Notes: generated by a model from the letters alone, not told the origin. Positions 1 through 64,000 are shown, counted from the stretch's first letter. The stretch is 64,000 nt of DNA from Coraliomargaritaceae bacterium (GCA_965656495.1 CBFHKU010000002.1:128001-192000), one strand, 5' to 3'. Program-made: numbers and translations.

Positions 1-3000
1 TGGCTCTAGGCGAATTACAGAAAAGTACCGGCCCTGACCAACGCGTCTCCGCACCGGCAGATCTGCTGTCCGCAACCCACGAAAGTCGTGCGAATGTAGT
101 CGGTGTCTGGTCGCGCAATGATCAACTAATCAATTGGCTTGCATCCGATGCACGAGACACCAACGGCACCCTTAGAACTGATTACAATACCTATGAGATG
201 CCCGATGAAGAAGGCAGTGACAGTATTGTTATGGTAGGCACAGGCAGCCTCACAAACCCGAACAGCACCGCAATCTCAGCAGGCAAGAAAATCGTCCTGA
301 ATACCGCAAACACACGTACCTTGGGAAATAACGGAGAACAAACCGGGCGCTTTGCATGGTGGATTGGCGATGAAGGCACCAAGGCAAAGATCAATCGCAG
401 CAGAGAACAGACCCTAAATCTAGAACGCTCAATACTAGAACTATCCAGCCCAAGCATCACTCGCCCCGATGTTTTAGATGGCCTCAGTGATATCGATTTT
501 TTTGCGGCAAAGGATGCCAGCAGTTTGATTAAACTTGCTGACTTGGAACTACTCGAAGGTGGCAAAGAGGGTATCGGCAACCCCTACTTCCACGACCTTA
601 CCACCTATTCAGTGGGGCTCATGGTCGACGTTAAAAACGGCGGCTTGAAAAAAGACCTCTCACTCGCTTTCGAAATGGATGATGCTGATTTTAATGCGTC
701 AGAATTCGGCTCGGGTGGTTTAAACACGATCAACGCCCCAGGCGTTGGCGAAGTACAACCAATTTTCACAATCGCTGCAAATGGTGCCCATGGCCCCGTG
801 TGGCACCTCCTTCGTGATTACTATCGGCTCTATCATTTGATCGAAAACCCATGGAATGACCCCAAATTAGATGCTCGGGTCTTTGGCCCCAACATGAACC
901 ACAGCAGACTGAATATGCCGAGAAAAGCATTCAACGACTCTGCAGTCAATATTGACTGGCAACCAGCCATCGCCATGGCTGGCGGCAAGGCGAAACTGCA
1001 ACCACATACCTTCGGTAAGGATGAGGGGCAGGCACTCATAAGCGATCAAGACAGCATAACCACAGGTCGAGGCGATCAAAAAGATGCAAATGCGGTGATT
1101 GAGTTCTCAATGAATCCTGAAGACTCCATCAGACAATCCAACGGTGATCCACTCAATGGCGGAGGGACCATGCCGATCATGTTGTCTGCAAACTACATGC
1201 CTTACATGATGCGCTATCTCGGTGAAACTGGCGTGTGGTTTGGCACGAAAAAGCCAAAGACAGATGATCCGGACGACCCTGAAACCATGTCGACCTTAAA
1301 CATCGCTAGTCGTGAACGCTTCATCATGCACAATCCATACAACGTGACCTTAGTGCATGGTGATATTGCGATTGATGCCTTTGGTGGTGAGCTCGGATTC
1401 CACCTGTTTGATAAGGACGATAAGTCGATTAAATTCAAAGAAGTTGGAAAAGATAAGGACACCGGAAACAAAGTGCTGGAGGACGTGAAGGACGGCACAT
1501 GGATGCAGGTTTCAAGGCGAAAACTTCGCATGCAAGCCAACGAATTAGAACCCGGGCAGATCATCACCTACCAAGCGAACGACTATGGTAGTAACAATTA
1601 CTCCGCGATTGGAACCGACCCGACATGGCACCACTTTAAAACAAGCAATAAGGACGGAAATGACGGCTGGCTCTTTGAGCCGCCCGTGGATGATGCAAAT
1701 CCACTGACTCTCGCCGTCTTTGGCTCAGATATCACCAATATCATGCGGACAGGAAGCTTAGGGAACCAAAACGAAGTGAGCTTCTCGACGCTCTTTTTCT
1801 CTACCCACCTCAGAGACGGCAATGCGCAAAGGAATGACAAAACAATCGAGCATCGTTGGCCGATGGCTTCAGTCATCGACACTGCGGTCGTTCTGCCTGG
1901 ATCGAAATTTGATGGCACAGATAAGCCATCTGGCCTTGCACATTTCTACCCCGAAGCAACTGACTCAAAGAAAATCTACCCCTATTATCTCTCCAATGAG
2001 GTGAATACATTCACGATCACACCTGCTGATTTAGCGATTCATAGCACGCAGAATAACGCCAAGCCGATGCTCACTCTTGATGTGCTACTCAAGCCAGCAG
2101 AATACGATCGTAGCAACACACGCTACCCCGCCTTCACACGATCGAATCCACTGGCACCCGTCAAAGACAACAAGAACCTCCTCCCGCTGGATGATCTGAC
2201 CAATGATACTGACACCCTTAAGGGCGGCTTTCCAAAAGTCTCGCCAGACATGGCTGTCGATTACACCAACTCCTCCACGATGGGACTCACCGGTGCGTTA
2301 AACACCTGGGGACCGACGGATGGTATGATTGCTCGTGTCGATGCACCCGTGCTCATCGAGTTACCAACTAGCCCAGTGCTATCGATCGGTAAACTGCAGC
2401 ATGCCAACCTCAGTGTGCATGCGCATATGCCCGCACTTGCAGTCGCCAATTCACTCGCATCCGTCTACATTCCACCTGCTAAAACCTACGAAACTTACCA
2501 AAATAACTACGGAAAAAACCGTGTCTTTTACGATTTATCCTACCTGATGAATGAAGCCCTCTGGGATGGCTATTTTTTCTCTAGTCTATCAGTCCCGTAT
2601 GATGACACTGACTTTTATAGCCCGGTAACCGGCAAGATCCTTGAAACATTTAATAATGCCTTTGAAACGGGCACAACGCCACTACCCAATCCACGTAACA
2701 AGCTCTTCACGATCGCTGGTGAAGATTCAAAGAGCGTAGAAGAAAAATTATTCGACGGCAATGCGATCAAAGAAGACGCTTACAAACGAATCGCCGAAAA
2801 CCTCGTATGTGACGGTAGCTTTAACGTCAACTCAACCTCGGTCGATGCCTGGAGAACTGTACTTTCCGGTGCGCGTGACCTCTCCGTATATCAATCAGGC
2901 CAAAACTCCCCCACCCTTATCCCCAACGCTTCCACTACCTTCCTTCGACACAATCGGCCTAAAGAAGGTTACTGGGATGGCGTCAGTGATCTGGATAAAG

Positions 3001-3632
3001 AAGCATGGGCAGGCTTCCGCTCACTCTCCGACGCGAATATTACCGACCTCGCGGAGGCAATTGTTACCGAGCTCAAAGCACGCGTGGCGAATAACAACAA
3101 TCAGCCATATTTATCCCTCGGCGATTTTGTCAATCGAGAGCTAGAGGACTCCGAATCAGGTCGTTGCGGCTTACTGCAAGCCGCCATCAATCGTGCAGCA
3201 CTGAATCAAAGCTTCTTGGATAACAGCCTCTCTACAATTGATAGTAGTAGCCTCAGCAACCCCACGATCGGTAAATTCAACTCACCGGATAATATTCTTG
3301 AAGCATGGATCAGTAATGCGACTGCAAGCATGTCCGCTCCGACCTATCTAATGCAGGCCGACATTTTACAGGCGATTGGCTCCTTCATCAGTGTGCGTAG
3401 TGATACCTTTAAAATACGCTCCTATGGCGATTACAGAGATCCATTAACCGGAGAGGTGCTCTCAGAGGTCTGGTATGAAGCCATTGTTCAACGCATTCCC
3501 GAACCAGTCACTCCGGATGGCGCTTTCACTCCAGCGCAACCCGAATACTGGAATGCCGCCCGCCCTGAAAACCCATTCGGCCGCCGCTACAAGATTATTT
3601 CGATCCGTCAACTCCCGCAAGGTGAGGTATAA
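1..3632 (+). CDS. Large Verru_Chthon cassette protein A-like / PilX-GspK-like pseudopilin-cassette protein, 5'-truncated by the window edge
   Basis: The frame is open from base 3 (ALGELQKSTGPDQRVSAPA), so the ORF-track start at 198 is internal. It has the motifs GRFAWWIGDEGTKAKIN, FNVNSTSVDAW and C-terminal PTYLMQADILQAIG..SVRSDTF.IRSYG...FGRRYKI that I recognise from this verrucomicrobial family. Confidence 0.7.
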   Translation, partial: ALGELQKSTGPDQRVSAPADLLSATHESRANVVGVWSRNDQLINWLASDARDTNGTLRTDYNTYEMPDEEGSDSIVMVGTGSLTNPNSTAISAGKKIVLNTANTRTLGNNGEQTGRFAWWIGDEGTKAKINRSREQTLNLERSILELSSPSITRPDVLDGLSDIDFFAAKDASSLIKLADLELLEGGKEGIGNPYFHDLTTYSVGLMVDVKNGGLKKDLSLAFEMDDADFNASEFGSGGLNTINAPGVGEVQPIFTIAANGAHGPVWHLLRDYYRLYHLIENPWNDPKLDARVFGPNMNHSRLNMPRKAFNDSAVNIDWQPAIAMAGGKAKLQPHTFGKDEGQALISDQDSITTGRGDQKDANAVIEFSMNPEDSIRQSNGDPLNGGGTMPIMLSANYMPYMMRYLGETGVWFGTKKPKTDDPDDPETMSTLNIASRERFIMHNPYNVTLVHGDIAIDAFGGELGFHLFDKDDKSIKFKEVGKDKDTGNKVLEDVKDGTWMQVSRRKLRMQANELEPGQIITYQANDYGSNNYSAIGTDPTWHHFKTSNKDGNDGWLFEPPVDDANPLTLAVFGSDITNIMRTGSLGNQNEVSFSTLFFSTHLRDGNAQRNDKTIEHRWPMASVIDTAVVLPGSKFDGTDKPSGLAHFYPEATDSKKIYPYYLSNEVNTFTITPADLAIHSTQNNAKPMLTLDVLLKPAEYDRSNTRYPAFTRSNPLAPVKDNKNLLPLDDLTNDTDTLKGGFPKVSPDMAVDYTNSSTMGLTGALNTWGPTDGMIARVDAPVLIELPTSPVLSIGKLQHANLSVHAHMPALAVANSLASVYIPPAKTYETYQNNYGKNRVFYDLSYLMNEALWDGYFFSSLSVPYDDTDFYSPVTGKILETFNNAFETGTTPLPNPRNKLFTIAGEDSKSVEEKLFDGNAIKEDAYKRIAENLVCDGSFNVNSTSVDAWRTVLSGARDLSVYQSGQNSPTLIPNASTTFLRHNRPKEGYWDGVSDLDKEAWAGFRSLSDANITDLAEAIVTELKARVANNNNQPYLSLGDFVNRELEDSESGRCGLLQAAINRAALNQSFLDNSLSTIDSSSLSNPTIGKFNSPDNILEAWISNATASMSAPTYLMQADILQAIGSFISVRSDTFKIRSYGDYRDPLTGEVLSEVWYEAIVQRIPEPVTPDGAFTPAQPEYWNAARPENPFGRRYKIISIRQLPQGEV

Positions 3633-3666
3633 CTCAAGTGCCACCCCAATAAAGAACACTTCGCTC

Positions 3667-4380
3667 ATGCTCATCCGTCACATTCTGATTATCACACTCG
3701 CTGCATGCGCAACGGCACTTAACGCACAGAATAAGCCGGCACAAGTACGACTCACCGCACTGTCGCTCAACGCAAGAATTCTGGATCTCAAGTATGAGAG
3801 TCAGGGAAAAGTCGGGTCGCTCCACGCCTACAAAAACAAACGTTCCAAAGCCTTTGATTATACTGGGCCTAGAACCATTACCTTTTTTCGTGAATCGGGC
3901 GCATTAGATGAAGATGGAAATCCTGTGCGCACGACTGTTGCGACCTGCAAACTGCCGAGTAAACGCGGTCAATTCTTACTCATCCTATCCAAGTTAGATA
4001 AGAACAAAGAAGCCTATACAATTCTCCCAATCGCAGACGACTGGGATCAATTCAAATCCGGCACCTATCGTTTCCTGAATTTAGCCCCCTTCGACATTGC
4101 ACTGAAGCTCAAGGATACCGTGCACACGATCAAAGAACGGAATTTCACCGATGTCAGTGGGGATTTCAAAGACGACAGTAACCAAAAAGCTATTATGGTC
4201 AGCTTACCAGATGGCGAAAATCCAGTCCGTGTCTTTGAAGGCTATATCTACTACACAGAAGAACTACGTATGCTCTATATCATCACCCCAAAACCGGGAA
4301 ACCGCGCAGGACGCGTGAACTTCATCGCAGTTCCACAAAATGTAAATTCGAGACAAACCACGTCCAAACAGAAAAATTAG
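3667..4380 (+). CDS. Secreted hypothetical protein, probable partner of the upstream cassette protein
   Basis: ATG at 3667 (MLIRHILIITLAACATALNA, signal peptide) removes the overlap with the upstream gene. Contains a YRFLNLAP..IAL beta-rich segment. Confidence 0.7.
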   Translation: MLIRHILIITLAACATALNAQNKPAQVRLTALSLNARILDLKYESQGKVGSLHAYKNKRSKAFDYTGPRTITFFRESGALDEDGNPVRTTVATCKLPSKRGQFLLILSKLDKNKEAYTILPIADDWDQFKSGTYRFLNLAPFDIALKLKDTVHTIKERNFTDVSGDFKDDSNQKAIMVSLPDGENPVRVFEGYIYYTEELRMLYIITPKPGNRAGRVNFIAVPQNVNSRQTTSKQKN

Positions 4381-4425
4381 CGAAACTCACCAACAATTCC
4401 TTTTAAATTTAACAAGACAAAAAGC

Positions 4426-5733
4426 ATGAATAATAAACATAACACTCTCCGCCGGGACTTCCTGAAGCAATCCGCAGCTGCGGCTGGCTATCTTCTTGGA
4501 GCTCCCATGATTATCAAATCCGAAGTGCTCGGTAATTCCAAAAAGGCGTCCGCCAACTCACGGCTGGGCATCGGCTTCATCGGCACCGGACTCATCGCAG
4601 ATGGGCATTTGAAAACCTTTGCTGGCATGAAGGAGGTTCAAGCCGTCGCTGCCTGCGATGTTCGCCAGAGCAGCCTCGACGAAGCGCTTACAAAACTCGC
4701 GAAAAAAGGCGCTACCTCGGTCCAAGCGACCCGAGACTCTGATGAAGTGATTCAGAACCCGGATGTCGACATCGTCTGTATTTCGACACCCGACCATTGG
4801 CACGCAGCACTTGCGATCGCAGCAATGAAGGCAGGTAAGGATGTCTATGTTGAAAAGCCAATGACCATGACCGTCGAAGAAGGTAAAGCCGTATTGGCCG
4901 CGGAGCAGAAGTATGGTCGCATCCTTCAAGTGGGCTCACAACAACGCTCTACCGTCTATTTCCGTATCGCTGCAAACCTCGTGCGCAACGGCTTGATTGG
5001 TAATGTAAAGGAGATCTATTGCAGAATTGGAGATTTCCCGCTTCCACCCGAAAACGAACCCGTCGTCCCGGTTCCGGAAGGCTTCGACTATGATCGCTGG
5101 CTCGGACCAACCCCATTCTATGAGTATACAGACCATCGTGTTCTGGGCAAATTTGGTAATGGCTGGCGTTGCTACTGGGACTATGGTAACCGCAAGTTCG
5201 GCGACTGGGGCGCACACCACTTCGATATTGTGCAGTGGGCACTCGACCGCGACCACACCGGCCCGGTTGAGTTCATTCCGAAGGGATACAATGGCTCAGA
5301 ACACCATCACTACCGTTATGCAGATGGCATTACCGTATGGCGCGACAAGAAGCCTGCCGGCGTTGACCCGAAGGACAAAACTCAGATCCGCTTCATTGGC
5401 ACTGAAGGCGAAGTGCACGTTAGCCGTGGCAGTATTGAGACGATCCCCGTAGACCTACGCCGCACACGCTTCGGCCCCGGCGACATCCAAGTTTACGAGT
5501 CCAAGAACCACCGTCAAAACTTCATCGACTGCGTCATCTCACGTAAGAAGCCGATTTGCCCGGCAAGCGTAGGTCATCGCTCCGGAACCATTTGCCAAGT
5601 CGCCGCCATCGCCGAACGCACAGGCCGCGCCCTCAAATGGGATCCTAATGCAGAGCAAATCGTTGGCGACTCCGAAGCACAAGCCATGCAGGGCCGTCCA
5701 CGCCGCGCAGGCTACGAACTACCGACCCTATAG
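4426..5733 (+). CDS. Tat-exported Gfo/Idh/MocA family oxidoreductase
   Basis: Twin-arginine signal LRRDFLK; GFIGTG; STPDHWH; YVEKP; QVGSQQRS; GDWGAHHFD. Confidence 0.92.
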   Translation: MNNKHNTLRRDFLKQSAAAAGYLLGAPMIIKSEVLGNSKKASANSRLGIGFIGTGLIADGHLKTFAGMKEVQAVAACDVRQSSLDEALTKLAKKGATSVQATRDSDEVIQNPDVDIVCISTPDHWHAALAIAAMKAGKDVYVEKPMTMTVEEGKAVLAAEQKYGRILQVGSQQRSTVYFRIAANLVRNGLIGNVKEIYCRIGDFPLPPENEPVVPVPEGFDYDRWLGPTPFYEYTDHRVLGKFGNGWRCYWDYGNRKFGDWGAHHFDIVQWALDRDHTGPVEFIPKGYNGSEHHHYRYADGITVWRDKKPAGVDPKDKTQIRFIGTEGEVHVSRGSIETIPVDLRRTRFGPGDIQVYESKNHRQNFIDCVISRKKPICPASVGHRSGTICQVAAIAERTGRALKWDPNAEQIVGDSEAQAMQGRPRRAGYELPTL

Positions 5734-5843
5734 TTAGTGTGATTTAACAACATCACACCATTCGCAGCTTCTTAATTTACAAGGCATCACCCTGCCCCAA
5801 CCCATGAATTGAAATAAATATATTAATCTTAAAACCCCATCCA

Positions 5844-8594
5844 ATGCAAACAAAAGCCATAACTAAACTCACATTTGCCCTGTTTTCTCAATGCCTATAT
5901 TTGGCGCTGCTAAACGGTGAAACTGCCGATCCCACCCTAAGGTTGGCCGAAACATTGGGCGCCCCTTCTGAGGAGACCGCCCCCGAGGAAGCAAACCCCA
6001 AAGCCAGTAAAGGCCCTGAAGCCTTTAGGTTGCCGGAAATAAGCGATGGCGACGCTGCTACCGAAGAAGCTGAAGGTAAAACTCAAGAGATCGATGGTGA
6101 AGAAGTCTACATCATGAATGAATTCGAAGTGTCGGCAGAAAAAGACACGGGCTATTACTCTGCCAATACTCTTTCTGGCACACGCACGAATGCACTCATC
6201 AAAGACACGCCGGTTTCCATCTCGGTGGTCAATGAGCAACTGATTGATGACCTGAACCTGAGTAGTATCGCCGATCTCAGCGAGGTTTTGTCCAGTGTGG
6301 ATGTGGACGACGAAGATGCGCAATTCAAGGGCTCGGGAGAGTTGAATATTCGCGGCCTTTTCTCACGTAATCAGCTGTTTGAGTTCTTCCCAAGAGCCTT
6401 ACCTAAGGAGTCTTATAATACCGGGCGCATCGAACTGATCGGAGGCACCAACAGCCTGACGGTCGGTCAGGCGGAGCCCGGAGGCAAGGTGAATTCCGGC
6501 GGCAAAAAAGCGACCTTCGGGAATGATAAAACCGAGCTGGAGTTCATGGGAGGTAATTTTGAGAAGCGTGGCAGCTTCGAGCGAAACATGCAAATTAATG
6601 ATAGCTTGGCCGTGAACGTCATGGGCGGCTATCGTGAAAACTGGCGCGAGCAGCAATATTCGAACCGTGAATTCAAAGGCGCAACGGTCGCTGCGACTTA
6701 TCGGCCCACCAATAAGACCCAAATTCAGCTACACCTCGAAGGTGTTTCCCAAGAGGTAGTGGATGCGCCAACAGGTTTCAAGATGCATAACAACATCAAA
6801 GCGGGGCTGGGGCTTTTAGTTGATCCTTATAATCCAGACATCCTGGATCTTCTTCCGGAAGACTTGCTTGCCCATGGGGTCGAGATCATGAATAGCGACG
6901 ATAACAAGTTTGCGTTCGATTTTGTTGATGAAAACAACGCCCCTAGAGATGGCACGGTCGAAGACATGCACGCATACTTGGAAGAGCACATGATCCCCAC
7001 AAAAGACACTGGTAAATTTGTAGGCGACGACACTTACCAACGTGTGCAGGGCCACCTAGAAATTATCGACATTACACATGCCTTCTCCGATAATTTGCAG
7101 GGCAAGTTAGCGTTTTTCCATGAGACCTATGAGCGCGACTACAGGAGGAATGGCACAGGAGCAGTGACAACCAAACGCGGCGACTTAGAGTATGACCCTT
7201 ATGTAGAGGTCAACTGGAAGAGAGGCACAGAGGATATCGAACAAAATTCCTTACGTGGGATGCTCTCATGGACTAAAGAGCTTAAAAAGAGTCGACACCA
7301 AGTACTCTTAGGAGTGGATCTTGACCACGCCAAGGCACGGGAAACAATCGATGACCTCCTTGATCTGGATGAGGGCAACTACACTCTAGGTGGCACTTAC
7401 AAGAATAAACAAAAATGGGAAAGGCCATTTGATATAACTGCCCAGAACCCGGTAAATTCCTATTATAGTGTGGCGCCCGAAAATCCAGATGTGAATTCGA
7501 TCTGGGCACAATCTAGAGATGATAACACAATCACGCGCTATGCGGGGCTCTGGTCTGCTCTACAGAGTAGCTTCTTTAATGGACGCATGCATTTTCTCGC
7601 TGGCATGCGCCTCAACTATTCTGATGCGGAAGTGGATAGCATGAATTATCAAAAAGACGTGAAACTGGATGATGGAGATGTTGTTCGTAGTGCAACCCCC
7701 AACATCGGTGCTGTTTACTGGTTTACAGAAAATGTAGGCATTCAAGGTAGTTGGTCGCGCTCCGTTCAATCACAAGATGGTTTTGACCAGCAACCCAATG
7801 GCGACCCTATGCCGCCGGAAAAAGGCGAAGGCATGGAAATTGGTTTCCGATTTGATTACCCCAACCAGAATATCAGCGCAGACCTAGCTTACTACAAGAT
7901 CGTCAAAATGAATGCACGAAGTAGTAATGAGGATATTCCGGACGAGTGGTTTTGGCGGGACGGTCCTTATACAGACAACTGGAGCGACTACGATCCAAAT
8001 GATCCAAATGACGTATTTGATCTTAAAGATGACTATGACAATACGGTTGCTAACTACAAGATCCCGGGCACTGAACTGACCTCTGAAGGCATTGACCTGA
8101 AGCTAAACTATAACCCGAGCAAGTCATTGTCGTTTCGCTTAGGTTACGCCCGAAACCTGGTAACAACCTCCAAGTCGCCTAGTGGCACCCGCGATGGCGA
8201 TACCAAAAATGGTAATTCGCTTCATCGCCTGACACTTAATGTGAGCTATGCCTTTAAGGATGGTCCACTGAAAGGGCTCCGACTTGGGGCGAACCAAAGA
8301 TACCGGAGCGGCCTCCTATTGGACACAGTCTATGAAGATTCCGACTTAGACGGCGAGCAAAACTCCCCGAAAGATGGCGATTTGAGAAAATGGGAAATCT
8401 ATCTGGAGGACGAATGGTTAACGGATGCGTTTGTCAGCTGGAGCGGTCAGATGCCATGGGCGAAGGGCCGCAAATATCCAAAGTTTGGGCTGCAAATGAA
8501 CGTGAAAAATGTGTTTGATAATCGTCAATTATCAAAGAGCGGTCGTCCGCTGAGCCCACGTGCTTACTTCGTCAAAGCATCCATGGACTTCTAA
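5844..8594 (+). CDS. TonB-dependent receptor
   Basis: Signal peptide; plug motif Y.SANTLSGTRTNALIKDTPVSISVV..QLIDD; RIELIGG; NVKNVFD near the C-terminus; ends in Phe. Confidence 0.9.
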   Translation: MQTKAITKLTFALFSQCLYLALLNGETADPTLRLAETLGAPSEETAPEEANPKASKGPEAFRLPEISDGDAATEEAEGKTQEIDGEEVYIMNEFEVSAEKDTGYYSANTLSGTRTNALIKDTPVSISVVNEQLIDDLNLSSIADLSEVLSSVDVDDEDAQFKGSGELNIRGLFSRNQLFEFFPRALPKESYNTGRIELIGGTNSLTVGQAEPGGKVNSGGKKATFGNDKTELEFMGGNFEKRGSFERNMQINDSLAVNVMGGYRENWREQQYSNREFKGATVAATYRPTNKTQIQLHLEGVSQEVVDAPTGFKMHNNIKAGLGLLVDPYNPDILDLLPEDLLAHGVEIMNSDDNKFAFDFVDENNAPRDGTVEDMHAYLEEHMIPTKDTGKFVGDDTYQRVQGHLEIIDITHAFSDNLQGKLAFFHETYERDYRRNGTGAVTTKRGDLEYDPYVEVNWKRGTEDIEQNSLRGMLSWTKELKKSRHQVLLGVDLDHAKARETIDDLLDLDEGNYTLGGTYKNKQKWERPFDITAQNPVNSYYSVAPENPDVNSIWAQSRDDNTITRYAGLWSALQSSFFNGRMHFLAGMRLNYSDAEVDSMNYQKDVKLDDGDVVRSATPNIGAVYWFTENVGIQGSWSRSVQSQDGFDQQPNGDPMPPEKGEGMEIGFRFDYPNQNISADLAYYKIVKMNARSSNEDIPDEWFWRDGPYTDNWSDYDPNDPNDVFDLKDDYDNTVANYKIPGTELTSEGIDLKLNYNPSKSLSFRLGYARNLVTTSKSPSGTRDGDTKNGNSLHRLTLNVSYAFKDGPLKGLRLGANQRYRSGLLLDTVYEDSDLDGEQNSPKDGDLRKWEIYLEDEWLTDAFVSWSGQMPWAKGRKYPKFGLQMNVKNVFDNRQLSKSGRPLSPRAYFVKASMDF

Positions 8595-8642
8595 GTCAGA
8601 TGGAATTATATTCTATAGAGGTATTTTCTGCCACAAAGCCAT

Positions 8643-9002
8643 GCAGGAGCGGCATCTTTTAATGCTCCGTTTAAACGACTGCGCAATGAGCCCATCATGA
8701 GGGACGTGGGCGGAAACATTTGCGGCGAAAAAGGCGGCGGTATTCATACCACCTCAACCAACGTTATCGGCTGGACTATCTCTGAGCAACCACTGGCCTA
8801 CTCGCGCACAGTCACTTGGGACGATGAACAGACCATTAAACAAGGTTCGTTCGAACGCCCTCAGCTACTCATCAAAAATGGCATTCCCACCCACCTCTTT
8901 GCAGCAACCGCAGACGGACCCGGCGGATTCCACAAAGCCGAAAACACTTGGAATATCTGTATTCCTCTAGGCAATCGCACCGAAGCCAAGCCAAAGTACT
9001 AG
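8643..9002 (+). pseudogene. C-terminal relic of a five-bladed beta-propeller glycoside hydrolase (GH43/62/32/68/117/130-like)
   Basis: About 120 codons only (APFKRLRNEPI-MRD...AYSRTVTW...FERPQLL..G.PTHLFAAT.DG.GGF....TWN..IPL). In-frame TAG at 8616, no signal peptide, no N-terminal blades. Confidence 0.6.
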
Positions 9003-9167
9003 AGCGTATTCATTTCCGCACACTCAATGAATGGCTTGAAACGCAGCCTGGCCAAACTCGCGTCTCTTCTGTCGCCAAGCTGCGACATTAACTGCGGCAA
9101 TACATCCCTCTTTTAGTATTCCGTGATTGTTGCCTGAAAAAGTGAAAGCCTGGTATGAGTTATCGAC

Positions 9168-11900
9168 TCACTCGGGTTCAACCTCGACTTCAACACAGAA
9201 GAAAGCCGCGCCCTCCACTTCCACAGTGTAGCTAATCTCTCCACCTGTGCCTACAATGTTGGAATCGAGAACGTTGAAACCATCCGATAGACGATTCGAT
9301 TTTTGAAGTTTATAGGTACGTCCTTCCACGCTGGGCCAGCGAATAACATAATCGCCTCCGGAGGAAGTCACATCCAATTCGACCGCCCATCCTGAGCTGG
9401 ACTGCAATGGGTCAGTTCCGGCAATGTACTCTTGCCACGAGGTGAAGCCGTCGCCATCGGTGTCGAGCTGATCAATGGCTTCGTAGTCATCGCCGATCAG
9501 TCCTTGATCATAGAGCCAGTGGTATGGGGTTCCTTTAGCAGAGTAGCGATATTCAAAGCCCTTGTCGTCATCTTTCGCTTTGAGCAGTTTCAGCTGGTCG
9601 ACATAGGGTTGAACATCGTCCACATCAACCGAATCGTTGCCGTCAACAAATTCACCAAATGGTCGCCCCTGAGCTACGAGGTAGGTGGTTAAGATGCCCT
9701 TCATCTCAGTTAGCTTGGCTTGGATGTCTGGGTCTGAGTTATAGGCGAGGTTATCGTCTTCGTCCGTATTGTTTTCAAGGTTGTAGAGCTGATCTAAATC
9801 GTAGCCGTTAGGGCGTTCTCTAAGAAGGCCTGTAACACGCTTCATATTGCCCACGTAGGCCAGCTTTTGTGGCATATTCAGACGTTTAGCCGCCTGAATT
9901 TCCGCAAAACGGTCCGAACCGTGTCGAACGGCAATATATTTCCATTTATCTGTGCGGACGGCGCGCCCGTAGCCCATTTCGAAATACAGGTGATCGTGCA
10001 CCTTGGCCGTAGGATCGGATAGAATTGGGACAATACTCGTTCCATCAATGTGATAACCTTCGGGCTCTGTCACTCCAGCAACTTCGAAAAAGGTTGGAAC
10101 CATGTCGGTGTTTTGAACCAAGTTGGTGCAAACAGACTCCGCCGGAACCACATCCGGCCAGCGAACGATAAAGGGAATGCTGGTCCCATTTTTCTCGTTC
10201 AGCGAAAATTTGCCGCCGGTTCCGTGATCCGTGACAAAGACAAAGAGTGTATTGTCATCGATTTCCAAGTCCTTGAGTTTATCGAGCATGGCCCCGAGGG
10301 TCGCATCCATCCAAGTAAAGCCTTTCGTCTCGTCACTAAACCCTGCCGCTTCAACCAAACCGGGGATGCTGCTGCGAAACTCCGGGTCTGGTGCCTCGTC
10401 GAGTAGGCCCGCACCGGAATAGAGAGGATAATCCAAAGCTGCGTTCCAGTTTTTTGATCCGCCATGCATCATGGTAGTGCAGTAGTGAAGATAAAAAGGT
10501 CGATCCTGATTCAGCTCTATAAATTCAAGTGCTGCCTCCAAGGTCCATTCGGGATTGTGCTTATTGTAAGGATTCTCCGTATTTCCCGCATAGACATTCT
10601 TCGCCCATGAAAAACCACGATCCACGATCCAACGCCGGATCGAAAGTTCGTGGGCTTTCCATTTGGCGATTACAGCAGAATCATTAGGATCATCATTCGG
10701 ACTAAAGCCAGTCTCATGTTCGGCACCGACGTGCAGCTTGCCAACGTGCCCGGTCACATACCCACCCAAACGTAGGACGTTGCCGACATTCATGTTGTCG
10801 TCCTCGAGCCCCACATTAAATTCGGGTGAACCGTGCTTGTCTACGGGGAAGTCCGCCAGATAGCTGGGCCAGGTGGAATTGCCCGGATAACGACCGGTGA
10901 ACATCGAGTAGCGCGAAGGTGTGCACACCGTCGCCACAACATGCCCGGCATCCATCCGCATCCCCTCATCGGCCAGACGATCAAGATTCGGCGTAAGGAC
11001 CTCTCCGCCGTAGCAGGCCACGTCGTCTTTATCCATGTCGTCAACGATGAAGAAAATAATGTTGGGTTTATCACCATCAATTGACTCATCGCGCACAGCG
11101 GCTGTGATGGGCTGAGCCCAAACTTCGGCACTCAAATCAGATTCATTCGACTCAACATCGCTTGCCGAAACCGCATAGTAATAGATCTCACCATTGGTCA
11201 CGGCCGTGTCCGTATAGGTGCTGTCGCTCGTGGTAAGCAAGAGGTCGGCACTTGTAACATTAGGACTGGTCGAGCGATATAATTTGTATTCGTTGGGCTG
11301 TCCCGTGGTATTATTGCTCCATTCAAATACGATCTGGGTCCAATCCAATTCGACCTGCGAATCGGTGGCAAAGGCTATCAGCCCCACAGCAGCCTTATGT
11401 TCTTCACTTTCGACTATACTAAAGGAAAATTTGGTATCGGGGTTCGAACTCGCTGTTTCACGATTGGCCCGTAGGCTATTAGCAGCGCCTTGTTCACCCA
11501 CAACTGGCGTGCCGTCTGTAACACCTACGCTGGTTAATGTAATACCCCCATCAAATTCCGTCCACGTAAAGTGGGTTAGGGTATTGTTGGCTGTATCGGG
11601 ATTAGACAAGATAGACAAGATGTCGCCGTTATCCGTATCTACGCCGACGTAATCGGTGGTGCCGGGCAAATTAAGAAGGATGTCCGAACCGGGTCCGTCG
11701 CCGTCGGCATCCAACACCGCAAATTTCAAGGCATCTTCAACGCTGGTGGCAGTCTTAACTACCAGTGTGGTGCCGTCTTGGGTCACATATCTATCCTCAT
11801 CAACATGAAGCAAACAGATGGTTTCGCCGATCGGTGGGTCCGCCTGCACCACGAGCGCCATAACAAATAATGATGCTAACGATATTTTGATTTTGATCAT
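9168..11900 (-). CDS. Multidomain secreted S1 sulfatase (beta-trefoil-like N-domain, FN3-like domain, sulfatase, C-terminal DxDGDG/EY.AGTDP module)
   Basis: Signal peptide; Y.LYRS..TYTDTAVTNG..YYYAVSA (FN3-like); PNIIFFIVDD; CTPSRYSMFTG; GKLH; DTDGDG..EYIAGTDP and WPSVEGRTYKLQ.S..L tail. Confidence 0.88.
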   Translation of the reverse strand: MIKIKISLASLFVMALVVQADPPIGETICLLHVDEDRYVTQDGTTLVVKTATSVEDALKFAVLDADGDGPGSDILLNLPGTTDYVGVDTDNGDILSILSNPDTANNTLTHFTWTEFDGGITLTSVGVTDGTPVVGEQGAANSLRANRETASSNPDTKFSFSIVESEEHKAAVGLIAFATDSQVELDWTQIVFEWSNNTTGQPNEYKLYRSTSPNVTSADLLLTTSDSTYTDTAVTNGEIYYYAVSASDVESNESDLSAEVWAQPITAAVRDESIDGDKPNIIFFIVDDMDKDDVACYGGEVLTPNLDRLADEGMRMDAGHVVATVCTPSRYSMFTGRYPGNSTWPSYLADFPVDKHGSPEFNVGLEDDNMNVGNVLRLGGYVTGHVGKLHVGAEHETGFSPNDDPNDSAVIAKWKAHELSIRRWIVDRGFSWAKNVYAGNTENPYNKHNPEWTLEAALEFIELNQDRPFYLHYCTTMMHGGSKNWNAALDYPLYSGAGLLDEAPDPEFRSSIPGLVEAAGFSDETKGFTWMDATLGAMLDKLKDLEIDDNTLFVFVTDHGTGGKFSLNEKNGTSIPFIVRWPDVVPAESVCTNLVQNTDMVPTFFEVAGVTEPEGYHIDGTSIVPILSDPTAKVHDHLYFEMGYGRAVRTDKWKYIAVRHGSDRFAEIQAAKRLNMPQKLAYVGNMKRVTGLLRERPNGYDLDQLYNLENNTDEDDNLAYNSDPDIQAKLTEMKGILTTYLVAQGRPFGEFVDGNDSVDVDDVQPYVDQLKLLKAKDDDKGFEYRYSAKGTPYHWLYDQGLIGDDYEAIDQLDTDGDGFTSWQEYIAGTDPLQSSSGWAVELDVTSSGGDYVIRWPSVEGRTYKLQKSNRLSDGFNVLDSNIVGTGGEISYTVEVEGAAFFCVEVEVEPE

Positions 11901-11931
11901 ATTTTGAATCCGTTAAATCTCCATCGGTGAA

Positions 11932-11979
11932 CTCGAAACCCTCGCAGGGCGTCTTCACGCAACGTAGGGGGCTTTCGAG
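11932..11979 (-). promoter_or_regulatory. Long stem-loop in the predicted 5' leader of the multidomain sulfatase
   Basis: Minus strand CTCGAAA-gcc-CCCT-a-CG-tt-GCGT-gaag-ACGC-cctg-CG-AGGG-TTTCGAG, lying between the predicted -10 (12005-12010) and the ATG (11900). Confidence 0.5.
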
Positions 11980-12004
11980 GTCATACTTCTTTTAAACGAT
12001 TTTT

Positions 12005-12069
12005 AGTATCGCACATACAAAAATACATGGCTTGGTATTTTTCGCCAAACTATTGGGAATTTCCGACGA
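12005..12069 (-). promoter_or_regulatory. Regulon promoter copy 1 (AraC-type direct repeat plus -10)
   Basis: Minus strand TCGTCGGAAATTCCCAATAGTTTGGCGAAAAATACCAAG-N20-GATACT (TGc extension). Confidence 0.8.
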
Positions 12070-12248
12070 ACTTCGTAGAGAAAATTCAATCTGAATTAGC
12101 CGCCATAGGTCAAGCGGCGCAAACCACCCAAACCCGAAAATTTCACGGATTTACCGTAGACGGGTTTTTATTTATTAAGCGTTAAGTTTGTATTCTTGAA
12201 TGAGCTGCAGGCTATTTTTCTTCATTTTCGCCCAAGCTCAGGTCCAAG

Positions 12249-14846
12249 CTAGGGGCGTTCGATATAGAAATCCAGTTTAGCACGTCCCCCTACACTCGCA
12301 TCACGCAACTCTCGACGTCCTACAATTCCCATCAACTGCGCATCTGCATCTCCGGTAATTTTCACCTGCGTGCCCTTCGGATTCAGGAAATTTACATTTA
12401 CCGCACGCAGAGATCCTCCGCTCATAAAAATACCTTCACCATGCCGGGTGGCATGTAAATTCTGTAAGAATAAATTACCGGCTTCTGACTCGACCAGTAA
12501 ATCCGGCGAACCCCACACCATGGTATTCACAAGGCTCGCTTCCGCACTGAACTTGGGGCCGACCTTAATCGCAGTCTTATCTTCCGATGACATCGCAACC
12601 AACTCCGAATTGATCATCGTGATACGCTCGCTGCCATGCTCAAAGAATACCCCGACCTTGGAGCCATCCGTTCCATGCCCGTGGGAAATACAATTCTTTG
12701 GACCACGCGACTGATTCTCCGTAAATCGAATTCCGCAAAGCGATCCATAGACAAAGTTCTGATAAAGGAATTGATTCTCGGTTGCTCCGATCGAGATCGC
12801 ATCAAGATTTTCTTTTTGCAACTCCCATAGAAGCTGACCGGTGCCACCATGGATACCGCCTTGAGCTTTATTGTCATAGTAACGATTCCGAGCCGGCGCG
12901 CGCGACCAATAGTGTGGGTTAAACTGCAAGTTACTCAGCTCTCCATCCACACTGCCACCACCAATCCAAACCCCCACTTTCAATGGTGAGCCCGACAGGT
13001 AATCCACATAGTGACGATCACAACGGTAGCTCATCAGATCCAAGTAGCGATAGGGGTTGGCTGCATTAACATCGATAATATAAATGTCGGCTCCCCTGCC
13101 CTGTATTAAGAATGGATACGATTTAACTGCCTCAACGCTCTGATTCGGATAATTAAACGAAACCCCGCGCAGCCCACTGTTGGCTGCCATCAGCACGCTG
13201 GGCGCATCGGAATTCGGGTAAATATGGAGCATACTGCCCCCGCCTTTTGTGTGATGCGGCACATCATGCACGCCGCGTAACTCGACAGCGGAAGGGATGC
13301 GCAGTTGACCATGAATCTCGTAATTCCCACCCGGCAAGAAAACCACCCCACCGCCATTGGCACTTAGCTGGTCCATCGCCTGCTGGATCCGAGTGGTCAT
13401 GTCTTGACCTTTGCGTGACTCGACCACCTTTAATTGGCTGCTACCTGGCTTATAACTACGCTCCGGTTTAAAGGGATAAGGTGGAATCTTAACCAACTCA
13501 GGCGCTTGATCCGACACCTGTAAGATCGAAGCCTTCGCCTTATTGTGGATCATCTGCTTCTCATCCAAAGCCTCGTTTGCGGCCAAGGTAACACCACTGA
13601 CATCTTCACCGATATGGATCGTGGAGGAACGGTCTTTAAACGCGCACCGAACCATGGAGAGGCTTCCATGTTGCAAATCCACCTCACCCCGCTCAATACG
13701 ACATTGCTCCATTAAAACGACGCCGTCGCCACGCGATTCAATCGCTTGCTTACCATACAAAATACAGGTCGAGAACAGCACTACCGAATCAAACTTCGGG
13801 CTTAACAGCACCGCCTGATCCTTCCCCTGGAAAAAGCACTCCGTAAAGATCATGCCATAGGGGTTCGTCTTATCCACCGCGAGTGCGATACCACAATTGC
13901 GCAGAATCAGTCGACGAAACTGCGCATTTGCCGCCCCCCGCTCGCCTTCACTCACCTTGAAACCAATACCGTAACCAGTGATAAAGACACGATCTACATA
14001 CTCCCAATCACTGCGTAGCATGTGAATGCCGACGGCCTCTCGCATCAACCAAGCGGCAAGCGGCCCATTGGCAGCAGGAGCCCCGGTCAATCCACTTTGC
14101 ACCCAATAATCCGGAGAAAAATAGACTTCCTGCAAACGCCCAATGTCCGTTGTCGAGTCGTAGCGAAACCCGGTTTTCAAAGGCGTGCCATATACATTGT
14201 GCACATAATGCAGCTCATTGGCTTGTGGCCCCACTTTGATGCCCAGGTATGGATTGACCAAAGTTAGGTTTTTGAAGGTCGCATTGTTCATACCGACCTG
14301 CTCCAAACAAAACGGATACGGCTGTATATCCGAAGCCGTCTGCTCCGGATACCAGATCGACAAGTCGCGTATACCGCCACTCGCACCCAAAGAAATGGCA
14401 GCAGGAGCCTTCGTTGTCCCCCGGTCGGCATACAGCATCAAGACAGTTCCAAGCACCTGACCTCCGGTTTTATGTGGCGATTGCCACTCTCCCCGAAGGA
14501 TGACCGATTCAGGGATTTTTAAGCGCCCTTTCAAGGCATACTTACCTTCCGGAGCGAACACGGTTCCACCACCCTCTGCAGCCATTGCATCCAAAGCTTT
14601 CTGAAATGCTTGGGTGCTATCCGATCCCCCATTTCGATCCGCACCAAAGTCGGTCACATCGTAGCCGGCAATCACAATGTCTGGAGTCGGATAGCGTGTA
14701 TCGACAATCTGCCAATTCGGGGCTCCTGCCCCATACACCTGCGATACAAAATAAAGGGCCAACAAGAGCCCTTTCCACACAATGCCTAATTTATCGATAC
14801 TCATACTTTGCCCCTCGCATGGCTCCGAATCACTGTCACCAGCCAT
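12249..14846 (-). CDS. Tandem beta-helix (pectate-lyase-3 superfamily) glycoside hydrolase/lyase
   Basis: Two N-cap motifs: DVTDFGAD..G..DST.AFQ.ALD...GGGTVFAPEG.Y and DMT..IQ.AMD...GGGVVFLPGG.Y. Signal peptide present; the true start may be ATG 14804. Confidence 0.8.
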   Translation of the reverse strand: MAGDSDSEPCEGQSMSIDKLGIVWKGLLLALYFVSQVYGAGAPNWQIVDTRYPTPDIVIAGYDVTDFGADRNGGSDSTQAFQKALDAMAAEGGGTVFAPEGKYALKGRLKIPESVILRGEWQSPHKTGGQVLGTVLMLYADRGTTKAPAAISLGASGGIRDLSIWYPEQTASDIQPYPFCLEQVGMNNATFKNLTLVNPYLGIKVGPQANELHYVHNVYGTPLKTGFRYDSTTDIGRLQEVYFSPDYWVQSGLTGAPAANGPLAAWLMREAVGIHMLRSDWEYVDRVFITGYGIGFKVSEGERGAANAQFRRLILRNCGIALAVDKTNPYGMIFTECFFQGKDQAVLLSPKFDSVVLFSTCILYGKQAIESRGDGVVLMEQCRIERGEVDLQHGSLSMVRCAFKDRSSTIHIGEDVSGVTLAANEALDEKQMIHNKAKASILQVSDQAPELVKIPPYPFKPERSYKPGSSQLKVVESRKGQDMTTRIQQAMDQLSANGGGVVFLPGGNYEIHGQLRIPSAVELRGVHDVPHHTKGGGSMLHIYPNSDAPSVLMAANSGLRGVSFNYPNQSVEAVKSYPFLIQGRGADIYIIDVNAANPYRYLDLMSYRCDRHYVDYLSGSPLKVGVWIGGGSVDGELSNLQFNPHYWSRAPARNRYYDNKAQGGIHGGTGQLLWELQKENLDAISIGATENQFLYQNFVYGSLCGIRFTENQSRGPKNCISHGHGTDGSKVGVFFEHGSERITMINSELVAMSSEDKTAIKVGPKFSAEASLVNTMVWGSPDLLVESEAGNLFLQNLHATRHGEGIFMSGGSLRAVNVNFLNPKGTQVKITGDADAQLMGIVGRRELRDASVGGRAKLDFYIERP

Positions 14847-14894
14847 ACTTCTACAAATCTAATGTGCGCTTCAAGAGTGTTGCTGTAGTCTGAA

Positions 14895-15560
14895 TTACAG
14901 CTCTTTAATTTTGATCTTTCGCCAAGCGACTTGGAAAGGGCCCGTTCCTTTTTTAATACCATGAATCTGTAAGCCAATCAGGCCACTTGGATTGCTCGCA
15001 TGGCGTTCCGCTGGAACAGTCGTCGTGATGACCTCGTTACCGTTGATCCACGTGGTGATCTGATCGCCCTTGGCGACCACACGGAAATGATTCCATTCAC
15101 CATCCTTGAAGAACGTGTGCGCTTTCTTGCTATCTTTCGGGGTCAGCCAGGTTTTCCAGCCCTGCCCATAGATATTGCCCGAACCATTCTTTTCAAAATT
15201 CCGCCCAGTGACTTCCACCTGCGGACCGTAAACCGCACCGTATTTTTCGCCCTTTTTGGGTTCGAACGTCTTCGAGCGAATCTGTACACCCGAGTTCAAT
15301 TCGTTGTCGATCAGCTTGGTCTCAAACTCGAGTTCGAAGTCGGCATAGTCCTTATTGGAACATAAGAATGTAGTGCCCAAGCCGCTCTTCGCAGTTCCAA
15401 TAATTGCACCGTCTTCCACCCGGAAAGAGCCTTCTTTGGTTTTTTCTGTCCAGCCGTCCAGGTTCAGACCATTAAACAGTTCAACCCAGTCGCCTGCACT
15501 CGCGGTTAGGCTGGCGAGTACGCTGAGACTCAGCACGAAGAGAATTTTTGTGTTACGCAT
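14895..15560 (-). CDS. DUF1080 (3-keto-disaccharide hydrolase family) protein
   Basis: Signal peptide; LFNG.NLDGW; NSGVQIRS; GEWNHFRV...G..I.TWING; G.IGLQIH; WRKIKIKEL. Confidence 0.92.
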   Translation of the reverse strand: MRNTKILFVLSLSVLASLTASAGDWVELFNGLNLDGWTEKTKEGSFRVEDGAIIGTAKSGLGTTFLCSNKDYADFELEFETKLIDNELNSGVQIRSKTFEPKKGEKYGAVYGPQVEVTGRNFEKNGSGNIYGQGWKTWLTPKDSKKAHTFFKDGEWNHFRVVAKGDQITTWINGNEVITTTVPAERHASNPSGLIGLQIHGIKKGTGPFQVAWRKIKIKEL

Positions 15561-15587
15561 TGTTCGTTCGATTGAATTGAACCTCAG

Positions 15588-15652
15588 ATGATCTCACAAA
15601 ACATGAGATCCCGCTTGGTCTAAATCGCCAAAAACCTAGCTTTTTCCGCCAA
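15588..15652 (-). promoter_or_regulatory. Regulon promoter copy 2
   Basis: Minus strand TTGGCGGAAAAAGCTAGGTTTTTGGCGATTTAGACCAAG-N20-GATCAT (TGa extension). Confidence 0.8.
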
Positions 15653-15759
15653 CCAGAGACCAACAGCGCCCAGTTTCTTACGATGAAGCGGTTGTATCAA
15701 CCGTTTATACAACTTCCCCTGTCCTTCCCGACACTGATTGACTTAACTGAAACGCGGTT

Positions 15760-15898
15760 CTAGAGCATTCTGCATTTAGTCTGAAGGTGTGGGTAGGGTT
15801 CGATATCCTTATCGAATCGCGACTGTATTCCCACGGAGCGTTAAGGATAACGCTCCCTACCAGCGATGACTCGTCAACTTAAGTGCAGAATGCCATAG
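15760..15898. repeat. MITE-like element with ~21-bp terminal inverted repeats enclosing an inverted pair of GTAG-type REPs
   Basis: Left end CTAGAGCATTCTGCATTTAGT; right end reverse complement CTATGGCATTCTGCACTTAAGT. Inner REPs: GGTAG-GGTTCGATA-TCCT-TATCGAATC (15792-15818, +) and GGTAG-GGAGCGTTA-TCCT-TAACGCTCC (15835-15861, -). Confidence 0.75.
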
Positions 15899-15921
15899 CA
15901 ACTATTCTTCAGAATCACAGC

Positions 15922-16110
15922 CTACTTATTCCCCAAAATTCGGATTCCATCCTTCTCTCCCGGAAGCCGAGTTGCCACCTGCTTTTTATTAAGCCAATTG
16001 CTTGGGTTCTCCCAGCTCGAATCAACGCCGCGTTTAAATCGGAAGATGTCCGCTGAAGCGGTAGCCACGGCGAGCGTTACCAATAGTCCTAGAAGGCGGT
16101 GCGTTGTCAT
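15922..16110 (-). pseudogene. N-terminal fragment of a secreted protein
   Basis: 62 aa: signal peptide (LLGLLVTLAVATASA) then SSWENPSNW.....LPGEKD, a motif that usually opens long secreted PVC proteins. Stops 24 bp from the REP/MITE element. Confidence 0.55.
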
Positions 16111-16166
16111 TTTTCAAGTAGATGGCGAGTAATTCACAAATACTACCCACACGCATACCACAAAAA

Positions 16167-16184
16167 AGAAGAAACGTTTAATCC
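16167..16184. promoter_or_regulatory. Putative LacI-family operator
   Basis: Minus strand GGATTAAACGTTTCTTCT shares GATTAAACGTTT with the site at 55717. Confidence 0.55.
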
Positions 16185-16279
16185 ATGTGATAGAATAGCG
16201 ATTCAAATCCATTTCCCTCAGGACATATCCCCTAATTGATTCGTTTGAATGATTAAGACGCCGATCAATCCGGCGCGAC

Positions 16280-19200
16280 TCAATTGGCCACCTTCAGGCG
16301 GACCGGCCCCAATAACCCAGCTTTACCCAGCTGGTCATCTTTCTCAAAGATCGGGCAAGTCGCGAAGGTATAGCGATTCTGCTCAGGACGTGGCGTGCCG
16401 TTTTTCAACCAATCCGGCACCGCGCTCAAGATCCCCCGAGTCAATTCAAAGTCCATCGGGTGTTGCTGGTCGCCAATCATTCGATTGCGCCAGAAATTAA
16501 TGACCTCAATCTCCAGCATGTTCTCGCCCGCGATAATGTGGTCTGTGATATCAGCGGCAAAAGGTGGTAACCACGCAACACCGACTTCTTGGCCATTAAG
16601 GATCACTTTAGCGACATCTTTAACGTCTCCCAGCTCAAGCAGTAAGCGCCCATCAGTCGGTTTTTCTATGTCCAAAGTTTTACGGTAAATCGCTTTTCCA
16701 GAGTAATACTGAATCGCCTCCTCCGGACGTTGATCCCATGAATCCAATGCATCAAACGATGCCTGTTCGGGTCCGCCCCATACTGGGTCAAACGAAAGCT
16801 CCCATGGCCCAGTCACCTCTTTGAGCAGTGTTTTATCTGTAGTTAAAAGGGGTGCAGGCTCAACTGAATCAGCTGGCTTAAATACCACAAACTGTGATCC
16901 GAGTTTTTCAAATGGAATGGAAATCAGCGTGCGTCCGTTGGCTTCCTCGAATGGAACGGAATAGATGTAACCCGTTGCTGGGTCCCAGAGTTGTGGCGTT
17001 TTACCACTCACACGAAAACTGCAATCAATGGTTTCCGGCTCTAGAAGATGGCTATTCACAAAGTAGATATCGGTTTCACCATCTAAGCGGTGAATATATT
17101 CAATCGGATCATTTGCCGTATTATAGGCCTTCCACATCGGCGACTGGATACGAGTGAAGTCCACCTTGAAATCGGGCTCTAGGCCGAGCTGCTGTTCGAT
17201 TTCAGCAAAATTGGCCGCTTCAAAAACACGCCCCTTTCCATACTGACCATCATTCCAAAGCTTATCCGCGAGCGCTTGTAGTTGCTCATCACTCTCGGCC
17301 ATCCCACCCGTCAAACCGGGGGTGCGAACCGGCTTAGGCCCGACAACCGTCGCACCAGATTTGACCAGCTTTTCGATCGATTGAAGCACATGCAGCGGCA
17401 TAGTTTGATTATTGGGCAACTGCAGGAAGCGATAGCTCATGCCATTCGGACAGACGATATTACCCGCGGCATCGACCTCGAACAGATCGGTAATCGCACC
17501 GGTATCACAACCATCGAAGTCATAACCTGCTGGCACATTACCGGGTAGTTTATCCCGAAACGGCAGAGTATTGGGAATGTCATCCCCGACGTAATAGACG
17601 AAGTCGCCAACAAAGCGGCCGGAGCGCAGCAAGGCTTCACATCGAGCAAAGTAAGCCGACAGCTTGTCCATATGCTCCCACCAAGTGTTCGTATGCATAC
17701 CGTCAATCGGTCCATACGGCCCCCATGTCAAACCGGGCTTGATGGAATCGTCCAGCGGTTGGAGGCAGGTGCCATGTAGCGAAACCGTAGTGAGCCCCCG
17801 GCAAAAGGCAGCATCGGCAATCGCTTTCATACGTAGCGGTCCAAGCATGTTGTGCGCATAGGAAGTGAAAGATTCGCCGATTATTTGCTGCTCTTCCGGT
17901 TTGATTTCGTTGTAGAGATGCACCGCAGACGAGCCATTTTTGATATCCTGACGAATGCTGTAATGCGGATATTCGGCTTCGACCTCGCGTTTCGATTGCA
18001 CCCAAAATTCGCCAATAGGCACATCCACCTGCTTCTGGTAGTTGACCGCATCATACATGAACTGCTGAGCTCCGCCATTATCGCCATAAGAGCGAAGGCC
18101 ATCCTTGTGAGCCAGCCGAGTGCGTTCGCCCATGTAGTTTTCCGCCATCAAATCGGCAATGGTTCGGCGAAAGTCGCGTAGAAAACGCTCGGATGCATCG
18201 AAACTGCCCAACACATATCCGCCGCATAGAACGGGAAGATAAGGCTTCAATGAATAGCCGCGACGAGCCTGGAATTCTTCAGACATCCGCTGCGTCCAAT
18301 TCTGCGTTTTGCTTTCGTAGCTCTCCGCATAGATCGCCATCGGCTGATGTTCAATGCCTTCAGCACGCGCCATTTTGACGATACGTCCGACCAAGTTGCT
18401 GTAGTTTACCGCAACACCTGAAGGCGAAAGTTTGTCGACCGTCATATACGGTTCATTTTTACTGCCATGTGTATATTTTCCGTTGAAAGTATATCCGATA
18501 CGTAAGATGCGCCAATCACCTTGTGGCAATTCGGCATTCAAACGGCCCTGATCGTCCAAAGCATCGGTCAAATCAATCACTTCATCGAGGGCGATGCCGG
18601 CGCTCTCATTAACAAAACCTCTTTCTTCGAATTGATTCTTCTTTGCAATTCCATTGCCATGACCATGTGGGTAACCACTCCCGTTTTTTAAATGCAGGTT
18701 GTGAATGCCAGCCTCACCACGGAGATCAAAACCAGAGAGGTCCTTAGGAATGGATCGAGCAAATTGTAATCGCACACGCGACGCACGGACCGTCTCTAAG
18801 TTGGAAGCATAAAAAGGTCGGCTCGCCTTACAATTCGTTCCGAACGACACTTCGTTACCAACAGAATTATTATTTTGATCAAAGAACTGAACCGTACATT
18901 CCACCTTAAACTTTACCCCGCTCCCCTGATGAAGGCTCATATAACTAATATCTGTCGGTTGGGATAACACGAAGTCAATATAGTCTCCGCCCTCTGCCTT
19001 ATCGCCTGCTTGAACTGTTAAGCTTTGGCCATTAAATTCGAAGGGCTTATCTTGGTAGAACTTGCTACTCGAAAAGACTTCAACACCCTGAGCCAAAGAG
19101 ACATCATTCGACAATGCGGGTAGCGCGAGGCAGGCGACATCTCGATAGTAAGACTCACGCGTGAGCGGCTGCGAGAGTTGAATGTTGTTTAAGCGACCGC

Positions 19201-19639
19201 CGCCGACGATCTGTTCAGTGTGCACCAGAATCTTCATCGCGTCCTCCAACTCGACCCATGGCCCACCATCAATGTCCCAGAAAGGTGCACTCAGCACGGC
19301 GATCTGCATATCTTTCTCCTCAGCTTCACGGAAGAGATGCAGCAACATCTTGTCCCATTCGGGAGTATTGTAATGCGCTGGCTTTGAAACCATATCTTGT
19401 GGCACCCAAGAACCAAGTGAATGAAACAACTGATACCCCTTGCCACCCTCTTCCTTAAAACGCTCCATATCGCGCGTGATCGCTTCCTCAGTCACGTTTC
19501 CGCTCATCCAACCATGATAGCGCCAGATGCCATACTGCTCAGGAGCCGTCAAAAATCGTTCATTTGGCTCAGCCTGGCCATAGGCCACGCTGGAGAGTAT
19601 CAGGGATATCAAGATTTTGGTTACAGGTTTCATTTTCAT
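16280..19639 (-). CDS. GH106 family alpha-L-rhamnosidase-like glycoside hydrolase
   Basis: W..GNVT.EAITRDME.F...G; GGPWV; ESYE..TQNWT..M..EF..RRGY; P.GEFW; ESFT; C-terminal YYSG.A.Y, LELG.V.DVA.V..NG, GLLGPV. ATG 19639 (MKMKPV) gives a clean signal peptide. Confidence 0.88.
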   Translation of the reverse strand: MKMKPVTKILISLILSSVAYGQAEPNERFLTAPEQYGIWRYHGWMSGNVTEEAITRDMERFKEEGGKGYQLFHSLGSWVPQDMVSKPAHYNTPEWDKMLLHLFREAEEKDMQIAVLSAPFWDIDGGPWVELEDAMKILVHTEQIVGGGRLNNIQLSQPLTRESYYRDVACLALPALSNDVSLAQGVEVFSSSKFYQDKPFEFNGQSLTVQAGDKAEGGDYIDFVLSQPTDISYMSLHQGSGVKFKVECTVQFFDQNNNSVGNEVSFGTNCKASRPFYASNLETVRASRVRLQFARSIPKDLSGFDLRGEAGIHNLHLKNGSGYPHGHGNGIAKKNQFEERGFVNESAGIALDEVIDLTDALDDQGRLNAELPQGDWRILRIGYTFNGKYTHGSKNEPYMTVDKLSPSGVAVNYSNLVGRIVKMARAEGIEHQPMAIYAESYESKTQNWTQRMSEEFQARRGYSLKPYLPVLCGGYVLGSFDASERFLRDFRRTIADLMAENYMGERTRLAHKDGLRSYGDNGGAQQFMYDAVNYQKQVDVPIGEFWVQSKREVEAEYPHYSIRQDIKNGSSAVHLYNEIKPEEQQIIGESFTSYAHNMLGPLRMKAIADAAFCRGLTTVSLHGTCLQPLDDSIKPGLTWGPYGPIDGMHTNTWWEHMDKLSAYFARCEALLRSGRFVGDFVYYVGDDIPNTLPFRDKLPGNVPAGYDFDGCDTGAITDLFEVDAAGNIVCPNGMSYRFLQLPNNQTMPLHVLQSIEKLVKSGATVVGPKPVRTPGLTGGMAESDEQLQALADKLWNDGQYGKGRVFEAANFAEIEQQLGLEPDFKVDFTRIQSPMWKAYNTANDPIEYIHRLDGETDIYFVNSHLLEPETIDCSFRVSGKTPQLWDPATGYIYSVPFEEANGRTLISIPFEKLGSQFVVFKPADSVEPAPLLTTDKTLLKEVTGPWELSFDPVWGGPEQASFDALDSWDQRPEEAIQYYSGKAIYRKTLDIEKPTDGRLLLELGDVKDVAKVILNGQEVGVAWLPPFAADITDHIIAGENMLEIEVINFWRNRMIGDQQHPMDFELTRGILSAVPDWLKNGTPRPEQNRYTFATCPIFEKDDQLGKAGLLGPVRLKVAN

Positions 19640-19705
19640 CTCTGTTTCTGATGAATTCCAACGACACGAGGGACCTTGCAAAAATCAAACCGTCGAGGAC
19701 TCAAT

Positions 19706-19770
19706 ATTTTCTCATACTCTGAAAAACATAGCTTGGGTTTTTCCGCCAGAACACTGGCGATTTCGGACAA
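19706..19770 (-). promoter_or_regulatory. Regulon promoter copy 3
   Basis: Minus strand TTGTCCGAAATCGCCAGTGTTCTGGCGGAAAAACCCAAG-N20-GAAAAT (TGa extension). Confidence 0.8.
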
Positions 19771-19795
19771 ACCACGGGATCCTTCAAACCTACCC

Positions 19796-21262
19796 CTAAC
19801 GCTCTCGTTGTGGAATTTCAGTGACCTCATAGTGAACTCGGAGCTCCTGTAAACCATTCTTGAGCTTGGCCACGATCGAGGCGTATTCCGGATTGTGATA
19901 CTCGCTCTTCAATTCCTTGGGATCTTTCTCTAGATCAAACAGCTCCCACTCTTCACCCTCTGGAACGCCCACTCCATAGAAGCGGATTAGTTTGTAGCGC
20001 CCCGTAAAAACCCCTTCGTGACGGCGCACACTGTGTGTGCCAGGAAATTCGTAATAATGGTAATACAGCTTGTCGCGCCAGTCTGCAGGCGTTTCGCCTT
20101 TCAAGATCGGCACGAGGCTTTTTCCCTGCATGTCCGCAGGAATTTCAACACCTGCGATACCGAGAAAGGTTTCTGCGAAATCGATATTCTGAACTAGATC
20201 CGTATTGATCGATTCGGGTTCAATCACGCCGGGCCACTTAGCTAAAAACGGCGTGCGAAAGGATTCCTCATACATGAAACGTTTATCAAACCAGCCATGC
20301 TCCCCGAGGTAGAACCCTTGGTCCGCAGAATACATCACCACTGTGTTGTCCTCTAAATCATTATCTTTGAGGTATTGAAGTAAGCGCCCGACATTCTCAT
20401 CCACACCAGCAATGCAAGCGAGGTAGTCACGCATGTATGCCTGATACTTAGCACTAATGAGTTCTCTGCCGCTGAGCCCCGAATCAATCAGCTCCTGCTT
20501 GCGATGCGGCCAACGATCGGTCTTTAAATCCTTCTCCATTCGCATCGTAATATCGATTGACATGTCTTGCTCGTGCGCTGCAACACCTCGACCGCTGTAA
20601 TCATCGAAGAGCGTGTCCGGCTCCGGGAAAGTCATCTGAGCAAATGGCTCTCTGAAACGCTCCGCAGGAATCCAGGTGCGGTGCGGCGCTTTGAAGTGAA
20701 CCATCGCCATGAATGGCTTCGACGGGTCTCGTTTATCTTGCAGCCACTCCAGTGCACGATCGGTAATAATATCGGTCGAGTGTCCTTGATAGCTGGTTTT
20801 TCCCTTTTCGGTAATGAACTCAGGATTCTCATAACTACCCTGCCCTGGGAGCACTTCCCAATAGTCAAAGCCCTGCATATTTCCAGAGAGGTGAATTTTA
20901 CCAATCATGGCCGTCTGATAGCCATTTGCTTGCAGGAGCTTCTGGAACTGCTGCTGGTAGTGATTGAATTCACCATGGTTGTCGATTTTGCCATGCAGGT
21001 GACTGTGCTTGCCCGTCAACAGGGTCGCTCGACTCGGCGCACAGATGGAGTTCCCCACGTAGCACTTGTCAAAGCGCATGCCCTCTGCAGCAATCGAGTC
21101 GAGATTCGGTGTCAGATTAAACGGCTGGAAACGCCCTCCATACGCACCCACTGCCTGGAATGCATGGTCATCGGAAAACAGCCATAAGATATTCGGCTTT
21201 TCTGCTGCGCATACATTCGCGAGCAAGAGTAAGGTCATCACCGCAAGTAGATCGATCTTCAT
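19796..21262 (-). CDS. S1 sulfatase (N-acetylglucosamine-6-sulfatase-like)
   Basis: PNILWLFSDDH; CAPSRATLLTG; GKIHL; DQGFYLGEHGWFDKRFMYEES; YYHYYEFP. Start moved to ATG 21262 (signal peptide, no overlap). Confidence 0.92.
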   Translation of the reverse strand: MKIDLLAVMTLLLLANVCAAEKPNILWLFSDDHAFQAVGAYGGRFQPFNLTPNLDSIAAEGMRFDKCYVGNSICAPSRATLLTGKHSHLHGKIDNHGEFNHYQQQFQKLLQANGYQTAMIGKIHLSGNMQGFDYWEVLPGQGSYENPEFITEKGKTSYQGHSTDIITDRALEWLQDKRDPSKPFMAMVHFKAPHRTWIPAERFREPFAQMTFPEPDTLFDDYSGRGVAAHEQDMSIDITMRMEKDLKTDRWPHRKQELIDSGLSGRELISAKYQAYMRDYLACIAGVDENVGRLLQYLKDNDLEDNTVVMYSADQGFYLGEHGWFDKRFMYEESFRTPFLAKWPGVIEPESINTDLVQNIDFAETFLGIAGVEIPADMQGKSLVPILKGETPADWRDKLYYHYYEFPGTHSVRRHEGVFTGRYKLIRFYGVGVPEGEEWELFDLEKDPKELKSEYHNPEYASIVAKLKNGLQELRVHYEVTEIPQRER

Positions 21263-21293
21263 TCGGGATGCCTCAATTCTTGGGTTTACCATA

Positions 21294-23240
21294 TCAATCT
21301 TTCCCATGGCGGGCACGGAAACGTTCCTTCCAAGGCGGACGCGGTCCGAAAACACGATTCTCGAGCAACAACTTGTGCTGTCTCTGCCATTCTTCCAATG
21401 TAAGAATCAAATTATCGACCCAACGCACCTGCTTAGTAATCGTTTCCGTGCTGTTCCAGAAAAGAAGCCTTTTTTTGTAAGGAGGAGACAACTGACCGGC
21501 ACTTTGATTACGGGCTGGCACCAGAATATTTTTGGTCATGTCTACATTCAACCCTCCCTTGGCATGAAAGCGCACGGGGCTGGATGCAGTATCATGAACC
21601 ACGTTTTCGGTATAGGCGATGCCGCTGCTTCCCTGATCCGGGTAGATGCCATTATTATCCGAAGCTCCGTTGAGCGGGCTGCGTTGGATATCGTGTATGT
21701 AATTCCCTTTAACCATGGATCCCGGCTGATTTCCCAGTGTGTAAATACCACCACCGTCGCCCAGCAGGAGCATGACACTAGAGATATGGTTGCCGATCAC
21801 TTTGTTGTTTTCCGCCATGGTGGGCTCATTGCTCCACTGCCACCCCATGGAGATGCCGGTGTATGACAGGTCGCGTATCCGGTTATGTGAAATTTCACAA
21901 TCGGCTGCCAAGCCTTGCCAGACACCGACTGCGCCGGCGCAGATATGACCGACCCGTTCAATCAGCGAATCCGTAACTGTGATTCCTCTCACCTGCGCTG
22001 CCCCATCTACATCATGGGTTGAACCGATCATCACGCCATTGCCGCCGCAATCGCGGATCACGCAACCGGCAAGGATAATATCACGACAACCAGTGGCAAA
22101 ACGGGGACCATGTCCGCCAATGCACGTAAATTGAATATCGCGAAGCGATCCCTGCCGCCAAAACCGGGCAGAGAAGGCGGCTTCTCCAGCCACATCAAAC
22201 AGTTTCCGATTCTCGTCTTCCGGTATCATGATGTGACGCTGAGCCGCCTGCGCTCCATCATATCCATGCGGATGCAGATGGTATGCCACATGACGTATCG
22301 CAAACTGACTGAAATAAAGATTAACAACCGGTGCTTCAGCAGTGCCCACTATGTTAATCAGGCTGCTTGTCCGAGGAATAACCAGTTGGGTCTGCGAAAC
22401 CTTTTCTCCTGCCCGTGGGCGATAAACCAGCTCGCGCGTCAAAGCATCCACCGCCCAGTCGCCTGGCCGGGCGATAAAATCGGGATGTCCCTCAAACCAG
22501 CAATTAAATCTCTTAATGCGCTCGGTGGCAGCCATCGTGTTATGACGATTTTTTTGACCTTCGATTGCCCTGAAGCGTGTTGGACTAGCCAACTCCAGCG
22601 CGGAGCCTTCCGCATTCACTACCCGTTGACGAAACAAGGCCCAGTCCTTCATTACAGCCACTGTGAATCCGGATTTCGGCAACGGCGCCTCTGGGACATT
22701 CAGCAGATGCAGTATACTGTGGTTTGACAGCCCTTTGATCTCCCCATCCGTCTGATGATCCAGCCGAACCAGCGGAAGCATCGGTTTCTCGGCATCCGGC
22801 AAAGGCCAACGGGCAATCTGTGCCCACTGATCATTTACGTAAAGCTGTTCCGGAAGCGGACCGTCGGGCAGCGGGACCCGCCAGTCACCAGTTTTACTGA
22901 CCGAAATATTGGATAGCAAGATCCCCCCACTGATCACAGTATCCGCTTCGCCCACCCACCGCGTATAGCCGTCCCTCGAATCCAGCAACAGCGGATCTAT
23001 CAGGTGATGCGTGCCGCTCTTAAGATGAATGATGAAGGTTTCCCCGGGATTGCTCGAGTGCCATACCCGAGCAGCATCCCTGGCTTCCACAAGACTTTCG
23101 CCTGGAGCGACAACAAGAGTCTCTACCGCCAGCGTATCAATCAATGGGTCCACCACCTCTGCGGGTTGTTTTTCTGCGGCCCATACATTTGCTAGTAAAA
23201 GCAACGTAGTGAGACACAGTAGTTTGAGTTGGATCTGCAT
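21294..23240 (-). CDS. Right-handed beta-helix protein, GH141-like
   Basis: SL.EARDA.R; ISGG; QLYVN......ARWP; YTGISMGW.W; L.DGGGIYTLG.QPG; GIYPDQGSS. Confidence 0.78.
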   Translation of the reverse strand: MQIQLKLLCLTTLLLLANVWAAEKQPAEVVDPLIDTLAVETLVVAPGESLVEARDAARVWHSSNPGETFIIHLKSGTHHLIDPLLLDSRDGYTRWVGEADTVISGGILLSNISVSKTGDWRVPLPDGPLPEQLYVNDQWAQIARWPLPDAEKPMLPLVRLDHQTDGEIKGLSNHSILHLLNVPEAPLPKSGFTVAVMKDWALFRQRVVNAEGSALELASPTRFRAIEGQKNRHNTMAATERIKRFNCWFEGHPDFIARPGDWAVDALTRELVYRPRAGEKVSQTQLVIPRTSSLINIVGTAEAPVVNLYFSQFAIRHVAYHLHPHGYDGAQAAQRHIMIPEDENRKLFDVAGEAAFSARFWRQGSLRDIQFTCIGGHGPRFATGCRDIILAGCVIRDCGGNGVMIGSTHDVDGAAQVRGITVTDSLIERVGHICAGAVGVWQGLAADCEISHNRIRDLSYTGISMGWQWSNEPTMAENNKVIGNHISSVMLLLGDGGGIYTLGNQPGSMVKGNYIHDIQRSPLNGASDNNGIYPDQGSSGIAYTENVVHDTASSPVRFHAKGGLNVDMTKNILVPARNQSAGQLSPPYKKRLLFWNSTETITKQVRWVDNLILTLEEWQRQHKLLLENRVFGPRPPWKERFRARHGKD

Positions 23241-23257
23241 GCTAATTTATCAGTCCT

Positions 23258-24544
23258 CTAAAGTTCGAAGAGCGGGATTTCCATCCATTCTCCGCCTTTC
23301 AGTGCCGATTGGTGCGCGACTATACCTGCGAGCGTCATGTTGAGCGCTTCGCTAATGCCAACCGTCGGGTATTTATCCAACAGGACCGATTCGATGAAGT
23401 CGTTGGTTAGGTATCCATGCGACGCACCGTGGTGCGGGCCGTTTGCCCCAGGCGGCAAGGGAGGACGTTGAATCATTCGCTTACCAAAGATCTTGCTACC
23501 GTAGACGCGCCCCGTTTCGCCATGTGCATTCTTCATATCCCAGGCAATCGCCATCCGGGAGATGCCACCATCGCTCGTCTTAAAAAGGCCGACCTCATTA
23601 CCAAATGGATTTTTATATGAGTTATTTTCGGGTTGAAACAGTGCATTATCGCTCGTTGTCCCAAGCGCAGACACTTCCGTTAAGCGACCACCCGTAACCG
23701 AAACATAGTAGGCAGTTGCATGCGTCGGATACCACATCGGGACCAGCCCTCGACGCCAACCATCGAGATCAATATTGCCGGTTCTAGGATTATAGCTCCC
23801 GATACCCTTGTCTCCAAAACTGTGATAGTATTCACCTTCTGAATACTTAATAGCTCCCAATTTCCCCGCTTTATACTGCATTCGTGCGTTATAGTTATCC
23901 GGACGAAACGAGGAGGTTTCGTTCATCATGTAGATCTTACCGCTACGCTTCACCGCAGCAAAAAGTGCGTCGGCCTCCTTAAATGCTTTCAAGCCAAAAA
24001 CAGCCGGGCAGGCAACCGCCACATGCTTACCGTGTTGTAGCGCCATAATCGATAAGCGAGCATGACTCGGCGCATCCGTTGCAATATAAACCGCTTCAAT
24101 CTCCTTATCCTTGATCATCTCCTCACAGGATGGGTAAGTCTTCTTGGCACCCACTGCTTCCGCTAGCTCAGCACACCGAACGGGATCCAGATCCGTCGCC
24201 GCAACGACTTCGACATTCGGATGATTCTGGTAGAACCATGTCTGGCCGAATTTACAGAACCCGTTTCCGGCAATGCCGACTTTGACTTTGCGATCCGATA
24301 CCGGCTCCCAGCCCTCGCCCCAATAATTCGCCCCCTTCGATGTTTCCTCGAAGCCAGAGATGAGGTTACCATCGGCGTCTCTTGGCAGTTGCGACTTTCG
24401 CTTCTTCGACGAACCGGAATCCGCGCTAGCGTCTGAGCCAGCCATGCCGACAGCGCCTAGGACAATCCCCCACTTACCTGCCGACGACATAAACTGCCGC
24501 CGAGAAAATCCACTTTGTCCATCTTCGTGTATCTTGTGATCCAT
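23258..24544 (-). CDS. Tat-exported Gfo/Idh/MocA family oxidoreductase
   Basis: SRRQFM twin-arginine signal; VGIAG.G; AVYIATDAPSH; YSEGEYYH; MWYPTH. Confidence 0.88.
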   Translation of the reverse strand: MDHKIHEDGQSGFSRRQFMSSAGKWGIVLGAVGMAGSDASADSGSSKKRKSQLPRDADGNLISGFEETSKGANYWGEGWEPVSDRKVKVGIAGNGFCKFGQTWFYQNHPNVEVVAATDLDPVRCAELAEAVGAKKTYPSCEEMIKDKEIEAVYIATDAPSHARLSIMALQHGKHVAVACPAVFGLKAFKEADALFAAVKRSGKIYMMNETSSFRPDNYNARMQYKAGKLGAIKYSEGEYYHSFGDKGIGSYNPRTGNIDLDGWRRGLVPMWYPTHATAYYVSVTGGRLTEVSALGTTSDNALFQPENNSYKNPFGNEVGLFKTSDGGISRMAIAWDMKNAHGETGRVYGSKIFGKRMIQRPPLPPGANGPHHGASHGYLTNDFIESVLLDKYPTVGISEALNMTLAGIVAHQSALKGGEWMEIPLFEL

Positions 24545-24633
24545 ACGTATCTCCTTGGGTGTTTTATCTCTCTTCTTTCATCAATGGGCCGAACTATTTT
24601 TGACTCCTTGTAGCTCGCCTGATCTGCCGTAGA

Positions 24634-25596
24634 TTACGGCAACTGGCTCGTGCCTTGGGTTTCTAAGTCTAGGTGTGATAGAATGAAGTCGGCGGCATGT
24701 TGATTGATCTCAGTCATCGTTGGGCTAGTGTCTCCGCGGAAGCTGTGCTCGCCCCCCTTCACCACTACAAATTCAAGATCTGCGCCGATCTCCTCTCCAA
24801 GCGCAGCAAAGTGTTCGGAAAGCGCAATGGGTAGAACTGAGTCTTGATCCCCGTGCAGCAAAAGGATCGGCGGTGAATCTGCCCTCAGGTGTTCGGTGGG
24901 ACTCAACAATGCGGCACGCTCCGGGTAGTCGGCTGCAAGCCCTCCTATCATCGGTATCATTCGCTGCGGTCGTTGAAAATTACTGCCCTCCAGTAATTCG
25001 GGCAAAAGGAACGTAGTCGCAGGGTAATAGGAAGCGATGCAGCGAAATTCCGGATCGAATTTGGCGAGTTTTTCGTCCCCCTCAAAGGCTGCGTTATCGG
25101 CCAGCCCCGTCATCAAAGCGAGATGCCCACCGGCAGAGCCACCCCAAACACCAATACGTTCAGGGTCCAGATGGTAGGTCGCAGCATTCGCCATCAGAAA
25201 TCGAGCCGCGTCTTTGCAATCTTCAACACTATCGATCGCAGTGGACACGCCCTTGCGGGTTAGCCGATATTCGATCGCCGCACACGCCACACCTGCATCC
25301 AACAGGCGAGCCAGAGTTTCGCGAAACACGGGCTGCAATACTTTGAATTTATCACCTCCACCCCAGCCCCCGCCGTGTGTATATAGCATGACCGGCATCG
25401 GCTCGGAGGGTGTCTCCTTCGGTAAGAATAGCCAGAGGTCGAGCGCTTCACCATCGACCGTTTTGTAGATGATGCCTTTCTCGATTCGTAAGCTGGCAAG
25501 AAACTGCTGGTCTTTGGGGTTCTGTGCGAAGGACGTGCTGACACTGAGGACGGTGAAGAATAGCGATAAACAAACGAGAATTCTGTTTTTTTGCAT
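24634..25596 (-). CDS. Secreted alpha/beta hydrolase (carboxylesterase; possible carbohydrate esterase)
   Basis: HGGGW oxyanion motif; GGSAGG nucleophile elbow; HGDQD; EH. Confidence 0.88.
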   Translation of the reverse strand: MQKNRILVCLSLFFTVLSVSTSFAQNPKDQQFLASLRIEKGIIYKTVDGEALDLWLFLPKETPSEPMPVMLYTHGGGWGGGDKFKVLQPVFRETLARLLDAGVACAAIEYRLTRKGVSTAIDSVEDCKDAARFLMANAATYHLDPERIGVWGGSAGGHLALMTGLADNAAFEGDEKLAKFDPEFRCIASYYPATTFLLPELLEGSNFQRPQRMIPMIGGLAADYPERAALLSPTEHLRADSPPILLLHGDQDSVLPIALSEHFAALGEEIGADLEFVVVKGGEHSFRGDTSPTMTEINQHAADFILSHLDLETQGTSQLP

Positions 25597-25705
25597 AACG
25601 ATTATTTACGAATGTATGGGTAAGCTGTCGTGATTTCGCATTAGGGCATAACTTGATTTTCCAAAATGGGCTTGGATCACCAACCTAGTTAGCTCCCTTG
25701 AACTC

Positions 25706-27160
25706 CTACTTCTTTGATTTCTTATTCTTTTTTCTTTTAGAAGCCATTGGTTCACCGGGCTCACCGGCTCCTCCTTCTTGAAACTCAAGCTGGAAATTCC
25801 GCTCTTCGAGATCTGAGGCATCCCCGGCTGGGCGACTCGTTGATTCAAGCTCAGCCATAAATCGATCCATCTGTTTCTTAAGCAATTCAGCAATTTCCGG
25901 ATGCTCACTGGATACATCGCTGGTCTCCCCGATATCGTCATTCAGGTTATAGAGGGTGCCTGCTTCAGCCGGTTTGTATGCGCCCCAATCCTGTTCCTTT
26001 TTCTTATTATACGGAGTCTGCGTCTTAAAATAATACTTCCAGCCATCATGAATGATCGTCGATCCGGGAACGATTTGCAGATCGCGCAACGCTTGACCAC
26101 TAGCGTCCCCCATCAACTGCGGCAACACATTGACTCCATCGATCACGCGATCCAGTGGCACTTCGAGTCCAGCAAGCACACAGAACGTGGGAAGCATATC
26201 GATAATGCCGATCATCGCGTCGCTTTTAGCATCCGTCTGAACTTTACCGGGCCAGCGTATGATAAAGGGCACACGAACGCCCCCCTCGAAGTCGGTCCAC
26301 TTCCCGTCACGCAAGGGGCCGGTCAGTCCAACATCAAACTTACGTTGCCGTTCAACAGGAGGTCCGTTGTCCGAAGTAAACACCACAATCGTGTTCTCTT
26401 CCAAGCCGAGTTCGACCAAGGCATCCATCAACTGTTCAAACTGCCAGTCGATCTCGTGAATGACATCACCGTAGTCACCTCGCTGAGAGCTTCCTTTAAA
26501 TTGCTCCGAGGGAAAATACGGCGCGTGTGGAAGTGGATCTGAATACAATAGAAAGAAAGGTTCGTCCTTATTTTGCCCCATGAAATCAACTGCGGCCTTC
26601 ACCATACCGGGAGCCTGGCCTGCGGTTTTCTTGGTTGGCACGATGAGTTGTTTTCGGTTTTCAACCAACGAAACATCTTCGGTTCCTTCGGTGGCTTTGA
26701 GAAAGCCATAGAAATAATCAAAGCCATGATTTAAGGGATGAAACGGCTCCCACTCACCCAAATGCCATTTACCAATCAGTGCAGTTTGATACCCCGCCGT
26801 TTGCAACAACTCAGGCAATGTGATTTCAGATGGGTTCAAACCAATCGGCCCATCCCGATATTTATATACAACATTGGGCAATCCCACTCGATGCGCGTAG
26901 GAACCGGTCATAAAAGCCGCACGTGTCGCCGAACAGCGCTGATGAACATAAAAACTCGAGAAGCTCGTGCCTTCTTTTGCCAGTTTATCGATCGCCGGCG
27001 TCGATTGCCCTTCCGCTCCATAGCAACTGACATCACCATAACCGAGGTCATCCGTGAGATAGAACAGGATGTTCGGCTTCTCCGCCGCAGGTCGCACAGT
27101 CTGTTTAGCCCATAAGGGTGTGAGAGCAAACGCCGCAAGCAATAGGTAACAGACTTTCAT
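25706..27160 (-). CDS. S1 sulfatase (arylsulfatase A-like) with Lys-rich tail
   Basis: PNILFYLTDDLGYGD; CSATR; GKWHLG; SDNGP; EGGVRVP; C-terminus SKRKKNKKSKK. Confidence 0.92.
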   Translation of the reverse strand: MKVCYLLLAAFALTPLWAKQTVRPAAEKPNILFYLTDDLGYGDVSCYGAEGQSTPAIDKLAKEGTSFSSFYVHQRCSATRAAFMTGSYAHRVGLPNVVYKYRDGPIGLNPSEITLPELLQTAGYQTALIGKWHLGEWEPFHPLNHGFDYFYGFLKATEGTEDVSLVENRKQLIVPTKKTAGQAPGMVKAAVDFMGQNKDEPFFLLYSDPLPHAPYFPSEQFKGSSQRGDYGDVIHEIDWQFEQLMDALVELGLEENTIVVFTSDNGPPVERQRKFDVGLTGPLRDGKWTDFEGGVRVPFIIRWPGKVQTDAKSDAMIGIIDMLPTFCVLAGLEVPLDRVIDGVNVLPQLMGDASGQALRDLQIVPGSTIIHDGWKYYFKTQTPYNKKKEQDWGAYKPAEAGTLYNLNDDIGETSDVSSEHPEIAELLKKQMDRFMAELESTSRPAGDASDLEERNFQLEFQEGGAGEPGEPMASKRKKNKKSKK

Positions 27161-27169
27161 GGGGACTCC

Positions 27170-28588
27170 TTATTTCGATTTCTTTTTCTTATCCTTTTTC
27201 TGCTTCTGCTCTCTCTTCAACTGCTTCACATCGACAAACGAAAACGCATCGCCCATGCGTTCCATATCGGCTTGGAGCTGGGCATGCATCTCGGCAACGA
27301 CCTGCGCATATTCAGGATTCTCTGCCAAATTCTCCAACTCCCATGGGTCTTTATTGATATTATAGAGCTCGAACTCAGGATGCTTTAACACACGGTTTAC
27401 CTGCGCTTGCGCATCGGGATCTGATTCAGCAGCAATTAGCCATTCTCTCCAAACACCACCAAAGAACTTCGAGCTCTTGGGGTTCATCAAAACATCCACG
27501 TAATACTCCTTCTCCTGCTCAGGGCTCCAAATAAGCTTGTATTCCTTCGTGCGGATCGCTCGTTGAGCATACCCCGCGATTTGGTGAACCAAGAAGGCAT
27601 TGCGGCGATGCTCCGAGGTTTCCCCTTTCAGCACTGGCAGCAGACTTTTGCCATCCACACTCGGAGCGGGTCCACCCGCGATATCGACGATGGTGGGAAC
27701 GATATCGCAATACATGCCAACGGCCTCCGTCACCGCAGGCTTGAATTTACCTGGCCAGCGCACCACACACAAGGCTCTGGTGCCGAAATCATAGATCGAG
27801 TATTTACCCATCGGTAAAGCGGATCCTTGTTCACTGAGGAAGATCAAGACCGTGTCGTCCGCTAGGTTCATCTCGTCGAGCAGCTGCATCGTTGCACCCA
27901 CCTGATCGTCCAGCTCTTCGACTTCAGCAGCATGTATCGCCAACGCCTCGCGGGTCACCGGTGTGTCCACCATGTGAGGCGGAACGACAATTTGATCCAA
28001 TGGAAAATTCGACGGATCCCCCGTCGTCCACGGGTGGTGCGCATCCACCGAAGCGATCACCACACAAAACGGCGACTGCTCGGCTTGGGCATTCTCAATA
28101 AATCCTTTAACGCCACTCAGTTCCCAAGTCGGCGCCTTATCATTCGCATTCCCCGTGAAGCCGGGGATCATGGGAAAATTCGTCGGCCCGTGAAAATGAA
28201 GTTTACCGGCCAGACCAACCTTATATCCCAGCGCGCCCATGAAATCGACCATGTTGTCAAATCCGGCACGTGGCTTATAACCATTGCCATACACGCCACT
28301 GGTGGGCGGCAGTAAGCCCGTATACAATTCATGCCGTGCGGGCGCACAAGTCGCAGCCGCCACTGAAAAGTTCTGAAAGCGCACCCCTTGCGTCGCAAGC
28401 GTATCGATATTGGGAGTCCGCGTGAATAGACCCGCTTCGGAACAGCCAAAGCTGGACCAACTCACGTCGTCCGCCAAAACGATCACCACGTTTGGCTTCT
28501 CTGCGGAAAATAACGTGGAAACGGATAGTAATGCGATTCCAGCGCCGGTTATGAGTGTTCTTAGCATGATTTTGTGTCCTCTATTCAC
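27170..28588 (-). CDS. S1 sulfatase (N-sulfoglucosamine sulfohydrolase-like) with Lys-rich tail
   Basis: PNVVIVLADD; CAPARHELYTG; GKLH; SEQG; C-terminus KQKKDKKKKSK. Start uncertain by a few codons. Confidence 0.9.
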   Translation of the reverse strand: MNRGHKIMLRTLITGAGIALLSVSTLFSAEKPNVVIVLADDVSWSSFGCSEAGLFTRTPNIDTLATQGVRFQNFSVAAATCAPARHELYTGLLPPTSGVYGNGYKPRAGFDNMVDFMGALGYKVGLAGKLHFHGPTNFPMIPGFTGNANDKAPTWELSGVKGFIENAQAEQSPFCVVIASVDAHHPWTTGDPSNFPLDQIVVPPHMVDTPVTREALAIHAAEVEELDDQVGATMQLLDEMNLADDTVLIFLSEQGSALPMGKYSIYDFGTRALCVVRWPGKFKPAVTEAVGMYCDIVPTIVDIAGGPAPSVDGKSLLPVLKGETSEHRRNAFLVHQIAGYAQRAIRTKEYKLIWSPEQEKEYYVDVLMNPKSSKFFGGVWREWLIAAESDPDAQAQVNRVLKHPEFELYNINKDPWELENLAENPEYAQVVAEMHAQLQADMERMGDAFSFVDVKQLKREQKQKKDKKKKSK

Positions 28589-28719
28589 CTTATATATTTA
28601 TAACGGATTAAGAATTCGGTTGAATTAGTGAATTTTCTAAAACGGATCCTGTCGACTCTCCGATGCCCCTTCATTTCCAGATTTCAACAGACAGCTAACT
28701 TTCTATCGATCGAAGCGCT

Positions 28720-30177
28720 TTATTGTTTCTTTTTACCTTTCTTCTTTGCAGCTTTTGCTTTTTCCTGCGCGGCCTTATATGCCGCATGCCCTTCATCGAA
28801 CGGCGCTTCGAGTGAATTGGTGTCCAAGTCTTTCTGGAATCGTTCCATCGCACGCGTTAGCGCTTCCACGACTTCAGGGTATTGCGCAGAGACATCGTTC
28901 GTTTCGCCGATGTCCGAGCGTAAGTCATAGAGCCCGGCATTCTTCCCGGTCATCAGCTTAAAGCGGTCGTTGCGCGCAGCCGTAATCTTTGGCGTATTGC
29001 CTGCATAGTAGAGATACTCATGCGGCGACTTCTCACCCGGCAAACACTGCATGATCAGGAAGATGTTTTTGCCATCGATCTTCTGCGGTGTCTCCGGATT
29101 GATTCCTGCCAATGCGGCGTAGGTCGGAAAGATGTCCATGAGCGAGGCCATCTCGCCGGTCTCTTTACCAGCAGGCAATGTCCCCGGCCAGCTAACAACG
29201 AACGGCACGCGCACGCCCCCTTCTCGAGCACTGCCCTTCCAGCCGTCCAGCGGCAGGTTCGAGCCCATCTCAGTATAACCACCTGGATCCGGCTTTGAGT
29301 CAGCCCCATTGTCTGAAGTAAAGGCGATAATCGTGTTCTCCGCGATACCATTTGCTCGAAGCGCTTTCATGACCTCGCCCACTGACCAATCGATTTCCTC
29401 GATCATGTCTCCATAGAGACCGTGTGCGCTATGCCCACGGAAAGAGGCATCCACCGTGTAAGGGTGATGCGGTGTGCCGTGGGCAATATAGAGGAAGAAA
29501 GGCTTATCTTTATGCTCTCCAATAAATTTAACGGCCTCCTGCGTATAACGCTTGGTTAGTTGGGTAATGTCAGTTGGCCACTCGATGACCTTATCATCGC
29601 GCATCAGGATCGTTGAGCGCCCATGAATGCCTTTTCCTTGATCCGCCCAATAATCTTCGATCGTGAATCCGCCCGTCGGTTCAAAGCCATCCGCCACCGG
29701 TAGCTTGTGCGTCTTGGCATCGCCGTGGTTGGTTCCGGGAACGCCGAAGTATACGTCGAAGCCCTGATCCGTCGGCAGATAGCCAACCGTATGCCCCAAG
29801 TGCCACTTACCGATCAAGGCGCTGGTGTAACCTTTTTCCTTCAGCATTTCCGGAATCGTGACGGTCTCCTTCACCAAGCCCGTAGAGGAATTCGGATAGA
29901 CGATCGAACCGACCCCCACACGGAAATTGTAGGCACCACTCATAAGACAGGCACGTGCCGGCGAGCACTTGTGCCGTGCATAAAAGTCCGTAAAGCGCAC
30001 CCCTTCATCCGCCAAGCGGTCGATGTTCGGCGTTTTAATGGTCGGGTGCCCATAGCAGCCCAAATCACCATAGCCCTGATCATCAGTCATGATGAAAATG
30101 AAGTTCGGCAAATCCTTCGCGTATGCAGCTGTGCTCGCGAAGGCGGCTGCCAAAATGGATATTCTTTTTAAAATCAT
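28720..30177 (-). CDS. S1 sulfatase (arylsulfatase A-like) with Lys-rich tail
   Basis: PNFIFIMTDDQGYGD; CSPAR; GKWHLG; SDNG; C-terminus KKKGKKKQ. Confidence 0.92.
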   Translation of the reverse strand: MILKRISILAAAFASTAAYAKDLPNFIFIMTDDQGYGDLGCYGHPTIKTPNIDRLADEGVRFTDFYARHKCSPARACLMSGAYNFRVGVGSIVYPNSSTGLVKETVTIPEMLKEKGYTSALIGKWHLGHTVGYLPTDQGFDVYFGVPGTNHGDAKTHKLPVADGFEPTGGFTIEDYWADQGKGIHGRSTILMRDDKVIEWPTDITQLTKRYTQEAVKFIGEHKDKPFFLYIAHGTPHHPYTVDASFRGHSAHGLYGDMIEEIDWSVGEVMKALRANGIAENTIIAFTSDNGADSKPDPGGYTEMGSNLPLDGWKGSAREGGVRVPFVVSWPGTLPAGKETGEMASLMDIFPTYAALAGINPETPQKIDGKNIFLIMQCLPGEKSPHEYLYYAGNTPKITAARNDRFKLMTGKNAGLYDLRSDIGETNDVSAQYPEVVEALTRAMERFQKDLDTNSLEAPFDEGHAAYKAAQEKAKAAKKKGKKKQ

Positions 30178-30189
30178 AATTTTCGTTTC

Positions 30190-31731
30190 CTATGACTTCT
30201 TGTTCTTCTTGTTCTTCTTTTTCGTCCGTTTCTCCGATTTACCGGAGTCCCCTGTCGGCGCCTTGCCGTTGCCCAGCTCCGCAACAGGTGGCATCTTCAC
30301 CGCCGGATCAAAGAGGACGTAGCTTTCAGAAGCATTCGGATTGGGCTTGGGTAGAAGCGCACCCACACGCTTGTGATAGGAATCCAGTTCTGCCTGCAGG
30401 CTTTGCGCCTTTTCCGGCATCTGCTTTGTAATGTTAGTGACCTCACCGATGTCCTTTTTCAAATCATACAAATACGGCTCCGGTAGCTCATAAAAATCAA
30501 ACAGCTTGTAGTTGTCCTTAATAATCACCGAGTGAGGCGTCGTGTTGCGATGGTGCGGATAATGAAAGAAGAGCGCCCGCTCTTTAAAACCATCGACATT
30601 ACCGCCGGTCACGATCGGCAGGATACTGACGCCATCCACATTTTCGAGACGGTCTACCTTACCACCGGCAATCTCATAGAACGTCGGCATGAAGTCGTAG
30701 CCAACGACGTTGAGGCTACTACGCGAGCCGGCAGCGATACCGGGACCGCTCATGCTCATCGGCACACGAATGCCGCCCTCCCAGAGCCACCATTTTTCAC
30801 CACGCAGGATTCGATCTTCGCCGTTAAAAAGCCCCTTACCGTTGTCGGACGTAAACACGATGTAGGTATTGTCGCGGATTCCGAGCTCGTCGAGCTTGGC
30901 CATCACCATCCCGATCGAGGTATCCATATCTTCGATCGCGGCCGCATGCGACGCCACTTCTCGAGTAGCAGGGTTGCCCAAGGCTTTTATCTCCGGATTG
31001 CTGGTGTATTTTTCGAGCGTCTCCGGTAAGCTCATCTGTTGGTTGTGCTCTGCATAGTGCGAGATCTGAACAAAGAAGGGCTTCTCGTCCGCGGCCTGGC
31101 GCTCGATAAAGTCGATACTGCTGCGGGTCATGCTGAAAATGCGCTTCGGATCCCTCGGGTCCTTACAGAGGTTCGGGCCTCCCTCGGCATTCGAGGTTTC
31201 GCCATCGCTCTCGTCATAGCCACAGGCTTCCGGGCCACCGCCGTAAACATGCCATTTACCGAAGTGCGCAGTCGCATAGCCCTGCTCTTTCAACACATGC
31301 GCAATGGTCTTAAAATTGGGATTCAGCGAGCCCATGGGCTCTGGCTCAAGAAATGGAGCGCCTTTCGCTTTCTCGATGTAATTGACCTCAAAGGTGCAGT
31401 CCTCACCAAAGTTACCATTCCCACTAAACCGGGTGCGCGCGGCGGTCTTGCCCGTTTGAATACTACAGCGTGAGGGCGCACACATCCCCGCCGCTGAATA
31501 GGCATTGGAGAAAATCATGCCATCACGACCAATCGCATCAATATTGGGCGTATTACGCCACTTCATCGCAGAGGCGGCATAGCCGACCTCCTGCTCGGTG
31601 GCCGTTCCATACCACGGCATGTCATCCACCAGTATAAAAACGATATTGGGCTTCGTCGCTGCAGCAAGCGCACTTCCAACACAAAGCGCAGCAACCATGA
31701 GCCATTGGATATTTTTAGGGCAAAACTTCAT
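30190..31731 (-). CDS. S1 sulfatase with Lys-rich tail
   Basis: PNIVFILVDD; CAPSR; GKWH; SDNG; EGGIRVP; LFFHYPH; C-terminus KKKNKKNKKS; ATG 31731. Confidence 0.92.
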   Translation of the reverse strand: MKFCPKNIQWLMVAALCVGSALAAATKPNIVFILVDDMPWYGTATEQEVGYAASAMKWRNTPNIDAIGRDGMIFSNAYSAAGMCAPSRCSIQTGKTAARTRFSGNGNFGEDCTFEVNYIEKAKGAPFLEPEPMGSLNPNFKTIAHVLKEQGYATAHFGKWHVYGGGPEACGYDESDGETSNAEGGPNLCKDPRDPKRIFSMTRSSIDFIERQAADEKPFFVQISHYAEHNQQMSLPETLEKYTSNPEIKALGNPATREVASHAAAIEDMDTSIGMVMAKLDELGIRDNTYIVFTSDNGKGLFNGEDRILRGEKWWLWEGGIRVPMSMSGPGIAAGSRSSLNVVGYDFMPTFYEIAGGKVDRLENVDGVSILPIVTGGNVDGFKERALFFHYPHHRNTTPHSVIIKDNYKLFDFYELPEPYLYDLKKDIGEVTNITKQMPEKAQSLQAELDSYHKRVGALLPKPNPNASESYVLFDPAVKMPPVAELGNGKAPTGDSGKSEKRTKKKNKKNKKS

Positions 31732-31983
31732 AAATAATTTTCTACATGAGTATGTTGTAACGAGCATTTGACTATCCCTTGCACATTTTGAGCACCGTCT
31801 TTCAAATCACCCATGTACTGACGAAGGCCTGCCAGAAATAGAAAATTCAGCGGGCCGCTTCTTAGTAGAGTATCGCGTCCAAAAGTCCTCAGAATCGATG
31901 ATTCTTATAACTCTTAAACACCCCACCCCACATATCCCAATATGAAAATGAGCAACCGCACACAGCTGTTTTGAATATAACTT

Positions 31984-32048
31984 AATATCTCATGTCGGCT
32001 CTATTTTTGCTTGGTTTTTTACGCCAATAAAAATGCGATTTCCGACAG
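31984..32048 (-). promoter_or_regulatory. Regulon promoter copy 4
   Basis: Minus strand CTGTCGGAAATCGCATTTTTATTGGCGTAAAAAACCAAG-N20-GATATT (TGa extension). Confidence 0.8.
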
Positions 32049-32187
32049 ATGCAGATACAGAGCCGCGTAGGATGGCAAAAGCCAGCAAAAGGCCTACCAG
32101 AAGTCTACCTGAAGGTGGGTAGTCATTTCAAAATACCTGCTCCCTGCGGTCACTACCGAATGCAAAGTGCGCCGGGCAAGAAGGCAT

Positions 32188-32220
32188 AAAAAAACCGCAA
32201 GCTCTGCAGAGCTTGCGGTT
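32188..32220 (-). terminator. Rho-independent terminator of the PEP-CTERM gene
   Basis: AACCGCAAGCTC tgca GAGCTTGCGGTT perfect stem, followed by a T-tract on the minus strand. Confidence 0.85.
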
Positions 32221-32258
32221 GAAAGATAACAGAGGGATCAGCCGTCCCTAATTAAGCA

Positions 32259-33002
32259 CTAGGATTGGCGGCGGCGCAGCATCACGCTGAATAGAACAAG
32301 AACACCACCGATGAGCGCATAAGACGATGGCTCTGGAACAATATCGACTGTAATTGTGTCGAATGCAAAATTGCTAGTTTGAGCAACACCATCCCAGCCA
32401 ACAACCAAGACATCACCGTCGGCAATATCGAGACTTAAGCCACTTAAAGTCTGGGTTCCTTGGTCCTCAGCACCCGTATGCTTTACAGCGCCGAGACTAT
32501 CAAACACTGTGTAGTTATAGGAATCTTCAGTGTCGTTCCACCGATGCATACCTAGGCCAGTCAACTGAAAATCAGTCTGATGCGCCTGCGACAAACCGCT
32601 GAGATCGAATGTTACAAGAACCGCCTCCCCAGCAACATCAATGCGAATATCATTCCCACCAATAACACCAAAGCCAGAATTTCCACCGTTGATGTTTGAG
32701 GCGGTCAAACCAGACAATGTCGCATTGGTGTAATCCCAGTCACTCAGGCCAGTAACCGTAATAGAAAAGGATTCAGTCGCGAGCATATCGGTGGCAGAAA
32801 AAATCTGATTATCGTTGTCGAGCGGCCTGAAAAATGGATTATCTGCGGTCTCAATAAGAGCCACATTAAGATTTGTGTATGAAGCTACAATACTACTCGA
32901 TTCATTTATGGATCTCGTGTCCAAAGTCACATCCGCCTCCAGCTGTGCGAGCCCTGCGATGTAAAATACTACAATTAAAAATTTAAAAGTCTTTGAGGTC
33001 AT
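32259..33002 (-). CDS. PEP-CTERM sorting-domain protein
   Basis: Signal peptide; C-terminus VPEPSSYALIGGVLVLFSVMLRRRQS. Confidence 0.92.
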   Translation of the reverse strand: MTSKTFKFLIVVFYIAGLAQLEADVTLDTRSINESSSIVASYTNLNVALIETADNPFFRPLDNDNQIFSATDMLATESFSITVTGLSDWDYTNATLSGLTASNINGGNSGFGVIGGNDIRIDVAGEAVLVTFDLSGLSQAHQTDFQLTGLGMHRWNDTEDSYNYTVFDSLGAVKHTGAEDQGTQTLSGLSLDIADGDVLVVGWDGVAQTSNFAFDTITVDIVPEPSSYALIGGVLVLFSVMLRRRQS

Positions 33003-33031
33003 TTGTTAGTATGGTTGAATAGGGTTGTGGG

Positions 33032-33045
33032 TAGAACGTTTATCT
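33032..33045. promoter_or_regulatory. Putative LacI-family operator at the predicted transcription start
   Basis: TAGAACGTTTATCT shares AACGTTTATCT (11 bp) with the operator at 55717. Lies 7-20 nt downstream of -10 TAAACT. Confidence 0.5.
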
Positions 33046-33051
33046 TTAGCA

Positions 33052-33116
33052 AGTTTATCAAAATAGAGTCACTAAGTCTTGGTTTTTTTCGCCAAACCAA
33101 TGGTATTTTTCGCCAA
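33052..33116 (-). promoter_or_regulatory. Regulon promoter copy 5
   Basis: Minus strand TTGGCGAAAAATACCATTGGTTTGGCGAAAAAAACCAAG-N20-TAAACT (TGa extension). The two half-sites differ at 1 of 16 bases. Confidence 0.85.
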
Positions 33117-33343
33117 AGAGAGAAAATACTGCAGGCTTCAAGCTTGATGGGAGGCACAAGCCGCTCCTAGTAGCGATTCCATTCGTCTCAATGCCAGCGA
33201 CGCTTTACAAGGCAAAGACCTTAGGCAATTCAGCTCTAGCTCTTCAGTTAACCTCATTATAATCAAAGCCAATTCTCCTGAGTTGCACTGCTTGATGAAA
33301 ACAATAGAATCCCATATCCCTTAGCAAAAACGAAGAACTTCAT

Positions 33344-33371
33344 AAAAACTGCAAACTCTGAAACTTGCAGT
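33344..33371 (-). terminator. Rho-independent terminator of the second PEP-CTERM gene
   Basis: ACTGCAA...TTGCAGT stem with a T-tract on the minus strand; resembles the terminator at 32188. Confidence 0.6.
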
Positions 33372-33415
33372 AGATAAAAGAAAAAGGGAGATCCCACTTT
33401 GTTTTTGGCCTGACG

Positions 33416-34138
33416 CTAGGATCTGCGGCGGCGCATCACTACGCAGCTAAGTGCCAGAAACCCGCCAACGAGCGCATAAGCGGATGGCTCCGGAATGATG
33501 TCGATCGAAAAACCATCCAATCTAAAATCACCAGCATTGTGGCCGATAATTATCGAATCACGATTGGAAATCGAAATCGAGAGGTTAGGCGAAGCGTTTG
33601 TCTGTCCAGTCCAAGCCGCTAAAACGCTCCCACTACTATCGACGTGCATCAAACTATATGCGTCCCCAGGATCCCATCTGGCCAAATCAAGCGAAGTAAG
33701 CCGGAAATTAGACCGGTGCGCTTGAGACAAAGGATTGAGACTGAAGGAAAGTTCGATTGCCTCATCTCCAACATCAATACCTGAGCTATTGTTAGGGTCA
33801 GCATCACTATCTACCCCCCAGCCAGCATTGCTGCCTCTCATCTTCGCCTTAGAAAGCCCACTCAGACTGTTACCAGCAGTCTGGTAAGTCCAACCATCTC
33901 TTCCTGTAACCGTTATCGTAAATTCCTCTGCAGCACTAAAATCGGCAACTGTAAATGAACCACTCTCTGATAATAAAGGATTAGCGCTAGCGATATTCCC
34001 ATCGAGGTTATTAAAGAGGGAGCTTTCTTCTTTATTGTTATTAGGATTACCAAAATTTATACTCACCTCAGCTTTCACCTGCACGAGCAGTGCGGTGAGT
34101 GCTGCTAGCATTAAGATAACTGTCGACCTATTTTTCAT
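33416..34138 (-). CDS. PEP-CTERM sorting-domain protein, paralog of 32259-33002
   Basis: C-terminus IPEPSAYALVGGFLALSCVVMRRRRS. ATG 34138 gives a signal peptide; the ORF-track extension to 34252 runs over the promoter. Shared core with the paralog: FTITVTG..W.Y...LSGL.....G.N.G.GV, IDV..EA, F.LT.L...RW...D.Y. Confidence 0.92.
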   Translation of the reverse strand: MKNRSTVILMLAALTALLVQVKAEVSINFGNPNNNKEESSLFNNLDGNIASANPLLSESGSFTVADFSAAEEFTITVTGRDGWTYQTAGNSLSGLSKAKMRGSNAGWGVDSDADPNNSSGIDVGDEAIELSFSLNPLSQAHRSNFRLTSLDLARWDPGDAYSLMHVDSSGSVLAAWTGQTNASPNLSISISNRDSIIIGHNAGDFRLDGFSIDIIPEPSAYALVGGFLALSCVVMRRRRS

Positions 34139-34183
34139 AGCATTACCAAAGGGTTGCCAAGGTATAATCACTAAATATTTTAC

Positions 34184-34248
34184 AGTTTCCCTCAAATCAG
34201 CTATTATGTCTTGGTTTTTTTCGACAAATAGATGGCGTTTTCCGCCAA
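34184..34248 (-). promoter_or_regulatory. Regulon promoter copy 6
   Basis: Minus strand TTGGCGGAAAACGCCATCTATTTGTCGAAAAAAACCAAG-N20-GAAACT. Confidence 0.8.
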
Positions 34249-34298
34249 ACACCTGACATTACATTGGAGAGAAAAAACCGAAGAGTTCCTGCCTACTA

Positions 34299-36104
34299 CT
34301 AATCCTCAAGCAGGGCCCCGGCCATGCGTGGTTCGTAGCGGTGTATCTTTTTATCGAAGGATAAAGCCTTCACGGATTCGTCGAGCACGTCCCCTTCTGC
34401 TCCCATCCAATCCAGAATGTTCAGCACGGACAAGAGCGCGTAGGATGGCTCAGCCAAAAGAGCTTTGAGGGTTCTGCGCCCGAGTCGCTGATTGTTGGTG
34501 TTAATTGCCAACCAGGCAGCCATGGCACGGACTTCGTGCGAGTCGTCCTTCACCGCGGCCTCAACAATCGAGCCATGATCCAACAGGAAGCAACCGACCA
34601 TGCCCCAGTAGCGCAGTCCGGCATCGGGGCTTTCCAACAGTGCTTCAAGCGCTGGGATGTTGCTTGCATCCTGCGCCAAGGCGAGGTCGGCGGCATCGAG
34701 CAATGCGGGCAAGTTATACAGCGCTGAATCGCGGGCAATCTCGTAGGCCGTCAACCCGGTCTCCTGCGATAGTCGCACCATTTCACTTTCCGGGATCAAA
34801 CCGGCGTCGACGTGCTGGAGCTGTTGACTGCGTAGTTCCGCGCGCATGACATCCATCACATCGGCATACTCCGGACTGGCCGCCAGATTGTTGATGTTGT
34901 CCGGATCCGACTGCATGTCGTAGAGTTCTTCAGTCGCTCCTTTTGGCTGAAAGAACTTTGACTGCGCCTCATTGACTGTGCCGGCCTCGTATGCGCTCAC
35001 CCATGCCTGAGTGGCTTCCATTTTCCACAGATAGCTCAGGCGCTGCATCCACGGCACATAGGGCATGTAGTTGCGAATATAAAGGTAGCGTCCATCGGTG
35101 ATCGCCCGCGCATTATCCACCCGTTCGTCCATGCGCCCTCGAAAGGAAAAATGGTAGTCGCGCTCCGCCTCTTTGCCTTTGCCAAGGAAAACGCGCCCCT
35201 GCATCGTATCCGGAATTTCACTACCCGTGAGACTGAGCCAAGTCTTCGGCATATCGACAAAGCTGACAATGTCCTTAACCTGTGCGCCCGGTGCCTCAGC
35301 GGGATACAAGTGCTGATACTTTTCAGGGATGCGCACGATGAGAGGGCAATGAATCCCCGATTGAAAGAGAAAGCGCTTACTGCGCGGGAGCACTCCGCCA
35401 TGATCGGAGACGTAAATCACAATGGTGTTATCGGCCAAGCCTTGCGCTTCGAGCTGCTCAAGTGCTTCGCCGATTCTGGTGTCCATCTTCTTTACGGCAT
35501 CATGATAATGCGCATAATTTTGTCGCATCAATGGCACATCAGGGTGATAGGCTTTCACGCTCACACTTTCAGGGTCATGCTGCGTGTTGCTGACATCGCC
35601 GAAGGCCTTACTTTCGTGCGACTCGGTATGATTGATAATTTGGAAGAAAGGCTGATTCTCTTTGAGCGTATTCCAGTCGAGCTTCTTGCTTCCCTTCCAA
35701 CAATCTTTATCATCGCGGCCACCGATGTTATAATCGGTTTTACCGCCATTCACGACATAGTAACCGTTTTTGCTGAGTAGGTCCGGGTAGTAAGGGATCC
35801 GGTCGTGCGGGATTTCATAGCGACTGCGCATATGATGGGTGCCCATTGACACCGCGAGCATGCCGGTGATCCATGTGCTACGCGACGGTGCGCAAACCGG
35901 CGCGTTGGCATAGCAGTTCATGTATTGAAAACCGTCTTTTGCCAGTTGGTCGATATTCGGCGTGTCGGCATGCGGGTTGCCATAACACCCGACCCAGCTG
36001 ACATTGTTGTCCTCACTCGTAAGCCAGAGGATATTGGGTCGATCGCTTGCGGAGGCGCAAATGGTTAGAGACAGATAAGACAACAGAAGTAGAATATATT
36101 TCAT
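34299..36104 (-). CDS. S1 sulfatase with C-terminal HEAT-like repeats
   Basis: PNILWLTSED; CAPSRSTWITG; KTDYN; RGRMDER; YIRNYMP; C-terminal L..LLES.D..LRYW / D.SHEVR.MAA. Confidence 0.9.
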   Translation of the reverse strand: MKYILLLLSYLSLTICASASDRPNILWLTSEDNNVSWVGCYGNPHADTPNIDQLAKDGFQYMNCYANAPVCAPSRSTWITGMLAVSMGTHHMRSRYEIPHDRIPYYPDLLSKNGYYVVNGGKTDYNIGGRDDKDCWKGSKKLDWNTLKENQPFFQIINHTESHESKAFGDVSNTQHDPESVSVKAYHPDVPLMRQNYAHYHDAVKKMDTRIGEALEQLEAQGLADNTIVIYVSDHGGVLPRSKRFLFQSGIHCPLIVRIPEKYQHLYPAEAPGAQVKDIVSFVDMPKTWLSLTGSEIPDTMQGRVFLGKGKEAERDYHFSFRGRMDERVDNARAITDGRYLYIRNYMPYVPWMQRLSYLWKMEATQAWVSAYEAGTVNEAQSKFFQPKGATEELYDMQSDPDNINNLAASPEYADVMDVMRAELRSQQLQHVDAGLIPESEMVRLSQETGLTAYEIARDSALYNLPALLDAADLALAQDASNIPALEALLESPDAGLRYWGMVGCFLLDHGSIVEAAVKDDSHEVRAMAAWLAINTNNQRLGRRTLKALLAEPSYALLSVLNILDWMGAEGDVLDESVKALSFDKKIHRYEPRMAGALLED

Positions 36105-36184
36105 TTTAAAATTTATCTTAATGGTTCTGGGGGCTGGTTACAACGTATGAATGCCGACGTTCTTTAGAGTGATTCATTCGATGA

Positions 36185-37669
36185 CTATTTCTTCTTCTTT
36201 TTTTGTTTCTTAGCGGGGGCGGCTACGTCGCCAGTAATATTGTTCGGACTGTTCGCTAGAGCGGCAGCCAGGCGCGCGGCGACCTCAGGATAATCCGCGA
36301 TGACATTGTTACTTTCACCAATGTCGTCTTTCAGATTGTAGAGCGTCGGACCTTTAGAGTTCCGTTTCGTCTCCTTCACCTTGAAGTGTTCTTGCGCGTG
36401 GTATTTCCAGTCGCCACTGCGCACCGCCGAGGTGCCATAGAAGAAATATTCATGCGGTGTCGTGGCCCCCTCCTTCGCAGTCAATAGATCGATGATCACT
36501 TTACCATCGGGCTCCATATCCCTTGGTATCTGAGCACCCGTAATGTGTGCAAATGTGGGGAACAGATCCATTGAAAGCGCTATCTCTTCGCAGACCGATC
36601 CTGCAGGAATTTTTCCCGGCCACTTGATAATCGCAGGGACGCGTTGACCGCCTTCGAAACAGGTCATTTTACCCTCAAACAGCGGAAGCGCCGAGCCACC
36701 GTCCTCTCCTTTAATTAGCCACGGCCCATTGTCCGATGTGAAGACCACGATGGTATTGTCCTCGATTCCAAGCTCTTTGATGCGGTCGAGCACGCGGCCC
36801 GTGTTGAAGTCGATTTCCTCGATGACGTCTCCATACAGACCTCGCTTGCTTTTACCTGCAAACTGAGGCGATGCATAGAGCGGCGTATGCGGCATGGAGT
36901 TCGCAAGATACAGGAAGAATGGCTTACCTTCCTTGACGCTTTGCTCCATGAATTGGATGCCTTCCGTCGCAAAGCGATTGGTAATGGTCGACTGGTCTGC
37001 TGGGAATTCCACACACTCCTCATCACGCATTAAAGGCACCATGTCCTTCATCGAGCGAGGGTTGCCGTTGCGCAATTCGCCTGCAAAGGCCTGCTTCAGC
37101 GTCGCATGACTCTGTCCTTCAAGGAACAAACAATCATCCGCATATTTCATCGAAGAAGCTGGATACATGTCATTACTGTATGGAATCCCGTAATACGAAT
37201 CAAAGCCCTGACTCGTGGGCAAGTAGGCTGGCTCGTCACCGAGGTGCCATTTACCCACAGCGGCCGTGTTATAGCCCACCGTCTTCAAAAGTTCCGCAAG
37301 CGTCACATGCTCCGGATTCAGGCCTCCACTGTCGCGGTTAGGGAAAAAGACCCCTTTGACTCCGATGCGATTCGGATAGCAGCCCGTCAAGAGTGCGGCA
37401 CGTGATGCCGAGCAGACCGGTGATGCCACGTAGAAGTCGGTAAATCTCATCCCCTCCGCAGCCAGTTGGTCCACCCGCGGGGTGCGGATATCCGGCGATC
37501 CATAACAGCCCAAATCCTGATAGCCCTGATCATCGTTGAAGATGAGCACGATATTCGGCTGACTGAGGTCTTTTGCAGACGCTGGAGCTGCCTGCGTCAC
37601 GGCATGAAGCCCGAGGCCAAGTGTAAGCGTTGCGGCAATTGCAGCCGACCGTTTAAATAGATATCTCAT
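36185..37669 (-). CDS. S1 sulfatase (arylsulfatase A-like) with Lys-rich tail
   Basis: PNIVLIFNDDQGYQD; CSASRAALLTG; GKWHLG; GIPYSNDM; SDNGPW; C-terminus KKQKKKKK. Confidence 0.92.
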   Translation of the reverse strand: MRYLFKRSAAIAATLTLGLGLHAVTQAAPASAKDLSQPNIVLIFNDDQGYQDLGCYGSPDIRTPRVDQLAAEGMRFTDFYVASPVCSASRAALLTGCYPNRIGVKGVFFPNRDSGGLNPEHVTLAELLKTVGYNTAAVGKWHLGDEPAYLPTSQGFDSYYGIPYSNDMYPASSMKYADDCLFLEGQSHATLKQAFAGELRNGNPRSMKDMVPLMRDEECVEFPADQSTITNRFATEGIQFMEQSVKEGKPFFLYLANSMPHTPLYASPQFAGKSKRGLYGDVIEEIDFNTGRVLDRIKELGIEDNTIVVFTSDNGPWLIKGEDGGSALPLFEGKMTCFEGGQRVPAIIKWPGKIPAGSVCEEIALSMDLFPTFAHITGAQIPRDMEPDGKVIIDLLTAKEGATTPHEYFFYGTSAVRSGDWKYHAQEHFKVKETKRNSKGPTLYNLKDDIGESNNVIADYPEVAARLAAALANSPNNITGDVAAPAKKQKKKKK

Positions 37670-39114
37670 CCTTTTTTCTTCGTTTTCTTTTTCTTAGATT
37701 TAGCCGCTTTTTCGGGATCGAACAACGACTGCTCCGTTGCGATCGGATCAGAATCATTAAGTTCTGCTAAGCGTTGTTTAAGTTGCTGCTTCAAGGCCTC
37801 GGCAATCGCATGATATTCGGGATTGTCGATCTCATTATGCAGTTCGTATGGATCTCTCGTTAGATCATACAGTTCATATTCAGGCCGCTGGTGTAATTTC
37901 TGAACCAAATGTTGCTCCTGGTCAGTCTTGTCAGCCAATGCGACCCACGACGCTGCCAGATCGATTGTTGATGGCGATTGTCCCTTCAACAACTGCAAGG
38001 CATTGCTTAATGTGACGTTGGAAGTTTGCTGAGTATAATTCGGATTATAGATCAGTGAAAATTCCTTATTGCGGATGACGCGAATGGGATAGATGCGATC
38101 ACGGTTGTCACTAATATTACAATTGGTAAAGGCTCCATATAGATAATCATGAATCACTGCACTCTCGCCTTTCAATAAGCCAAGAATGCTCTTCCCGTCG
38201 AAATCATCCGCAACCGAAGTGCCGCCAGCAACATCCACCAAAGTTGGAGCTATATCCTGAATCGATACCAACTCATCCACAACTGTCCCCGGCTTCGTAA
38301 CTCCAGACCAATGAGCAACCAGTCCGGTGCCTAGGCCTTGGTCATAACAGGTCCATTTTGCGAAGGGAAGCTGTGTGCCTTGCTCACTGCAGACGATGAA
38401 TAAAGTATTCTCCCACACTCTACGTGCTTCGAGCTCCGCACGAACACGGCCAACCAATGAATCAAAGTTGCTGATTTCTGCATAATAAGCGACCATCGTC
38501 GCACGTAACTCAGGCGTATCCACCCAATAAAGAGGAACAGTTAATTCTGCGGCATTGTATATCGACGGGTCACCCGTGGTAAAGGGTGCGTGGGAATCGT
38601 TCGATGCAATAAATAGGCAAAACGGCTTTCCCTCTTCTGCGCAGGAATCCATGAACTCACGACTCTTCGCCAAATACACATCGTTCTGATCTTCCCGCTT
38701 ATTCCCGCCTTTAATATATTCAAAAGGGTAACACTCTTGAGGACCGATGTGCCCCTTCCCAAGCAGCGCAACCCGATAGCCAAGCGCTTTCAAATAATGT
38801 GGGACACTCTTCGTCCCCTCCTTGGACTTAGAGTGATTGGCCAAGGTGCCAGTCCGCCAAGGCGTGCGGCCACTGTAGAGTTCTTGCCTGAAAGGTGCAC
38901 ACATGGCGACTGAACAATAGGCGCGGTCAAACTTTACCCCTTCCGCCGCCAAGGTATCAATATTGGGTGTCTTGCAGTCGAGGCCTCCATATGCGCCCCA
39001 GGTGTCACGGCTCATATCATCGGCCAAGAGAAAGACGATATTCGGTTTTTCGATAGCGTGAGCGGTGAGCGCGCCGAAGCACAGCACACAGATAACTCTA
39101 ATAACACGCTCCAT
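37666..39114 (-). CDS. S1 sulfatase (N-sulfoglucosamine sulfohydrolase-like) with Lys-rich tail
   Basis: PNIVFLLADD; CAPFRQELYSG; SEQG..LPFAKWTCYD; C-terminus KSKKKKTKKKG; ATGA overlap with the next gene. Confidence 0.92.
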   Translation of the reverse strand: MERVIRVICVLCFGALTAHAIEKPNIVFLLADDMSRDTWGAYGGLDCKTPNIDTLAAEGVKFDRAYCSVAMCAPFRQELYSGRTPWRTGTLANHSKSKEGTKSVPHYLKALGYRVALLGKGHIGPQECYPFEYIKGGNKREDQNDVYLAKSREFMDSCAEEGKPFCLFIASNDSHAPFTTGDPSIYNAAELTVPLYWVDTPELRATMVAYYAEISNFDSLVGRVRAELEARRVWENTLFIVCSEQGTQLPFAKWTCYDQGLGTGLVAHWSGVTKPGTVVDELVSIQDIAPTLVDVAGGTSVADDFDGKSILGLLKGESAVIHDYLYGAFTNCNISDNRDRIYPIRVIRNKEFSLIYNPNYTQQTSNVTLSNALQLLKGQSPSTIDLAASWVALADKTDQEQHLVQKLHQRPEYELYDLTRDPYELHNEIDNPEYHAIAEALKQQLKQRLAELNDSDPIATEQSLFDPEKAAKSKKKKTKKKG

Positions 39115-39166
39115 ATTAAATTCTTATTAGGACTTCGGATCGGATGACTTTCAACAGACAACAGCC

Positions 39167-40555
39167 TTAACTGTTCTTTGCCTTTTTCTTTTGTTTCTTT
39201 TTGGAGCCTTTACCTGCTTTTGCTTCCAGGCCTTCAACAGTGGCCATGTCATCAATGACAGCCTTCAGTTGAGTGAATACCCTATTTTCAGCCTCAGAGA
39301 CATCCTTCAAGTTGACCGTTTGGCTCGAAAAGTACCCCTCAAATGCCTGGTAGCGGTATTGCTCAGATTTCGAGTCGTATAAGACGCCATACTCTTTAGT
39401 GCGCACCCAAGTTTTTCCTTTATACCAGATGTAGATGTTGTCCTTAACACGCTCACCTGTCCCGCTGAGCGCAGGCCACAAGCTGACACCGTCCTGCGGA
39501 TAATTTTCGGGCAACGGTGCTCCAGTAAGCTCACACAGCGTCGGCATGATATCTGAAAACTCCACCAACTCCTCCGTATCAACCTTAGGTGAGATCATTC
39601 CCGGCCAATTGACCACCAGCGGCACACGTGTCCCGGTGCCCTCCACTTTTCCTTTTCCACCGACAACTTCCCGTCCTGACCAATTGGTAATGATCGGTTT
39701 ATCCGTCCCGTTATCTCCGGTGAAAATGATCAGCGTATTGTCGCGAAGGCCAAGCGCCTCAAGCTTTGCAACTATCTTCCCAACGATCTTATCGCTGTAT
39801 TGCACCATATCTTTGAAATGCCCCTTCAGATCCTCATATTTCCCCTCACCTTTATATTTCGGAGAACCCGGAGACTTCGGATCCCAGGTCGGGGAATCCG
39901 GCGTGGCATCAAAGGGACAATGCGTCAGGATCATCGGATAATAGACCAAAAAGGGCTGATCTTTGTTCGTTTCAATAAAATCGCAGATGAAGTCCGCACA
40001 GACGTCCGGCCCGTATTCACCGTTGGTGTAATCCACTTCGACACCATTGATTTCCAGGCACGGATTCGGAAAGCGCGAATCAAACTTTGTGCCTGCTTTC
40101 ATTCTTGGCCGTGTATGCTGCCACATGCAGGCTTCATCGAAGCCAAAATGCTTCGGTGAATCGACCTCATCACCCAATTGCCATTTACCTGCGATGACCG
40201 TCGCATAGCCGACCTGCTTCAATTGGTGCGCAAACGTTTTCTGAGAACGATCCAGCACGCCAAACTTCACATAATTCCGCTTATTGTATTGCCCGGTCAT
40301 TATTTTGACACGCGAAGGCGTACACAAAGGATTCGCAAAACAGTGCTCAAAACGAACCCCCTCAGCCGCGAGCTTATCAATCACGGGGGTCTGGTAATCT
40401 TCACTACCATTGGCACTGATACATTCATAGCCCAGATCATCGGCCATGATCAGCACAATGTTCGGCTGATCGCCCGGATTCCGCCCAAACAAATCAGCGC
40501 TGGCGATGAAGACTGCGCAAAGCAATCCAAGCATTTTTAAAATATACTGAATCAT
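39167..40555 (-). CDS. S1 sulfatase with Lys-rich tail
   Basis: PNIVLIMADDLGYE; CTPSRVKIMTG; GKWQLG; YYPMILTH.PF; GDNGT; C-terminus SKKKQKKKAKNS. Confidence 0.92.
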   Translation of the reverse strand: MIQYILKMLGLLCAVFIASADLFGRNPGDQPNIVLIMADDLGYECISANGSEDYQTPVIDKLAAEGVRFEHCFANPLCTPSRVKIMTGQYNKRNYVKFGVLDRSQKTFAHQLKQVGYATVIAGKWQLGDEVDSPKHFGFDEACMWQHTRPRMKAGTKFDSRFPNPCLEINGVEVDYTNGEYGPDVCADFICDFIETNKDQPFLVYYPMILTHCPFDATPDSPTWDPKSPGSPKYKGEGKYEDLKGHFKDMVQYSDKIVGKIVAKLEALGLRDNTLIIFTGDNGTDKPIITNWSGREVVGGKGKVEGTGTRVPLVVNWPGMISPKVDTEELVEFSDIMPTLCELTGAPLPENYPQDGVSLWPALSGTGERVKDNIYIWYKGKTWVRTKEYGVLYDSKSEQYRYQAFEGYFSSQTVNLKDVSEAENRVFTQLKAVIDDMATVEGLEAKAGKGSKKKQKKKAKNS

Positions 40556-40614
40556 TACTATCGTTTCTTAGTGTTCACATTAAAGGGCAGCGCATTGATT
40601 TTTGCTTTTTTAAA

Positions 40615-40923
40615 CTAAACGACAACACGCAGCACTTAAGCCCATGGTTCCAAACTTCTTCCAATAGACATCTCTATTTCGTGCCTCTCAAGTGGCGTCG
40701 CACGCATTACCTGCAAGCGGCACACGCTGGAAGTAGACACCAAACCGGATGCCTGCATACCCTCGGGATCAACGGCAGCCTCTGTTTTGAGGTTCGAAGA
40801 TATGAAGATTTGGTGCTTTAACTTCTTGGAATCAGAGAAGCCTAAGGTCACTGGGCCCTCAACCTGAGCGAGCACTGCGATCGGCGATGCCGCGATGACA
40901 ATAGTAGCAGTGGTCCTCTTCAT
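40615..40923 (-). pseudogene. Probable decayed PEP-CTERM gene (95-aa ORF plus eroded tail)
   Basis: Signal peptide MKRTTATIVIAASPIAVLA; ORF ends LEPWA*, then gtg ctg cgt gt tgt cgt (VLRRRR-like); sits directly behind a regulon promoter. Confidence 0.4.
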
Positions 40924-40998
40924 ATCTTAGAATTAGGGTCCTTATTTGGCAGGTGCCAATATAGCCATGGTAATGAACTTATATAATTGTACCTCAAA

Positions 40999-41063
40999 AT
41001 CGTAGAGTAATATGGCGCGAATTGCTTGGTATTTTACGCCAAAACAGTGACGCTTTCCGACAA
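40999..41063 (-). promoter_or_regulatory. Regulon promoter copy 7
   Basis: Minus strand TTGTCGGAAAGCGTCACTGTTTTGGCGTAAAATACCAAG-N20-TACGAT. Confidence 0.8.
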
Positions 41064-41155
41064 TCAAATATAAAACCTCTAAAAAGGTGCCAAGGACAGC
41101 AAAGCCAGTCAGGCACAGGTAAAATACCCGAGATAAATGAGAATGCCTGAGCTGC

Positions 41156-41995
41156 CTACTTATGGCTCTCTCGATATTGAGAGGGAGACATGCCGTGCTT
41201 TTTTTTGAAAATCCGGTAGAAATGGCTCAGGTCTCCGAAACCGACCTCAAACGCGATATCGGTCACATGGATCTGTGCATCCTTCAACAAAGCCTCCACC
41301 TTTTTCAGACGATACTCGGCAATCAGCTGAACCGGGGTCAAATCGATCAGGGCCTTGATTTTGCGCTGCATGGAGCGCTGGCTCATGTTGAGCCCGGAAG
41401 CGAGTCCATCGATAGTGAACTCTGGATTTGTATGTTCCTCCCTTAGAATATTGCAAAGGCGTTCCCAAAACTCGCGATCCGATTGGCTCTGCAGTTCAGA
41501 GACATCCAACATCGACGCCGCCGCACCTTCATCGTCCGGCTGCGTAAGCTGGCGCTGATAACTCGCGCGCAGGAGGCGACGCGTCCGCAGCAAGTTGCTG
41601 ATACGCGCCCGTAGTAACTGCATGTTGAACGGTTTGGTGATATAATCATCAACGCCCGTCTCAAAGCCAGCCATCTGGCTCTCAACCGCAGTCTTAGCCG
41701 TTAACATCACCACTGGGATATGTGCGGTTTCCTCCTTGGCCTTCAACTGCTGGCAGAGTTCGATTCCGTCCATCACTGGCATCATGACATCAGTCACCAC
41801 GAGATCGGGTATGGTCTCCAAGGCAATCGCCAAACCCTCCTTACCATTCCTCGCCTCTACAACCTGAAAATCTTCCTGAAGATCCGAGGAGATCAGGAGA
41901 CGATAGTCCGCCTCATCTTCAACAACCAGAATGACTGGAAGCCCTTCGGCATTGTCCACCGAACTATGGGTTTCATCGTCTAGTTTACTCAACAT
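41156..41995 (-). CDS. Response regulator, REC plus AraC-type HTH (C-terminal half of a hybrid two-component system)
   Basis: ILVVED; PDLVVTDVMMPVMDG; HIPVVMLTAK; DDYITKPF; AraC signature IAFEVGFGDLSHFYRIFKKKHGMSPSQYR. Confidence 0.93.
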   Translation of the reverse strand: MLSKLDDETHSSVDNAEGLPVILVVEDEADYRLLISSDLQEDFQVVEARNGKEGLAIALETIPDLVVTDVMMPVMDGIELCQQLKAKEETAHIPVVMLTAKTAVESQMAGFETGVDDYITKPFNMQLLRARISNLLRTRRLLRASYQRQLTQPDDEGAAASMLDVSELQSQSDREFWERLCNILREEHTNPEFTIDGLASGLNMSQRSMQRKIKALIDLTPVQLIAEYRLKKVEALLKDAQIHVTDIAFEVGFGDLSHFYRIFKKKHGMSPSQYRESHK

Positions 41996-44900
41996 CTTCA
42001 GCTTGATTCGATATATAGGAACGTTCTATCGGCAATAATAATGTAAATCGGGTTCCAGGGCTATTCGGGTTTAAATGAATCGGGCTTTCTGCATGGATTT
42101 CACCACCCCACAAATCCACCAATTCCTTAGTCAGATTTAGACCGATTCCCGAACCATTGACAATCGATTTTTCCGGAATTCGGTAGAACCGTTCAAAAAT
42201 CCGCGGCAGATACTCAGGGTCCACCCCAGAACCCGTATCTTCAACCACGAAAGAAAGCATACGCCCACGCTCCGCATCTTCTACCTGACTCAGTTTCACC
42301 ACAACATTTCCACCCGCAGGCGTGTATTTAAGCGCGTTACCCACCAAATTCGTGACAATCTTCGTCAGTTTATCTGAATCATACCAACCCAAACAAGCGT
42401 TCTCGCATTCAAACTGGTAAGAAACACCATTCCTTTTGGCAAGGGGTTGCAGGAATTCGATATTCTCTTGCACATGCTGAGCTACATTCCCCTCCACTAG
42501 CTCAATCTTTATTTGCTCCGCTTCGAGTTTACGGAAATCCAGAATCTGCGAGACCAATTTTTCGATCCGTCCGGCGTTGCGCATCGCCATGTCCAGCAAT
42601 ATTTCCTTACGCGCATCAGTCTCGTTTCTGAGCAGACGCTCTAACGGCTCTTTTATCAAGCCAACCGGCGTATTCAATTCGTGCGAAATATTGGCAAAGA
42701 AACTGGTTTTCATCTGGTCAATTTCCTCCAAATGTATGGCACGATCCCTCAAGCGCTTACTGCGGAAATAGAATAACATCCAAATGAACGATACCGTTCC
42801 ACCGCCAATCAAGAGCACCATTGCGATAAACCAGGTGCGTTGCCACACCGCCGGCTCCACAACAAACCTACTCGTCGCCGGACTTGGGTCGATGTTGAAA
42901 TCCCGGTCCCGAGCACGTACTTCCAAAGTATACTCCCCTCGCTTGAGGCCCACAAATGAATAGTCATATTCACTTGAGAACAATGACCATTCTCCACCAT
43001 TCAGCCGCCATGAATACTGTAACTGCTCCGACGGAGTATTGAGCCAAGCGTCTTTTCCTGCCCACGAAACATGGATATTTCCAGCAGAATCAATCCGGCC
43101 AAAATTGTGAGCCATGTAGGTATTGGGTGCCAGTTTGTCCGGCTCGTAACGAACCGTCCGGAATGGATCCTTACCACTCAAATTCACCATCATCCGCAGC
43201 GATGGCACATCCTTGTCGTTAAAATTAAACCATAGGGTGCCATCCCTCGATTCGCGCATATTCCCGCCTCGGCTCGACATACCAAAGTCGTCCGAAAACA
43301 CCGCTGCCGCCCAGCTCCTGCCATCAAAACGGCTGATCCCACCATCCGACGCAGCCAGTAGGGTTCCATCCTGCAATGGCAACAAATCCACCACCAACCT
43401 GCCTGCCAAACCTTCCTCGGCGGAAAAATGCTGCCAGCCATCCTGGCCTTTGCGATAAGCCCCGGACAAGCCATTAGCAGCCCATAAGTTTTGAGCGCCA
43501 TCCACCACCAGATCATGGGTAAACATACCAGGTAGTTCCGAGACAATCTGGATGTCCCCAGTCTCGATATCAAACGAATGGATCGTTGGTGATCCGATCC
43601 ACATGCGTCCGTCCTCCGTTTGCGCAAACCGGTGAATGAAGTAAGGAAACTTTGGCGGCGAATGTCGCTGCAAAAGTCGAACCGTACCGTTTTCCAGCAC
43701 TTCATATTGAATGGCACCGCCGGCCTGCGGAACATTTAGTTCTTCGCCCATAGCTCCCATCCAAACGCTTCCATCCTTTGCTTCAAATTCAGCTCCAGCC
43801 CATATGTTCCTCGCGAAATCAGGTAATTCATGTAAAGTCCACTTCGATCCATCGTAGACACTGAAAGCTGCGTGTAGTTTATGATTCCCCACTGCCCAAA
43901 TCAATCCATGCCCCGATACATGGAGTGAACGTGGAACCGAGATCAATCCATCCTTCAACCCATATTCGAGCCAGCGATTGGACACGGGCTCATATGACAC
44001 TACTTTATTGCGCCTTGTTAGATACCATTGCGTGCCGTCATCCGTTTCACATTGAAAATGCAGGCCCTCGTAGGTCAGCCACTGATCCATGCCCACATCC
44101 AGCGTGTGCACATTCCCCCCACGCTCAAGCACCCACCACCGACCACTCGCAGCTTCAAAAATTGACAGATAAATACTTGGAAGCCCAAGTTGAGTTGCAG
44201 AATAAATCGTATCGTCTGAACGGTGCAGCGCCTTGAGCGTACCTGCTCCCGCCGCCCAGATCCCCCCGTCACTGGCCCTCATCACAAAATCAAACCCGCG
44301 CTCGGACTCATGTTTCATTTCCCAGGAACCCGTGGAGGGATCGAATTGGAGTGCCCCGTTCAGTCTTCTATCCACACACCAGATCTTCCCGGTTAAATCC
44401 GCGCAAATACGCAGATCGCGGGTAACCTTCTCCATATCCATTCGATACTCAATCCACCCCTGCTTCTTGGTCGCCCGGCCGTCTCTTACTGGAATGTGAA
44501 TCAAATCAAGATGCTGCAAAGGCTCCGACCGAGCCACCCAAACATCACCACCCGGAGTATGGCAAAAAGAAGTGAGATCTTGCGACTCAGTTGTACGAAG
44601 CACGGCCTTTTTCTCCGTCAAATCCTCACTGAACCACCAAAGGGCATCCGGCATTAAAAGCCAAATCGTATTATCCTCAGCCTGCACTAGCTGGCTGTTG
44701 AAAGTGGAATGCCCCACATCCCGATGAATAACCTCCCAGGCTCCATCCTTACGTAGCACCAAGCCATTCTCCACCACTGCAAGGACTCCGCCGTTCCGGA
44801 GACACAGCACGTTTTTTCCCCATGGAGTTCGGTTGGGGTCATGTTTGATTCTCGACAACAATTCATCATCAAAAGGAATACGCTTGATCTGAAGTCCATC

Positions 44901-45119
44901 ATAGCGCACCAAGCCGCCAATACAACCAAACCACATCGCGCCATCCTTTGCCTCATCCATAGAAAGGATGTCCAACTCGCCGAGCTCTTCCATCTCCCTC
45001 CACCGCCAAGGCTCCAGCACTGGATCCGCTAGCTTTGGCTGGTATGGCTTCACCGCCTCGCAAAAGAAAGGCAGCAGAAACGTAAGCCACAACAAACTAT
45101 ATTTGATCCAAAGTAGCAT
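41985..45119 (-). CDS. Sensor histidine kinase with periplasmic beta-propeller and Y_Y_Y domains (N-terminal half of a hybrid two-component system)
   Basis: Signal peptide; propeller repeats (DG.MWFG..GL.RYDG, ..EGL); YSWRLNGG.W...GEYTLEVRARD; PAVWQRTWF then a TM helix; FFANISHELNTP; NLVGNALKYTP; VEDTGSG; GSGIGL. Confidence 0.93.
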   Translation of the reverse strand: MLLWIKYSLLWLTFLLPFFCEAVKPYQPKLADPVLEPWRWREMEELGELDILSMDEAKDGAMWFGCIGGLVRYDGLQIKRIPFDDELLSRIKHDPNRTPWGKNVLCLRNGGVLAVVENGLVLRKDGAWEVIHRDVGHSTFNSQLVQAEDNTIWLLMPDALWWFSEDLTEKKAVLRTTESQDLTSFCHTPGGDVWVARSEPLQHLDLIHIPVRDGRATKKQGWIEYRMDMEKVTRDLRICADLTGKIWCVDRRLNGALQFDPSTGSWEMKHESERGFDFVMRASDGGIWAAGAGTLKALHRSDDTIYSATQLGLPSIYLSIFEAASGRWWVLERGGNVHTLDVGMDQWLTYEGLHFQCETDDGTQWYLTRRNKVVSYEPVSNRWLEYGLKDGLISVPRSLHVSGHGLIWAVGNHKLHAAFSVYDGSKWTLHELPDFARNIWAGAEFEAKDGSVWMGAMGEELNVPQAGGAIQYEVLENGTVRLLQRHSPPKFPYFIHRFAQTEDGRMWIGSPTIHSFDIETGDIQIVSELPGMFTHDLVVDGAQNLWAANGLSGAYRKGQDGWQHFSAEEGLAGRLVVDLLPLQDGTLLAASDGGISRFDGRSWAAAVFSDDFGMSSRGGNMRESRDGTLWFNFNDKDVPSLRMMVNLSGKDPFRTVRYEPDKLAPNTYMAHNFGRIDSAGNIHVSWAGKDAWLNTPSEQLQYSWRLNGGEWSLFSSEYDYSFVGLKRGEYTLEVRARDRDFNIDPSPATSRFVVEPAVWQRTWFIAMVLLIGGGTVSFIWMLFYFRSKRLRDRAIHLEEIDQMKTSFFANISHELNTPVGLIKEPLERLLRNETDARKEILLDMAMRNAGRIEKLVSQILDFRKLEAEQIKIELVEGNVAQHVQENIEFLQPLAKRNGVSYQFECENACLGWYDSDKLTKIVTNLVGNALKYTPAGGNVVVKLSQVEDAERGRMLSFVVEDTGSGVDPEYLPRIFERFYRIPEKSIVNGSGIGLNLTKELVDLWGGEIHAESPIHLNPNSPGTRFTLLLPIERSYISNQAEDVE

Positions 45120-45250
45120 ATTTTTTATGAGATAGCAGGATAGTTGCTGGACTTCCAGCTTCTATCTCACCGATTTCCCACCAAGCGACCCTGCCGTCTA
45201 CCCGCTCATGCAATTTTCCGGCAGGAGGAGGCATCCTCTCTGCTAAAGCT

Positions 45251-46636
45251 TCATTCAGCGGACTTCTTCTTTTTCTTTTTATTCTTTTTCTTATCTTTGG
45301 AAGAAGGATCCACATCACCCTGCTTTGCCTTCCAATATTTGGAGCCACTGGCCGGCTCCCCCATCTGCGCAAACCATGCTTGGTAAAGCTTTTCCATTTC
45401 GTGGAACTTTTCCGGGTGAGAATCCTTTAGGTTATTTTGCTCACCAATGTCATTAGCGAGATTATAAAGACCCACTTCTCCGCGATCAAAAAGGTATTTC
45501 CAATCGCCCTGCCGCACAGCCCACTTGCCGTCGCTTCCAGAGCACCAGTAGAGGGCATCATGGATACGATCCGCCTTACCGGTCAGTGCAGGCATTATAT
45601 TTTTGCCATCCAGTGGTTTCGAGCCCGGCAGCGCCGAAATACCGGCAAGCGCCATTGATGTCGGCAGAATATCCGTCGACCAAACAGGAACCGTGCATTT
45701 GGAGCCAGCTTGGACCTTACCGGGCCACGATACAATAAATGGCACGCGGGTGCCACCTTCATAGATGTCCTGTTTCATACCGCGCAGCGGCGCATTGTTT
45801 GCCTTCACGGCATTCGCTCCGCCATTGTCACTGAGATAGAAAATAATCGTGTTATCATAAACTCCTGCATCCTTGAGCGCTTGAACAATTTCACCAACGC
45901 CAAGGTCGAGGTGGTACAGCATCGCCAGCATCGTATCACGTGTTTCATCACCCGTATTATAACGCTTCACATCCTCTTCCGGTGCTTGCACAGGCGTATG
46001 AACTGCGTTGTAAGCCACATAGGCAAAAAACGGCCCATCCTTTTCGCGTTTGATAAAATCGACCGCCTCCCGAGTGATGAGCGTGGTCATATAACCTTTT
46101 TCATTCCGGAGGATCTCTTTGTTCCGGAAGACCGGACCGCCGAATTTAAGACTCGAGTCGGGGCTATGATCCCAGTAGTCATGCGCGCCGCGCCCCATGA
46201 AGCCGTAAAAATAATCAAAGCCTCGGTTGTTTGGATGGTAGTCCATACTGACACCAAGGTGCCACTTGCCAAACGCACCGGAAGTGTAACCGGCCGGTTT
46301 CAGATGCATTGGCATCCAGATTTCATCCAGTGGCATCCCTGTGCCGCCCTGTCCGGCGGTGTAAATGCCAAACCTCTGCTGATAACGACCGGTCATCAAA
46401 CCAGCACGGGTTGGCGAACAGACATAACCGGAGGCATATCCGTCGGTGCAGATCACGCCCGACTTCGCCAACTTATCGATATTCGGTGTACGGACTTCCG
46501 ACGGGCTATGCGGGTTATAACTGACGTCGGCATAGCCTTGGTCGTCTGAAAGAATGACCACAATATTGGGCCGGGAATTCGCCGCTGCGAATTTGGATAA
46601 CACGAGGCAAAAGATAAGGGTATATAAAACTTTCAT
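45251..46636 (-). CDS. S1 sulfatase with Lys-rich tail
   Basis: PNIVVILSDDQGYAD; CSPTRAGLMTGRYQQRFG; GKWHLG; AYNAVHTP; C-terminus KDKKKNKKKKKKSAE; ATG 46636. Confidence 0.92.
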   Translation of the reverse strand: MKVLYTLIFCLVLSKFAAANSRPNIVVILSDDQGYADVSYNPHSPSEVRTPNIDKLAKSGVICTDGYASGYVCSPTRAGLMTGRYQQRFGIYTAGQGGTGMPLDEIWMPMHLKPAGYTSGAFGKWHLGVSMDYHPNNRGFDYFYGFMGRGAHDYWDHSPDSSLKFGGPVFRNKEILRNEKGYMTTLITREAVDFIKREKDGPFFAYVAYNAVHTPVQAPEEDVKRYNTGDETRDTMLAMLYHLDLGVGEIVQALKDAGVYDNTIIFYLSDNGGANAVKANNAPLRGMKQDIYEGGTRVPFIVSWPGKVQAGSKCTVPVWSTDILPTSMALAGISALPGSKPLDGKNIMPALTGKADRIHDALYWCSGSDGKWAVRQGDWKYLFDRGEVGLYNLANDIGEQNNLKDSHPEKFHEMEKLYQAWFAQMGEPASGSKYWKAKQGDVDPSSKDKKKNKKKKKKSAE

Positions 46637-46640
46637 ACGC

Positions 46641-48317
46641 TTAAGGTTTTTTCTTCTTTTCAGAATTCTTTTTGTTCTTCGATGCATCATCGGGGAAGAT
46701 TACTTTCTTGCCCTGAAATTGACATTTACGCGCAAGCTCCAACTGCGCATTCACATGACCGGGCGGATGCGCATTACCTCCTGGAACCAGCTCGCCATAA
46801 GGGCGGCCAATGGACTCCAGATCCAAAGTCAATAGCTGCTGCATCGCCTTCAATCGTGATGCATACTCAGGGTCAAACGCAAGGTTGTTGAACTCCGTCG
46901 GATCCTTATCGATACGATAGAGGCCATCTTCATACCAGAAATTTGGATTCGCGGCACCACGCACACCGATGCCAAGCCGCCCGAGTGGACTGAGCATCGC
47001 CATTGCACGCTCACTGGGGCTCTTTTGAATGCGCATCACTTTCTCTTCCGGATAGCGGATCGAGATGTATTTGAACTCCTTCGTCCGGATGGCACGAGCA
47101 TCTCCGAGTTCAATGTAAACGTGCTCGCGCCAGTTGGCGGGTGATTCACCGCTGAAGAGCGGCATCAGGCTTTGCCCATCCAGCTGATACTCCTCGGGTA
47201 AATCGACTCCCGCGAGCTCGTAGGCGGTCGCAGCAATATCAATGCTTTGAACCAGATCCGAGTTTTCTGAACCAGCTTTAATTCCGTTCGGCCAACGGGC
47301 GATAAAAGGCACACAGCTGCCATTCAAATCCCAAAGCGAACCCTTCATCATTGAGCCATGATCTGCCGTAAAAAAGATGAGTGTGTTATCATCCAAACCG
47401 AGCTTCTTAAGCTTTTGTAGGATTGCACCGACGCCCGCATCCACCCACGAATAGCCAGCATGTCCGTTTGTGGGATCGAGCCCCCGCTTTTTGAGCTCAG
47501 CCAGAATCGCCTTTCGGCTCAGCATGCCCTCCGGCTGTATCGGCGCCTCAAGCTGCCCTTCTCCGGAATACAAAGGCGTTTGCATCGAGCAATACCACTC
47601 AGCGTCCGGACCATGCACGAGTGTAGTGCAAAAATGAAGGTAGAATGGTTCATCTTTGCTGTCTTCAATAAACTCCAAGGCTGCATCAATCGTCCATTCG
47701 AGATTATGCTCGTGGTAAGGCTTTACCATGTTGCCCAAGTAAATGTTTTTGGCCCAATCAAAGCCGCGGTCGGTCAGCAGTTTGCGTGCAGCCAGCTCGT
47801 TCTTGCGAAAAATCTCTGTGGTCTCAGGCGATGGCTCTGCGTTCTTCGGCAAAAACTCCATGTCGAACTCGGCGTAATCTTCCGGATGATTGAGACCTTC
47901 GATACCGCTGGCGTGAAACTTGCCCACGTATCCAGTGCGATAGCCCGCGGCCTTCATCATCGCTCCAACGTTCAAATTATCGGGCTCAAGCCCAACATTG
48001 AAGACCGGATTCCCCTGCGTTCCCTCCGGGCAATCATGCAGGAAGGTCGCATGTGTTGAGCGGCTCGCATAGCGCCCGGTCAGGAAGCTGTAGCGTGACG
48101 GCGTGCAGACCGTGCTCGTCACAAATGCATTATGAAACAGCATCCCCTCTTCGACCATACGGTCGAGATTCGGCGTCCAGGCGTCATGCCCATAGGCTCC
48201 AATCGAGTCCTTATCCTGGTCGTCAGTTAAGAACACAATAATGTTTGGCCTCTGAGCACCAAAAACACACACTGAAAGCCCTAGCCATACAAACACCCAC
48301 TTCATGCAACTAGCCAT
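46641..48317 (-). CDS. S1 sulfatase with Lys-rich tail
   Basis: AGGAGG 7 nt before ATG 48317; PNIIVFLTDD; CTPSRYSFLTG; GKFH; C-terminus KNKKNSEKKKKP. Confidence 0.92.
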   Translation of the reverse strand: MASCMKWVFVWLGLSVCVFGAQRPNIIVFLTDDQDKDSIGAYGHDAWTPNLDRMVEEGMLFHNAFVTSTVCTPSRYSFLTGRYASRSTHATFLHDCPEGTQGNPVFNVGLEPDNLNVGAMMKAAGYRTGYVGKFHASGIEGLNHPEDYAEFDMEFLPKNAEPSPETTEIFRKNELAARKLLTDRGFDWAKNIYLGNMVKPYHEHNLEWTIDAALEFIEDSKDEPFYLHFCTTLVHGPDAEWYCSMQTPLYSGEGQLEAPIQPEGMLSRKAILAELKKRGLDPTNGHAGYSWVDAGVGAILQKLKKLGLDDNTLIFFTADHGSMMKGSLWDLNGSCVPFIARWPNGIKAGSENSDLVQSIDIAATAYELAGVDLPEEYQLDGQSLMPLFSGESPANWREHVYIELGDARAIRTKEFKYISIRYPEEKVMRIQKSPSERAMAMLSPLGRLGIGVRGAANPNFWYEDGLYRIDKDPTEFNNLAFDPEYASRLKAMQQLLTLDLESIGRPYGELVPGGNAHPPGHVNAQLELARKCQFQGKKVIFPDDASKNKKNSEKKKKP

Positions 48318-48461
48318 CGAAAAACCTCCTGAGATCTTGCACCTGTGTCTTAAATTCAAGCTTTGTTCGTGCTCTGAAGGTATATTCATATTTGATCAAT
48401 GGAGTTTAGCTCAACACCACCCAGAAAAAGCTAGTGACTGAACCTTAACTTGTAGGCATGC

Positions 48462-48526
48462 AATATCTCATATTAAGCGACAAATGGCTTGGCTTTTTAC
48501 GCCAATAAAAATGCGTTTTGCGCCAA
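48462..48526 (-). promoter_or_regulatory. Regulon promoter copy 8
   Basis: Minus strand TTGGCGCAAAACGCATTTTTATTGGCGTAAAAAGCCAAG-N20-GATATT (TGa extension). Confidence 0.8.
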
Positions 48527-48542
48527 TCCAATGCAAGGGCAA

Positions 48543-49508
48543 CTACTGGACTGGAGCGTGATTAAAATTATCAGTTATGAGCACCACACAGTCTTCCGAT
48601 GCGACAAACTCGTAGCTGCCGCTCGCTGGCAGTAACACATTGTCGCCAAGTCGCAGCTCACAGCCGCCGCTTTCTTTCAGCGAACCGGATACTACGCTTA
48701 AAATTCTGGGCTGCCCGGATGGAAACTTCAGCGTTTTGCCCGGAGTCAGCGTGCGGCGATACAGATTAAAGACATCGCTCATCGCCAGCGTTTGATCCTC
48801 GCCCTCCGGCTTCAAGGTTTCTGGCTCGAAGTCTTCGAAGTCGGAGCTACGCATCGATTCTTCAATGTGCAATTCACGCGGTGCGCCATCGAGGCCCACA
48901 CGCCCCCAGTCATACACACGATAAGTTGTGTCGGAGTTCTGCTGAATTTCGAGAATCAAATTGCCACCACCGATCGCGTGGATGCGACCACTGGGAATGA
49001 AGATAGACTCCCCGGACTTCACCGAGATGCTGTGCACCAAGTCTTCCAGCTCGTTGGACTTCAGGCCTGCTTCAAAGTCGTCACGTGTAACGCCCTTCTT
49101 CAGGCCCGCCATGAGCGTTGCGTGTGGTGCAGCGTCGGCGATATACCAGTTCTCAGTCTTCGGTTGGCCATTCAGCTCCGGTGCAATGTCTGCCGGTGGA
49201 TGCACCTGCAAACTGAGCTTTTCCTGGCAATCCAACCATTTAACCAGAATTGGAAACGGCCACTCCGCCTTCCAACCTGAACCCATAATTTGTTCGGGGT
49301 CAGATTCGATCAATTCTCGCAGTGAGCTCCCCTCCTCGGTCAGAGACTGAGCCTCCGGACGATCCACTAAATCCCAGCTCTCGCCGATGACCTTACCTTC
49401 CGGCAAATCATCACGGCCGAGCTTCTCTTGAAAATCAGTACCGCCCCAAACGCGTTCCTGATAAATGGGCTTAAACTTAATTGGTTGGATGGAAGTTTCG
49501 ATAGTCAT
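48543..49508 (-). CDS. manA: Mannose-6-phosphate isomerase, class I
   Basis: ERVWGG; IGESW; FPILVKWLD...LSLQVHP; KTENWY; IPSGRIHAIG; EIQQNSDTTYRVYDWGR; RELH. Confidence 0.92.
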   Translation of the reverse strand: MTIETSIQPIKFKPIYQERVWGGTDFQEKLGRDDLPEGKVIGESWDLVDRPEAQSLTEEGSSLRELIESDPEQIMGSGWKAEWPFPILVKWLDCQEKLSLQVHPPADIAPELNGQPKTENWYIADAAPHATLMAGLKKGVTRDDFEAGLKSNELEDLVHSISVKSGESIFIPSGRIHAIGGGNLILEIQQNSDTTYRVYDWGRVGLDGAPRELHIEESMRSSDFEDFEPETLKPEGEDQTLAMSDVFNLYRRTLTPGKTLKFPSGQPRILSVVSGSLKESGGCELRLGDNVLLPASGSYEFVASEDCVVLITDNFNHAPVQ

Positions 49509-49520
49509 CGGAATGAATGC

Positions 49521-50513
49521 TTAGAGTTTTTGAGAAAGTTCAGCCCAGAGTGCTTCGAAGTCTGGAGTGAAGCTATGACATAGCGGACGTGTACCGCTGT
49601 CGATGATATTGCCCTCCTCGAGACCATACGGTGCAAAACCAGCTAAACGCACGGAGCAGATGCCTGCCGCGCTGTCTTCGATACCGATCACGTGATGGCG
49701 CTTCTCAAATGGAATACCGAGACCGACACGTGCGGTCTCTGCGTAAAGCCATGGGTGTGGCTTTGGCGAAAGCTCACCAAGTGTGCCAGCTGAACCCTTG
49801 CGCAGCGGATAGCCCGCCGTGATGATCGCATCGTAGAAGTCTTCCGGCTTGCCCATGTCGAGTGTGCGGAAGCCGTCGAGGATCTCAGGCCATGCCTTCT
49901 CGTAGAGACCGGAGGTGACGAGGCCGAGCTTCACGCCCTTATCCTTGAGAGCGTATAGAAAGTCCTTGATACCCGGCGATGGAGTGAATGCACCCGGACG
50001 TCCACGGCCCTGCATGATCTCATTCATCTCATGGTGCGTGTGCTTGAAATACCAGTCGCGCGCTTCCTCGACGCTCTTGTCCGGGCAGTATTTGTTCACG
50101 CAGTAGCTCAAGTGCTCGGACACACTGTGACCGGAAACAAATGGCAGGTCGGCGTTTTCGAGCTGGAACCTCGAATCACCCAGCAAGCTCGCGGTGGTCA
50201 TCTCGATGATCCAGATCCAGAATTCTTCACTGCGGATCGTGGTGCCATCGAGGTCCATGAGCACCGCTTCGACTGGATTGTCCACGCGGATCGGGTCGAC
50301 CGGATAGTAAGCCGGGTAACCCATCTCCGACTTGACCAGTGCCATGGTGTGATCAGCCCAACCGATGAACTCGATCTTGCGATCGGTCGTGGTGACGATG
50401 TCGAGCACCCCGCCCTGCCCCGTCTTGAAACGGGCGTCAGCGGTTTGTTCGAGAGCGTGCAGACCTTCGTCGGCTGCGGAGAATTCAAGTGCAGCAAATG
50501 CTTGTTCTTGCAT
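49521..50513 (-). CDS. HAD-superfamily phosphatase/phosphomutase (beta-PGM-like) with N-terminal extension
   Basis: Motif I DLDGT; motif II LVTS; PKPHPWLY; IEDSAAG; ATG 50513. Confidence 0.85.
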   Translation of the reverse strand: MQEQAFAALEFSAADEGLHALEQTADARFKTGQGGVLDIVTTTDRKIEFIGWADHTMALVKSEMGYPAYYPVDPIRVDNPVEAVLMDLDGTTIRSEEFWIWIIEMTTASLLGDSRFQLENADLPFVSGHSVSEHLSYCVNKYCPDKSVEEARDWYFKHTHHEMNEIMQGRGRPGAFTPSPGIKDFLYALKDKGVKLGLVTSGLYEKAWPEILDGFRTLDMGKPEDFYDAIITAGYPLRKGSAGTLGELSPKPHPWLYAETARVGLGIPFEKRHHVIGIEDSAAGICSVRLAGFAPYGLEEGNIIDSGTRPLCHSFTPDFEALWAELSQKL

Positions 50514-50532
50514 AATGATATGAAGTTGAGAG

Positions 50533-53361
50533 TTAAGCGAGTTCGAGCGCAACGCTAACAATCTTCTTTGGAGCCAGCTCAAGTTGGAAACCGGCATCGT
50601 TCACTGCAAGTGCGTCGGAATCGTCTTCGTTTAGGTTCGTTAAGGTTGCGGATTTCAGTGCGAACTTGCAGTTCACAGGAGAGACGACGGTTTCGTCAGT
50701 CGGATTAAACACACGGAGCATGAGACGGTCACCACGAGCTTCGCCCGTCAGGCCGCTGAGTTGAACGCGGGCGTCCTCAATCTCAAGGAAACCTGCCGTA
50801 CTTGGGAGCGTGCCCTTGCGCGCCTTCGTCTCAGCAGCGATGAGCGGAGCGCTCTTGCGGTCGGCTTCCGAGAAGACCTTGGCAAGACCTTCACCACGGG
50901 CACCCGGATAGATGCTGTAGCTTAGCTCGTGCTCGCCTGCGCTTTGAGCAAGCTCACTCGGCTTGTGCTCCAAGTCAAAGTCGCCAGCGGTGCAGAGGTT
51001 GTTCTCATACGCACGCATCAGTGTCAGCGCGTAGGTGCGTGCGTCATCTTCGAGCACTTCGTATTCCTTCAAGCCGCCACTGATGAGTGTGAAGTTGCGG
51101 GAATCGTTGGCGATACCACTGAAGCGGAGCATTGGATAGGTGAGATGCGGCACGTAGTTGTATGGGTTCGCATCGTCCTTCGGAATACGACGTGTCACCA
51201 CATCGAACGGGCTTTCTGCGTAAGAGTCGTCACTTGCAACTGCAGTCGGGAACATCGCACGCAGACGGTGGTTGGTGCACTGGTTGTCAAAGCGAACGGT
51301 CACATCGAGACTCTTGGAAGTCACGTCGAGGGTGTAAACCACCTCGATCTTGAAGTGCTGCATATTCTCCGCCTTGCGCTCGGTCAGACGCCAGTCGAAG
51401 CGGTCGGTCGAGCGCGGAGTGGTCTTCGGAATCTGCAGCTCAAACTCGACCACGATCGATTGACGCACGGCACTGGACTCGGTCCATGTGCGAGTTGCCT
51501 TGGAGTCGAGCGAGTTGATCACGAGATCCTTGCCCGGCCCCATGTGTGTCCATGGGTGCCCCACCTCTCCATCGTCTTCGAAATAATTCAGGCCTGCGAA
51601 TTGCTCGCCGCTTGCCTTGTCGAGCAGATCGACAGTGCCGTTCTCGTTGACGGATACAGTGAGGTGCTCGTTCTCCATCCTGAATTCGCTGACGTCGACG
51701 TCTTCAGCTTCAGCGGCGTTCTCGTCGATTGTCAGAACGAAGGTCTTGTAACCCAGTGCCGGCACATCGCTCACTACAAAGGTCAGCTTGAACTCGTCAG
51801 CGTAAGACATCAGAGCCAAGTCCGCATGATCACGGAAGACCTTGTTCTTGTGCTCGGTCTGCGCCATGTCGTGCGCGACTACGTTGCCCTGATCATCCGC
51901 CAACTTGAAGCCCCTCCAATCAACTTCTGCCAAACCTTCGCCCGGTGCAAACTCGTTGACGAACTCACGCGGCACGTCGACGAATGCCTGCACCGTTTCG
52001 GTGCGTGCGGATGTGCTTGGATTGTAAACGGTGAGCACGACTGCCTTCCCAGAGAAGGAGCTGGTGTCGATTTGCCCTTGCAGCGAAAGTAACGACTCGC
52101 TCGTCACCATTTGCGCAACCGATTGCGCGTCCTTCATACGATAGATCGCGTCTTCTTCAAGGCGGTCGATTCCACAGCCTCCCACAGTATCATGCGGGTG
52201 ACACTTCATGACCTGCTTCCACGCCACATCGATAAACGGCTGCGGGAAGGCCTTGCCGTGGATGTTCGCCAGCGCGGCAAACGGCTCCGCCATGCGAGTG
52301 AGTTGATTCTCCGTTTCAAACAGCATCACCTTCTGGCGGGAGCGCGCCGAGATGATGTCGTTGGCTATATAGGAGTAGCCTAGATCATTCATCTTCACGT
52401 GGCGCGGTTCGCTGTCGAGCGTCGGCAATGCATCAAGATCCGGGCACGCATCCTTGATCGCTTGCGCGTACTTCGGCATCGAGCTCAGAAAGAAGGTTTC
52501 ATCATCACCAAGGTCTTGCTGGCAGAGGTCCAGCAACTCCTTCTCGCGCAAGTCCGGCGTGGAGGTATCCATTCCATGCATACAGGCGATGTGTTCAGTC
52601 GTGAAGTGTTCCTTCTCATCCTCAATCAGCTTGCGATAGGTCTCACGAGCCAACTCGCCGTTCATCTTGCGATCTTCCGGCAAGACATAGCCGTGGCTAA
52701 AGCGGTTCTCGGAGTTACAAAGCTTAAACGGTGCAGCGTCTTCAAACCAGTGCATGCGACGAAATAGACGATGCGCCAGACCCTCGTAGAGCGCTTCGCG
52801 CCAGACCCCAAAGTAAAAATTGTAACGCGCACCGGTGCCGAAGCGCGAGCAGAGCACCTTACTGCCATCCACACCCTTCCAAGCAAACTCGGCACCCGGC
52901 GCCTGTTCCTTGGTGATGCCACGATAGAAGAAGCAAACATCGATATCAAAACCACGGTAGATCTGCGGGAACTGTGAGCACTGCCCCCAGCCAAATGGCG
53001 TGTAACCAACTTTCATCACATCGCCGAACTCCTCAACGAGGCGATGCCCATAAAGCATGTTCCGCAAAATCGATTCACCGGAGATGCAATTCATATCCAG
53101 CGCAGAATACCAAGGCCCCGCATTGATGCGCCCTTCCTTGATATATTTGCCAATAATCGCCTTGTTCTCAGGGCGGATTTCAAAGTAGTCCTCAAGCGGA
53201 ACGGCTTGGGCATCCAACAGAAAACAATAGCCCGGAACCTTCTCCATGATCTCAACCAAATCATCGAGGAAATCCACGGTCATCTTGCGCGTGTGCTGAA
53301 AGTCCAGCGTCCACTCGCGGTCCAAGTGCGTGTTGGGTATAAAATGAGATTTAGTAGCCAT
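50533..53361 (-). CDS. GH38 alpha-mannosidase (mannosylglycerate hydrolase MngB-like), cytoplasmic
   Basis: NTHLDREW; FLLDAQ...LEDY; GPWY; SGESILRN...G; QFPQIY; HPHD...GCGID; MENEHL.V; no signal peptide. Confidence 0.9.
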   Translation of the reverse strand: MATKSHFIPNTHLDREWTLDFQHTRKMTVDFLDDLVEIMEKVPGYCFLLDAQAVPLEDYFEIRPENKAIIGKYIKEGRINAGPWYSALDMNCISGESILRNMLYGHRLVEEFGDVMKVGYTPFGWGQCSQFPQIYRGFDIDVCFFYRGITKEQAPGAEFAWKGVDGSKVLCSRFGTGARYNFYFGVWREALYEGLAHRLFRRMHWFEDAAPFKLCNSENRFSHGYVLPEDRKMNGELARETYRKLIEDEKEHFTTEHIACMHGMDTSTPDLREKELLDLCQQDLGDDETFFLSSMPKYAQAIKDACPDLDALPTLDSEPRHVKMNDLGYSYIANDIISARSRQKVMLFETENQLTRMAEPFAALANIHGKAFPQPFIDVAWKQVMKCHPHDTVGGCGIDRLEEDAIYRMKDAQSVAQMVTSESLLSLQGQIDTSSFSGKAVVLTVYNPSTSARTETVQAFVDVPREFVNEFAPGEGLAEVDWRGFKLADDQGNVVAHDMAQTEHKNKVFRDHADLALMSYADEFKLTFVVSDVPALGYKTFVLTIDENAAEAEDVDVSEFRMENEHLTVSVNENGTVDLLDKASGEQFAGLNYFEDDGEVGHPWTHMGPGKDLVINSLDSKATRTWTESSAVRQSIVVEFELQIPKTTPRSTDRFDWRLTERKAENMQHFKIEVVYTLDVTSKSLDVTVRFDNQCTNHRLRAMFPTAVASDDSYAESPFDVVTRRIPKDDANPYNYVPHLTYPMLRFSGIANDSRNFTLISGGLKEYEVLEDDARTYALTLMRAYENNLCTAGDFDLEHKPSELAQSAGEHELSYSIYPGARGEGLAKVFSEADRKSAPLIAAETKARKGTLPSTAGFLEIEDARVQLSGLTGEARGDRLMLRVFNPTDETVVSPVNCKFALKSATLTNLNEDDSDALAVNDAGFQLELAPKKIVSVALELA

Positions 53362-53370
53362 AGTAAGTTA

Positions 53371-53394
53371 AAATGAGTAAACGTTTTTTCATTT
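53371..53394. promoter_or_regulatory. Putative LacI-family operator
   Basis: AAATGA-gt-AAACGTTT-tt-TCATTT palindrome with central CG, 10 bp upstream of the GH38 ATG. Confidence 0.7.
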
Positions 53395-53552
53395 ACTTCA
53401 AGGAATGTGCAAGACAATTATTACCTTTCCATTGCCACCTTACGGAGCAGTATACAAGAAATCAAGCCGAGGCTTGATCCATAATGCATTATCATCCTTT
53501 CTCCCTTCGCCAGGAGAAGGCTCCAACCTGAACCATTGAAACTTCAATCAGC

Positions 53553-54530
53553 ATGTATTCTGCAAACAGATACGACCACCAGCCCTACAATCGAGTCGGC
53601 AACAGCGGTCTAAAACTTCCGGCAGTTTCTCTCGGAATGTGGCATAACTTTGGCCCCCATGACTCAGAGTCGAACCAAATTGAATTGCTGCAAACAGCGT
53701 TTGATAAGGGCATTACACACTTTGATTTAGCCGACAATTACGGAGGGGGGCATGCAGAAATCCATGTAGGCCGCATCCTTAGAAATCATTTCGCGCAGCA
53801 TCGCGACGAGCTCATCATTTCCACCAAGGCAGGTCATCCCATGTGGGATGGCCCCTACGGCAACTGGGGCTCACGCAAGCACATGCTCGCCGGACTCGAC
53901 CAAAGCCTACAGCGCCTAAAACTCGACTACGTCGACATCTACTACCACCATCGCCCCGATCCGCAAACACCGATCGAGGAAACTGCCCAAGCACTGGCCG
54001 ATACAGTGCGCCAAGGCAAGACACTCTACGTGGGCATCTCAAACTACCACGGCGAAGACGCGCGTCGTATGATTCAATGCATGCGAGAAACAGGCGTCCC
54101 TTGCCTGATCAATCAGCTACCCTTCAACATGCTTGATCGCAATGCCTCCGAATCCGGCGAATTCGATGCTCTAATTAAAGACGGCGTTGGCGCCATCACA
54201 TTCTCTCCTCTTGCCCAAGGTTTACTATCAAGCCGATACCTAAAAGGCATTCCTAAAAATTCACGTGCCGCAACTGAAGGGACCTGCCTGAAGCGAGACC
54301 AAGTAAGCGAGTCCCTGCGCGGCAAGGTCCAAAAAATCAACGACATCGCACTATCCCGCGGCCAAACTCTCGCACAAATGGCGCTCTGCTGGAATCTCAG
54401 CTTCTCTCCAGTTGCATCAGTCCTCATCGGAGCCAGTCAAGCCTCTCAAATCATTGAAAACGTCGAAGCGTTAAAAAAACCAAGTTTTTCAGTCGAAGAA
54501 CTGAATCGAATCCAAGAGGTAATCAATTGA
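53553..54530 (+). CDS. Aldo/keto reductase (YghZ / L-glyceraldehyde-3-phosphate reductase-like)
   Basis: GNSGLKLPAVSLGMWHNFG; GITHFDLADNYG; RDELIISTKAG; LDYVDIYYHHRPDP; FSPLAQGLL. Confidence 0.9.
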   Translation: MYSANRYDHQPYNRVGNSGLKLPAVSLGMWHNFGPHDSESNQIELLQTAFDKGITHFDLADNYGGGHAEIHVGRILRNHFAQHRDELIISTKAGHPMWDGPYGNWGSRKHMLAGLDQSLQRLKLDYVDIYYHHRPDPQTPIEETAQALADTVRQGKTLYVGISNYHGEDARRMIQCMRETGVPCLINQLPFNMLDRNASESGEFDALIKDGVGAITFSPLAQGLLSSRYLKGIPKNSRAATEGTCLKRDQVSESLRGKVQKINDIALSRGQTLAQMALCWNLSFSPVASVLIGASQASQIIENVEALKKPSFSVEELNRIQEVIN

Positions 54531-54610
54531 GAGAGTGCCTAGCTGGGTTTAATCCTTTAAGCCAATATTCTCGTGACAAGCATCGCTGTTTTACCACTAT
54601 TTTACCACAA

Positions 54611-55636
54611 ATGCCAAAACGTATTACCTCCATCAAAGAAATCGCCAAGCTAGCAGGGTGCTCCATTGCAACAGTCTCCAACACCCTCAACAACAAGGGG
54701 CGAATCAGCAAGGAGGTCAGAGACAAGGTGCACCTTATTTGCCAAAAGCACGGCTATTCCCCGAACTCCGCCGGTCGCAACCTCCGCCGCCGGCAAAACG
54801 AAACAATTGGCCTCCTCTTCTACCCCAACTGTGGCGCGATCTTCCGCAACATCTTCTACGCAGAAGTCATGGAAGCTCTCGAAGCAGAAACCGCCGGTAA
54901 GGGGTATGATTTACTGCTCGCGGGCTTCGACAGCAGTGGTTCCAAAGATAGTATGCCGCGCTTTGTACAACAAGGAAAAGTCGATGGTATTGTCATGCTG
55001 GGCCGCTTTCCACGGGTGGATGTTAAACGCATCAACCGCTATGGCGTACCAATCCTCCAGCTGGATAACTTCCGCAGTCAAATCAAAGTCGATTATGTTA
55101 CCTCCGACGGATTTAACGGCTGTAAGAAGATCGTCGACGAGCTTGTTAAACTGGGCCACCGCCGCTTTATCTTTATGGCTTACTCGCATGAGGACACCAA
55201 TGCCGATCAACGCGAATCCGGCTTCCTTGCAGCAGTCGAAGCACACAAATTGCCGAAGACATCCAGTGCCAGTATTCGCGACTTTGAGGATTATCAAACC
55301 GCTTACAGTCGCCTCAAAAAACGTCTCCAGTCCAAGCACCCTCCGACCGCAGTGGTCGCCGTCAATGACACGCTCGCAATTGAGCTACAAGAATGCCTTC
55401 AGCAGGATGGCTACTCCATCCCCGACGACATCAGCATCGTAGGCTTTGACGATGACGACATCTGCCTGAAAGCGACACCACAAATGTCCTCCGTGCGTGT
55501 GAATAAAAAGCTCCTGGGAAAAACCGGTGCTCAGATAATCATTGATCGAATCTGCAACCCACAGAAAACTACCGAAAGCGTGCATCTACCCGTTGAGGTC
55601 GTTTTCCGCGAGTCAGTGGGCAAGCCCGCGCACTGA
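54611..55636 (+). CDS. LacI family transcriptional regulator
   Basis: SIKEIAKLAGCSIATVS..LN; GYSPN; VDGIV; NDTLA; IPDDISIVGFDD; RES; ATG 54611. Confidence 0.93.
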   Translation: MPKRITSIKEIAKLAGCSIATVSNTLNNKGRISKEVRDKVHLICQKHGYSPNSAGRNLRRRQNETIGLLFYPNCGAIFRNIFYAEVMEALEAETAGKGYDLLLAGFDSSGSKDSMPRFVQQGKVDGIVMLGRFPRVDVKRINRYGVPILQLDNFRSQIKVDYVTSDGFNGCKKIVDELVKLGHRRFIFMAYSHEDTNADQRESGFLAAVEAHKLPKTSSASIRDFEDYQTAYSRLKKRLQSKHPPTAVVAVNDTLAIELQECLQQDGYSIPDDISIVGFDDDDICLKATPQMSSVRVNKKLLGKTGAQIIIDRICNPQKTTESVHLPVEVVFRESVGKPAH

Positions 55637-55716
55637 TATTTTCAGGCACTGCCAAACATCGCGATGACAACGGGACCAGTCGTGATTTTAAAGGTTGAAA
55701 TTTAGCCTTGCATCAT

Positions 55717-55733
55717 AGATTAAACGTTTATCT
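55717..55733. promoter_or_regulatory. Putative LacI-family operator
   Basis: AGAT-TAAACGTTTA-TCT, 8 bp upstream of ATG 55742. Confidence 0.7.
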
Positions 55734-55741
55734 GTTTTGAT

Positions 55742-57013
55742 ATGAAATCACACCCTTACTTCGAAGGACACGCACTCAAGGACGGGAAGCTCTGGGTGAA
55801 CGGCGAGCACCGGTTCCTTAAAACCGGCAAACCACTGCGCGATTACGGCAATGCCGAACAAATTGAAGCGCTGATCGCAGATTTACCGATCATTGCCGAC
55901 AAGGGCTACAACAACATCGCAATCAACTGCTACTGGCATCACTTCAATCCCTCGGGTGACGGCGCGATTGAGATCTCCGTCGAACCACTCAAGAAGTTGA
56001 TAGCGGCAATCCGGGAACATGGCATCTATGTCAGTCTCTCAGTCGAAACCTATGGAGTCGGCGGCGGTCAAATTCCAGAAGGCTTTTGGAACAACCACCC
56101 GAAGGCGCTTGCGGTCAACCATCACGGCGAGTTCTCCTCCGACACCGAATACGGCTACGGCACTAAGGTGCCTTCCCTGTTCTACGGAGCCTATCTAACT
56201 GCATCACGCGCTTACATGACAAACCTTGTCGCGGCGCTTGGAGCAGAAAACTTCCTCTACTTTGAAACCACCGTTGAGCCTCAATTCATGGGGGCACAAT
56301 GGCTGGATTATAGCGAAGCGGCTAAAAAAGCATACACCGAATGGCTTAAAAACAACGGCGATGCGGACTCCCAACCCTTTCCCGAGACCTTCCCCGCCAG
56401 CGAAGCATTTCGCACCAGCAAGTCTTGGAATACCTTCCGTGCCCAAGCACTCGCGGGCTGGATCAATGGCGACGCTCAAGCACTGCGCAAAGGCTCGAGT
56501 CACCCAGAAATTTGGATCGCAAGCGACTATCTCGACGCCGAAGACTTTACACTGCAACAGCGCTGCGGCGACCCGCTCGAGCTTCTGCGCAACATGACTG
56601 AGACCGATATCATCCAAGTCAACTGGGCATGGTGTAATATCGACCGCAAGCCCAACCAGAAGGCCTACGACCGCGTCATGCAAGTCATGCAAGAGACCGG
56701 ACGCGACTGGGTCGTGACTGAGCACATGACAATTAACGGCGCCGACTACTTTGAGAGCGATATGGACGGCCTACTGCGTAATACCTTGGAGAATGGCACT
56801 CACTTCGGCTGGGAGTTTGTTGATATTTGTGCCGACACCGATAGTCCGGACACCAAGCCAAATGATATTCTACCGGGTGACTTCAAGCCACAACATTTCT
56901 CTGTCTATAATGCCGATTGGAGCCCAAAACCGCCGATGAAGGTCGTCGAAGAAAACTGGGCTCAATGGATGGATATGGCAGTTGCCAGTAACGCCCCTAT
57001 AGTCGAAGCATAA
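55742..57013 (+). CDS. TIM-barrel glycoside hydrolase-like protein (GH42/GH35-like, clan A), cytoplasmic
   Basis: L.VNGE..F; DL..I...GYN.I....YWH..NP; VEP (candidate acid/base); DYSE.A...Y..WL; VTE (candidate nucleophile). Confidence 0.6.
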   Translation: MKSHPYFEGHALKDGKLWVNGEHRFLKTGKPLRDYGNAEQIEALIADLPIIADKGYNNIAINCYWHHFNPSGDGAIEISVEPLKKLIAAIREHGIYVSLSVETYGVGGGQIPEGFWNNHPKALAVNHHGEFSSDTEYGYGTKVPSLFYGAYLTASRAYMTNLVAALGAENFLYFETTVEPQFMGAQWLDYSEAAKKAYTEWLKNNGDADSQPFPETFPASEAFRTSKSWNTFRAQALAGWINGDAQALRKGSSHPEIWIASDYLDAEDFTLQQRCGDPLELLRNMTETDIIQVNWAWCNIDRKPNQKAYDRVMQVMQETGRDWVVTEHMTINGADYFESDMDGLLRNTLENGTHFGWEFVDICADTDSPDTKPNDILPGDFKPQHFSVYNADWSPKPPMKVVEENWAQWMDMAVASNAPIVEA

Positions 57014-57032
57014 TTTTATAAACCAACATCCC

Positions 57033-58349
57033 ATGAAACAAACCTTCCAAAGACTTACGGCAGGTGCGATCTATGCTCTACTCGGCAGCCTTGGCACAAC
57101 TGGCTGCGCAACGAACGAGCAAACTAAAGCTCAACCCGTGCCGACTGCCAATGGCATCACCGGTAAAGTGTTTGCCGGTTACCAAGGCTGGTATCGCACG
57201 CCGACCGATGGCTCAGGGCTTGGTTGGGAGCACTACGAAACTTATGACGAAGACTTCACTCCTGGTGAAGCTGGCATCGATTTTTGGCCGGACGAAAGCG
57301 AACTAACAGAAGCCGAAAAATATGTCACTGAATTCAAGCACGCGGACGGCAGCCCGGCATATGTATTCACCTCAGAAAATGCGACAACAGTTGACCGCCA
57401 CTTTAAGTGGATGAAAAACTATGGTATCGATGGCGTCTTCCTACAGCGCTTCGCCCACGATGTACTCGAGGGCGGGCACCACCAGTGGAGGCTACTGCAA
57501 CCCTCCAACAATAAGATCGCTGCGTATGTGCAGCAGGGCGCTCAGGCACACGACCGTGCTTACTCAATCATGTATGACTTCTCCAGTATTCGCCATGGCG
57601 AGATGCACCTGATAATGGATGATTGGCGAGGCCTTTGCGATCGCCTTGGCCTGCTGGAAGATCCGAACTATCTGCATGAAAATGGCAAACCACTGGTTGC
57701 GATCTGGGGTGTCGGTTTTTCAGACGGACGCAAATATACCTTGGATGAAGTCGCGACCTTTATCGACTTCCTCAAGAACGACCCGGAATACGGCGGCTGC
57801 AGCGTGATGCTTGGCGTGCCTACCTACTGGCGCGAACTAACCAGAGACGCGGTCAGCGACCCAAAACTCCACGACCTAATCCGCAGCGCCGACGTCGTGC
57901 TACCCTGGACCGTGGGTCGTTTCGGTGGTTCGCAAGCGGCACTCAAGCGTGGTGCCGATTACGTCGCACCCGACCAAGCATGGTGCGATGCCAATGGCGT
58001 AAAATACATGCCCCTCGCCTTCCCTGGCTTCAGTTGGGCCAATCGAAAAATCAAGCAAAACCCGAATGTGAAGTTTAACCATATCCCACGTGAAGACGGC
58101 CTTTTTATGTGGTCGCAAGCAATCGCCGCCAAGCGTGCAGGCGCTGAAACCCTTTACCTCGCTATGTTCGATGAGATGGATGAAGGCACACAGATTTTCA
58201 AAGTCAGCAACAACCCACCGGTCGGTGAAACCCGGTTTCTGACTTATGAACCACACGCGCCTGATTATTACCTACGCCTAAGCGGTGCGATTGGCCGCCT
58301 GCTTCGTGACGAAATTCCAGCCACCAATACCCTGCCTAAACAATTTTAA
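57033..58349 (+). CDS. GH71/GH99-like lipoprotein glycoside hydrolase
   Basis: Lipobox-like TTGC; GYQGWY..P.DG; HFKWM..YGIDGVFLQRF; PWTVGR; FPGFSW.N; YLAMFDEMDEGT. Confidence 0.82.
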   Translation: MKQTFQRLTAGAIYALLGSLGTTGCATNEQTKAQPVPTANGITGKVFAGYQGWYRTPTDGSGLGWEHYETYDEDFTPGEAGIDFWPDESELTEAEKYVTEFKHADGSPAYVFTSENATTVDRHFKWMKNYGIDGVFLQRFAHDVLEGGHHQWRLLQPSNNKIAAYVQQGAQAHDRAYSIMYDFSSIRHGEMHLIMDDWRGLCDRLGLLEDPNYLHENGKPLVAIWGVGFSDGRKYTLDEVATFIDFLKNDPEYGGCSVMLGVPTYWRELTRDAVSDPKLHDLIRSADVVLPWTVGRFGGSQAALKRGADYVAPDQAWCDANGVKYMPLAFPGFSWANRKIKQNPNVKFNHIPREDGLFMWSQAIAAKRAGAETLYLAMFDEMDEGTQIFKVSNNPPVGETRFLTYEPHAPDYYLRLSGAIGRLLRDEIPATNTLPKQF

Positions 58350-58393
58350 CCCCAAAAGGCACATAAGCAGTCTATTGCTTCGCCAACTACGCT

Positions 58394-60409
58394 ATGTCCG
58401 CACTCAGTTCAATCGACATCACAATTATCGTTGCCTACCTCTTCCTTACGATGGCGGTCGGTCTCTACATGACAAAACAGGCCTCCAAGAGCCTCGATCA
58501 CTACTTCCTCGGAGGTCGCTCACTACCCTGGTATTTCCTTGGTATGGCTGGCATGGCTATGTGGTTTGATTTGACGGGCACCATGATCATCACTGCCTTC
58601 CTATACATGCTCGGGCCCAAGGGTTTGTTCGTAGAGTTTCGTGGTGGCGCCGTTCTAATTCTAGCCTTCTTGATCTGTTACACAGGCAAATGGCACCGAC
58701 GTTCGGGTTGTATGACCGGCGCGGAATGGATCGCTTACCGATTCGGCACAGGTGCCGAAGCAAAATGGATGCGTGTCTTTAAAGCGGCATCAACCTTCCT
58801 AATTACGATTGTGCTACTCGCCTATCTCGTCCGCGGAACCAGTCTTTTCGTCGGAATGTTCATCCCCTATTCGCCGATGGTCGTCACCGGCATCATCATG
58901 GGAGCCTGTGCCCTTTACACCATGATGGCGGGTTTTTACGGAGTTGTGCTAACCGACGTAGTGCAGGGCGCCATTGTTTTGATTTCCTGTATCATTGTCT
59001 CGGTCATGGCTTTCATGATGGTTCCTGACGTTGGCTTCATCGCGGATCTGGCTCAGCAAGTGACCGGTAACACCACCTGGACCGAGAGTATGCCCAAGTG
59101 GCAAACCGAGATGCCGCCAGGCTACGGCGATTATGAGTTCCTCATCTTTATCGCCTTCTTCTATCTATTACGCAACGTCCTCTACGGCCCGGGCACAGGT
59201 GACGAGAACCGCTATTTTGGCGCAAAAAGCGATCGTGACTGCGGTCTGCAGTCCATGCTCCAAGGCGTCACGGTGGCCTTCCGCTGGCCCATGATGATGG
59301 GCTTTGCGGTCATGGGCTTGTTCCTTGTCAGCAATCTATTCCCCGACATGAGCAAAACGGTGGATGCGGTCCAAGCGATCAAGCAATACCACCCCGAGAT
59401 CGTTGAAACCAAGGGCATGTGGAACGAGTTGACCACCAGTATCGTCAACGCCCCCGAGAAGCAAGACCCAGCCCTTATCCAAAGCCTCGAAACATCCCTG
59501 GGCGAAGACTGGAGAAATCGTCTGGTTGTGATTGCCTTTGAAGGCGGGGTCAATCCGGAGCAAATCCTTCCTGCCGTCCTACTCAACAGCATTCCAACTG
59601 GTCTCAAGGGCTTGCTAATGGTCGCGATGCTCGCGGCTATGATGTCGACCCTTACAGGTGAAGTGAATAAGACATCCGCTCAATTCGTTAAGGATATCTA
59701 CAAAGCTTCACTCCGCAAAACCGCCGGGAATAAGGAACTGATCGCAGCCGCTTACGTCTCCTCTGCTTTCATTGTGGTCGCATCCTTCGTGATCGGCATC
59801 TACGCCGAAAGTATCGACGAAATTTGGAAGTGGTTCCTCATGGGCCTCACTGCAGGCTCGATCGGTCCTTACGTTCTGCGTCTCTACTGGTGGCGTTGTA
59901 ATGCCTGGGGCCAAATTGGCGGCACCGTGATCGGTGGCGTCTCCGCAATCGTTCAGTATGCTATCTGGCCGGACCTGGACCAAGTGCCCCTGTTCATCAT
60001 CATGACAAGCATCTCAGTGATCGGGACCGTAGGTCTATCCTACCTGACCCCAGCGACACCCATGCCGATCCTGTTGAATTTCTACAAAACGACCCGCCCA
60101 TTCGGATGGTGGGGACCCCTGAAGAAACAAATGGATCCAGAAGAATATAAGCTCTGGGCCAAGGAACACCGCGTCGATATCATCTCAGTACCGTTTGTGA
60201 TGCTCGCGCAGATTACAATCTTCCTCCTGCCGATGCAGTTGATCATTAAGGCTTACAGCTCCTTCTTCATCACACTCCCAATCTTCCTAGTGTCTGCCGC
60301 AGGCGTTTACTGGTTCTGGTGGCGTAACCTGCCAACCAAGGACAACCCAGGCACCGATCGAGCCGACCCAATGGCGGGCGTGCGCGAACTAGAGCAAGCG
60401 GAGACTTAG
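58394..60409 (+). CDS. Sodium:solute symporter (SSS family)
   Basis: D..II..YL...VGL; YFLGGRSLPW; GFYGVVLTD.VQG; P.GLKGL....MLAAMMST; many TM helices. Confidence 0.9.
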   Translation: MSALSSIDITIIVAYLFLTMAVGLYMTKQASKSLDHYFLGGRSLPWYFLGMAGMAMWFDLTGTMIITAFLYMLGPKGLFVEFRGGAVLILAFLICYTGKWHRRSGCMTGAEWIAYRFGTGAEAKWMRVFKAASTFLITIVLLAYLVRGTSLFVGMFIPYSPMVVTGIIMGACALYTMMAGFYGVVLTDVVQGAIVLISCIIVSVMAFMMVPDVGFIADLAQQVTGNTTWTESMPKWQTEMPPGYGDYEFLIFIAFFYLLRNVLYGPGTGDENRYFGAKSDRDCGLQSMLQGVTVAFRWPMMMGFAVMGLFLVSNLFPDMSKTVDAVQAIKQYHPEIVETKGMWNELTTSIVNAPEKQDPALIQSLETSLGEDWRNRLVVIAFEGGVNPEQILPAVLLNSIPTGLKGLLMVAMLAAMMSTLTGEVNKTSAQFVKDIYKASLRKTAGNKELIAAAYVSSAFIVVASFVIGIYAESIDEIWKWFLMGLTAGSIGPYVLRLYWWRCNAWGQIGGTVIGGVSAIVQYAIWPDLDQVPLFIIMTSISVIGTVGLSYLTPATPMPILLNFYKTTRPFGWWGPLKKQMDPEEYKLWAKEHRVDIISVPFVMLAQITIFLLPMQLIIKAYSSFFITLPIFLVSAAGVYWFWWRNLPTKDNPGTDRADPMAGVRELEQAET

Positions 60410-60453
60410 ATCCGCCCAAAAAATCAAGGACTTACACCGCTGATGCGGTAACC

Positions 60454-60495
60454 AGCCCTCCCCCTTTGCTTGCCAAAGCGACCGGAGGGCTTTTT
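60454..60495 (+). terminator. Rho-independent terminator
   Basis: AGCCCTCC...GGAGGGCT followed by TTTT, 45 bp after the SSS stop. Confidence 0.65.
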
Positions 60496-60632
60496 ACCTG
60501 TCCTACCAAGCTGTGAATTTTCCAGCTAAACTGACTTATCGGCAGGGTAGCATGTCCTCATGCAGGCGAAAGACTTCCCAAGCATTCTACAAGTAAAAGT
60601 CGCAGCCTGTTATAATTGGCAGCCAGGCTCAA

Positions 60633-62204
60633 TTAATCAGTAAACTCACCAAAGGGACGCGCTTCGAATTGCTTCAACTCTTGAGCCAAAGCCTGCTGCG
60701 CACGCGCTGCAGCTTCTGGATTCATGCGGAAGACATTGTCGTGCTCCTCTGGGTCGCTTTTTAAGCGATAGAGCTGATTTGCCTCAAAATAATGCGGGTT
60801 CGCTTGCGAAGCATAGTGGCCTAAATGGCCATTCCGTGTGAGGTATGGCATGTCCATCGGCTCACCATCGAAGCCCCTAAACTTCTTACCCGCATCAATC
60901 TGGCGCTGAACCTTCTCTGGATAACGCACTGCGATGTATTTCCAGTCCTTCGTCTTAATACCGCGCGAGTGCCCTATTTCTGTCATCAGCACGCTACGCA
61001 CTGGTTCCTGACTGCCAAACAAAGCAGGCTTGAAGGAAACGCCGTCAATTTGGTAATCAGACGGGATCTGAGCTCCAATTAAATCAAGTAGAGTCGGCGC
61101 AAAGTCCACATTTGCCACAATCTCGTCGTAGCGCGATCCCGGCTGAATCTTACCCTTCCATAGCATCAGCATCGGCACACGCATACCATAATCGTGTAAA
61201 GTCGCTTTGCCATGACGGTAGGAACCGTGGTCAGGCACAAACACGATCAAGGTATCTTCGGACAGGCCAAGTGCCTCAACCTTGTCGATAATGGCACCCA
61301 CTCCGTCATCCAACCACAAGGCGAAAGCCTTATTATCCTCATAACCGGCAGAACGATTGCGCGCGAGCACATCCTCACGCGAAGGCAAGACCTCGAAACC
61401 TTCTGCGACAAAGCCCTCACCTGTCATCCGTGGATCGGCTTCCAATGAGAACCTATTTGCCCATGGCGCAGGGCCATGATGCAGGGTCGTCGAGAAGTAG
61501 AGAAAGAAGGGCTCGTCCCGATAGGCATCCAGGAAGTCGAAGGCCTTCGCGACGGTCCAGTCGAGGTTATGCACGTTTAGCTCTTCATTGCGGAGCTCCT
61601 TCAAGTTTGCCGCGTAGAATCCATCAACAAAATCAAAACCAAAGGGCTTCATCGCCTCACACCATTTCTCGTGGTTGCGACGCATTTTACCGTTCACCTC
61701 CGGATCACGCGGGTCGGCATTTTTATCGTAAGTTTCAAAGCCATTCGATTTCCAATCGCCCTTGATCCACTCATGATGAATCAAGTGGCTCTTACCAACA
61801 AACCCAGTCTTGTAGCCATTCTTCTGCAAGACGCGTGGCAAGTTCCAGAGGTCTTCCTCCAACTCACCGATATTTTCCACCTGCGTTTGGTCGCCCAGCG
61901 GGTGCTCCTTCATGAAGATCGGTCCACGGCAATTACCCGCATAACGCCCAGTTAGAAAGCTGTATCGCGAGGGCGAACAGACTGTCGAAGTCACATTAAA
62001 ATCAGTCAGGTAAAGTCCATCCGCTGCCATCCCATCAATACGGGGCGTGTGTACCTTGCCTCCCATAAAACCAAGCGAGTCCCAACTCTGATCGTCGGTG
62101 ATGATAAGAATAACATTGGGCGTCTTAGTAGCCATCAATGACTGCGTCAAAAAGAACACAGACAGGATCGCTAGCAATCGAAGTGGTTTCTCAAAAAGTA
62201 TCAT
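60633..62204 (-). CDS. S1 sulfatase
   Basis: PNVILIITDD; CSPSRYSFLTG; GKSH; HNLDWT; RPFGEF; same subfamily as 9168 and 46641. Confidence 0.92.
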   Translation of the reverse strand: MILFEKPLRLLAILSVFFLTQSLMATKTPNVILIITDDQSWDSLGFMGGKVHTPRIDGMAADGLYLTDFNVTSTVCSPSRYSFLTGRYAGNCRGPIFMKEHPLGDQTQVENIGELEEDLWNLPRVLQKNGYKTGFVGKSHLIHHEWIKGDWKSNGFETYDKNADPRDPEVNGKMRRNHEKWCEAMKPFGFDFVDGFYAANLKELRNEELNVHNLDWTVAKAFDFLDAYRDEPFFLYFSTTLHHGPAPWANRFSLEADPRMTGEGFVAEGFEVLPSREDVLARNRSAGYEDNKAFALWLDDGVGAIIDKVEALGLSEDTLIVFVPDHGSYRHGKATLHDYGMRVPMLMLWKGKIQPGSRYDEIVANVDFAPTLLDLIGAQIPSDYQIDGVSFKPALFGSQEPVRSVLMTEIGHSRGIKTKDWKYIAVRYPEKVQRQIDAGKKFRGFDGEPMDMPYLTRNGHLGHYASQANPHYFEANQLYRLKSDPEEHDNVFRMNPEAAARAQQALAQELKQFEARPFGEFTD

Positions 62205-62314
62205 GCTAAATTATCAGTGAAAGGTGTGAGCGGCTGGTATCATCTCGCGGCAGTAATGAAGATGTGATGACTACCCCAGAAACTGCGCGAACAAACCAGC
62301 TCACACAAAATAGT

Positions 62315-63817
62315 TTATTTCTCTTTGAGCTCCCAACGATATGTTTCCCCATCCACAACCAGCCTGAGCTGATTCACGGCCAAGCCGGGTTCAGCAAAGG
62401 TCTCAGGTGCCTCCGACGCAAGCTTCGCTATAATGGTATCAAACTCCGGGTTGCTCGCCAAGTTAGTCCACTCGTTCGGGTCTTTGCGCACATCGTAGAG
62501 TTCTTCAGTGCCATCCGCGTAGCGGATATAGCGCCAATCCTGATTCATGATGGCATACTCGTTCGGCTTCATACCCGACAAAAGAACGCTGCGGTCTTGA
62601 GCCGACGACGGCTGTTTTAAGACATCCACAACCGACACGCCGTCCAGCCCCGAATCATGCGGGATCGAACAGAGTTCAAGCAGGGTCGGATACATATCGA
62701 TCAAGCTAGCCGACGCATCGACACTTTCACCATGCGCAATGCCCGGCCCCGCCCACATAAATGGCACATTCGAAGTGCGCTCCCAAAGCGTGTGCTTGCC
62801 CCAATCAAATTTCTCACCGTGGTGATAGCCGTGGTCACTCCAGAGCACGAGGATGGTGTTCTGCGAATTTGGCCCTTCTGCCAGTGCGTCCAACACTCGA
62901 CCAAGCATCGCATCGGCATAAGAAACACAAGCGAGATAGCCGAGGATTGCATCCTCGATCGCATCCAATTTCTCTAAACGACGATGGTGTGCGCTACGGC
63001 CCGTCTTGGCTTTCCTCACTTTATCAGGTAGGTCTTCGAGGTCGCTCTCGAGATAAGGCGGCAACTCAATCTTTTCGCGGTCATACAGATCAAAATACTT
63101 CTTCGGCGCGTAATTAGGAAAGTGCGGCGTGTAGAGACCAACCGCCAGAAAGAACGGTTGATCATGCCTCTGCTTCAAAATCTCGCAGGCCCAATTCGTG
63201 CGCATCGTGTCGGCCATCTTTTCTTCGTTCTCATTCAGAACAGGCCCCCATTCGAGGAAGAACTGGTTGGCCGGTTTGCGGTCGTGATTAAAAATACTGG
63301 CAGGATACGGATCCGGAAGGATTGGGTCGTCCAAGGTCCAACTGTCCAATGCCCAGCCATTCTGACGCTGCTCCTCGCTGCGCAGATAGAAGGCATCCCA
63401 ACCACGTTGATCGATAAAGCCCTTCGGGTGATGAAAGAGCTTGCCCGCACCATAGGTCAGGTAGCCTGCCTTCTGAAAGGCAAGCTGCAGTGGCGTCACC
63501 TCGGGTAAATTATGATAATAGACCTGCCCCGTGTAACAACCGGTGGTGCTGGCATGGCGACCCGTAAAGATCGCACTGCGCGACGGCGCACAATAAGAAC
63601 CGGCGGTGTGCGCGTTCTGGAACGTCACGCCAAGTTTAGCGAGGCGATCCATGTTCGGCGTAATTGCCTGTGAGTAGCCCATCGGATTGATCCAGTCGTT
63701 CAAATCATCGAGCGCAAAAAAGATCACGTTCGGACGTTCTTTCGCTGCTTCCATACAGAGCGTCGCGAGCAAAGCGACGCCAGCCATAGACAGGCGTTTG
63801 GGAAGATGTCTTTTCAT
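62315..63817 (-). CDS. S1 sulfatase (iduronate-2-sulfatase/choline-sulfatase-like)
   Basis: PNVIFFALDDLNDW; CAPSRSAIFTG; GKLFH; PFFLAVG...PH; WSDHGYHHGEK..WGKHTLWE. Confidence 0.92.
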   Translation of the reverse strand: MKRHLPKRLSMAGVALLATLCMEAAKERPNVIFFALDDLNDWINPMGYSQAITPNMDRLAKLGVTFQNAHTAGSYCAPSRSAIFTGRHASTTGCYTGQVYYHNLPEVTPLQLAFQKAGYLTYGAGKLFHHPKGFIDQRGWDAFYLRSEEQRQNGWALDSWTLDDPILPDPYPASIFNHDRKPANQFFLEWGPVLNENEEKMADTMRTNWACEILKQRHDQPFFLAVGLYTPHFPNYAPKKYFDLYDREKIELPPYLESDLEDLPDKVRKAKTGRSAHHRRLEKLDAIEDAILGYLACVSYADAMLGRVLDALAEGPNSQNTILVLWSDHGYHHGEKFDWGKHTLWERTSNVPFMWAGPGIAHGESVDASASLIDMYPTLLELCSIPHDSGLDGVSVVDVLKQPSSAQDRSVLLSGMKPNEYAIMNQDWRYIRYADGTEELYDVRKDPNEWTNLASNPEFDTIIAKLASEAPETFAEPGLAVNQLRLVVDGETYRWELKEK

Positions 63818-63842
63818 TGATTTGGGGGTTCGAATAAGGTCT

Positions 63843-64000
63843 TTAGCGGGTAATCAATGCCCATGCCTCACGATACAAGTCAGCGGCGTCTTTCCATTCA
63901 ATGCTCCTGCCCTCAAAGTCACCCAGACTTTCGCCAAAAGCCGATAGCCACAGATCTTCTCGGAACAAGTGCAGTTGATCCGGCTGGATCGATCCATGAC
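63843..64000 (-). CDS. 3' end of an unidentified gene running in from beyond the window
   Basis: Open frame ...HGSIQPDQLHLFREDLW...EAWALITR*, stopping 25 bp before the next ATG. A second frame is also open here, so the frame is uncertain. Confidence 0.4.
   Translation of the reverse strand, partial: HGSIQPDQLHLFREDLWLSAFGESLGDFEGRSIEWKDAADLYREAWALITR

Follow-up and report, generated by a model that had tools for sequence, protein, structure and literature searches.

Predicted direct-repeat promoters of a sulfatase-rich island in a Coraliomargaritaceae bacterium and a split HTCS-type system that probably controls them

The window analyzed here is a stretch of 64,000 nucleotides (G000:C2:128001-192000) from a Coraliomargaritaceae bacterium whose genome comprises 2.06 Mb in 31 contigs and is rated 99% complete. 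Within the window, eight copies of a direct repeat head runs of 22 genes in total, which encode 12 sulfatases, a GH106-family rhamnosidase, two beta-helix enzymes, an esterase, an oxidoreductase, a 3-keto-disaccharide hydrolase, two PEP-CTERM-type proteins, a sensor kinase, and one response regulator (Table 1). Gene spacing was used to group these genes into putative transcription units, and terminator-like hairpins are present upstream of site 4 (32220-32193) and site 5 (33371-33348). The match of the beta-helix protein in the site 4 run to BT1002 has an E value of 2e-29. Rhamnose isomerase and transporter genes lie approximately 14-20 kb to the left of the leftmost site. None of the 36 window proteins matched the SusD family, and the window contains one TonB-dependent receptor (5844-8594) and no tandem susC-susD arrangement. 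PDB matches did not fix the substrate of the island, for which our best guess is a sulfated polysaccharide containing rhamnose or fucose. Marine Verrucomicrobiota have been described as specialized in degrading sulfated polysaccharides of fucose and rhamnose (PMC8857213). An RNA run (X1; contigs only, 0.06 of words) covered pieces of the island.

Table 1. Repeat sites and associated genes (window coordinates unless a contig is given).
Feature	Position	Strand	Remarks
Site 1	12005..12069	-	half-sites 12069-12031, -10-like hexamer 12010-12005; 5' of 910-aa sulfatase 9168-11900
Site 2	15588..15652	-	weakest of the window; 5' of 3-keto-disaccharide hydrolase 14895-15560 and beta-helix enzyme 12249-14846
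Site 3	19706..19770	-	5' of GH106 alpha-L-rhamnosidase-family gene 16280-19681
Site 4	31984..32048	-	5' of eight-gene run 31767-19796
Site 5	33052..33116	-	5' of PEP-CTERM gene 32259-33002
Site 6	34184..34248	-	5' of PEP-CTERM-like gene 33416-34138 (likely ATG start)
Site 7	40999..41063	-	directly behind the regulator gene; 5' of PEP-CTERM remnant and four sulfatases 40555-34299
Site 8	48462..48526	-	5' of two sulfatases, kinase, and regulator
Three extra sites	G000:C2:120309, 123721, 125955	+	just left of the window; each 5' of a sulfatase
Genes after sites 1-3	9168..19681	-	GH106, 3-keto-disaccharide hydrolase, beta-helix enzyme, large sulfatase
Eight-gene run after site 4	19796..31767	-	five sulfatases, BD-FAE esterase, oxidoreductase, beta-helix protein similar to BT1002
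Two PEP-CTERM-type surface proteins	32259..34138	-	own site each
Four sulfatases after site 7	34299..40555	-	
PEP-CTERM gene remnant	40756..40977	-	46% identity over 74 aa to an intact gene at the same place in G028
REC-AraC response regulator, HTCS-type, 279 aa	41156..41995	-	D69 phospho-acceptor position; putative latch residues H92, D173, K212; proposed binder
Sensor kinase, 1044 aa	41985..45119	-	Reg_prop and Y_Y_Y sensor, HisKA, HATPase; without receiver domain
Two sulfatases after site 8	46641-48389 and 45251-46690	-	about 80% identity to sulfatases headed by the motif in G496, G538, G540

The first-pass annotation of this DNA had placed the CTTGG of the repeats at 12031, 15614, 19732, 32010, 33078, 34210, 41025, and 48488, and all eight starts were borne out. 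On the minus strand, every window site consists of 16 nt, a 5-nt spacer, and 18 nt ending in CCAAG, which confirms the proposed half-site period of 21 bp in 8/8 cases. The distal half-site had been written as TTGKCGnAAAAnnCCA; this element is present but looser, as AAA alone is invariant and CCA is exact in four of the eight copies. The spacers are not conserved among sites. An intergenic location had been claimed for every copy, which holds except that the site at 34210 lies inside the longest ORF call, which starts at a GTG at 34252; the ATG at 34138, downstream of this GTG, gives a signal-peptide-like start. Each copy had also been said to point into the first gene of its unit, but for the site at 41025 that gene is the decayed PEP-CTERM gene and the sulfatases follow it. 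Restriction to minus-strand units, another feature of the initial description, applies to the eight window sites, but the full set also includes three plus-strand copies just outside the window.

A genome-wide matrix scan, as the first-pass annotation had proposed, found the sites confined to one island, each before genes, with no scatter elsewhere. Using a matrix built from the eight window sites, we found 10 positions scoring 39.9-53.7 bits among 4,122,414 positions, and the next position scored 13.4 bits. When spacers of 4-6 nt were allowed, an eleventh site was gained at 43.6 bits, and the best unrelated match reached 19.8 bits. The genome thus contains 11 sites, eight in the window and three to its left, all within 56 kb; the half-site period is 21 bp in 10 of them and 22 bp in the remaining one (125955). 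Leave-one-out scores of the sites were 27.5-49.5 bits. A pattern derived from the sites gave eight window matches and none in 200 shuffles, a comparison that is circular in that the pattern was built from the same sites. A matrix made from 22 sites of another family (f61) alone recovered all 11 sites here at 22.7-51.7 bits, with the next match at 10.0 bits.

Downstream of the repeat, the distance from CCAAG to the -10-like hexamer is exactly 20 nt in all eight window sites, and the hexamers (GATACT, GATCAT, GAAAAT, GATATT, TAAACT, GAAACT, TACGAT, and GATATT) are those originally reported. As also reported, a TG lies one base 5' of the hexamer in six of the eight, and TTGACA is lacking: the -35 slots read AAGCCA, AAGCGG, AAGCTA, AAGCAA, AAGACT, AAGACA, AAGCAA, and AAGCCA, which match TTGACA at 1-4 of 6 positions, with all starting AAG and none TTG. 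With the -10 so assigned, the proximal half-site would overlap the -35 slot by 3 bp. We then turned to 38 held-out sites that were not used to define the spacing, three from this genome and 35, some of them orthologs, from five other genomes. TGnnA occurred exactly at the 20-nt offset in 28/38 and in at most four at any other offset, while nAnnnT and nAnnnY were present at 20 nt in 19/38 and 30/38, respectively. A consensus promoter scan missed all eight promoters, and its yield showed no excess relative to shuffles (25 vs 20.3). This layout, with its non-consensus -35 and fixed distance to the putative -10, has the form predicted for an AraC/XylS class II activated promoter, and activation through sigma region 4 by AraC-family proteins has been described with the same layout (PMC9429829).

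The -10 itself is unusual, which raises the possibility that an alternative sigma factor, either the group-2 sigma at C3:22041 or an ECF factor, reads the conserved block as its promoter and needs no activator. The base at -12 is G in 33/38 held-out sites, and -7 is T in 20/38 and C in 12/38, the C being frequent in f61 sites and atypical for σ70; moreover, the genome encodes a second factor of the σ70 family in which residues of region 2.4 are changed. However, such a promoter would leave unexplained why a further copy lies 21 bp upstream, why the sites are confined to one island, and why they match a regulator clade described below, and the tRNA promoters of this genome, where TTGAC occurs within 70 nt upstream of 17 of 35 genes, also vary at -12. 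We therefore give this explanation very little credence, although a non-RpoD sigma reading the -10 would be compatible with activation by a regulator bound at the repeats.

A candidate for that regulator lies within the island. Of the 11 AraC proteins in the genome, the protein encoded directly upstream of site 7 is the only one of the REC-AraC type; the PDB entry that it matches best is an HTCS protein (12aw, E 3e-63). The kinase ORF overlaps the start of the regulator by 11 nt, which leaves two separate ORFs that together hold the complete HTCS domain set (Reg_prop/Y_Y_Y, HisKA, HATPase, REC, and AraC HTH). Because the same split recurs in G028, G496, G538, and G540, it is not a sequencing frameshift; a fused kinase-regulator form is found in some paralogs, and no kinase was found in G062, a genome that is 80% complete. 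Of the HTCS latch motif C/SHIP-D.K, the regulator has AHIP, with A rather than C/S as first residue, and D173 and K212, which were assigned by motif. The second HTH carries acidic residues at VTDIA and GDLSH, which may correspond to RhaS D241 and D250. The closest relatives outside the regulator's own clade are HTCS proteins of Bacteroidota at about 40% identity, and source names on its relatives include Opitutales, Coraliomargarita, and Pontiella desulfatans, with YesN-type on some matches. These names suggest a host in Verrucomicrobiota; a 16S search yielded no gene, and comparison of RecA with plasmids yielded no taxonomy. By its domains and relatives, the adjacent REC-AraC protein is thus the predicted response regulator of an HTCS of the Bacteroides type that is divided between two genes.

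We also compared the distribution of the motif with that of the regulator. In the 155 genomes examined from two families, the genomes with multi-site clusters are precisely the six that encode a regulator ortholog of at least 62% identity. In the bacterium's own family, an ortholog of at least 64% is present in 3/101 genomes and the motif in the same three (8, 7, and 1 matches); six genomes of the same genus have neither. In f61, orthologs of 62-70% are found in 3/54 genomes, which contain 6, 12, and 7 motif matches; two further f61 genomes have one match each with two mismatches, and a reversed-pattern control gave one match. A pattern of the proximal half-site plus extended -10 revealed three more sites in G062, which also has one degenerate site behind its regulator. 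Eleven orthologs form one clade (SH-aLRT 100 in a quick tree) with conserved recognition helices, and with the window matrix three clade loci yielded 11, 6, and 6 sites, and 16 paralog loci yielded none. G496, G538, and G540 each have a duplicate regulator with its own site, and a clade member on contig C99 of G538 has no site behind it. Searches of contigs from other genomes returned only relatives of 33-44%, mostly from Bacteroidota, and 2 of their 79 loci had a single 20-23 bit match without the promoter pattern. Phylum-wide searches scored six candidates per genome, so that blanks there weigh little. A metagenome pattern scan gave seven loci, five of which fit the promoter layout; locus L095 was rejected as a site since it is an unrelated-looking tandem array, and L098 was rejected as a promoter for want of a -10. 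Taken together, these comparisons indicate that the motif tracks the regulator clade across two families, which is strong but not conclusive support for a link, because regulator and sites travel together as an island and co-occurrence among kin is not independent evidence.

The repeats could also be recombination or cassette-joining sites left from assembly of the island. The repeats mark the starts of gene blocks that were shuffled between genomes, and the proximal half contains TTGG-N9-CCAA. Yet the spacers vary, the -10-like element keeps its distance, no recombinase appeared among the Pfam hits, and G028 has copies placed back to back, each directed at a divergent gene of its own; a role as joining sites is hardly credible. 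The binder could instead be another regulator in or beside the island, namely one of two cupin-AraC proteins (C2:101704 and C2:106535), a ROK protein (C2:112183), or a LacI protein (window 54527). The ROK and LacI proteins have 68-87% orthologs in G028 and G062, but only 36-39% identity in G496, G538, and G540, where they lie away from the main motif clusters. For the two cupin-AraC proteins, the search covered the bacterium's own family: the one at 101704 is present in 32/101 genomes, 30 of which lack the motif, while the one at 106535 has 61-79% orthologs in the motif-free G089, G090, and G023, and neither was found in G062; it is very unlikely that any of the four reads the repeats.

We consider it probable that the repeats are binding sites of the adjacent REC-AraC protein, which would activate 11 weak σ70-type promoters of the sulfatase-rich island when its partner kinase senses what is likely a sulfated glycan fragment. 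Under this model, the periplasmic propeller sensor would bind a sugar fragment and the kinase would phosphorylate D69 of the regulator, which would release the latch between receiver and DNA-binding domain, as described for Bacteroides HTCS. Two monomers would then occupy the repeats in head-to-tail orientation with a 21-bp offset, and each would contact TTGKCG with one helix and CCA(AG) with the other. Of these, the proximal monomer would overlie the -35 slot at its first 3 bp and, in the manner of RhaS, recruit RNA polymerase to a -10 that is poor although extended by TG. Because site 8 heads the sulfatase-sulfatase-kinase-regulator run, the regulator would also act on its own operon and the system would amplify itself; a similar placement ahead of a kinase and regulator run is found in G028. 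On our best reading, the regulator is likely a class II activator gated by phosphorylation, with its own operon among its targets.

That this regulator activates the promoters had been the central proposal of the first-pass annotation. Its link to the repeats stood, given that it is the sole REC-AraC protein, that the motif tracks its clade, and that the rival binders fit poorly, whereas activation is read from geometry: the 3-bp overlap with the -35 slot, the lack of TTGACA, and the weak -10. The same regulator might bind the repeats but repress, or act both ways, and there is precedent in BT4124, a Bacteroides HTCS regulator with footprinted tandem half-sites that appears to repress its targets in an activated form (PMC13292587). 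However, promoters without TTGACA and with weak -10 hexamers offer little to repress, and the fixed 20-nt distance suits contact with polymerase rather than simple blocking, which makes a repressing or dual role very unlikely.

Behind the genes of paralogous regulators lie repeats of a different sequence, at a similar distance from a -10-like hexamer, and in 5/8 paralog sites the distance from the 3' box to nAnnnT is exactly 20 nt. With a matrix from two G496 sites, one site was detected next to a related regulator in G106 (30 bits), and these three were the sole matches in the five genomes searched; G121, whose regulator is almost identical to that of G106, has no site of this type. The 5' box TGKCG goes with R..QRK helices, whereas the 3' box is GGTTA with EPTHF and GATTA with EPTNF; patterns of this kind were present in 3, 1, and 1 of 610 background upstream regions. 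The first 3'-box pattern missed G214 and contig C1 of G540, and the patterns were relaxed after both sequences had been seen, so that these two matches are post hoc. With patterns frozen, none of seven predictions on new loci (L088 twice, L220, L227, L228, L232, and L233) matched exactly, although L227 and L233 nearly matched and have a -10-like hexamer at distances of 20 and 19 nt; contig C302 of G534 was missed as well. When repeats were clustered de novo, the motif emerged from the positive control (seven members), and two-member repeats emerged from 2/8 paralog loci, but two-member clusters also came from 5/7 negative regions. It is possible, though we lean against it, that Verrucomicrobiota sulfated-glycan islands are run by detached HTCS regulators with a two-box code, in which the first helix would set the 5' box (R..QRK/TGKCG) and the second the 3' box (DLSHF/CCAAG, EPTHF/GGTTA, and EPTNF/GATTA). 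We treat this code as a lead rather than a result. If true, protein sequence could serve to predict regulons, and binding to tandem sites would not need the kinase tether thought to pair the DNA-binding domains in fused HTCS.

The motif had been described as unrecognized, which holds for its sequence but not for its layout, already published for Bacteroides HTCS (PMC3878776). The sequences TTGGCG, TTGTCG, and CCAAG are absent from the text of five supplements to that study, in which logos are images. In the literature searched, we found no precedent for the motif sequence, the Verrucomicrobiota host, the σ70-type extended -10, or the detached regulator, and no transcription-factor site or promoter model for Verrucomicrobiota glycan genes; this literature was mostly open, which leaves absence from print unproven. 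A survey of Kiritimatiellia reports two-component genes beside sulfatase clusters, with no motif or promoter in the portion available (10.64898/2026.10.06.756941). The accessible portions of PMC8857213 and PMC11685898 contain no promoter, AraC, or two-component system, and that of PMC11253607 does not mention Verrucomicrobia. The signal is real and sharply defined, and it likely marks a regulon that works like a Bacteroides HTCS regulon in another phylum, with unfused kinase and regulator and with σ70-type promoters.

The motif gives exact, testable promoters and groups 12 sulfatases, 10 other window genes, and at least three sulfatases outside the window into one likely co-induced set; therefore, the inducer would point to the substrates of many uncharacterized sulfatases at once. 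A clade member (P0019, P0124) carries the source name Pontiella desulfatans, which has been described as a pure culture (PMC7356697), and RNA-seq and footprinting are therefore feasible. The detached regulator also provides a natural test of whether tandem-site binding needs a kinase tether, a question arising from PMC11253607 and PMC13292587. The system resembles YesN-type stand-alone REC-AraC proteins in domain order, but its nearest relatives beyond the clade are the Bacteroidota HTCS proteins and its sensor is of the HTCS propeller type.

HrpX of Xanthomonas is an AraC-type activator without a receiver domain, and its PIP-box promoters combine a direct repeat and a weak -10 with a fixed distance between them. 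The promoters described here share the repeat, the weak -10, the distance, and a predicted AraC-type activator, whereas sequence and function are unrelated. E. coli RhaS senses its sugar directly and binds inverted half-sites; here, in contrast, the input would be phosphorylation and the half-sites are direct repeats. As with RhaS and other class II activators, the site overlaps the -35 slot, by 4 bp for RhaS (PMC9429829). The closest comparison is with Bacteroides HTCS regulons, for which Ravcheev et al. (2013) predicted direct repeats 21 bp apart for 16 regulators, with a 16+5+16 form for the HTCS_Man motif (PMC3878776). Work on BT4124 footprinted such half-sites, described the latch, found the detached regulator to be monomeric, and reported repression (PMC13292587). 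In contrast to the fused Bacteroides proteins, kinase and regulator are separate here, the host belongs to Verrucomicrobiota, the promoters are σ70-like with an extended -10, the regulator's own operon carries a site, and no SusC/SusD pair is annotated. Shared by both are the propeller/Y_Y_Y sensor, the HisKA/HATPase and REC-AraC modules, H, D, and K at putative latch positions, and direct repeats of approximately 21 bp placed 5' of a local glycan locus.

The island, a motif-led, sulfatase-rich gene region within G000:C2:94001-200000 of the genome studied, looks from sequence comparison to have been acquired horizontally, because neither the regulator nor the motif occurs in any of the six genomes from the same genus (1.3-1.8 Mb), yet G028, which belongs to a different genus, encodes proteins 85-94% identical to those of this region. 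Within the island, a PEP-CTERM gene placed between site 7 and a sulfatase is in decay, and its counterpart is intact at the same position in G028 and in G062, another genome of the family.

Contigs of one RNA library map to another PEP-CTERM gene (window 32257-32708) and to further island genes, with at least 99% identity in 16 of 17, and are uninformative on expression level or transcription start.

Three genomes of family f61 (G496, G538 and G540) encode one kinase followed by tandem duplicate regulators, which pairs a single sensor with two response regulators, and the second regulator copy has its own site. On two G028 contigs (C118 and C185), sites lie back-to-back in opposite orientation and serve divergent genes. 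A short tandem array with a unit like the proximal half-site and periods of 17-21 nt occurs on an unrelated-looking metagenome contig. The studied genome also encodes a group-2 sigma factor in which residues of regions 2.4 and 3.0 are changed relative to RpoD of the same genome.

Features within and beyond the island
Feature	Location	Strand	Context
Two ORFs (1144 and 301 aa)	window 198-4380	plus	upstream of oxidoreductase and TonB-dependent receptor
Decayed PEP-CTERM gene	window 40756-40977		
Mannose module (PMI, HAD, GH38; LacI, GH99-like, SSF)	window 48543-60409		
Oxidoreductases, double 3-keto-disaccharide hydrolase, Nramp-like transporter, TIM-barrel gene	L002:3521-10060 = G000:C2:113521-120060		divergent from ROK regulator
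Duplicate regulators	G496:C3:46460-48337		
Duplicate regulators	G540:C2:322732-324663		
Duplicate regulators	G538:C56:22951-25114		
Group-2 sigma factor	G000:C3:22041		
Tandem array	L095:1938-1997		

The motif is absent from the mannose module; on G540:C4, a different split HTCS has a PMI/GH38 block like this one beside it. No site precedes the 1144-aa and 301-aa ORFs, the closest being at C2:125955, and neither has a Pfam or NCBIfam match. Left of the window, the genes divergent from the ROK regulator form a set similar to an oxidation-elimination glycoside pathway.
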